Origin: an uncultured Thiotrichaceae bacterium
GTDB lineage: Bacteria > Pseudomonadota > Gammaproteobacteria > SZUA-229
Assembly: GCA_964425515.1 (NCBI GenBank)
Contig: CAYRNH010000003.1
Span: forward strand, 1 to 32,493
Direction: 5' to 3'
DNA: 32,493 bases
Part shown: positions 1 through 32,493 of the stretch, piece after piece
Position numbering within the stretch: position 1 is the stretch's first letter
Layout: every line of letters starts with the position of its first letter
Program-made: the position numbers and the translations under genes
Notes under the pieces: generated by a model
The model's input: only the letters and a program-made list of their open reading frames with translations
Told to the model about the DNA's origin: nothing
Database searches by the model: none

Positions 1-317
1 GAAATAAGAAATGATACGGACATGCCGCGAATGGTAATTTTTTCCTGGGTATGGTACTGGATGACTACCGGGCAGTGATGCAGCTTGTGCAGTTTTCGTG
101 CGTAAAACAACAGCGCCTTGTCTTTCTCGTTTCTTTTCGGGAAAAAAAACTTGGCTGTGCGAACAATGTCGGTGTGGATCTCACGGACACGGTAAACCTC
201 GCCCTCCCAACCAGCGCCTAACAGATCTATGACTTCGTATTTGCCAACCAGAATGCGGCCACTGTGAAACTGAAAAGACTTAATTTCTGGTGGTTTAATT
301 TTCTTTTTATTTGCCAT
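1..317 (-). CDS. Hanks-type Ser/Thr protein kinase, N-terminal part (truncated by window edge; not in ORF track)
   Basis: Manual translation from ATG at 317 is open to the window edge: MANKKKIKPPEIKSFQFHSGRILVGKYEVIDLLGAGWEGEVYRVREIHTDIVRTAKFFFPKRN... It contains the kinase N-lobe pattern Y-x-V-x-x-x-LG-x-G-x-x-G-x-VY and a beta3 Lys (TAK). Confidence 0.85.
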   Translation of the reverse strand, partial: MANKKKIKPPEIKSFQFHSGRILVGKYEVIDLLGAGWEGEVYRVREIHTDIVRTAKFFFPKRNEKDKALLFYARKLHKLHHCPVVIQYHTQEKITIRGMSVSFLI

Positions 318-549
318 GGCGGATCACGTGTGTATAAGGCTAGTATGGCCTATGTTTACCGTGAATTGGATGATTTTGAAAGGGATTTTTAATCTGAAGC
401 GCCTGATTATGAAGATTTTTCCTCCTTGGCAACAAAACCCCGGAACAAGTCGACGCTTTTGTGCTACATCTGCTATTCTTCGCAGCACACCTGCAGGTAT
501 GATCACAGGTGACACAATGTTGTTTACCGAATAACGGAGGACAGGAACA

Positions 550-954
550 ATGAGTCAATTCAAGTATGGTTTGAGTGCTGTAGTGCTGAGTCTGATACTG
601 GTGCCCGCGGCGGGTTATGCAAATTCATGGAGCTGCAAGCATGGAAATATGCTGCGTGAAGTTAAGATCGAATATGCAGGAGAAAGCCCGGTACCATGCA
701 AAGTCGTGTATAACAAGCCCGACGAGGATAAGAGCAGCAAGGTGTTATGGAACGCTGAAAGCGAACAGGGTTACTGCGAAGCAAAGGCGAAGGCGTTTGT
801 TGCCAAGCTTGAGTCCTGGGGCTGGGCCTGTACCAGTGATGCTGCTGCCAGCGCGCCTGCCGAACCAGCCACTGCAGCTGATCAAACACCCGAAAAAACC
901 ACGCAGCCAGTAGACGTGAAGCCCGAGACAGCTCCGGCGATGCCTGCGAAGTAA
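550..954 (+). CDS. Secreted hypothetical protein with 4 Cys and an Ala/Pro/Thr-rich tail
   Basis: GGAGG RBS upstream. Sec signal peptide ending GYA-N, four Cys in a ~70-aa core, low-complexity C-terminus, terminator immediately downstream. Confidence 0.8.
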   Translation: MSQFKYGLSAVVLSLILVPAAGYANSWSCKHGNMLREVKIEYAGESPVPCKVVYNKPDEDKSSKVLWNAESEQGYCEAKAKAFVAKLESWGWACTSDAAASAPAEPATAADQTPEKTTQPVDVKPETAPAMPAK

Positions 955-968
955 CAGATATAGCATGC

Positions 969-1004
969 AACAAAAAAAGGCCGGGTCACCGGCCTTTTTT
1001 TGTT
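969..1004 (+). terminator. Rho-independent terminator (potentially bidirectional)
   Basis: aacaaaaaaaGGCCGG-gtca-CCGGCCtttttttgtt, 15 nt after the stop of 550..954. Confidence 0.9.
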
Positions 1005-1028
1005 ATAGACAGACTTTGGAGTATAGCG

Positions 1029-1373
1029 ATGACCCTGAACGAACTACTTGCAATTATTGATACACAAGCCGACAAGCTCGATTTTTCTGAGGTAATAGAA
1101 GTCATCGATACGAATTACGATTTCACCCCGGCCAGTTTTCGAAATGGAGATCTGCTCAATCAGGCAGGTGAGAACTCTGGCTCGTGCAAAATATTTGCTT
1201 TTGCCCAGCTTCATGGCTTCACGCAATTGCAAACATTGCAATGTTTCGGTGACTATTATCGCGTTGATGTGTTGCAGCACCCGGAGGGTGACAACCACTC
1301 AAATATTCGTCAGTTTATAAAAACGGGATGGGCTGGCATCCATTTCGATAACCTACCGCTGTCACACAAATAA
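1029..1373 (+). CDS. HopJ type III effector-like family protein (conserved hypothetical)
   Basis: Family motifs YDFTPASFRNG, N-x-AGEN-x-GSCKIFAFA, CFGDYYR-x-DVL-x-HP-x-G-x-x-H-x-NIR-x-F-x-x-x-GW. GGAG RBS. Confidence 0.85.
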   Translation: MTLNELLAIIDTQADKLDFSEVIEVIDTNYDFTPASFRNGDLLNQAGENSGSCKIFAFAQLHGFTQLQTLQCFGDYYRVDVLQHPEGDNHSNIRQFIKTGWAGIHFDNLPLSHK

Positions 1374-1413
1374 ATCCCGACTTAAGCATGCTGTCTTTAT
1401 CTATGGCAGCCAT

Positions 1414-1434
1414 GCCTGACATCCGATGTCAGGC
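1414..1434. terminator. Palindrome between convergent genes, possible terminator hairpin
   Basis: GCCTGACATC-c-GATGTCAGGC overlaps the Hsp20 stop codon. Only a weak U-tract follows (tgctttt on +). Confidence 0.35.
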
Positions 1435-2139
1435 TGCTTTTGTAATGGTGATTTTGAGTGTGTTGTTATCGAATTCGGTATGCATGCTGCCGGGCTTGAC
1501 GTCACCGGGCAGTGATATGCTACGTGAGAAAGAACCCGATTGCTGACTCTGGAAAATGGTGTTGCCATTTTTGTCAGTCCTGCTTTCCTCATGTTTTTGC
1601 TGGCCTGATACTGTCAGCACATTATCGTTCAGTGATACTGATATATCGTTTTTATTGGCGCCGGGCAGGTTGACCAGTACCTGATACTGCTTGCCCTTAT
1701 CCTGTATTTTTATATCCGGGGATGACAGGCTGGTGCTGTCAAAAAAGTTCTGGAAACCCTGGTGATGATTAAAGCTGCCCATAGCCTGGTTAATCATATT
1801 GTCCATTTGCTGGCGCATTTGTGCGAACTGTTTGGCAGGATTCCAGTTGCCCGTGGCAAAATTTTGCCCAAAGATATTGCTATTAAATGGCGATGCATTG
1901 TTTTGCGAGCCAGAAGCCGAATTTGAAGACTGATTGTGCTGCTGCGTAATCGCGGGCAGTGGATTGATATTAGTACTCGCCACTGTATTTGAGACTGGGT
2001 CGGTTGCGGCGTGCATTGTATCCAGCTGTTGCTTCATGTTGAACATAAACCAGGTCTGGACACCGACTGCGATAAACAGTGCAATCACTAGTGCAGGAAT
2101 AATGATGTTTCTTTTTTTGTGTGGAATATTTTCTGTCAT
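1429..2139 (-). CDS. Hsp20/alpha-crystallin family protein with N-terminal membrane anchor (236 aa)
   Basis: C-terminal alpha-crystallin domain (PDIKIQD...VNLPG...ISVSLNDNVLTVSG...GSFSRSISLPGDV...TLKITITK). Start reassigned from 2289 to ATG 2139, which has an AGAGGG RBS and is followed by KKR plus a hydrophobic helix. Confidence 0.88.
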   Translation of the reverse strand: MTENIPHKKRNIIIPALVIALFIAVGVQTWFMFNMKQQLDTMHAATDPVSNTVASTNINPLPAITQQHNQSSNSASGSQNNASPFNSNIFGQNFATGNWNPAKQFAQMRQQMDNMINQAMGSFNHHQGFQNFFDSTSLSSPDIKIQDKGKQYQVLVNLPGANKNDISVSLNDNVLTVSGQQKHEESRTDKNGNTIFQSQQSGSFSRSISLPGDVKPGSMHTEFDNNTLKITITKAA

Positions 2140-2218
2140 GATATTACCCTCTGGGCGTAAAGCCCGAGTTTCATAGTTGAAAGTGCCACCGGTGCGCCGT
2201 GTATTCAGACGACGTAAA

Positions 2219-2246
2219 TATGATTTTTCTGATTTTGAAAAGTTCC
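2219..2246 (-). promoter_or_regulatory. Candidate sigma-E (RpoE/AlgU) promoter for the Hsp20 gene
   Basis: Minus strand reads GGAACTT (2246-2240), 16 nt, TCATA (2223-2219). The RpoE consensus is GGAACTT-N16-TCAAA. Confidence 0.7.
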
Positions 2247-2290
2247 GAAAGCGTAGAGTGTGACTGACGGATTGATAATTCTTGTGCAAT

Positions 2291-2319
2291 AAAAAAGGCC
2301 GGTTACCCGGCCTTTTTTT
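2291..2319 (-). terminator. Rho-independent terminator of fusA
   Basis: Minus strand aaaaaaaGGCCGG-gtaa-CCGGCCtttttt, 19 nt after the fusA stop. Confidence 0.9.
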
Positions 2320-2337
2320 GTGCTTCGAAAAAAGGTG

Positions 2338-4431
2338 TTACTTTTTCGCAGCAGCAGCTTCGCGTTCCTTGGCTTCCTTGATAACCTGCTCGGACACATT
2401 GCGTGGGCAGGGCAGGTAGTGCAGGAATTCCATCGAGAACTGGCCGCGACCCGAAGTCATGGTGCGCAGATCACCAATGTAACCGAACATTTCGCTCAGC
2501 GGGCATTCGGCCTTGATGCGCACGCCAGTGGAGCTCGGCTCCTGTGACTTGATCATGCCGCGACGACGATTGAGGTCGCCGATAACGTCACCGACGTTAT
2601 CTTCAGGAGTGAACACGTCGACCTTCATGATCGGTTCCATCAGCTGCGGGCCTGCCTTCGGCATGGTCTGACGATAACCGGCACGCGCTGCCAGCTCGTA
2701 AGCGATCGCAGATGAATCCACCGGGTGGAAGCTACCATCGACCAGGGTGACCTTGAAGTCGAGGCAGGGATAGCCCGCGAGCACGCCGCGGTCCATGCTG
2801 ATCGCAAAGCCTTTTTGTACTGCAGGCCAGAATTCGCGAGGGACGTTACCACCGGTCACTGCGGATTCGAATACATAGCCGCTGCCAGGTTCGCCGGGCT
2901 CGACAACATAATCAATTTTCGCGAACTGACCTGAACCACCGGTCTGCTTCTTGTGGGTGTAGCTGTCTTCGACGCGCTGGGTGATGGTTTCGCGGTAGGC
3001 CACCTGAGGTTTGCCGACCGTGACATCAACACCGTGAGTACGACGCAGAATGTCGATCTTGATGTCGAGATGCAGTTCGCCCATACCCTTAAGAATGGTT
3101 TCGCCAGAATCTTCATCGGTTTCCACGCGGAACGATGGATCTTCCTGGATCATCTTGCCGATCGCGATCCCCATTTTTTCTGAAGCGCCCTTGTCTTTTG
3201 GTGCCACGGCGATCGAGATGACTGGATCAGGGAATACCATTGGTTCGAGTGTTGCCGGGAATTTGGGATCACACAGGGTGTGGCCGGTCTGAATGTTCTT
3301 CATACCGATCACCGCAACGATGTCACCGGCCTGGGCGCTGCTCAGTTCTACGCGCTCGTCGGCGTGCATTTCCACGATACGACCGATACGCTCGGTTTTA
3401 CCAGTGAATGTATTGAGCACGCTGGTGCCTTTTTCCAGTTTACCGGAGTAAATGCGAATGAAAGTCAGGGCGCCATAACGGTCATCCATGATCTTGAATG
3501 CCAGCGCGCGCAGGGGTTTGCTTGCATCCACTTCCGCGAACTTGCCGGTTTCGTTACCTTCAAGATCCACTTCGGGCTGTGGTGGGACTTCGGTCGGGCT
3601 TGGCAGATAATCTACCACCGCATTCAGTACCAGCTGCACGCCTTTGTTCTTGAACGCCGAGCCACAATAAGTCGGGAAGAAATCGAGCGCGATCGTGCCC
3701 TTGCGGATACAGCGCTGCAAATCTTCGATAGAAGGCTCATTGCCTTCCAGATACTCGCCCATGAGATCGTCGTCCTGCTCGACCGCAGTTTCGACCAGTT
3801 TTTCACGCCATTCTTCAACCAGATCGGCCATGTCGGCCGGTGGTTCCTGGATGGTGTAATTTAGTGGGTCACCAGAATCGTCCCACACCCAGGCTTTACG
3901 CGTGAGCAGGTCGACAACACCAGAGAATTTGTCTTCTTCACCGATCGGCAGCACCATGACCAGAGGCACAGCGCCCAGCACGTTTTTGATCTGTTCGACC
4001 ACTCTATAGAAATCGGCACCCAGTCGGTCGAGCTTGTTGACGAAAATAACGCGCGCGACTTCAGAATCGTTGGCATAGCGCCAGTTGGTTTCGGACTGAG
4101 GCTCAACACCGCCAGAGCCACAGAACACGCCGACGCCGCCGTCGAGAACTTTCAGCGAACGATACACTTCGATGGTGAAATCCACGTGCCCGGGAGTGTC
4201 GATGATGTTGAAGCGGTGGTCATTCCAGTAGCATGAGGTCGCTGCTGACTGAATAGTAATGCCGCGCTCGCGCTCCTGATCCATAAAGTCGGTGGTGGCT
4301 TCGCCTTCGTGAACCTCGCCCAGCTTATGGATTTTTCCGGTCAGCTTGAGAATACGTTCTGTCGTCGTGGTTTTACCAGCATCCACGTGAGCGAAAATAC
4401 CTATGTTGCGATATTTGGCTAAGTCAGTCAT
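2338..4431 (-). CDS. fusA: Elongation factor G (stand-alone paralogue, not in the str operon)
   Basis: 697 aa. [60 protein letters not shown] motifs. No rpsL/rpsG/tuf adjacent. Confidence 0.97.
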
Positions 4432-4688
4432 GTTTCAATACTCTAAAAAATGTAATGTTCGTTAGCGGTCTGGTGACCGCTCGGTGTCTGGCTGCCATCA
4501 TCGCCAATGCCTAAGACATTGAAAATGTGAACAAAACCCTCTGCACAAGCTTTCGCGTGCCTGCTAATGCTGTATGGGATTGTATTGAGGCTGCCCGTTT
4601 GTTCGCGTCCCTGAAACTCGTGCTGGTCTGGTACAGATATATCTAATTCAGGCCTGGGTTGATCTAGCAATTGAACCCGCGAGTTAGC

Positions 4689-4702
4689 GCGGGCGAATTA
4701 TA
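4689..4702 (-). promoter_or_regulatory. Candidate sigma70 -10 box with GC-rich discriminator upstream of fusA
   Basis: Perfect TATAAT (4702-4697) followed by TCGCCCGC on the minus strand. No convincing -35. Confidence 0.4.
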
Positions 4703-4864
4703 AACCAGATTTGTTCTGAATACGCGATAGATGGGGCGATATCGCGCAAAAACAACCCGTCAGCGGCGATTTGGCCGGTTTTTAAGCAAATGCAGGCCTT
4801 TATATTAATGGGTGGCAGGTATATTCTTGCTGACCCTCTTTTTGCCAGACACCGAGATACCTCC

Positions 4865-5266
4865 ATGAATCAGGACCACCCTGCTAACGAAGTGAATTCC
4901 GAAACCAGCGAAATCTGGCAAAAACACGAGACCGCGCCCGACACCCCGGCAGGCTTCACCGTGCGCACCACCGTACCCGGCAACCCCTATGGGGTGGATG
5001 TTATGCTGGAGCGCTGGCAGGCCGGTAGCGAGGAACCGCCGCACTCGCATCCCGGCGATGATATGACCGTGGTAGTCGAAGGCAAAATGGCGATCCAGTA
5101 TTTCAGCCGCGGCGCCGATGGTCTGGTGCCAGAAGGTGAGCCGGTGATCCTGAGCAGCGGTGATACTGGCTACATCAAGGCAGGGCGCATCCACGACGCC
5201 AAATACCTCGAAGACTGCAAGCTGGTCTATGTGCATGACCGGGAGTTTGGTTTTACTGCTGAGTAA
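4865..5266 (+). CDS. Cupin domain protein
   Basis: Cupin motifs EPPHSHPGDDMTVVVEG and GDTGYIKAGRIH. The second Met (4865) is preferred as start; 4790 is possible. Confidence 0.85.
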   Translation: MNQDHPANEVNSETSEIWQKHETAPDTPAGFTVRTTVPGNPYGVDVMLERWQAGSEEPPHSHPGDDMTVVVEGKMAIQYFSRGADGLVPEGEPVILSSGDTGYIKAGRIHDAKYLEDCKLVYVHDREFGFTAE

Positions 5267-5288
5267 AAGCTTTAAAGCTTAAAAGCTT
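5265..5288. repeat. Three tandem 8-bp units (a/t)AAAGCTT
   Basis: aaaagctt-taaagctt-aaaagctt, overlapping the cupin stop codon. Confidence 0.7.
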
Positions 5289-5290
5289 GC

Positions 5291-5424
5291 ACCACAGAGG
5301 CACAGAGAACACGGAGAAAGATTCTGGTTAAAAGCCAAATTGCCTTAGCTTTGAGGTGGCATATGGATCAGTGGGTTTACAAAAATAAATATTTTTTACT
5401 CCGTGTTCTCCGTGTCTCTGTGGT
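5291..5424. repeat. 26-bp inverted repeat pair (REP/MITE-like element)
   Basis: ACCACAGAGGCACAGAGAACACGGAG (5291-5316) against the reverse complement of 5399-5424, ACCACAGAGACACGGAGAACACGGAG: 24/26 identical, 82-bp spacer. Confidence 0.8.
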
Positions 5425-5498
5425 TCAGCTTCTAGCTTTTCGTTTTTTAACAAAAATTATTTGGTTTTCTTTGCGTCTCTGCGGTTCAGCTTGTGATT

Positions 5499-7415
<1,917 letters not shown>

Positions 7416-7423
7416 GGGTGGGA

Positions 7424-7452
7424 ATTGTAACGCGCAACCGACTACGTGGCAC
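7424..7452 (-). promoter_or_regulatory. Candidate sigma70 promoter giving a leaderless or near-leaderless yheS mRNA
   Basis: Minus strand GTGCCA (7452-7447), 17 nt, TACAAT (7429-7424), then tcccaccc-ATG. No Shine-Dalgarno. Confidence 0.55.
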
Positions 7453-7609
7453 GACTAATCGCAACAGAAAATAACACCAGCGAATACCGATATCGGTATG
7501 TTGATTACACAATAATAAATATTCATAAGTTTGTAAACTATTTTGTAGACAAACGACGTTTAATTGTGTATCAATACAGGTGTCGAAACTCGGTACATGA
7601 GGTGTATAC

Positions 7610-8386
7610 ATGTCGAGAAAGAACGCTCGAAAAAAAGAACGGCATAATAGAAACTATACTTATGACAGCTCACCCGGTGACGCTGTCGTCATCAACCTCC
7701 AGTCCACCGCTCCACACCTAGTAAGTCAGTACCACCCTCCCGCTCCCCGCAAAAAAATCCAGGCCAAAAACAGATCGCAAGGACAGTTTATGGCTGCTAT
7801 TAAGACGAACACAATTACATTTGGTCTAGGCCCGGCAGGTACGGGTAAAAGCTATTGCACCGCTGCAATGGCAGCAGAAGCCTTAATGGCCGATGAAATA
7901 GATCGTATTGTGTTTACCCGACCCGCCGTTGAGGTCGGTAATAGCCTGGGTTTTCTGCCAGGAAGGCTAGATGAAAAATTCGATCCTTACTTTAGTGCTT
8001 TTAAATCGTGCCTGATAGGCAACGCAGGCAAAGGCGTGATTGACTGTGCATTAAAGAACGGTAACATCGTAGTTGAACCGTTAGCGTATATGCGCGGTAA
8101 AACCTTTGATCGTTGTTTTGTCGTGCTGGACGAAGCACAAAACTGCTCGCCGGAAGAAATGAAGATGTTTCTGACGCGTATTGGACAAAATGCAAGAGTC
8201 GTTATCAATGGCGATATGACCCAGTCCGATATTTCAGCGTATTCGGGTTTGCACGATGCGATCAATCGTGTGCACGATGTTCCCGGTGTCTATGTGCACG
8301 AGTTTACCTGCGATGATATTGTGCGCAGTGATATTGTCAAAGACATTATCATGAAATATCAGCAGCGGCGTATTGCTGGCGGATAG
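7610..8386 (+). CDS. phoH: PhoH family ATPase (short stand-alone form)
   Basis: GPAGTGKS Walker A, RPAVE, LGFLPG, YMRGKTF, LDEAQN, GDMTQSD. GAGGT RBS. Confidence 0.93.
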   Translation: MSRKNARKKERHNRNYTYDSSPGDAVVINLQSTAPHLVSQYHPPAPRKKIQAKNRSQGQFMAAIKTNTITFGLGPAGTGKSYCTAAMAAEALMADEIDRIVFTRPAVEVGNSLGFLPGRLDEKFDPYFSAFKSCLIGNAGKGVIDCALKNGNIVVEPLAYMRGKTFDRCFVVLDEAQNCSPEEMKMFLTRIGQNARVVINGDMTQSDISAYSGLHDAINRVHDVPGVYVHEFTCDDIVRSDIVKDIIMKYQQRRIAGG

Positions 8387-8417
8387 CAGCTGAAATAATA
8401 ATACTAAACTTCTTTGT

Positions 8418-8445
8418 GCATCAGGTCTGTTCGCAGACCTGATGC
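8418..8445. terminator. Perfect 12-bp hairpin between convergent phoH and dgkA (terminator or stabiliser)
   Basis: GCATCAGGTCTG-ttcg-CAGACCTGATGC. No immediately adjacent U-tract. Confidence 0.55.
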
Positions 8446-8464
8446 CGGGAGTGTTTTCGCTTTT

Positions 8465-8824
8465 TTACAGCAACACTGCAAACCAGATTAGCGCAGCGAG
8501 TATTATCGAAAACAGTACAGCGGCTGAACCCATATCTTTGGCTGCGCCTGAAAGTACGTGTTGTTCATCACCGATGCGATCAACCACAGCTTCAATCGCT
8601 GAATTTAATAACTCCACGATCAGAACCAGTAACAGGCTGGCAAGCAACAGGAGCTGGTCACTCAAATTGTGAGCGAAATAAAAAGTGGCGGGAACGAGCA
8701 GAATGCAGCACCAGGCTTCCTGACGAAACGCGGCTTCATTGCAGTAAGCATGTTTGATTCCTTTCCACGAATAGCGTGCGGCATTGATGATTCGCGTCAG
8801 GCCTGTGGCGCCGGTTTTACCCAT
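8465..8824 (-). CDS. dgkA: Prokaryotic diacylglycerol kinase
   Basis: 119 aa. TGLTRIINAARYSWKG, EAAFRQE, VELLNSAIEAVVDRIG, SGAAKDMGSAAV. GAGG RBS. Confidence 0.97.
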   Translation of the reverse strand: MGKTGATGLTRIINAARYSWKGIKHAYCNEAAFRQEAWCCILLVPATFYFAHNLSDQLLLLASLLLVLIVELLNSAIEAVVDRIGDEQHVLSGAAKDMGSAAVLFSIILAALIWFAVLL

Positions 8825-9096
8825 GGTCGTTTCCTCTGTCGCATCTGGTGGTCTGTGATTGGTGGATGGTCGCTAAAATAAAATTCAGGCTGCGAGTTTA
8901 TCATCCCTTTTGTACAGTTTTTCACCACCTTGTTCATTACTCTAGCTGTGGGTTGGTTAATTAGTGAGCAAACTAATTGAGTATGGAGTAGAGCCAGGCG
9001 CATCAGCAGGGGGCAACTGACATACGGCGCAGCAAGGCCGACGACATGAGCTATATATGCACGAGCGAATTAAGTTTTTGGTCGAATATGGTTTTT

Positions 9097-9126
9097 TTGT
9101 CACAATACCCGTCACGATGGTATGTT
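9097..9126 (+). promoter_or_regulatory. Candidate sigma70 promoter of the nine-gene operon
   Basis: TTGTCA (9097-9102), 18 nt, TATGTT (9121-9126), with a TG-n extended -10. AAGGAAAGGG RBS before ATG 9172. Confidence 0.45.
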
Positions 9127-9171
9127 AACTTGTTGATTGTCCGTGCCATTCATATCAAAAGGAAAGGGTAA

Positions 9172-9717
9172 ATGTATAAATATATCGGGCTTTTTCAGAT
9201 CAGGTTATTGCTTTTTGTATTCCTGAGTTCGTGGGCTTTTAGTGCGGTGGCGGCTGAGGAAGTGAGCCGTGACCAGATAAAGGGCCTTGATGAGCAGGTT
9301 CAGGATATCAAAAAAAATGTTCTCGATCTGACTTCCGAGCTATCACGGCTGGAAGAAAAATTACTGTTCCCTTCCAATAGTCAGGTTTCATTGTTTGTCT
9401 CAATCGAAAAAGATGATCATTTTCGACTTGATTCTATCCAGCTCAAACTTGATGAAAAAATTGTTGCTGAGCATCTTTACACCTTTCGCGAACTCGAAGC
9501 GTTACAGAAAGGTGGTGTACAACGTCTATATACCGGCAATATAAAAACCGGTGATCATAAGCTGGTAGTGAGTTTTATCGGCAAGGCACCCGCAGGTGGT
9601 GAATATAAACGTAGCGCAAGTTACACAGTGGTAAAAGATGTCGGCCCAAAATTTGTTGAAATAAAAATCTCAGGTTCCGATGCCGCTGAACAGGATGCGA
9701 AATTCAGGGACTGGTAA
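9172..9717 (+). CDS. Secreted hypothetical protein (signal peptide, coiled coil, beta-rich domain); first gene of Agl-Glt-like operon
   Basis: Signal peptide ending AVA-A, heptad segment (LDEQVQDIKKNVLDLTSELSRLEEKLL), then beta-strand patterns. Stop is 2 nt before the next gene. Confidence 0.85.
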   Translation: MYKYIGLFQIRLLLFVFLSSWAFSAVAAEEVSRDQIKGLDEQVQDIKKNVLDLTSELSRLEEKLLFPSNSQVSLFVSIEKDDHFRLDSIQLKLDEKIVAEHLYTFRELEALQKGGVQRLYTGNIKTGDHKLVVSFIGKAPAGGEYKRSASYTVVKDVGPKFVEIKISGSDAAEQDAKFRDW

Positions 9718-9719
9718 GC

Positions 9720-11732
9720 ATGCGTGTTCTCCTGGCATGGTTATGTTTAGTACCTGTTGTCGCAGTGGCGGGCATTCGTCCGCATCAAAAAATACACGAT
9801 ATTTTTTATGGCGAAATTCTGTATTACGCGTACCAGGATAAATATTTTCAGGCAATATCGCATATCGACGATGAGCTCAGTCAGTATTACGCGCTGGATG
9901 AGCCCGCACTATCCAGTTTTAATTATCACCGAGATCAGGCCGAATTCGATATCGGTGATATTGAATTGTCCTATCGTATGGACAAGCGTGCGGGCACTGC
10001 ATTAAATCGTGTGCTGGATAAATCAGTTGAACCGGAAGAGCGTAATGATGCTGCATATCGATTGGCGCGCCTGTACTATCGCAAGCAGGATTATATTAAT
10101 GCCTTGCATGCAATAGAACTTATCAAGGGAAAAATTCCAGACAAAATTCTTGATGACGAAGTTTTTTTACGCGCAGAGATTTATGCAAACACAGGCAAGT
10201 TTGCAGATGCGATTAGTCTGCTTCAGGGGTTGCGAGGTAAAAAGGATTACGAAGGCTTTACCGAATACAATCTGGCCATGGTGTACCTGCAAAGTGGTCA
10301 GCAGCAAAAGGGACTGTCGATGCTGGACACACTCGGTAATCTGGACAGCAAAAATTCTGCAGTCCTGGCTTTAAAAGACAAAGGTAATCTCAAGCTGGCC
10401 TATTTCTATCTTGATGCTGGTCAGCCTGAAAAAGCCATGCCCTACTTTAATCGAGTGAGACTCGATGGGCCATTTTCAAATCGTGCCTTGCTCGGTGCTG
10501 GCTGGGCCGAAGTTTCCGAAAAGCATTATGACCGTGCCCTGGTGCCGTGGAGCATTTTGCGCGATCGCCTGCCGAGTAATGAATCTGCACAGGAAGCCAT
10601 GATGGCTGTGCCTTACGCTTATAGCAAACTTGAGTTATATGGTAAGGCAGCCGTTGGCTATGGCAAGGCGCTTGATATTTTTGGAACGCAAATCGATAAG
10701 CTCGATGCCTCAATTAAAAGTATTCGCGAAGGCAAGTTTTTAATGGCGCTGGTCGACAAGCGTGCAGCACACGATAAAAACTGGTTAATCAATCTTCGCA
10801 ATTTACCCGATAGTCCGGAAACACGATACATCATGCAGTTGCTGGCTGGAAACGATTTCCAGGAGTCGTTGAAAAATTATCGTGACCTTGCAGATTTACG
10901 CCAGTACCTGACAGTGTGGTTACATAATCTCGATGTTTTTGAGGAGATTATTGCGTTACGACGTAAGTATTACCAGCCATTGCTGCCAGACATTGATAAA
11001 AAGTTTGAGAAGCTTGATTCCAGAATAAAATTACGCGTTGCGCAGCGTGCCCGTCTGAATGAACGTATCCAGTCATTATTGATTTTACGTCGCCCGGAAT
11101 ATCTGGCAAGCGCAGATGAGCGTTACGAAGTTGATACCCTGGCAAAAATCAAAGTGGATTTTGAAGCAAAACCCGCACAGTACACGGACGATGTACGTTA
11201 TCGAATCCACCGCCTGCAGGGTGTACTGCAATGGCGCATCAATCAGGAATATGACAAACGTCTAACCACCGCGTACCAGCATTTGCAGGAACTTGATGGG
11301 CTTATTGATGGGATGAATAAGGCCTATCGTTCATTTGTGCGTACACGACAGGCAGCGACACAAAGTTATCAGGGCTACACCATACCGATCCAGCAATTAC
11401 GTACGCGCCTGCAGACAGCGCAGGTCAAGCTGCGCGGTGTGATGGCTCGCCAGGGCAGAGTGCTGGAACAGCTCGCGATCCATGAGCTTGATCGCAGACG
11501 TCGTCGACTCGAGGATTACCAGGTGAAAGCGCGCTTTGCCCTGGCTGAAAGTTATGACCGCGCGACCAAGGCCCAGGAAGACAAAGAGGTCAAAGCCATT
11601 GAGGAAAAGGCAAACCAGACCCGACAGAAGAAAAAGCAGGATGAGGCAATACCGGCCGCCCCAGCCAAACCTGCACAAACATCTGAAAAGCAGACTGGAA
11701 AACCTTCTGCATCTGGAGTGCCAGCGCCATGA
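9720..11732 (+). CDS. Periplasmic TPR/coiled-coil protein (GltC-like by position and architecture)
   Basis: 670 aa. Signal peptide (AVA-G), TPR-like repeats (AAYRLARLYY, EYNLAMVYL, ALLGAGWAE), long C-terminal coiled coil, Pro/Lys-rich tail. Confidence 0.8.
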   Translation: MRVLLAWLCLVPVVAVAGIRPHQKIHDIFYGEILYYAYQDKYFQAISHIDDELSQYYALDEPALSSFNYHRDQAEFDIGDIELSYRMDKRAGTALNRVLDKSVEPEERNDAAYRLARLYYRKQDYINALHAIELIKGKIPDKILDDEVFLRAEIYANTGKFADAISLLQGLRGKKDYEGFTEYNLAMVYLQSGQQQKGLSMLDTLGNLDSKNSAVLALKDKGNLKLAYFYLDAGQPEKAMPYFNRVRLDGPFSNRALLGAGWAEVSEKHYDRALVPWSILRDRLPSNESAQEAMMAVPYAYSKLELYGKAAVGYGKALDIFGTQIDKLDASIKSIREGKFLMALVDKRAAHDKNWLINLRNLPDSPETRYIMQLLAGNDFQESLKNYRDLADLRQYLTVWLHNLDVFEEIIALRRKYYQPLLPDIDKKFEKLDSRIKLRVAQRARLNERIQSLLILRRPEYLASADERYEVDTLAKIKVDFEAKPAQYTDDVRYRIHRLQGVLQWRINQEYDKRLTTAYQHLQELDGLIDGMNKAYRSFVRTRQAATQSYQGYTIPIQQLRTRLQTAQVKLRGVMARQGRVLEQLAIHELDRRRRRLEDYQVKARFALAESYDRATKAQEDKEVKAIEEKANQTRQKKKQDEAIPAAPAKPAQTSEKQTGKPSASGVPAP

Positions 11733-14700
11733 GCACGTACTTCAGTACAGTCGGTCTGGCAAGAGTCTCAGTGATTGTGGCGATGATGGCACTTGCCGCC
11801 TGTGCACATAATAAGGTGCGGGGTACGCTGGCTTCCCTGGCAACCGTAAAACCCGATGTTAAGGACGTAAAAATTGAAGGAAGCCTGGAAAAAGCGCTGC
11901 AGAGTTACCAGCATTTCCTTAAAGAAACACCCGAAACTGCGATGACGCCGGAAGCTATACGACGACTTGCAGATTTGAAAATTGAAAAAGAATATTCGGT
12001 CACCCCTGATTCTGTCGAAACGCCTGCAGTGACCGCCAGTACGGAAGCAAAGGCTTCGACTTCGGTTAATGCGCCAGCGGTAAAGGTTACCGCGCCAGAA
12101 TCGAAGCCTGCAACCGCGAGTACAACTACATCAGGTCCAGCTACATCAGGCCCGGTGACGTCTGCGCAGTCGGGCAAGATGGATGTGCCAGTGGTGCCTG
12201 TGGTGGATCGTAAAAAGGCTGCGGCGGTTACAGATAATAAGAAACAGCAGATCAGCAAGCGGTCGGGTGCGATCGCTGACCTTACAGAATCGGAAAAGTC
12301 CTTCAACGAACGCGCCAGCCAGCAGATAAAACTGCCAGCCGCCAAAAAAGAGAAAGTGAGCCCAGGGGGTAATACGGATGACCTGCAAACAGCCGGTGCA
12401 ATGGAGGCGATAAAGCTGTATCAGGGGCTGCTAAAAAAATACCCATTATATAAGCGTAATGATGAAGTGATGTATCAGCTGTCTCGTGCCTACGAAGACA
12501 CCGGGCAGATCAAAAAAGCGATTAAGACGCTGGATGTCCTGGTGGTGAAGTATCCGAATTCCAGGCATATTGATGAAGCGCAGTTTCGGCGTGCCGAATA
12601 TTTCTTTACCCACAAACATTATATTGATGCGGAAGAGGCTTACCAGGTGGTGCTGAACATGGGGCGCGGATCCGCGTTTTACGAACTGGCGCTGTACAAG
12701 CAGGGCTGGTCATATTTCAAACAGGAACTATATGATGACGCGCTAAAAGATTACATAAAAATGCTCGATCAAAAAGTTCAGGATGGTTATGATCTGAGCA
12801 ATATTAAAAACAAGATCGAGAAGAAACGTATTGATGATACTTATCGTGTGATCAGCCTGAGTTTCTCATATCTGGGTGGTGCGGATTCAATCGAAGATTT
12901 TTTCAAACAGGTGGGTCCTCGCGAATACGAAGCCAATATTTATAGTAACCTGGGTGAGTACTATCTTGAAAAACGTCGCTACAGTGATGCTGCACAAACC
13001 TACAATAGATTTATTCAGCGCAATCCGCTGAGCAAGGAGTCACCCTTATTTAATATTCGCGTGATCGAGATATATCTTAAAGGTGGATTTCCAAAACTGG
13101 TCATCGAAGCAAAGAAAAAGTTTTCCATCACCTATGGGTTAAAGGCAAGCTACTGGCAGTATTATGATATTAAGAAATTCCCGGTTGTACTGGCTTATCT
13201 TAAAACCAATCTTACCGATCTTGCGGTGTACTACCATGCCCTGTTTCAGGATAAACGTCTGTATAAACAAAAGCAGGATAATTATCTTGAAGCGGTTCGC
13301 TGGTATCGCGCGTTTCTTGCCAGTTTTCCAGAAGATGAGCAGGCACCCGTGCTGAATTATCAGCTGGCTGGGCTGATGCTGGAAAACAAGGATTATCGTG
13401 GCGCTGCGCTGGAATACGAGCGCACTGCGTACAATTACCCACCACACAAAAAATCAGCCGAGGCGGGTTATGCGGCAGTGTTTGCTTACCGCCAGTATTT
13501 TAAAGTGGCGCAGGCATCGGACCGCATATTGGTCAGGCGCGAAATTGTGCGTAGTTCACTCAAGTTTGTCGAGACTTTTCCCGATCATAAAAATGCGGCT
13601 GTGGTACTGGCTGCGGCAGCGGATGACCTCTATGCGCTGAAAGATTATCCAATGGCGGTTAAAACGGGTCGCAAACTAATAGAGAAATATCCGAATGCAG
13701 ACCCGAAACTAATACGTTCGGGCTGGCTGGTAGTTGCTCATGCATCCTTTGATCAGGCAAATTATGCCGATGCCGAAAAAGGCTATACACAGGTGCTGGC
13801 AATGACGGCCGCAAATGACAAAAGTCGAAGTGAGCTCATCGAGAACCTGGCTGCTTCGATATATAAGCAGGGAGAGCAGGCGAGGAAACTGGGAAAATAT
13901 CGCGAAGCCGCAAATTTCTTTCTGCGAGTTTCAGTCGTGACACCGACAGCAAAAATACGTTCCACGGCAGAATATGATGCTTCAGCAGCTCTGATTACTT
14001 TAAAGGACTGGCCGGCAGCAGCAAAAGAGCTGGAAGATTTCAGAAAACGCTATCCTGAAAATAAATTACAGCCCGAAATCACCAAAAAGCTGGCGGTGGT
14101 GTACAAGGAAGACGGCAAACCATTGCAGGCGGCGGGTGAGTATGAGCGTATTGTAAGCGAAACAGATAACAAGGAACTGAAGAGAGAGGCATTGCAACAA
14201 TCTGCAGACTTATACGTAACTGCAAAAGCCACAAACGATGCGCTGCGCGTTTACAATCACTTTGTAGAAATGTTCCCGCATCCGATTGAGGATGCTGTTG
14301 AAACACGTAACAAGATGGCAAATATATATAAGGAATCGGGCAACCATACAAAGTATCTACAGCAGTTAACCATTATTGTTGATGCGGACAAGCACGCAGG
14401 TAAGGAACGTACTGATCGTACGCGTTATCTTGCGGCCGAAGCAGCGCTGGTTCTTGCGGAGCCGGTGCTGAAGAGATTTTATGACGTTAAGCTAGTTAAG
14501 CCGTTTAAAAAGAACCTCAGGAAAAAGAACAGCCGCATGAAAGCCGCTATCGACACCTATGGAAAATTGCTCGACTATCAGGTGGGTGATGTGACTGCCG
14601 CAGCGACATACCAACTGGCCGAAATATATTATAACTTTAGTCGATCATTGATGAATTCCGAGAGACCGGACCATCTAAGTGCGCTTGAGCTTGAGCAGTA

Positions 14701-15001
14701 CAATATTATGATTGAGGACCAGGCTTACCCATTCGAAGAAAAAGCCATTTCAGTTCACGAGAAGAACCTGGAGTTGCTCAGTGTGGGGATATATAACGCC
14801 TGGATAGAAAAGAGCCTTGCAAAACTTGCGGTGCTAATGCCCGCGCGCTATGCAAAACCTGAACAGGATAGTTCATATGTTGAAAACCTGGTGCCTGTGA
14901 AGAATAAACAGGCGCCGACGGCGCCAGGTGCAACTCTACCAACTGAAAAGCCAGTCGCCAAACCTGACGCTACGGCTGCAATGAATGGTGATTTGCAATG
15001 A
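11729..15001 (+). CDS. Large TPR lipoprotein (GltD/AgmU-like)
   Basis: 1090 aa. Lipobox LAAC (Cys25), disordered linker, many TPRs (DEVMYQLSRAY, DEAQFRRAEYFF, LALYKQGWSYF), C-terminal EDQAYPFEEKAI segment. ATGA overlap with the upstream gene. Confidence 0.85.
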   Translation: MSTYFSTVGLARVSVIVAMMALAACAHNKVRGTLASLATVKPDVKDVKIEGSLEKALQSYQHFLKETPETAMTPEAIRRLADLKIEKEYSVTPDSVETPAVTASTEAKASTSVNAPAVKVTAPESKPATASTTTSGPATSGPVTSAQSGKMDVPVVPVVDRKKAAAVTDNKKQQISKRSGAIADLTESEKSFNERASQQIKLPAAKKEKVSPGGNTDDLQTAGAMEAIKLYQGLLKKYPLYKRNDEVMYQLSRAYEDTGQIKKAIKTLDVLVVKYPNSRHIDEAQFRRAEYFFTHKHYIDAEEAYQVVLNMGRGSAFYELALYKQGWSYFKQELYDDALKDYIKMLDQKVQDGYDLSNIKNKIEKKRIDDTYRVISLSFSYLGGADSIEDFFKQVGPREYEANIYSNLGEYYLEKRRYSDAAQTYNRFIQRNPLSKESPLFNIRVIEIYLKGGFPKLVIEAKKKFSITYGLKASYWQYYDIKKFPVVLAYLKTNLTDLAVYYHALFQDKRLYKQKQDNYLEAVRWYRAFLASFPEDEQAPVLNYQLAGLMLENKDYRGAALEYERTAYNYPPHKKSAEAGYAAVFAYRQYFKVAQASDRILVRREIVRSSLKFVETFPDHKNAAVVLAAAADDLYALKDYPMAVKTGRKLIEKYPNADPKLIRSGWLVVAHASFDQANYADAEKGYTQVLAMTAANDKSRSELIENLAASIYKQGEQARKLGKYREAANFFLRVSVVTPTAKIRSTAEYDASAALITLKDWPAAAKELEDFRKRYPENKLQPEITKKLAVVYKEDGKPLQAAGEYERIVSETDNKELKREALQQSADLYVTAKATNDALRVYNHFVEMFPHPIEDAVETRNKMANIYKESGNHTKYLQQLTIIVDADKHAGKERTDRTRYLAAEAALVLAEPVLKRFYDVKLVKPFKKNLRKKNSRMKAAIDTYGKLLDYQVGDVTAAATYQLAEIYYNFSRSLMNSERPDHLSALELEQYNIMIEDQAYPFEEKAISVHEKNLELLSVGIYNAWIEKSLAKLAVLMPARYAKPEQDSSYVENLVPVKNKQAPTAPGATLPTEKPVAKPDATAAMNGDLQ

Positions 15002-15594
15002 TGCTATTAAAAGCAAGCACAAGAGTTATGTTGATTATTGCGGCGCTATCATTTTTGCTTGTGGGCTGCGCAATAGCGCCCGAGCAAAAAGCGAGTACAA
15101 CGAAAGAAGAAAATGTAATCGTCGACCCTGATGTGGAGCAACTGTTTGATAAAGCGGTTGTATTGTTGAAACAGAAGGACTACGACAATGCGATTACGTT
15201 GTTAAACACTGTGGTTGAACGCGAACACCGTCTGACAGCACCGTACATTGATCTGGGCATGGCCTATCGTCAGAAAGGTGATAACAAAAAGGCCGAGGCC
15301 AATTTAATGAAGGCGCTTGATATAGACCTGGCGAATCCGGTTGCGAATAATGAGCTGGGGTTGCTTTATCGTAGCCTGGGACGCTTTAAAGATGCAAAAA
15401 AAGCCTATACTAATGCATTGACGCAGCATCCGGATTATTTGCCCGTGATCAGGAATTTGGGTATTTTATGTGATATTTATCTGAATGATCTGGACTGCGC
15501 GTTAGATCAGTATGAGAAATATCAGAAACTAAAGCCGGGAGACAAGGATGTGAAAAACTGGATTGCCGATCTTAAGGGCAGGATGAGGAAGTAG
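14998..15594 (+). CDS. TPR lipoprotein (GltE/AglT-like)
   Basis: Lipobox LVGC (Cys24), about 4 TPRs (DLGMAYRQKG, NELGLLYRSLG, RNLGILCDIYL). ATGA overlap. Confidence 0.85.
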   Translation: MMLLKASTRVMLIIAALSFLLVGCAIAPEQKASTTKEENVIVDPDVEQLFDKAVVLLKQKDYDNAITLLNTVVEREHRLTAPYIDLGMAYRQKGDNKKAEANLMKALDIDLANPVANNELGLLYRSLGRFKDAKKAYTNALTQHPDYLPVIRNLGILCDIYLNDLDCALDQYEKYQKLKPGDKDVKNWIADLKGRMRK

Positions 15595-15598
15595 GGAT

Positions 15599-15868
15599 AT
15601 GTTTAAATTATCGAAAACTTTGATCGTTCTCATGCTGGGCCTGAATTCAGTCGCCTATGCTGCAGACAAAGCCAAAGAGCTCTCCGGTATTTCTATTATT
15701 GGAAATGAGGAAGCGCCTAAGTCACTCTATATCGTCCCCTGGAAAAACTCAGAAGTTGGTGTTGAAACCAGCCTGACAACCGGCCTGCTGGACGAATCTA
15801 ATAAGCTTGTTGATAAAGATGTGTTTATGCGAGAACTTGATTTTTATCGACAGAGCAAGGCGCGATAA
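15599..15868 (+). CDS. Small secreted protein (GltF/CglF-like)
   Basis: 89 aa. Signal peptide ending AYA-A, motif LSGISIIGNEEAPKSLYIVPWK. Lies between the TPR lipoprotein and the motor genes. Confidence 0.75.
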   Translation: MFKLSKTLIVLMLGLNSVAYAADKAKELSGISIIGNEEAPKSLYIVPWKNSEVGVETSLTTGLLDESNKLVDKDVFMRELDFYRQSKAR

Positions 15869-15902
15869 CGTATTTGTTAAAGATAACACGAGGTAAAGCA
15901 AT

Positions 15903-16568
15903 ATGGATACACTTGAAAGTATAGTTAAATTTTTCCAGACCGGTGGGGCGTTTATGTATCCCATCATGCTGGTATTTGTTATCGGTCTTGCGATTGCGAT
16001 CGAACGCTGGATAAAACTCACTATTGTGCGTCGTGATAATCGTCGTGTCTGGACAATGGTGCATCCGGTGCTGGAAGAGGGCGAGTTTGATAAAGCACGT
16101 GACCTGGTTCTTGACGATAAATCTGCTATCGGCGGTTTGTTGACAATGGGACTGGCACGGCAGGGTTCGGTGCGCCGACGCGATGACATCGAAATTGCGA
16201 TGGAAGAAAGTATGATGGAAATTATTCCGCAACTTGAAAAACGTACACCTTATGTTGCGCTGTTTGCCAATATCGCTACTTTGTTAGGTTTGCTTGGAAC
16301 CATTATGGGTCTGATTGAAGCGTTTACCGCAGTTGCAAATGCAGACCCTGCGGAAAAAGCTGATCTGCTCTCTGCCAGTATTGCAGTGGCGATGAATACC
16401 ACGGCTTTTGGTCTGATCGCCGCCATACCATTATTGATTGGACATGCCATGCTGACATCCAAAACAGGCGAAATTATCGATAGCCTGGAAATGGCCTCGG
16501 TTAAAACACTGAACCTGATCGCGGACTTCGCTAAACGTCAGGCTGCGTTGGCGAACAAAAATGGCTAG
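15903..16568 (+). CDS. MotA/TolQ/ExbB proton channel family protein (AglR-like)
   Basis: Three TM segments, GGAFMYPI, ATLLGLLGTIMGLIEAF, AMNTTAFGLIAAIP. GAGGT RBS. Confidence 0.95.
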   Translation: MDTLESIVKFFQTGGAFMYPIMLVFVIGLAIAIERWIKLTIVRRDNRRVWTMVHPVLEEGEFDKARDLVLDDKSAIGGLLTMGLARQGSVRRRDDIEIAMEESMMEIIPQLEKRTPYVALFANIATLLGLLGTIMGLIEAFTAVANADPAEKADLLSASIAVAMNTTAFGLIAAIPLLIGHAMLTSKTGEIIDSLEMASVKTLNLIADFAKRQAALANKNG

Positions 16569-17055
16569 AGGTCACCACTACAAGCGGCCGAAGAAAGAGC
16601 CGCCTGAGCTCAACATCACTACCTTCCTTAATTTGATGGTGGTGCTGGTGCCGTTTTTGCTGATTACTGCCGTGTTTTCGCGACTCACTATTATGGAGCT
16701 GAATTTGCCCACCGGTCAGGGTGCGAGTGTGGCTAATAACAAACCTCAATTTGCAGTTGAGGTTGTCGTTCGCGAAAAAGGTCTGGAGATAAGTAATGGA
16801 AAAGTAATCATTGCGCGTTTTCCGAAAGTCGATGACAAGTACGATTTGCAGACACTGTCTAAATATTTGCTCAAAATTAAATCTCAATATATGAGCAAAA
16901 CGGACGCTACAGTTTTGATGGAGCCTGATATCAATTACAACACCTTAATACGGGTGATGGACGCAGTGCGTGCGGCCGAGGTGATACAGGGTGATAGTCA
17001 TGAGAAGCAGGAGATCGAACTGTTTCCAAATATTTCTATAGGTGACGCACCATGA
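16561..17055 (+). CDS. ExbD/TolR family protein 1 (AglQ/AglS-like; Asn at the conserved Asp site)
   Basis: Basic N-terminus, TM ELNITTFLNLMVVLVPFLL, periplasmic domain with EPDINYNTLIRVMDAVR. 8-nt overlap with the upstream gene. Confidence 0.9.
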   Translation: MARGHHYKRPKKEPPELNITTFLNLMVVLVPFLLITAVFSRLTIMELNLPTGQGASVANNKPQFAVEVVVREKGLEISNGKVIIARFPKVDDKYDLQTLSKYLLKIKSQYMSKTDATVLMEPDINYNTLIRVMDAVRAAEVIQGDSHEKQEIELFPNISIGDAP

Positions 17056-17555
17056 AGCAGAATCGACGGATGAAACGAATGGAGCGTAGCCATAAAAGAA
17101 GACCAGCTGGTTTGCATCTGGTTTCGTTGATGGACGTGTTCACAATACTTGTGTTTTTCCTGCTGGTAAATTCATCTTCCAGCGATGTGCTCGAGCCACC
17201 GAAGAGTATCAAGTTGCCAGACTCTATTGTGGATACCAAGCCTCGTGAAACCATTGTTGTACTGGTGACGCCGGAAAATGTGCTGGTTCAGGGGACTGTT
17301 GTGGCATCCACGCAGGACGTTATTAATTCAAAAAAATCTGTGATACCGGCAATTCGTGACAGGCTGATTGAGCAAAAAACAAAGGTCATCGGTTTTAAAA
17401 CAAAAACAGTGGCTGAATCTAAGGAGATTACTGTGCTTGCAGATCGCAGTCTTCCTTTCAAACTTCTTAAAAAAGTGATGTCAAGCTGCACCAGTGCTGG
17501 TTATAGCAAGATTTCGCTAGCAGTTATCCAGAAAGCTTCCCAGCAGAAGAAATAA
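17052..17555 (+). CDS. ExbD/TolR family protein 2 (AglQ/AglS-like; Asp28 present)
   Basis: TM LVSLMDVFTILVFFLL, IKLPDS, LADRSLPFKLLKKVMSSCTSAGYSKISLAV. ATGA overlap. Confidence 0.93.
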   Translation: MKQNRRMKRMERSHKRRPAGLHLVSLMDVFTILVFFLLVNSSSSDVLEPPKSIKLPDSIVDTKPRETIVVLVTPENVLVQGTVVASTQDVINSKKSVIPAIRDRLIEQKTKVIGFKTKTVAESKEITVLADRSLPFKLLKKVMSSCTSAGYSKISLAVIQKASQQKK

Positions 17556-17565
17556 CGGTGATTTT

Positions 17566-18930
17566 GTGAGTGATAATATTTCAGATCGTCAGAATGATAT
17601 TAATCGTAAGCTCGAGCAGGCTTATGATGATCTGATTGGTGTCGAAAACGAGCAAAAGCGCGTCGAGGCTGAATTAAAAGCCTTGCTCACCGAACGCAGT
17701 CGCTATTCTTTATTGAGTGAGATCAGCGACCACCTTGATCAACTTTATAAGCAGGGTGGCGCCAGCCTGTTCTGGGGTGAAGACTCCGATCCTGAAAAAA
17801 TGCGTCAGCATACACAACGCCTGCGTACCCGCATAGCGAATTACGACAACAAGGTACAGGAGCTGCAGTCACGCCAGTCAACAGGTGAATCCGAAGCACA
17901 AAGTCTGGCAGCACGCGTCAATGTTCTCAATGAAGAGAGTGCGGTGCTGCAGGAAGTGGCTGAAGAAGTTAAATACGAATTTGTCATTGAACGTGAAATG
18001 ACGCAGCTGCCTTTCCGGCCCATGGTCATGCCATGGCAGAGTGAGGGCGAAGATGATAAACGATTTAGACGCATCGTTGCTATTTGTTTGCTCGTCGGCC
18101 TGTTGCTGGGTTATTTGATTCCGTTGTGGAATATTCCGATTCCGGACAAGGTCGAGCAGATCAAGGTTCCAGAGCGTATGGCGCAGTTGATGCTGGAAAG
18201 AAAACCGCCGCCACCTCCGCCACCACCTCAGCCGGTTAAAAAGACACAGGAAGAGACGCCAAACAATAAGCATCCGAAAAAGGCGACTGCGCCCAAAACC
18301 GACAAAGCCAGGGTCGCGCGCAAGCGAGCCGAAAGAGCGGGCCTGATGGCGTTCAAAAAAGATTTTTCAGAACTTATGAATACCGGTTCGGTTGATAAGA
18401 AACTGGGTGCAAAAGCCAGCATCAGCAGCCTGGGTAAAACGGCGAGACATGCGACACGTTCACTGGTGACTGCAGAAGCGGGCAGTTCCAGCAGCGGTAT
18501 TAACACCGCTTCGCTAAGTCGCGATGTGGGCGGAGCAGGTACCGGCATGAAAGGTGTTGCTTTCCAGCGCGTTGAAAGTGCTATTGGCACTGACTTTGCC
18601 GGCGATGATCGACCATTGAGTGGTGGCCCAGGCCCCTCGCGTACCGATGAAGAAATTCAGATCGTGTTCGACCGTTATAAAGCAGTGCTGTACCGTATCT
18701 ATAATCGCGAATTACGTACTAATCCGACCTTGCAGGGCAAGATGGTATTACGTTTGACGATTGAACCTGATGGTAGCGTTTCGGCGTGTAAGATCGATTC
18801 CAGTGACATGCATTCACCGGTTCTTGAGAAGCAGATAGTTGCACGCGTTTTGAGATTTAATTTTGGACCGAAGAAGGGTGTTCCTGCAGTTACCATTTTA
18901 TACCCGATAGATTTTCTGCCGGCTTCCTGA
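17566..18930 (+). CDS. TonB-like energy transducer with AgmX/PglI-type C-terminal domain (GltG-like)
   Basis: GTG start, ~140-aa N-terminal coiled coil, single TM (IVAICLLVGLLLGYLIPLW), poly-Pro run, Gly/Ser-rich linker, TonB-C-like end (RTDEEIQIVFD...YNRELRTNPTLQGKMVLRLTIEPDGSV...YPIDFLP). Confidence 0.88.
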   Translation: MSDNISDRQNDINRKLEQAYDDLIGVENEQKRVEAELKALLTERSRYSLLSEISDHLDQLYKQGGASLFWGEDSDPEKMRQHTQRLRTRIANYDNKVQELQSRQSTGESEAQSLAARVNVLNEESAVLQEVAEEVKYEFVIEREMTQLPFRPMVMPWQSEGEDDKRFRRIVAICLLVGLLLGYLIPLWNIPIPDKVEQIKVPERMAQLMLERKPPPPPPPPQPVKKTQEETPNNKHPKKATAPKTDKARVARKRAERAGLMAFKKDFSELMNTGSVDKKLGAKASISSLGKTARHATRSLVTAEAGSSSSGINTASLSRDVGGAGTGMKGVAFQRVESAIGTDFAGDDRPLSGGPGPSRTDEEIQIVFDRYKAVLYRIYNRELRTNPTLQGKMVLRLTIEPDGSVSACKIDSSDMHSPVLEKQIVARVLRFNFGPKKGVPAVTILYPIDFLPAS

Positions 18931-19094
18931 TTGTGCATTGTGCCGATACATTGTTTCGGCAGGAAGCGAGTTTGCATCATTGATGTAATGGGCAGGAGTT
19001 CACAGGGCCGTGATTGAAGCAGTACGTGGATGTTTTCGCGTCACTAATTGATACAAAAAAATAATTATATTTCAGGCTTCAGGGTTTTAGCTGG

Positions 19095-22000
19095 ATGAAG
19101 GGTGGTGTTGTAAACAACCGATGGGCGAAACTACTCGCTGGCGTAATACTCGCTGGCGCCGGTGCTTTGCTGTCTGTTGATAGCGCATTTGCGGCCGCCA
19201 GCCTGACACTGTCCAGTAGCTTTACTTCAGCCGACCCGGCGCGTGCCAGTGCCTACATGGATTCCGGCGGTACCTGGAACGGCAGCAGTGAAGTCACCAA
19301 TACCACTGGTGATCGCTTCGTACTGAGCGTTCAAAATACGGGAACCGTGCCGATAGTCGATGAGGCTTACGATCTTGCAATCAATGTGACCGTGCCGGCG
19401 CATTTTCGTTTACCGACATCATCTTCGCCAGTCACAGTCGCTGAAACTTCAGGTACACCAGGTTGTGCTGTGATCGGAAGTCTGAGTGCAACACAGGCGG
19501 GCGGTCCGGGAACCGATGTTGCATTCAATATACCCGCTAACACCAGTATTCTACCGGGTTGTCGTTACAGTTTTGATTTCGGCCTGACTACCGACGATGT
19601 TCCACCATCAGCCAACTCGGGCAGTTATAACATTATCTATAATGTTAACTACGACCTGGTAGCCGGTGATGCATCGACCATGCAAACCAGCAGCACGAGC
19701 CACAGTGTCGAAGTGCGCAAGGGCAGCGTTAGCCTGGTCAAAACAGCAAACACACCGGTTGCGGGTAATGGTGATACGGTCGACTTCACTGTGTCTTTGC
19801 TCAATTCTGGCAAGGGCGGCATTTTTGATGTGGTACTCAGCGACACGCTCAGCCCTGATCTGACCAACCTGGTACTCACCGCGCCCGCAACACCGCCGGG
19901 TGTTGCCGGGCCGGGCGCCAATCAATACACATATAAATATATAGCGCCGGGTCAGCAGATCGATGTTGACACAAAAGCCACCGTATCCGTCGATCCCAAT
20001 GCATTGACCTGTCCGAATTTGCGTAATGATGCCAGTGCAGTAGAGCGTCTGGGCACCACCGGAACATTTTTTGATACGGTTCCATTTGATCTGCAAAATC
20101 CATTCATCGATTACACGCCACCCAACATCACGATTCCGTACGGAGCTGCGGGTGTTGCTGTGACCGTGCCGGTACAGAACACCGGCACCGGGGTGGCAAA
20201 AAATATTTCGCTGACTGCGGCGAACCTGGCGGTATATAGCATTGTGGTAGACACCACGGCTTCACCCAACTGGTCATATGCGGGTGGCGGAGTGTTCAAT
20301 TACAGCGGTACGCTGGCAGCAGGCGCGTCCGCGAACCTCACGTTCAATGTCAGCACCACCTCCTGTCCGGCGCCTGCGGATCAGAATATTACCTGGGTGC
20401 CCGGATATAAAAATGCCTGCGGTACCGATTTCTATCCACCGATACGATTTTCTTCGACCACTTTAAATAATGTGCCAGATGTGAATGTCACCAAAACGGT
20501 GTCAGCGTCGACATTCAATGTGGGATCGCCTGGCTTTTATACACTGACTTTGAACGGTACCAATACCGCCGGCCTGCCTGGTAATAGTGTCCCGAATAAT
20601 ACGGATTTTTCAGTCACCGATACGCTGCCGAACGGAATCACAGGCGCGGTGATCAATTCGATTCCTGCGGGTACCGTAGTGCTGGTCAATGGTTCGCCTT
20701 ATGCCGCCGGATCAGCGATTGCAGACAGTGCCACGATTACCTGGCGCGGGGATCGTGCTGATCTTTCACCGCTTCCTAGTTTGCGAATTGATTTTACTGC
20801 GGGCTCAACCGGTGTTTGTCCTGTCGGTCAGACGATCAGCAATACCGCCAGCCTGAGCTACCCCTCCTGTAGCATTAGTAATAATGATAATGCCGGTTTC
20901 ATTCTGAATGAAAATCCTGCGGGCGGTGCAATCACCAATATTGCTGTGGGTGGAGACGGTAATTTCCAGGCCGGCGCCAAAGACACCGATGGTGTAGCCA
21001 ACACCCAGCCGCGTGAAGGCGAGCACATTCCTTTTACACTGTCGTACAGTTTTCCTTCTGGTTTTGCTGGTACCTGGTCGGGTACCCGCTTTACCGCTGA
21101 TTTACGTAGCAACATCGGCACGGGTGTGCCACTGGTGCTGACCAATAACCGTAACAGTGTTCATCTTAAGATTACCCGCATCAGTGACGGCGCTGTGGTT
21201 TGCGATGCTAACCTGAATCCATTACTGGGCGATTTCACCGGCGGTGATGGTACCGGGCCGTTAGTGATCACAAACTTTGGCTCCCTGTCGCCAGCAGGCT
21301 GTAATGCTCTGCCAGCGAACATGGCCGATCATGATATGCAGATTACCTATGCGGCAACTTCGCCCGAAGGTAATCTCGACAGTAACAACAATCCGACCAA
21401 TGCTAATAACATTGGCAATTATCTGGAGAACACCACACTGACGGTGAACGCCGGGCCAACCAGCTGCCTTGGTAACACCGATTTTGTACAGGCCGCTAAC
21501 GTTAATATCGAACGTGCCGTGCTGGGTGTCAGCGCAACACTTAATAATGGTAACCCGGTGTCTGTGTGTTCGGTGGTACCTGCTCGTATCGATGTCGCCG
21601 GGCCGGCAGCCAATACCAATAGCGATAATATTCAGCTGCAATTTAACGATAGCAATTTTGAATTTGTTAAAGCAGATGGAAGTCCGGGTAATCCTACAAC
21701 GGATCTTGGTTATTCGGGTTCTCTGGCGTCATTGGGAATGGTGGGTTCACGCTCAGGCAATGATGTCCTGATGACAGGCACACCCAACACAACTAATCTG
21801 ACTGCTGATGGCAGCGTCAGTTTTAATGTGCGTCTGCGCGACACCACGGTGCCCGGTACCATGGCGGTGCAGCTGGGGTATGACAGTAATCATACTTCGC
21901 CCGATGGTGCACCATTAACAGACTCAGACCGCGATTATGTTTTAAATATTAATGGCACACCTCTAGATATATTGAGTGGCCAGCTGAAGATGGAATTTTT

Positions 22001-25000
22001 TCCAGCGGACGTTATTCTCAAAGACTCAACCAACTACACGTTCCGTGCACAGATTACCAATGTGGGCACCGGTACTGCGGTAGGCGCGAAGTACCGCCTG
22101 ACATTACCGGCCGGAATGAAGTTTGAATCTGCGGATGTCACGCCGACCACGTTGGGTCCGTTTGATTATTCCGGCCAGACCATTGAATGGGCCCTGGGTG
22201 ATCTGGCGGCAGGTGCCTCGTCGAATATCAATATAACCACCAGCATTAATCAGACCACCTGTTTTCAGAACCCGACCGAAAAAATTACTTCGGAAACAGA
22301 ATGGGGTTGCGGCAGCCCGATCATCACCACCGAGACCAAACCCGGACTGGTTCTGGCGCCGCATCAGCTGACGCTGACGCACGATTCAAACAACAGCTTC
22401 TGTAAACTGTGTAACGAAGGTGAGGTGCGTCTGTTCGTTAACAATACCGGTAGCGTATTACTCACCAATGTCGATGTTACCGAAAACCTGATGGCCTCAG
22501 GTTTGACCTACGTACCCAATTCCACCACGTATTATGTCGATGGTGTTGCGGCGGCTGCACCACTGGCCGAGCCTACGGTGAGTGGCGCTAACTCAGAATT
22601 GATCAACTGGAACACGTCGCAGATTCCGGAGCTCGCAAATCTGTATAGCGCGTTCAGTGCAGGCGCAGGCAAACCGCAGCAAATAGAAATTCGTTTTCGC
22701 GTTAAACGCAACACCGCAGGTGGTTTTAACAATGAAGGTTTGATATCAGCCAATAGAAATATTCAGGCGACAGCAAGTTATGGCCTGTTCTGCGGACCGC
22801 CGCCGCAGACCGCGAGCAGTGCTTTGTTTGAATTACCCATCGATCAGCCGGTGCCGACAGTGACCAAGCAGGCAAGAAACGTTGATGCTAATCAGCCACC
22901 CTCTGCTTATGCGAATACGGTGTACGGTGGTAGTGCAGACAATGTGATCTGGCGAGTGCAGGTGACGAACAACGGCCCTGACAGCCGCGCCGATCTTGAA
23001 GCGTTGATTTTAAATGACAGCATCGACAACATCGGTGGCAACAATTTTTTGATCAATGAAGTCTGTGATAGCGAAGCGAATGCAACGCTGGCAGCCCAGG
23101 GCGCCTCACCAGGATCACCTGACTGTATTTCTGTTGGCTCGACTGCATCAACCAGCTTCAGTGTGAATGATCCATTCGGCAATCCAAACAATGATGAGAC
23201 GACAAGTTTCATCGATGTGCTCAAGGGCGGCCAAACGTATATTTATTTTGTCGGCAAGATTCAGAATACCTGTACCAATCATACCAACAGTGTTGATATT
23301 GCCTGGGGTTGTCAGTCCGATCCACCGGATGGCGGCATTACCACGCCCGCGACCAGTGGTGGAGTGACGCCTGCGTACAGTAACGCAGATACTGCTGCTC
23401 TGAGTACCGCGGTGAATCCTGCCGGCGTGATCATCAGCCAGACGGTGACAGGAAGGAATCCGGCGCAACCGCTGGGCGCAACCGGTATCGTCACGGTCAC
23501 GATTCGTAATAATTCGGGCGGCAGCGTGCGCGGTATCACGCTGGACGATGTACTGCCCGCAGGGTATGCGCTGGACCAGACATTGATGACCGCTGTTGAT
23601 ACCCCGGCGTTTGGTGCCTACACCGGGATGATCGATACCGTCAATCTGACGAATCCACAGGCGGCTGCAGAAAACAATACCAGCCCATCTTTTACGCTGA
23701 CCAGTTCCGGTGGTACTGCACCGCAAAATAATCTGCTTCGTCACGGCGATGTGCTGACCATTACGCTTGGTATCGTCAAGAAAAATGGTTTTGATATTGT
23801 CGCCAATCCCGAAGTGCGGGTAGAAAATACCGGTGACGGTACCGACCCTTCGGTAGCTACGCCGCTGAATAATAAAGCAACGGTTGTGTTTGAAAATACC
23901 TGTGGCAGTGCTTTCCCTGCAGTGGTGAATAATCTTTCGGTATCACCCGCACCCGAAGATCTGGATATCAATATTAATCCGACGAATGCGGATCTGATAT
24001 ATATATTGAGTGACCCAACTGCGTCTCTGAGCCTGGATGTGCAGCTGACCAATAATGGTGGCAATGATGCCAGTCATTATTTTACTTATGTGACGGTTGG
24101 TAGTGGACTCAAGGTACTGACTCCTGTGCCGACTGGTTGTGCTGTCACCAGTAATCCACCAGCGCATGCGGTATGGGCGCCCGCATTGCCGGCAACGGCA
24201 ACAGTGTATCAATGTACTAAGACGGACCCGCTACCGCCTGGCTCAACCGACAGTTTTGTTTTTAATGTACAAAAGCAGAACACGGGTGCTGATTTAACCT
24301 TCCGTGCCGATGTGGTGGGCGAGATTACCTTAAGCGATGGCACGCCGCTGACATATCCGACACCCGACACGACCATTGCCAATACCGCAAACAATTATTC
24401 ACTGGATTCGATCCGTGCGCGCCTGATCGGTTTTAATCTTACCAAGGTGATTCAGGGAAACTGCACCGAAAACAATCCCGCGCCAGTCAATAATAATCGA
24501 GTGCAAATTGGTGAGGACTGCACCTATCGCATGGAAGCTGGCTGGTTTGGTTTTGCAACGCCGGGTTTTGGCAGCATTCAAATCAAGAATGCGGTAATCA
24601 CCGATACCATTCCAGTGGGTCAGGGTTTTATTTCACAGAACACCAGCAATAGTAGTGCTGGCATCACAAATATAACAAGCACAGCATCGGGTCTGACGCC
24701 ACCGGCCTATAGTCCGTCTATTAGCTGGCAGTTTGATCCATTTGCCGGTGATGAGACCTTCAGTGTGGACCTGGTTACGCGCACGCTCAATGATCCACTG
24801 AACAGTTCGGCTTCGCCTAATGTGCACGGTGCATACAGGGCAGACACGGTCAATGCGAGCTTTGACGTTGATTTTGGTGGCACCACGAAGTCGTTTGGAT
24901 CGACCACGCCCGGCTATCCACCGATATCTGTGCGCAGGGCTCCTGTCAGAGTCATCGAACCACATCTGATTATTACCAAGGAAGTCTGCGATGAAACGAT

Positions 25001-28000
25001 TCATGGTGTTGGGCCTGCGTGTACCGCCTTCGTACCCCTGGTCAATGAAGGCGATACCAATGATAACTATGTTTACCGGGTAAGCATTCTCAATGAGGCT
25101 ACATCCGGCGGCTACCAGCGCGCGCCTGCGTACGATGTTGATATCACCGATGTGCTTGATAGCAGTGACCTGCTCACACTGGATCCCAGCTATCTGATCT
25201 ATGAAGTCGATAATACGAATAATGGTACTGTCGATGCCTCAGGTTCCTTATCTCCAATGGTTATCACCGATAACACCCCCAACAATGGAACGCCCGGTGT
25301 TCTGAGTATTTTATCGAGTACAAATCCGGTATTGCAGAAAATCGACCCCGGCCAGAAGGTGATGCTTTATTACCGCGCCAATCCGGATGATGCTGCGGCA
25401 CCGGGACAGCAGCTGAAAAATTCTGTAACAGCTCACTACGACACCTTGCCGGGCGTGTCGGGCAACCAGAATGCACCACAGGAAGCCAGTGGTACTGCCG
25501 GTGGTGCGCGTGAATACACCACCACGCCACAAAGTGCCACCATAGAAATCACTTCACTGACAGTGCCGCCCAAATCCAAAGGCATACTGGCGCTTTCAAA
25601 TACACCGTTGGGTGGTGTGGCACCGTTTGTTGGGCCGCAGAACGCAGCGGTCGGTGAAGAAATTCAATACCAGCTGCAGGTCGATATGCCCGTGGCGAAC
25701 CTGAATACTTTTGTTATTCGTGATGTGCTGCCTGTTGGCCTTAAATGTATTGAAGCGGAAACCATCAATCTGGATGCAGCACCTTATAGCACCGCAGGTT
25801 TTTCACCGGGTGGTACGTTCGTACCCACCTGTACTAATAATGGAACCAACGATGTTGTGGAATGGGATTTTGGCGATCAGAAACTGACCAATGGCCCCAC
25901 CTTTAACTTTACTGCGAAATTTATCGCACGCGTCGAAAATATCGCCAGTAACCGCGATGGCGTTCTACTTCGCAACGGCGGTACCGGTGCGGGCAGCACC
26001 CTGGCAACGCTGAGTTACAAAGATGCCGGTGGTAATCCGGTAACGGTGAATTTAGGGCCCGCTGACGTGACTGTGAGCGAACCCAAAATCGTACTGAATA
26101 AAGTCTATGGTGTGACGAGCGCAGATGCAGATGATGAACTGACAGTCACAGTCACCGCCACAAATACAGGAACATTACCTGCGTACAATGTACGCGTGTT
26201 TGATGATCTGGCAGCAGTCACGGACCTGACCTATGTTTCAGGCAGTAACTCGGCCAATGTGACCCAGGATTTGAGTCTGGGCGCTAATCGTCCGGTATTT
26301 ACTTTAAATCCGGTCGCGCCGATTGCAGCAGGCGCGAATGTCAGTTTCACTTTTAAAGTAAAGGCAAGTTCGACCGTACAACCGCTCGAAGTGCTGGATA
26401 ATACGGTGCAGGCGGCATGGACCTCTTTGCCGGGTTCTGGCACGGCATTGAATTCAGGCGGCAGCATCGGTGCAGATGGCAGCGCGACCGGTATGCGCAC
26501 CGGGGCGATTCCTAATGCGGGTGATACGCTGAATAATTACGAAGCGACCTTCACCAATAACGCATTACTTGTTCCATCAGTCAGTGTTACCAAAACCGAT
26601 TTAAATCCAGCAGTGGTGCCCACCATTGGTGAACGTAAAAAGTTCGAACTCGATATCGCGATTCCAGAAGGCGTTACCAATAATCTTAAAATCAGCGACG
26701 ATCTGTTTGCTGCATCCGGATTGCCGCCAGCCGCCGCTTATGTTCTGGAAGACAGTGCTGGCTATAACATCAGCTACAGTTTCTCGGGCATAGCCAGCAT
26801 CAACGGTGCTGCACCTGCAAAAACTGCATTCACCGCATTGCCGACTAACGGTGCTAGCGGAGTGATCACCTGGAACATTGGTAAAGTGATCACGAATACA
26901 GAAAACGATGCGGTATCGAATGCGATCAACCCGTCGATACATATTACCTATTACGCGCGCATTAATAACGACACCAGCACCCATGCGGGCGATGCCATGC
27001 TCAATTCGGCGAGCGCTACATTTACCAGTGGCGAAACCGGTGCAACCACAACCACAACACCGGTGGCCGCGCCGCAGGAGACCGTGAAGGAACCTGCGCT
27101 GACAGTCACCAAAACATTTAACAATGTAACACCGGGAAAAAATCCGACCGACCTGCCCGACGGCGGTGACACGATTGAATATGTGTTAACGCTAAACAAT
27201 ACCGGCACCAGCACTGCATTCGATACCAATATTGTCGACACGCTACCCGCCGCTTTGCAGCTCGATACCAGTTTTACCCCGACTGCAACCATCGGCGGCA
27301 CGCCCGTGTCTGGCTTCGTTTCCACGCCAGACGGTTCACCTGGTGGGCCATTGATCTGGGGTCGTGGAAAAGCCGTGCCGGACGGAAGTCTGGATATACC
27401 CGCTGGGCAGTCGCTGATACTGACCTATCGAGTGACTTTGCAGAACAACGTGCTGGCTGATCTTGCGATCAACAATAGTGTGCTGGTTGACTGGACTTCG
27501 CTCAATGGCAGCTCGCCAGATGAGCGCACCGGTGCAGGTTGCCCGACCATCACTGCGCCCAATGATTACTGCAGCGGGCCGATAACCGCGGTGATGAATG
27601 TCAGTGATAACAACAGCATTGTCAAAACTCGATTGACGGATACTTCACCGACATTGACTGCACCGAATGATGTGCGCATTGGCGACATCGTAGATTACGA
27701 ACTGCACGTTAATATCCAGGAAGGCACCAGCCCTGATGTAAAAGTGACTGACACCCTGCCCAAAGGCCTCGCCTTTGAAGGCGTGTTGAGTGTTAACGGT
27801 GATACTACGGCACCGTATTCTCAGTCAGGGCCGTTTAGCTATAGTGATATCGCTGCCCCCACCGTTTCGGGTAATCCCGCCAGCGGGCCGAGTACCGTGA
27901 CCTGGAATCTGGGAACCATAGTCAACGCGGCCGACAACAATACCGCGAACAATGATTTTGTCATTGTGTATCGCGCGCGTGTGCTCAATCTTGTGCAGTT

Positions 28001-31000
28001 GCAGCAAAATAGCATCAGCCTGACCAACACCGCAAACCTGGATTACACCACGGCCAACGGTGCGGCAACGACCAGAACAGGTAGTGAAACGGTCACCATA
28101 CTGCAGCCGAATTTAAGCGTCACTAAAACGGCCGCACCCGCAGGCGGTGACAATCTTATCGATGCCGGTGAACTGATCGATTACACCGTTGATGTCACTA
28201 ACAATGGTACCGCGCCTGCGTATGATCTGGAGCTCAGCGATATTATTCCGGTGGGTTTACGCAATGGCGCGGCGACCATCACCATGGTCAGTACCGAGCT
28301 GCCGGTGGGAACAACAGTGACCAGTCTGCCACCGGTGTACGATGCGGTGACCGGCAATGCCATCTGGAATTTTGATACCGGCACGGCAGACGCCTACACC
28401 ATTCAGCCAGGCGAAACATTACGTATTGTCTATCGTGTGCAGGCCGACCCTACACTTGGCCCTGGTCTCACCATGACCAACTCGGCTCAGGCCAGACGTT
28501 ATTATTCATTCGACAATAATGCGGTTCCGGTTGCGGGGACAAGCACCGGTGTGCGTGAAATATACGGGCCCAGCAATACCGCGACAGCAACACTGCAGAC
28601 GCCGGCAGCAGGACCACTGGCGATACAGAATCCGGCGAGCCTGAATGCTTCTATCGGTGTGCCGTTTACCTATCGCATCACTGTGCCGGCGACGCCGCAA
28701 AATACTGCGCTGAACGATGTGCGTATTCTCGATAATTTATCTACGTCGGCAGCGGATATGGTGTTTGTCAGCGTGAGCAAAGTTTCCGGATCTGGATCAT
28801 GGACACCGGTGAATGTGGGGACTTCGAAAAATATTATTATTCAGGATTCGGGTGCCGGCGGTATCGATATCCCTGCCAACCAGCAGGTCGTGATTGATCT
28901 CACTGTGCAGCTGCGTAATCAACCGGTGAACGTAGCTGGTCTGACCTTTAACACGACTGCCAGTTATACCTTTAATAAGGTCAACGGCGATAACACCACA
29001 CAGGGCGTGACTGTGCCCGTTACCACCGCACCCGATATGGTGGTGGTCGAGCCGGATCTGCATTTACGTAAATTCGGGCCATCACCTGCGATTGTCCAGT
29101 TTGGTAATCCGATTCCATATCGACTCGAAGTTGAAAATGTCGGCACCGGCCCGGCCTACGACATTACCGTGCGCGATCACTTACCAAGTGTGCCCGATGC
29201 CGGCCCGCCACAAACCGGCGGCACCTGTAATACCGCGCCCGATAATTTTGTAGTGCAGATCACCAATGATTCGCTGGTGGTGTTGCGCACGCTGGTGAAG
29301 AACGTGGATTACACCGAAACGCACACAGCGGCGCCGACCTGTGAGCTGGTGATTAAAACCACTCCATCCTATACCTCGCCGAATGCGGTGCTGGGTGCAG
29401 ATGAAAGACTGGTGATCAACTACGATGCGTATCTTGATGTGAATACGCTCGATGGGGTTTCGCTTACCAACATCGCGGGCGTTACCGAATGGTTCAGTGC
29501 GGATACCGCAGGTGCAGGCGCTACCGGCGAAACCCGTACTTATACCAAAACTATTACCGATGGCACGGTGGGTACTTTTGACCATCAGGATGCGTACACC
29601 GTGCAGACCCAGTCGCCGGTACTGGTGATTCAGAAAACAGTGGTGAATCTGACATCGGGACAGAACCCGGGCTCGAATGCAAAACCGGGCGATACACTGC
29701 GTTACACGATCACGATCAAAAACATCGGCCCGGTAGGTATTTCAAGTTTCAGTCTCACCGATGAGCCGGACCGGCTGACAACGCCGCCGGGTATTTTTGT
29801 TCCCGGCTCGATGACAAATATTGTGGTGCCTGCGGGCGCTGACAATACCAATACGAATATCAACGGCGGTGCGCACGGTGCGGGCAGACTCGATGTGCGC
29901 AACATGTCACTGGATGCCGCGGGCGGTGCAAACGATACCCGCACGATCAGTTTTGATGTCACCCTGGAACCGGTATTGCCCAGCGGCACGATTGCGCGTA
30001 ACCAGGCGCTGGTGAGCACGCCCAATTTCAGTAACCTGCAATCAGACGATCCTAATATTAACGGTGCCGACAATCCTCTGGTGTTCGGCGATGAAGATCC
30101 AACGCAGACGCTGATCGGTTCGGTACCGACCTTCCGCCTGCAGAAAACATCAAAAGATCTGACCGGTGATCCGAATGTGCTGCGTCAGGGCGACACGCTG
30201 CAATACACCATCACTGCGAAAAACATTGGTATCGAAAACGCAGTGAACGTTATGTTGCGCGATCAGGTGCCGGCCAACAGCAGCTATGTGACAGGCAGTA
30301 CCACATTGAACGGAGTGGCGATTGCCGACCCGGCTGCAGGCATATCGCCTTTGCAAAACGGCATTCTGATCCACGCGCCCGAAGACAGTACCGCAGGCAA
30401 TATGCGCGCAGACAGCAGTGCGACCACTGCGAACGTTGCCACCATCACCTTTAGCGTGGTGGTGGATTCGAATGTGGTCAATGGCACGGTGATATCCAAC
30501 CAGGCCTTTGTCACCGGGCAGGGCGTGGGTAGTGGACCGTTCCCGACCCAGCAGTCGGATGATCCGAGTACCGATGTGTTTGGCGATCCAACGCAGAATA
30601 TCGTTGGCAACCTGCCGATACTGAATGTGCAGAAAACGGTGGCGCTGCTGAATGATGCAGGTACCGCGGGCCAGGTCGATACCGGTGATACTCTGCGTTA
30701 CACGTTTAAAATCAGTAATGCCGGTGCGATACCCGGCACCGGTGTGGTGTTGCGCGACAGCATCCCTGCGAACACAAGTTATATCGCCAACAGCGTTACT
30801 CTGAATGGCAACGCCATCGCCGATGCGTCGCCCGGGGTTTCGCCATTGATCGCAGGCATCGATATAAATTCTTCCGATGTGACGCCACCATTGCCAACAC
30901 CGGGCAATGGCAAGGTTACCGCCGGACACTCGGCCACGGTCACCATCGATGTCACCGTGACCGGTGCGCCCGGACAGCTGATTAGCAACCAGGGCACCTT

Positions 31001-32493: not shown

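Follow-up and report, generated by a model that had tools for sequence, protein, structure and literature searches.

The DNA examined here carries genes for a putative proton-driven motor resembling the Agl-Glt core of Myxococcus and, directly behind them, the gene of a giant exported protein, which raises the question of what such a motor works upon in other bacteria. As described by Luciano et al. (2011, PMC3169522), the Agl-Glt core complex unites one MotA/TolQ-like and two ExbD-like proteins with TPR proteins and a TonB-like protein of the GltG type, and AglR binds GltG. The same description considers the core complex alone unlikely to drive motility, most of its carriers not being known gliders. 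Its function outside Myxococcus was given as unknown in 2011, 2013, and 2020 (Luciano et al. 2011, PMC3169522; Wartel et al. 2013, PMC3858216), and no cargo is named in the portions of these papers that describe the core complex (PMC3169522; PMC3858216). Our literature search found no paper assigning a function to the core complex; neighboring giants may appear in Luciano 2011 (Figure S1, Tables S2-S3) and in Wartel 2013 (Figure S9). A survey of periplasmic force transducers (PMC12204202) mentions neither GltG nor AgmX.

The motor operon and its relatives

The window, by which we mean the whole 32,493-nt stretch of DNA analyzed, is one entire contig. Nine co-oriented and tightly packed ORFs (g1-g9) occupy positions 9172-18930 of its + strand, and the giant (g10) follows from 19095. 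The 5' neighbors of the operon encode HopJ-family, HSP20, EF-G, cupin, ABC-F, PhoH, and DAG kinase proteins. The source organism occurs in salt-marsh metagenomes. Its relatives include, going by the record name, an animal endosymbiont. The features of the locus are as follows:

9172-9717, + strand: g1, 181-aa secreted protein with a signal peptide and a coiled-coil-like N-terminal half
9720-11732, + strand: g2, 670-aa secreted TPR protein (TPR_19, TPR_16, TPR_14) with a signal peptide, conserved in position
11729-15001, + strand: g3, 1090-aa TPR lipoprotein (lipobox LAAC), ATGA overlap with g2
14998-15594, + strand: g4, 198-aa TPR lipoprotein (lipobox LVGC; TPR_1, TPR_2, TPR_8), ATGA overlap with g3
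15599-15868, + strand: g5, 89-aa secreted protein with a signal peptide
15903-16568, + strand: g6, 221-aa MotA/TolQ/ExbB-family proton-channel subunit (MotA_ExbB PF01618, 87.8 bits)
16561-17055, + strand: g7, 164-aa ExbD/TolR-like protein (PF02472, 55.8 bits), 8-nt overlap with g6
17052-17555, + strand: g8, 167-aa ExbD/TolR-like protein (PF02472, 50.7 bits), ATGA overlap with g7
17566-18930, + strand: g9, 454-aa GltG-like force transducer
18931-19094, + strand: 164-nt gap between g9 and the giant
19095-32493, + strand: g10, giant fiber protein of 4761 aa, of which the window encodes the first 4466 (ORF still open at its end)
C269 nt 939-2780 plus C161 nt 3-2690, two contigs outside the window: g11, ~1714 aa

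The ORFs and domain matches confirm nine co-oriented trans-envelope genes, as the initial annotation had described them, with three ATGA junctions (at 11729, 14998, and 17052) and one 8-nt overlap (g6/g7, 16561-16568); the remaining gaps within g1-g9 are 2, 4, 34, and 10 nt. The likeness of this gene set to the Agl-Glt core was likewise borne out, as a MotA/TolQ-like protein, two ExbD-like proteins, a GltG-type protein, and TPR proteins are all present (compare Luciano et al. 2011, PMC3169522). Adjacent and overlapping, g6 (PF01618) and g7/g8 (PF02472) correspond to the aglR/aglQ/aglS set, with g6 as the putative AglR-like member and one of three PF01618 genes in the source genome. The membrane Asp28 of g8 is Asp in 109/109 orthologs, and g7 carries Asn at the column where ExbD-type proteins have their membrane Asp, as do 101 of the 104 orthologs. 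In M. xanthus, the AglQ D28N substitution halts the motor (PMC3858216). In g9, a cytoplasmic coiled coil of ~150 aa is followed by a single membrane helix and a Pro-rich linker that leads to a C-terminal domain of the TonB/AgmX type; the single helix, Pro run, and AgmX/PglI-type C-terminus are those of the GltG type. Its C-terminal domain scores above the cut-offs of both the AgmX/PglI model NF033768 (66.6 bits vs 40) and TonB_C PF03544 (26.5 vs 24.6). It is the only protein over the NF033768 cut-off in the source genome, and neither NF033768 nor NF033760 was exceeded in any of 14 control genomes.

The three TPR proteins of the operon, two of them lipoproteins, may correspond to the GltC/D/E proteins of the core, with the proviso that TPR similarity alone is no proof of orthology. 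Judged from its position and size, g3 is the putative GltD-like member, and g4 would be the GltE/GltC-like member. The g3 domains include TPR_6, TPR_2, and YfiO (47.6 bits) as repeated YbgF/CpoB- and BamD-like TPR units, of which the YbgF-type unit TIGR02795 reaches 112.5 bits against a cut-off of 90.1 in four stretches. The operon also has extra genes without a Myxococcus counterpart. No Pfam or NCBIfam family was found above its cut-off for g1, nor any family match in these databases for g5. Homologs of g1 are nevertheless the first gene in both of the operon forms described below (long and short), and the place of g5 is conserved in both as well.

Profiles of the Agl/Glt proteins and of Tol/Exb were both applied, as the initial annotation had suggested. 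The AgmX/PglI model recognizes g9. The gliding equivalogs were not reached by g1-g9, including GltG (43.3 bits vs 650), GltJ (30.5 vs 450), and GltE (32.3 vs 225, by g4); no GltC or GltD model matched any of the nine, nor did any other gliding model, and none of the Group A genes of the Myxococcus gliding machine (gltA, B, F, H, I, J, K) was seen among them. It should be noted that the NCBIfam GltG model also found no protein above its cut-off in two Myxococcota MAG genomes. The Tol and Exb equivalogs were missed too, with g6 at 55.5 bits vs 221 for TolQ and 38.8 vs 206.2 for ExbB, and with best scores of 32.1 vs 127.3 for TolR, 18.2 vs 59.45 for TolA, and 25.3 vs 216 for ExbD. That the operon is related to Agl/Glt is suggested by the domains it contains, by a single domain model, and by how the core has been described in print.

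The giant protein and its barrel partner

A giant Sec-exported protein 164 nt after g9, with no terminator between, was likewise confirmed, both by a Sec-type signal peptide read from the translation and by a sequence scan of the + strand between 18930 and 19095, which returned neither terminator-like nor promoter-like sites. A hairpin at ~18943-18963 had been considered as a terminator and was rejected by the terminator scan; the fold of the gap is unremarkable, being no better than that of shuffled sequences (z = -0.78). Contigs from one metatranscriptome run (X24) and two DNA runs were compared with positions 16500-21500. At a similarity of at least 99%, those of the RNA library reach just two stretches, 16559-16709 and 20682-20813, with none bridging 18930-19095; as assembled contigs that possibly contain DNA, they cannot show transcripts.

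The Pfam domains of the giant are DUF11 (PF01345, 8 stretches), DUF7619, DUF7507, and SdrD_B, while TIGR01451 matches 11 stretches (211 bits) and the isopeptide model TIGR04226 matches 4 (179 bits). From this domain content, the giant appears to have the stalk of an isopeptide/DUF11 fibrillar adhesin, and isopeptide bonds are predicted. Its end lies on contig C269, and the continuation is colinear with the ortholog in a relative. The last ~310 aa form a C-terminal module that is the most conserved part of the protein (53-96% identical across classes), compared with about 35-49% identity for the rest of the giant in Desulfobacterota copies. In a fold search, the terminal domains resemble Gram-positive pilins and SdrD, and Ig-like domains dominate the matches in fold and profile searches of the C-terminal module. 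The last domain of the module (its residues 216-301, pLDDT 72-92) is modeled as beta-alpha-beta-alpha-beta. An OmpA-like identity was considered for it and not confirmed, as Pfam gives no such match at E up to 5. Scans with Pfam and NCBIfam found no RTX family and no TPS domain in the giant, and the family scans found no T9SS C-terminal domain.

The initial annotation had noted that no translocator gene accompanies the giant, and had proposed reading the downstream sequence for a beta-barrel or OmpA domain. The former holds within the window, which has no TonB-dependent receptor, TolB/Pal, T1SS, or TpsB genes, but the gene downstream of the giant sits on other contigs, and there a barrel partner (g11) directly follows. 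Both a beta-barrel and OmpA domains were indeed found, in this separate partner rather than in the giant itself. The stop codon of the giant and the start codon of g11 overlap as ATGA, and g11 encodes three OmpA-like domains followed by a very large predicted beta-barrel. A model of the C-terminal 895 aa shows 43 beta-strands, with an unbroken series of 29 in its better-modeled part, at low overall confidence (mean pLDDT 58.2, pTM 0.44). The nearest folds are large outer-membrane barrels (LptD and TonB-dependent transporters), and since these matches are only generic, with TM-scores of at most 0.30, they do not support a family assignment; ESM Atlas matches are to unnamed 'outer membrane protein' clusters. 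In Pfam and NCBIfam, g11 matches no plug domain or TonB-dependent receptor family, and none of the POTRA/ShlB, Omp85-type, or autotransporter beta-domain families. T1SS genes were not found after g11 in relatives. Mature g11 carries a conserved segment at its very N-terminus. A complex prediction combining g9 residues 350-454 with g11 residues 28-230, run with no controls, gave 'no answer' with a score of 0.00 twice, which speaks neither for nor against binding.

Giant-barrel pairs also occur without the operon. In genome G320, such a pair has no operon adjacent to it and unrelated genes downstream, the only other trace of the machine in that genome being a weak short-type g9 match; its g11 is 55% identical to the barrel fragment of the window organism and 45% identical to the copy in G022 over the whole length. 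The situation is similar in G334, G360, and G339. Moreover, single-chain fusions of giant and barrel (5036 aa and >6331 aa) exist without the operon, with the passenger N-terminal and the barrel C-terminal. Taken together, the ATGA overlap, the fusions elsewhere, and the conserved C-terminal module of the giant argue that the giant and g11 belong together. Since giant-barrel pairs exist without the operon, the barrel probably exports and anchors the giant, with the motor as an added energizer or actuator. Thus, of the proposal that the motor exports the giant, the linkage itself is supported, but the operon is not the general exporter of this class of giants.

Linkage of the long-form operon to the giant-barrel pair

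Alignment of g9 homologs separates a long form, with the extra N-terminal cytoplasmic coiled coil, from a short form, and the two forms also split on one branch (SH-aLRT 100) of a tree of g6+g7+g8, for which g9 was not used and which includes the 54 of 100 loci that have all three genes. Long-form carriers are found among Gamma- and Betaproteobacteria, Desulfobacterota, and Myxococcota MAGs, and those in culture include several Microbulbifer species, such as M. harenosus, M. litoralis, and M. variabilis, as well as Pseudomaricurvus and Alkalilimnicola ehrlichii. Desulfuromonadales-type copies nest among gammaproteobacterial ones, as was likewise reported for Geobacter (Luciano et al. 2011, PMC3169522).

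Synteny of the giant with the operon, which had been proposed as a check, was found to extend far beyond the source genome. Within family f1, a giant homolog directly follows g9 in 13/13 loci (10 genera by code), and a giant together with a g11 of 1703-1734 aa is present in all six loci that have enough contig. These 13 were taken from 21 matching genomes; the others were left out because the contig ends at g9 (G006, G008, G010, G021), because of 36% identity on a short contig (G013), or because they have short-type matches only (G005, G020, G023). The wider census covered 80 long-form loci, 17 of which are undecidable because their contigs end. A giant and/or g11 lies beside the operon in 62 of the 63 decidable loci, in three gene orders: with a giant downstream (46 loci), with a fused giant-g11 ORF downstream (2 loci, both in Myxococcota MAGs), or with g11 directly upstream of g1 (14 loci), where a giant precedes g11 in 5/5 followed further. 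The one real exception, L120, has neither partner in the visible 2.3 kb downstream and 1.9 kb upstream. In a class sample, 6/6 genomes that encode a long g9 possess a g11 homolog as well, with identity of at least 51%. The proposed link between motor and giant therefore stands for the long form, whereas none of 16 short-form loci (picked by score and contig size from roughly 60 short-type matches) has a giant or g11 match within ~10 kb on either side. Since short-form operons lack giants, the core machine presumably has some other output there. The linkage spans at least three phylum-level labels and a gene-order swap; as all long forms belong to a single clade, and genomes that share ancestry do not count as independent samples, it may represent one ancient event that was retained.

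This linkage could also mean that two independent systems travel together, with a self-sufficient giant-g11 protein of autotransporter-like or two-partner type beside a Tol-Pal/Ton-like system for envelope maintenance or uptake, their adjacency reflecting shared regulation or an island. Independence would fit the giant-barrel pairs and fusions without the operon, the short-form operons without giants, the 164-nt gap after g9, which no RNA contig crosses, and the YbgF/CpoB-like TPR units of g3, which exceed the cut-off of that model. We nevertheless consider it unlikely, because the linkage has been kept in 62/63 decidable long-form loci despite the swap in gene order and across at least three phylum-level labels, and because it goes together with a particular alteration of g9 and with a motor clade of its own. 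In addition, g6, g7, and g8 score far under the TolQ, TolR, ExbB, and ExbD cut-offs, and Tol/Ton roles could be filled by the two other MotA/ExbB-family genes of the genome.

Candidate roles of the motor and comparison with known systems

The reading that we regard as rather probable is that the locus consists of two coupled modules, an Agl/Glt-core-type motor (module A) and a giant-g11 surface fiber (module B). Its observed part is the make-up of genes and domains, the conservation of residues and of linkage, and the occurrence of fusions in nature, and from there we infer the topology, the contact between modules A and B, and the use of the energy as follows. In module B, the 4761-aa giant would reach the periplasm via Sec, and g11, its translationally coupled partner, would probably pass it through or hold it in the outer membrane, with the three OmpA-like domains binding peptidoglycan. 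The variable N-terminal Ig-like stalk would then lie outside and the conserved ~310-aa C-terminal module at the barrel or in the periplasm. In module A, g6, g7, and g8 would form a proton channel with g8 Asp28 as the proton site, and proton flow would be converted into conformational work in g9, whose Pro-rich linker and TonB/AgmX-type domain would extend as far as the outer membrane. The TPR lipoproteins g3 and g4 and the periplasmic g1, g2, and g5 would serve as a scaffold around g9, while the cytoplasmic coiled coil of g9 may provide an input from the cell interior. In the long-form subfamily, the work of the motor would be spent on module B, where it may drive or gate a very long passenger through the barrel, at a site from which ATP is absent; alternatively, it might pull on, move, or release the anchored fiber. 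More tentatively, and with considerable doubt, we suggest that the long-form core plus g11 constitutes an undescribed outer-membrane secretion or actuation system, in which a proton motor threads or pulls an Ig-repeat fiber through a peptidoglycan-pinned barrel of ~40 strands.

The initial annotation had also raised motility; the motor would then propel the giant along the cell in the manner of GldLM-SprB in Flavobacterium or Agl-Glt-CglB in Myxococcus. The machine is akin to the Agl-Glt core by domain content, its cargo would be a giant repetitive adhesin-like protein, and the cytoplasmic extension of g9 could connect to an internal track. We find this role improbable: no operon protein reached a gliding equivalog, the three OmpA-like peptidoglycan-binding domains of g11 favor a fixed rather than a travelling anchor, and neither Microbulbifer nor Alkalilimnicola is known to glide. 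The core alone was moreover deemed unlikely to power movement in the description cited above (Luciano et al. 2011, PMC3169522). Gated import or sensing, in which g9 would act upon g11 in a TonB-like manner to open the barrel for fiber-captured uptake or to signal contact, is very improbable, for although g9 has a TonB_C-like domain, the conserved segment of mature g11 lies where TonB-dependent transporters have their TonB boxes, and such transporters are among the nearest barrel folds (TM-scores <0.3), g11 has no detected plug domain or TonB-dependent receptor family, its fusions with giant passengers indicate export and anchoring, and the neighborhoods compared share no conserved genes for uptake or metabolism.

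The long-form subfamily, almost always located beside one cargo-like pair, provides the first concrete candidate for a target of the core machine, and the cultured, non-pathogenic marine bacteria among its carriers make the link between motor and giant testable. Outer-membrane barrels of this very large, OmpA-linked kind, which form pairs or fusions with giant proteins, constitute a widespread unnamed class that bears upon how Gram-negative bacteria display proteins of 3000-11000 residues without a type 1, 5, or 9 system. Given the salt-marsh occurrence of the source organism and its endosymbiont relative, the fiber may matter for attachment in sediments and symbioses.

Several known systems share features with the locus. 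Like Tol and Ton, it combines proton-driven stator families with a Pro-rich transducer that has a TonB_C-like end, and the CpoB/YbgF-like units of g3 recall Tol in particular. In contrast to both, it has two ExbD paralogs with a conserved Asp/Asn asymmetry and six extra envelope proteins, and it lacks TolB, Pal, and a TonB-dependent receptor. As in type 5 secretion, a Sec-signal passenger has a beta-barrel encoded beside it or forming one chain with it. However, type 5 barrels have 12-16 strands, whereas ~40 are predicted for the ~900-aa barrel region of g11; three OmpA-like domains stand between passenger and barrel; a proton motor is attached in the long-form subfamily; and no TPS, POTRA, or autotransporter family was found in the giant or g11. 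The T9SS/gliding machinery of Bacteroidota unites the GldLM motor, the SprA translocon barrel, and the giant adhesin SprB, and the locus parallels its logic, in which a motor powered by protons is combined with an outer-membrane barrel of exceptional size and a Sec-targeted, repetitive giant adhesin. The two are found in different phyla, and family scans revealed no sequence kinship, the PorW/SprE score of 38 bits (cut-off 250) falling on TPR units.

For the giant adhesin SiiE of Salmonella SPI-4, the proton-conducting MotAB-like pair SiiAB has been described (Kirchweger et al. 2019, 10.1101/641415). There too, a MotAB/ExbBD-like pair is encoded with a giant Ig-repeat adhesin and is needed for its function, and how the proton-motive force helps is likewise open in that description. 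SiiE lacks a Sec signal peptide and relies on type 1 export by way of an ABC transporter, a fusion protein, and a TolC-like protein, whereas the giant described here carries a Sec signal peptide and is paired with a barrel protein of its own. The Sec signal, the lack of RTX families, and the lack of T1SS genes also set it apart from type 1 RTX/Bap-like adhesins of the LapA and SiiE type. Furthermore, a TonB-like transducer and a TPR scaffold accompany the motor of this locus. We propose no homology to SiiAB beyond the stator families.

Compared with the published Agl-Glt core, the long-form g9 has a cytoplasmic coiled coil, whereas M. xanthus GltG matches FHA-type N-termini, and the long-form subfamily is tied to a giant fiber protein and a giant barrel. 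If the threading or pulling reading is true, moving a surface protein would be the kind of job from which the gliding and spore-coat machines of Myxococcus were later built.

The nine-gene operon and its giant neighbor

The window is the whole of contig C3 in a MAG of 2.45 Mb that is 84.7% complete, and the close relatives of its proteins are recorded under names like 'Gammaproteobacteria bacterium', 'Thiotrichales bacterium' and 'uncultured Thiotrichaceae'. The initial annotation had reported nine co-oriented genes (g1 to g9), joined by three ATGA overlaps and one 8-nt overlap and followed by a giant gene, and we found every one of these genes exactly where it had placed them.

Products of the nine-gene operon (9172-18930, + strand)
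g1: 181 aa, secreted, no family
g2: 670 aa, secreted TPR protein
g3: 1090 aa, TPR lipoprotein, four YbgF/CpoB-like TPR units (TIGR02795, 112.5 bits)
g4: 198 aa, TPR lipoprotein
g5: 89 aa, secreted, no family
g6: MotA/TolQ/ExbB family
g7 and g8: 16561-17555, ExbD/TolR family
g9: 454 aa, coiled-coil N-terminus, one membrane helix, proline run, C-terminal domain

The C-terminal domain of g9 scores over the TonB_C cut-off (26.5 bits vs 24.6) and clears the AgmX/PglI model of GltG-type proteins more clearly (66.6 bits vs 40); g9 is the sole gene above the latter cut-off in its genome, and none pass in the control genomes. All Tol and Exb equivalog models of NCBIfam were missed by a wide margin in the operon proteins. 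Two further MotA/ExbB-family genes lie elsewhere in the genome. The membrane Asp of g8 (Asp28) is conserved in 109/109 orthologues, while the equivalent position of g7 is Asn in 101/104, an asymmetry common to operons whose g9 has the cytoplasmic coiled coil (long form) and those without it (short form), pointing to a heteromeric plug that has only one proton-binding site. In three long-form loci labelled Desulfobacterota or Nitrospirota, a second MotA/TolQ-like gene, ~70% identical to g6, lies directly 3' of g9:

L128, 4473-5192
L133, 2379-3113
L153, 4180-4878

A 164-nt gap separates g9 from the giant (g10), which opens with a Sec-type signal peptide and contains DUF11/TIGR01451 repeats and four isopeptide-type domains. 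No terminator-like or promoter-like sites were detected on the + strand of this gap, and its RNA fold was nothing unusual. The first 55 nt of contig C269, from the same genome, are identical to the window's end, and the giant's frame runs on there for 313 residues, colinear with a relative's complete orthologue, which gives a full length of 4761 aa. No part of the giant is better conserved than these 313 residues at its end, with 53-96% identity across 17 sequences; in Desulfobacterota-type giants they are 58-64% identical, compared with 35-49% for the rest. A structure model divides them into an Ig-like DUF11 domain, an SdrD-B-like domain and a final beta-alpha-beta-alpha-beta domain, the Ig-like parts being similar in fold to Gram-positive pilins and SdrD. 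In two genomes of the same genus, G002 (L033/L049) and G001 (L040), the operon is intact and the giant is split into many shorter ORFs, reflecting either real frameshifts or assembly errors of a repetitive gene.

Near-identical DNA to window positions 16500-21500 (0.40-0.80 of sampled words) occurs in seven salt marsh metagenome runs from seven studies, and two small contigs of a salt-marsh metatranscriptome match at 99% or more, one in g7 and one in the giant. Genes in the opening part of the window include the three below; the window showed no type III secretion genes.

1029-1373, + strand: 114-aa ORF, full-length match to the HopJ type III effector family (PF08888, E = 2.4e-47)
1429-2289, - strand: 286-aa protein, C-terminal HSP20 domain, long N-terminal extension
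2338-4431, - strand: EF-G-family GTPase, adjoining the HSP20-domain gene

A probable barrel partner beyond the window

The TGA stop of the giant overlaps the ATG of a further gene, g11, as ATGA. This gene is split across contigs, with residues 1-614 on C269, the last 895 on C161 and ~200 residues unassembled. The initial annotation had argued that nothing in the locus explains the giant's export, which no longer holds because g11 lies on the next contig. In relatives, g11 is 1703-1734 aa long and carries a signal peptide. The OmpA/peptidoglycan-binding family PF00691 (93.5 bits) matches it in 3 stretches, several of NCBIfam's OmpA-type models match as well, and the alignment consensus shows three OmpA-like motifs. 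Its C-terminal region is rich in alternating strands. An AlphaFold2 model of this region, built on a 28-row alignment and of modest confidence (mean pLDDT 58.2, pTM 0.44), predicts 43 strands in the barrel region, 29 of them consecutive after residue 363, with most 10-residue blocks between residues 410 and 750 at pLDDT 70-90. The Foldseek matches, none with a TM-score above 0.30, were all to large outer-membrane barrels of a generic kind (LptD, TonB-dependent transporters). The g11 family is a large one, with 2731 of the candidates scored reaching E 0.001 or better; its members bear no annotation beyond 'OmpA family protein' or 'flagellar motor protein MotB', and copies from the window's family and from Microbulbifer share 61% identity. 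Between the signal peptide and the first OmpA-like domain lies a strongly conserved segment (L052, contig C269, 939-1150; consensus ...GENTE.HLPPD.VFNLW.QDETFF...), the place occupied by TonB boxes in TonB-dependent transporters.

Linkage of the giant and g11 to long-form operons

We fetched 13 same-family loci (10 genus codes; at most 2 kb visible in four), and a giant homologue lies directly 3' of g9 in 13/13, with both the giant (4130-5022 aa) and g11 present in all six with enough contig. Among 400 genomes of the class, 74 have a g9 match at E 1e-10 or better, but it is whole-length in only six, the window's genome included. The others begin at about residue 145, in proteins of ~310-350 aa; by alignment, the long g9 is the short g9 plus ~145 cytoplasmic residues. 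The short g9 closes an operon of the same gene order, as seen in 16 inspected loci (all nine genes in 12, no separate g2 match in two, two partial), none of which has a giant or g11 match within ~10 kb on either side. Four long-form loci of the class sample lie outside the family; the giant is present in three, with g11 seen in two of those, and in the fourth (G144) the contig runs out 2.6 kb past g9, within a still-open ORF of 744 aa, while a g11 of 51% identity lies on another contig.

When the g9 alignment was searched more widely, against one genome from each species, it yielded 80 loci, all long form. Carriers include Thiotrichaceae-type MAGs, at least eight Microbulbifer species or MAGs, Pseudomaricurvus, Thiohalomonadaceae, Alkalilimnicola ehrlichii, Gallionella and Burkholderiales MAGs, many Desulfobacterales, Desulfuromonadales and Geothermobacteraceae MAGs, and two Myxococcota MAGs. 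Sorting by script placed a giant downstream in 46 loci and a fused ORF of >3300 aa in two, both from the Myxococcota MAGs, in whose genomes no GltG scored above the NCBIfam cut-off. Directly 3' of g9, the first part of each fused ORF matches the C-terminal half of the giant and the second part g11:

L127, 11421-21344
L154, 11369-21364

In another 14 loci (Desulfobacterota-type, plus one labelled Gemmatimonadota), g11 ends just before g1. Five of these were followed further upstream, and in each a giant (2820-3775 aa) ends at g11; therefore, the order there is giant-g11-operon, as opposed to operon-giant-g11 in the window. The single exception is L120, from a Gallionella MAG, where the genes 3' of g9 are unrelated and g11 is missing before g1; a further 17 loci stop at contig ends and were left out of the decidable count. 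The motor-giant link proposed in the initial annotation is therefore upheld for one subfamily and does not extend beyond it: it is kept in 62/63 decidable long-form loci vs 0/16 short-form loci, groups that were set by the g9 N-terminus with giant and g11 presence counted separately, and in which related loci are not independent samples. In a quick maximum-likelihood analysis (LG+G4) of g6+g7+g8 from 54 rows, a single branch (SH-aLRT 100) sets all 38 long-form rows apart, Desulfobacterota-type loci nested inside, so the association may have one origin. The linkage has been retained across deep divergence (35-50% identity) and one rearrangement.

Giant-g11 pairs also occur apart from the operon. 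The barrel part of g11 has matches in 44 of the 400 class genomes (E 1e-20 or better), vs six with a long g9, and we inspected six such places. G320 has a giant and a g11 that shares 55% identity with the barrel fragment of the window's genome and, compared along its full length, 45% with the G022 copy, with unrelated genes 3' of it and only a weak short-type g9 match elsewhere in the genome. In G334, G360 and G339, a giant with a g10-like C-terminus precedes a barrel protein of 1265-1449 aa, while in G174 (L172, contig G174:C1; 5036 aa) and G179 (L173, contig G179:C2; >6331 aa, listed as 11777 aa in the barrel search) the barrel is the C-terminal part of a single ORF. More distant paralogues (26%) in a Desulfobacterota-type genome likewise follow an ORF of >3549 aa. 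The giant and g11 form a module of their own, and their translational coupling, recurrent fusion and the conserved C-terminal 'handle' point to g11 as the giant's outer-membrane partner, as translocator and/or anchor.

Proposed role and known systems

We propose that the giant would cross the inner membrane by Sec and then either thread through the g11 barrel or be held there, its variable stalk outside, with the OmpA-like domains fixing the assembly to peptidoglycan. The long-form machine would spend proton-motive force on this assembly, g9 carrying work across the periplasm by analogy with TonB and TolA, and the TPR lipoproteins and small periplasmic proteins forming its outer part. The energy could drive or gate passage of a >4000-residue passenger where there is no ATP, or could serve to pull on the fibre, re-position it or release it. 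The extra cytoplasmic coiled coil of g9 is confined to the giant-linked clade and suggests that the machine is controlled or anchored from within the cell. In other genomes giant-barrel pairs do without the operon, so we consider g1-g9 likelier to be an accessory energiser or actuator than to be the exporter itself. In M. xanthus, AglQ D28N abolishes proton conductance and paralyses the machine (Wartel 2013, PMC3858216), and AglR binds GltG (Luciano 2011, PMC3169522).

The Agl-Glt/Agl-Nfs core complex is presented by its authors as the presumed origin of the Myxococcus machines for gliding (Agl-Glt) and for the spore coat (Agl-Nfs); its seven gene families, together with an extra gene, form clusters in Gammaproteobacteria, in a single betaproteobacterium, and in Geobacter and Fibrobacter (Luciano 2011, PMC3169522). 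By domain content and its GltG-type domain, the window operon appears to fit this complex, and the giant-g11 pair beside the long-form subfamily is the first concrete candidate for what such a complex acts on, a link that cultured carriers make testable. There is no case for gliding, which the initial annotation had entertained, since the operon does not match the gliding equivalogs; it is likewise neither Tol-Pal nor Ton by NCBIfam's own cut-offs. SiiAB is similar as a MotAB-like proton-conducting pair assisting a giant adhesin, SiiE, with homology only in the stator families; SiiE differs in being type 1-secreted, and the manner of SiiAB assistance is described in that source as still open (10.1101/641415). 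Among the openly available main texts that our search covered, no paper ties the core complex to a giant adhesin, and none gives a description of the g11 family. The type 9 trio of GldLM motor, SprA barrel and SprB adhesin is a functional parallel, again with homology only in the stator families, and together with SiiAB it is the nearest to the system described here.

Follow-up and report, generated by a model that had tools for sequence, protein, structure and literature searches.

A giant DUF11/CLIPPER-type fibre gene between a Glt-type motor cluster and a predicted OmpA-barrel partner in an uncultured Thiotrichaceae bacterium

The window analyzed here is a stretch of 32,493 nt from an uncultured Thiotrichaceae bacterium that makes up an entire contig (C3) of an assembly of 306 contigs (84.7% complete). 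It ends within a giant gene encoding a fibre protein, and the genes preceding the fibre gene resemble those of a proton-driven motor. The fibre gene and the partner gene that follows it on a second contig (C269) form the tail of a 10-gene block, in this genome and in its clade, the first eight genes of which are the motor, or core, cluster. The features in the window are as follows.

9172..9717, + strand: 181-aa secreted coiled-coil protein, the "extra" gene; heads the cluster in G383 (63% identity), G077 (51%), and G103
9720..11732, + strand: 670-aa TPR protein, putative periplasmic scaffold of the GltC/E class (TPR families; syntenic in G383 and G077)
11729..15001, + strand: 1,090-aa TPR lipoprotein-like protein, putatively of the GltD class (TPR_6, YfiO, and YbgF-type repeats)
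14998..15594, + strand: 198-aa TPR lipoprotein-like protein (TPR families; GltE, at 32 bits, and Tgl below cut-off)
15903..16568, + strand: ExbB/TolQ/AglR-type proton channel (PF01618, 87.8 bits)
16561..17055, + strand: ExbD/TolR-type protein 1, AglQ/S class (PF02472, 55.8 bits)
17052..17555, + strand: ExbD/TolR-type protein 2 (PF02472, 50.7 bits)
17566..18930, + strand: 454-aa TonB-like force transducer with a GltG/AgmX-type C-terminal domain (NF033768, 66.6 bits, cut-off 40; TonB_C, 26.5 bits)
19095..32493, + strand: giant fibre gene; the window encodes residues 1-4466 of about 4,761 and C269 the remainder (translation, contig join, variants)
19095..19193, + strand: Sec-type signal peptide, aa 1-33 (translation)
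19269..22871, + strand: N-terminal region with five DUF11-like domains (aa 59-208, 209-330, 460-615, 961-1087, and 1089-1259), paired cysteines, and stretches without a family (Pfam tiles, self-profile)
22872..24458, + strand: about 530 aa (aa 1260-1788) with no Pfam match at E<=1 and no self-profile match
24459..31529, + strand: 14 DUF11/CLIPPER-type domains in a run (aa 1789-4145), including units of the isopeptide-D2 type, TIGR04226 (Pfam, NCBIfam, self-profile)
31530..31835, + strand: SdrD_B (CnaB/transthyretin-like) domain (PF17210, 33.5 bits in a tile)
31857..32390, + strand: second prealbumin/SdrD-B-like domain with two Cys pairs (ESM Atlas, 0.96)
32379..32493, + strand: start of the C-terminal module (CLIPPER-like, CnaB-like, probable OmpA-like tail), the remainder at C269:1-939 (profiles, AlphaFold2)

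The fibre frame starts with ATG and runs from 19095 to 32492 on the plus strand, and translation of the window confirmed that its 4,466 codons contain no in-frame stop, as the first-pass annotation had claimed for an open frame of 13.4 kb. Because the window is an entire contig, the gene is truncated by the end of the assembly and not by a stop codon. Only one of the 306 contigs, C269, starts with the last 55 nt of the window (exact overlap at k = 31, 41, and 55). Frame 1 of this contig extends the fibre frame by 313 codons, 18 of them shared with C3, to a stop codon at C269:940-942, and the 295 codons beyond the window result in a joined protein of 4,761 aa. The join is collinear with a 324-kb contig (L004) of the closest relative: the tail of C3 finishes at L004:10054, and C269:1-2782 corresponds to L004:10001-12782 with 89% nucleotide identity and no gaps. 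In each of four metagenome runs from salt marshes, Logan contigs represent 28-30 of the 30 bins at 95% identity or more and reveal no insertions, deletions, or joints in the fibre gene. Among the variant sites listed, 32 of 40 are synonymous third-position changes (155 further sites are additional to these 40). No RNA data set holding the locus is listed among 24 runs. The fibre frame is thus a real, selected gene. An assembly chimera or a decaying pseudogene could be suspected given the fragmented and incomplete assembly and given that the fibre copy on L004 is split into several frames with 122 alignment gaps; however, a frame open for 4,761 codons, four independent metagenome assemblies free of indels, the strong synonymous excess among the variants, and intact orthologues of 2,818 aa (G077) and 5,022 aa (G383) make this reading scarcely credible.

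The fibre contains approximately 20 DUF11/CLIPPER-type Ig-like domains (20 in an iterative self-profile analysis) as well as three SdrD-B (CnaB)/transthyretin-like domains. In the sections of the source used here, DUF11, since renamed CLIPPER, is described as a stalk domain with an isopeptide bond and a solved structure that occurs in fibrillar adhesins of Gram-negative bacteria (PMC12617251, Protein Sci 2025). The DUF11 model from Pfam (PF01345) matches eight stretches of the fibre with 171.1 bits (cut-off 24.6), the DUF11 repeat model from NCBIfam (TIGR01451) matches 11 stretches with 211.1 bits (cut-off 24), and DUF7619 and DUF7507 are matched as well. The model for isopeptide-forming D2 domains (TIGR04226) matches four stretches with 178.9 bits (cut-off 30), and a crude motif scan for the isopeptide triad found candidate Lys and Asn residues at 13 of 19 sites. 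Some of the Ig-like domains are predicted to be of the isopeptide-forming type. The fibre has 41 cysteines, mainly in close pairs.

Much of the domain layout proposed in the first-pass annotation was recovered. The signal peptide is of the Sec type with an A-F-A cleavage motif, as read from the translation. The ten domains that had been placed at about 24430-29615 correspond to ten self-profile domains at aa 1789-3495 (nt ~24459-29579), the four related domains to four at aa 3514-4145, and the last DUF11-like domain, proposed to start at about 32385, begins at aa 4429 (nt 32379). The proposed SdrD-B-like domain maps to aa 4146-4247, where SdrD_B (PF17210) exceeds its cut-off of 29.7 bits in the isolated tile and reaches only 17.5 bits in the whole protein. 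For the second transthyretin-like domain the evidence is divided: the first match in the ESM Atlas (0.96) falls in an SdrD-B/prealbumin-like cluster with 208 of 256 features common, whereas Pfam yields only a sub-threshold match (CarboxypepD_reg, 17.5 bits). The N-terminal third had been described as about 11 Cys-rich Ig-like domains, but within the initial 5.3 kb only five are recognized, and some 1,000 aa there match no family in Pfam tiles or the self-profile; Pfam searches of these regions in 160-aa tiles at E<=1 returned nothing usable. The view that the repeats are old and diverged, with no tandem identity at the DNA level, holds: BLAST of the whole fibre against itself returned the identity match only, tiled BLAST revealed self-similarity that is mostly very weak, and TRF found only a 35-nt array in the region of the signal peptide. 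A first regular expression for the domain cores found eight sites only. Among relatives, the N-terminal part is hypervariable, with 36% identity found only within the family and no match elsewhere.

In contrast to the variable N-terminal part, the last ~310 aa of the fibre form a conserved module of three domains, the first CLIPPER-like, the second CnaB-like, and the last a reduced tail that is probably OmpA-like. The module is 41-96% identical in 83 relatives from the Gamma-, Beta-, and Alphaproteobacteria, the Desulfuromonadales, and one Acidobacteriota MAG. We checked 52 module loci and excluded three (L020, L067, and L081) that carry stops within the matched region; of the 49 loci kept, 48 have a stop no more than 18 codons after the module. 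At E<=1e-30, the module is matched by 2,185 cluster representatives, and it is located at the extreme C-terminus in nearly all of the best 150 of these. The AlphaFold2 model of the module (pLDDT 88.5) consists of two beta-sandwiches, the Ig-like folds expected from the first-pass annotation, and a beta-alpha-beta-alpha-beta tail. Domain 1, the only DUF11-type domain that was folded, has a pLDDT of ~95 and matches the solved CLIPPER structure 9ifr (Z 8.6, rmsd 2.7, 97 residues), and domain 2 matches SdrD (Z 12.6) and CnaB2 (Z 9.8). Both fold searches are dominated by the two beta-sandwiches, and the tail is barely represented in them. No OmpA-family Pfam model matches the last ~100 aa of the fibre; the assignment of the tail comes from weak matches to the OmpA domains of the partner (hhalign probability 59.7%, E 8.9e-5, 42 columns), to PDB profiles (E 0.4-1.2), and in the Atlas (0.86-0.87).

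The start codon of the partner gene overlaps the stop codon of the fibre gene. The partner, of ~1,712 aa, begins with a signal peptide and contains three OmpA domains of the peptidoglycan-binding kind, a pair of beta-sandwich domains, and a barrel region of ~890 residues. In the assembly the locus is spread over C3, C269, and C161, and ~600 nt of the partner gene (aa 615-816) are absent from it. In the copy of this genome, PF00691 (OmpA) matches three stretches with 91.9 bits (cut-off 27.2), and PDB relatives include Rv0899, TssL, and PomB. Across loci, the partner type has zero to three OmpA domains plus the predicted outer-membrane beta-barrel of ~890 residues, and the protein ends in a conserved G-x-F-x-N-x-x-G-K-hydrophobic motif. 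Of 80 loci from different phyla, 73 encode the middle and barrel parts of the partner directly downstream of the module; five of the remaining seven stop at a contig edge. Furthermore, the fibre and the partner are fused in three cases (L082, P0204, and P0268), and in L082 the two parts join cleanly, the junction being free of a signal peptide. Partner homologues make up at least 3,608 clusters, named in public records only as OmpA family or MotB. In the predicted structure of the partner (pLDDT 76.8), DSSP assigns ~40 long strands, and the only fold matches are large outer-membrane barrels, that is FimD (Z 14.3), PapC (Z 12.0), LptD, SprA (Z 10.3 over 438 residues), and SlpA, all with low TM-scores (0.13-0.20) and high rmsd (12-19 Å for FimD and PapC). 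Neither fold search singled out a particular barrel family. From the DSSP strands and these weak fold matches, we infer that the C-terminal ~890 residues may form a single closed barrel.

It could be argued that the fibre is an ordinary adhesin exported by a type I, type V, or general route and that the next gene encodes an unrelated wall tether of the OmpA family, as the public names of the partner (OmpA family protein or MotB) and the frequency of OmpA-domain proteins as neighbours would allow. However, the overlap of stop and start codons, the three fused forms, and an adjacency kept across phyla (73 of 80 loci) argue against unrelated genes. In addition, Pfam analysis identified no TPS domain, autotransporter beta-domain, or RTX family in the fibre; no Omp85/POTRA family and no autotransporter beta-domain (E<=0.01 or 0.001) was found in the partner; and no genes for ABC transporters or membrane-fusion proteins adjoin the fibre gene in the window. 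We, therefore, consider this reading very unlikely.

The DUF11 protein OmcB of Chlamydia has been assigned a periplasmic location, within an envelope complex that is cross-linked. By analogy, the fibre might remain in the periplasm under the outer membrane as a lattice stabilized by disulfide and isopeptide bonds and tied to peptidoglycan and the barrel, which would strengthen the envelope, and no adhesin would be involved. The abundance of cysteines in close pairs is consistent with this idea, and the ends at which fibre and partner would be coupled are probably periplasmic, judging from the OmpA-like tail, the OmpA domains of the partner, and a fusion junction without a membrane crossing. 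A barrel of ~890 residues is, however, hard to explain if nothing traverses or plugs it, the hypervariable N-terminal part follows the pattern of exposed passengers, and DUF11/CLIPPER stalks are described in surface fibrillar adhesins in the sections of the CLIPPER report used here (PMC12617251). A purely periplasmic lattice is, in our judgment, improbable.

The core cluster at 9172-18930 encodes one TolQ-like, two TolR-like, three TPR, and one TonB-like protein and one extra protein, in an order shared with 14 other genomes; all eight genes are in identical order in G383 and G077, and the 1,090-aa TPR protein is kept in 14 of 14 core clusters inspected. As far as the part of the source used here describes it, the core complex of Gammaproteobacteria comprises three TPR, one TolQ-like, two TolR-like, and one TonB-like gene and one additional gene (PLoS Genet 2011, PMC3169522). 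The gene for the 181-aa coiled-coil protein, for which Pfam and NCBIfam return no family, is compatible with the additional gene of that description. The TonB-like protein scores 43.3 bits against the GltG equivalog model, which has a cut-off of 650, and therefore is not a GltG orthologue in the sense of NCBI. Rfam families were not found at gathering score in the whole window or at E<=0.1 in 8750-19200.

A GltG-like gene is located directly upstream of the fibre gene in 15 genomes, and the 15 module sequences with this neighbour constitute one clade (support 100/99) that includes at least five named families. Among loci whose partner carries three OmpA domains, the core-fibre order is kept in ten certain cases and one probable case of the 11 that are testable, and it is also found in G383, G077, G346, and G290, with module identity down to ~60%. 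In a sample of 400 genomes from the class of the window genome, 18 encode a full-length module, and a GltG-type gene adjoins it in five, perhaps six, of these; the GltG-type domain is present in 74 of the same 400 genomes, and the module adjoins it in 5-6 of them. None of 12 further core clusters inspected has a fibre or barrel gene downstream, and no GltG-type domain over cut-off is found beside the cassettes (fibre and partner genes) of Thiobacillus, Desulfuromonadales, and Rhizobiales. The genes upstream of cassettes without a core have no common pattern (e.g., a GldG-like ABC auxiliary protein in G196 and a divergent VWA protein in G331). The linkage of motor and cassette is thus facultative.

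Given this distribution, the cassette could work alone, with its place behind a Glt-type motor being an inherited gene order without functional coupling. Most lineages have the cassette without the core and most genomes the core without the cassette, and the adjacency is confined to a single clade and may therefore mirror one historical event. The two units are also separated by a 164-nt AT-rich spacer directly 5' of the fibre gene, which may therefore have its own promoter. Against this, the order is without exception in the testable loci with three OmpA domains and in the four further genomes, across at least five families; both units are encoded on one strand, and no site resembling a terminator separates the TonB-like and fibre genes; and the homologous core of Myxococcus drives an outer-membrane platform that bears an adhesin, according to the parts of two reports used here (PMC11761067, PMC9946355). 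We give independence of the cassette somewhat less than an even chance.

Taken together, we consider it probable that the locus encodes a real, Sec-exported fibre for which its own barrel serves as the anchor and probably also as the exporter, with the motor as a possible source of energy. Both the fibre and the partner would enter the periplasm via Sec. The module would remain there, docked to the partner, and would thereby link the fibre to the protein that the overlapping gene encodes. The fibre may thread through, or be held by, the wide barrel of the partner, which would be pinned to the cell wall, so that the variable stalk would be displayed outside as an adhesin. Proton-motive energy for exporting, tensioning, or moving the fibre may come from the core motor. 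A stronger version holds that the fibre, the ~40-strand peptidoglycan-pinned barrel, and the Glt-type motor constitute one machine in which the ExbB/ExbD/GltG-like motor would act via the TPR scaffold on the barrel or the module to export, tension, retract, or move the adhesin; we propose this tentatively and regard it as possible, if rather doubtful.

By itself, the fibre gene would be another giant fibrillar adhesin of the DUF11/CLIPPER type, which is already known, and its context matters more, with the partner gene and the motor cluster carrying most of the interest. In thousands of Gram-negative genomes, such fibres are paired with a dedicated, very large barrel protein predicted to be anchored to the wall. 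If this barrel exports or anchors the fibre, it would represent a widespread, unnamed autotransporter-like route with a barrel far larger than any of type V. If, in addition, fibre, barrel, and motor are one machine, this would be a new way of secreting and anchoring fibres made of folded Ig domains, would give the Agl-Glt core a concrete job in non-gliding Proteobacteria, a question dating from 2011, and would point to the handling of adhesins as older than gliding. In the open-access article texts searched, we found no description of the pairing of fibre and barrel or of a link to the Glt core. Because harmless carriers of the 10-gene block are in culture, among them Microbulbifer variabilis (ATCC 700307) and M. 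yueqingensis, the role of the core complex is directly accessible to genetics.

Several known systems resemble parts of this locus. The eight clustered genes, including a TonB-like gene with an AgmX/GltG-type C-terminal domain, are like the Agl-Glt core as far as the part of its description used here goes (PMC3169522), and the Myxococcus core is joined to an outer-membrane platform carrying an adhesin in the parts of the reports used here (PMC11761067, PMC9946355). Unlike in Agl-Glt of Myxococcus xanthus, GltA/B/H/K, CglB, GltF/I/J, and an FHA domain were not seen in the window, the GltG equivalog cut-off is missed, and the outer-membrane part would be a single giant barrel with a giant fibre. 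These bacteria are not known to glide. SprB of Flavobacterium, which goes with the type IX secretion/gliding motor, is a giant repetitive adhesin in a system with a 36-strand SprA barrel and an ExbBD-like proton-driven motor. The giant repetitive fibre, the very large barrel (matching SprA), and the ExbBD-like motor invite comparison, but Flavobacterium belongs to another phylum and has different motor proteins, the fibre lacks a T9SS C-terminal domain, and the comparison is one of overall layout rather than of sequence.

In ushers, Ig-like subunits travel in the folded state through a wide barrel with periplasmic beta-sandwich domains at its flanks, and the partner barrel finds its best structural matches in FimD and PapC. 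Unlike in chaperone-usher systems, however, the rmsd is 12-19 Å, no usher or chaperone Pfam family is found in the partner or the genes of the window, the fibre is a single polypeptide instead of a polymer of subunits, and the partner has OmpA domains. As in type Va and Vb systems, an N-terminal passenger is combined with a C-terminal or separate barrel, both split and fused arrangements occur, in each of which the barrel comes after the passenger, and the passenger varies while the anchor is conserved. Unlike in type V systems, the fibre and the partner lack an autotransporter beta-domain, TPS domain, Omp85, and POTRA; the barrel region has ~890 residues and a predicted ~40 strands instead of 12 or 16; OmpA and beta-sandwich domains precede the barrel; and a folded three-domain module lies between passenger and barrel. 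Three established classes were rejected: a type Va autotransporter, as no match to the family of the 12-strand beta-domain was found in either protein; type Vb two-partner secretion, as neither TPS nor Omp85/POTRA was found; and a type I giant adhesin of the RTX/LapA type, as a Sec-type signal is present and no RTX or ABC/membrane-fusion family was found in the fibre and its neighbours. The fibre itself resembles the CLIPPER adhesins, with which it shares a signal peptide, a long tandem stalk of DUF11/DUF7507/DUF7619, isopeptide-type signatures, frequent disulfides, and SdrD_B; whereas the account of these adhesins, in the sections used here, deals with stalk domains and generic sorting domains (PMC12617251), the fibre described here has a conserved C-terminal module, an OmpA-barrel partner, and a motor cluster.

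Translation and an open-ended ORF listing gave a single frame at 19095..32492 (+), with an ATG start, 4,466 codons, and no stops, in keeping with the 13.4-kb frame lacking only its stop codon that the first-pass annotation had described. The window takes in all of contig C3 from an assembly of 306 contigs (2.45 Mb, 84.7% complete), so this frame is cut by the assembly. The last 55 nt of the window are the start of exactly one other contig, C269 (2,782 nt; k = 31, 41, and 55), where the continuing frame has 313 open codons, 18 of them common to the window, and reaches the missing stop at C269:940-942, giving a joined product of 4,761 aa that we refer to as the fibre. The join is supported by alignment to L004, a related 324-kb contig: the tail of C3 aligned up to L004:10054, and C269:1-2782 aligned to L004:10001-12782 with no gaps. 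In contigs from four salt-marsh metagenome runs, 28–30 of 30 bins of 19000-32493 were covered at 95% identity or more, and no insertion, deletion, or joint was present in these independently assembled contigs over that interval; 32 of the 40 variant sites listed (155 further sites lie beyond these) were synonymous third-position changes. Given the four assemblies without indels and the synonymous excess among the listed variants, the frame is coding sequence under selection rather than a chance ORF or a chimera. L004, the closest relative (89% nucleotide identity), carries the fibre gene in at least eight frames (L004:1-10942), with 122 alignment gaps relative to the window; since the window copy and four other assemblies are intact, these breaks are more likely long-read homopolymer errors than decay.

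The N-terminus of the fibre, with a positive start, a hydrophobic core, and A-F-A, reads by inspection as a Sec signal. The fibre matched the Pfam model DUF11 (171 bits, 8 stretches) as well as DUF7619, DUF7507, and DUF7927. Among NCBIfam models, the DUF11 repeat scored 211 bits over 11 stretches, and TIGR04226, the isopeptide-forming D2 domain, 179 bits over 4. An iterative self-profile seeded with the three clearest repeats recruited 20 DUF11-like domains covering 3,112 of the 4,761 aa:

DUF11-like domains in the fibre (self-profile)
aa 59-1259: five domains
aa 1789-3495: ten domains
aa 3514-4145: four domains
aa 4429-4562: one domain

The regions aa 331-459, 616-960, and 1260-1788 had no match to anything, even at E ≤ 1. 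A tiled search of the fibre placed SdrD_B at aa 4146-4247, over its cut-off, and the following 178 aa had a top ESM-Atlas match of 0.96 to an SdrD-B/prealbumin cluster. There are 41 cysteines, mostly in close pairs, and the sole DNA-level tandem repeat that TRF found is 35 nt in the signal-peptide region. The signal peptide, the DUF11 and D2 families, the SdrD-B-like and second transthyretin-like domains, and the divergence of the repeats at the DNA level had all been anticipated in the first-pass annotation, whose groups of ten, four, and one final DUF11-like domain closely match the self-profile; for the first third it counted about 11 domains, which the self-profile, giving 5, did not match. 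Its interpretation as a giant modular surface protein is supported. DUF11, to which DUF7507 and DUF7619 are related, was recently given the name CLIPPER, and crystallography has characterized it as an isopeptide-bonded stalk domain of a Gram-negative fibrillar adhesin (PMC12617251). By its domain content the fibre is a new example of the known CLIPPER fibrillar adhesins.

A search with the last 313 aa of the fibre, hereafter the module, returned 83 relatives (80 loci kept) at 37–96% identity from Gamma-, Beta-, and Alphaproteobacteria, Desulfuromonadales, and one Acidobacteriota MAG. The end of the host ORF was checked at 52 loci, of which 3 were left out because the match contained stops; the other 49 include 48 whose stop lies within 18 codons past the module. 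A module profile run against 1.84 billion cluster representatives hit 2,185 proteins at E ≤ 1e-30, and in nearly all of the best 150 of these, in proteins of roughly 0.5–5.4 thousand residues, the module is at the extreme C-terminus. The sole resemblance of the N-terminal 900 aa of the fibre is to a same-family orthologue (36%); therefore, the passenger is variable and the C-terminal end conserved. An AlphaFold2 model of the module (49-row alignment, pLDDT 88.5) has three domains. Residues 1-105 form a CLIPPER-like sandwich and residues 112-215 one like CnaB/SdrD-B, followed by a tail of beta-alpha-beta-alpha-beta order, and there are fold matches to SdrD (Z 12.6), CnaB2 (Z 9.8), and a solved CLIPPER domain (Z 8.6). 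The tail weakly resembles OmpA domains (hhalign 59.7%, E 8.9e-5, 42 columns), and PDB and Atlas hints of OmpA likeness are all below threshold.

The next gene, which encodes the partner, starts at C269:939 and overlaps the fibre stop. In the window genome the remainder of the gene is on another contig, C161, with about 600 nt (residues 615-816) missing from the assembly, so that the operon extends over three contigs or more. The complete orthologue in L004 (1,712 aa, 95% identical over the common part) begins with a signal peptide; three OmpA domains follow, and the 1,150 aa after them match no Pfam family. The middle and C-terminal part of the partner is encoded directly 3' of the module in 73 of the 80 loci, the other seven comprising five that end at a contig edge and two with partial matches, and partners carry 0 to 3 OmpA domains. 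Among 8,000 scored clusters, at least 3,608 belong to the partner family at E ≤ 1e-10, and its only names in records are "OmpA family protein," "flagellar motor protein MotB," or hypothetical. An AlphaFold2 model (62 rows, pLDDT 76.8, pTM 0.65) places two beta-sandwich domains ahead of some 40 long antiparallel strands (residues 259-1150), which we infer to form a single closed barrel. The Foldseek and VIA-align matches were without exception large outer-membrane barrels, and all were loose (LptD, BtuB, SlpA, FimD at Z 14.3, PapC, and SprA), and the C-terminus has a conserved G-x-F-x-N-x-x-G-K-hydrophobic end.

Fibre and partner also occur fused. At L082 (3968-14381) the module runs in frame into the partner middle domain, without signal peptide or OmpA domain; in P0268 (3,228 aa) the module (1740-2050) is followed by partner residues 536-1712; and in P0204 (5,031 aa) the module (3045-3350) is followed by the partner from residue 54, with three OmpA domains kept. 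Two of the three forms have lost the partner's signal peptide and OmpA domains at the junction. Because fused forms exist, these sequences argue that fibre and partner act as one unit, and next to such pairing and fusion it is very improbable that the partner is an unrelated neighbour that merely follows the fibre gene. The fusions further argue that the module end and the partner N-terminal domains share a compartment, which would be the periplasm because OmpA domains bind peptidoglycan. A periplasmic setting also figures in an alternative in which the fibre itself is a periplasmic lattice; we consider this unlikely and favor a stalk outside the cell.

Upstream of the fibre gene lies a cluster that we refer to as the core cluster:

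9172-18930, same strand as the fibre gene: eight genes, encoding a 181-aa secreted protein; TPR proteins of 670, 1,090, and 198 aa; ExbB; two ExbD; and a 454-aa TonB-like protein

Its composition is the same as that of the "core complex" of the Agl-Glt gliding machinery (aglR, Q, and S; gltD, E, G, and C; and one extra gene), found in Gammaproteobacteria, one betaproteobacterium, Geobacter, and Fibrobacter and called "of unknown function" (Luciano et al. 2011, PMC3169522). The TonB-like C-terminal domain scores 66.6 bits against the AgmX/PglI (GltG-type) model (cut-off 40). In a comparison of G103, G437, G100, G356, and G304 with others, GltG-type TonB-like proteins were either short (~310–360 aa) or long (450–530 aa), the long form having an N-terminal coiled-coil extension as in the window's protein and occurring also in clusters without the fibre and partner genes. 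The 164-nt spacer between the TonB-like and fibre genes is AT-rich and contains no terminator-like site and no Rfam family, and the window as a whole lacks a c-di-GMP riboswitch.

Elsewhere in the window we observed the following genes:

1029-1373 (+): 114 aa, matching PF08888 (HopJ type III effectors, 160 bits) from end to end, with no type III secretion genes nearby in the window
1429-2289 (-): 286-aa ORF of uncertain start that ends in an HSP20/alpha-crystallin domain and whose long N-terminal part is Q/N/S-rich with a transmembrane-like stretch
2338-4431 (-): full-length EF-G-type GTPase, 697 aa with all five domains, outside a ribosomal operon context and likely a second EF-G paralogue

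A GltG-like gene lies directly 5' of the fibre, the gap being the fibre length, in 15 genomes: the window genome, G001 and G002 (both Microbulbifer), G006-G011, G013, G029, G383, G077, G346, and G290. Linkage is probable in G012 and untestable at contig ends in G028 and G172, and all eight core genes occur in the same order in G383 and G077. Among the 11 testable loci with a three-OmpA partner, linkage is certain in 10 and probable in 1. In a maximum-likelihood tree of 49 modules, the testable three-OmpA rows and 4 untestable ones form one clade (100/99 support) spanning Thiohalophilaceae, Thiotrichaceae, Microbulbiferaceae, Thiohalomonadaceae, Acidiferrobacteraceae, and the window's family. 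The linkage is not general: among 400 genomes of the class, 18 have the full module and 74 a GltG-type domain, adjacent in only 5 (perhaps 6); a fibre or barrel within ~14 kb downstream is absent from all 12 other core clusters inspected; and no GltG-type domain exceeds the cut-off in 40 of 50 module-holding genomes searched, including those of Thiobacillus, Desulfuromonadales, and Rhizobiales. With linkage consistent in one clade and missing elsewhere, independence of the fibre and partner genes from the motor is a serious possibility, if somewhat short of probable. In G196, which has these two genes without a Glt core, a GldG-like "ABC_transp_aux" gene (PF09822, 103 bits) lies 5' of the fibre at L091:2215-3582 (-). 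This family is tied to gliding in Bacteroidota, and the association may be coincidental.

The pairing of fibre and partner and their fused forms are observed directly, and the following arrangement is our proposal. Both proteins would be exported via Sec, the module would dock to the partner on the periplasmic side, the partner would be pinned to peptidoglycan through its OmpA domains, and the fibre would be threaded through or held by the wide barrel, leaving a variable stalk outside. Folded Ig domains with their disulfide bonds could traverse a lumen of the predicted size, as happens in ushers and SprA. Models of the Myxococcus machinery have GltD bound by the C-terminal domain of GltG, with GltD/GltC extending to a platform in the outer membrane that bears the adhesin CglB (PMC11761067, PMC9946355). 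That the core cluster acts likewise on barrel and fibre is a tentative reading, which we place between doubtful and evenly balanced.

Among known systems, type Va, type Vb, and type I do not fit by their defining features; for chaperone-usher systems, the loose FimD and PapC fold matches of the barrel stand against the absence of an usher or chaperone Pfam family. In the open-access literature searched we found neither the module nor its barrel partner described, nor a connection of the two with the Glt core. The fibre gene itself is of a known kind; the dedicated barrel and the motor context are what set it apart.
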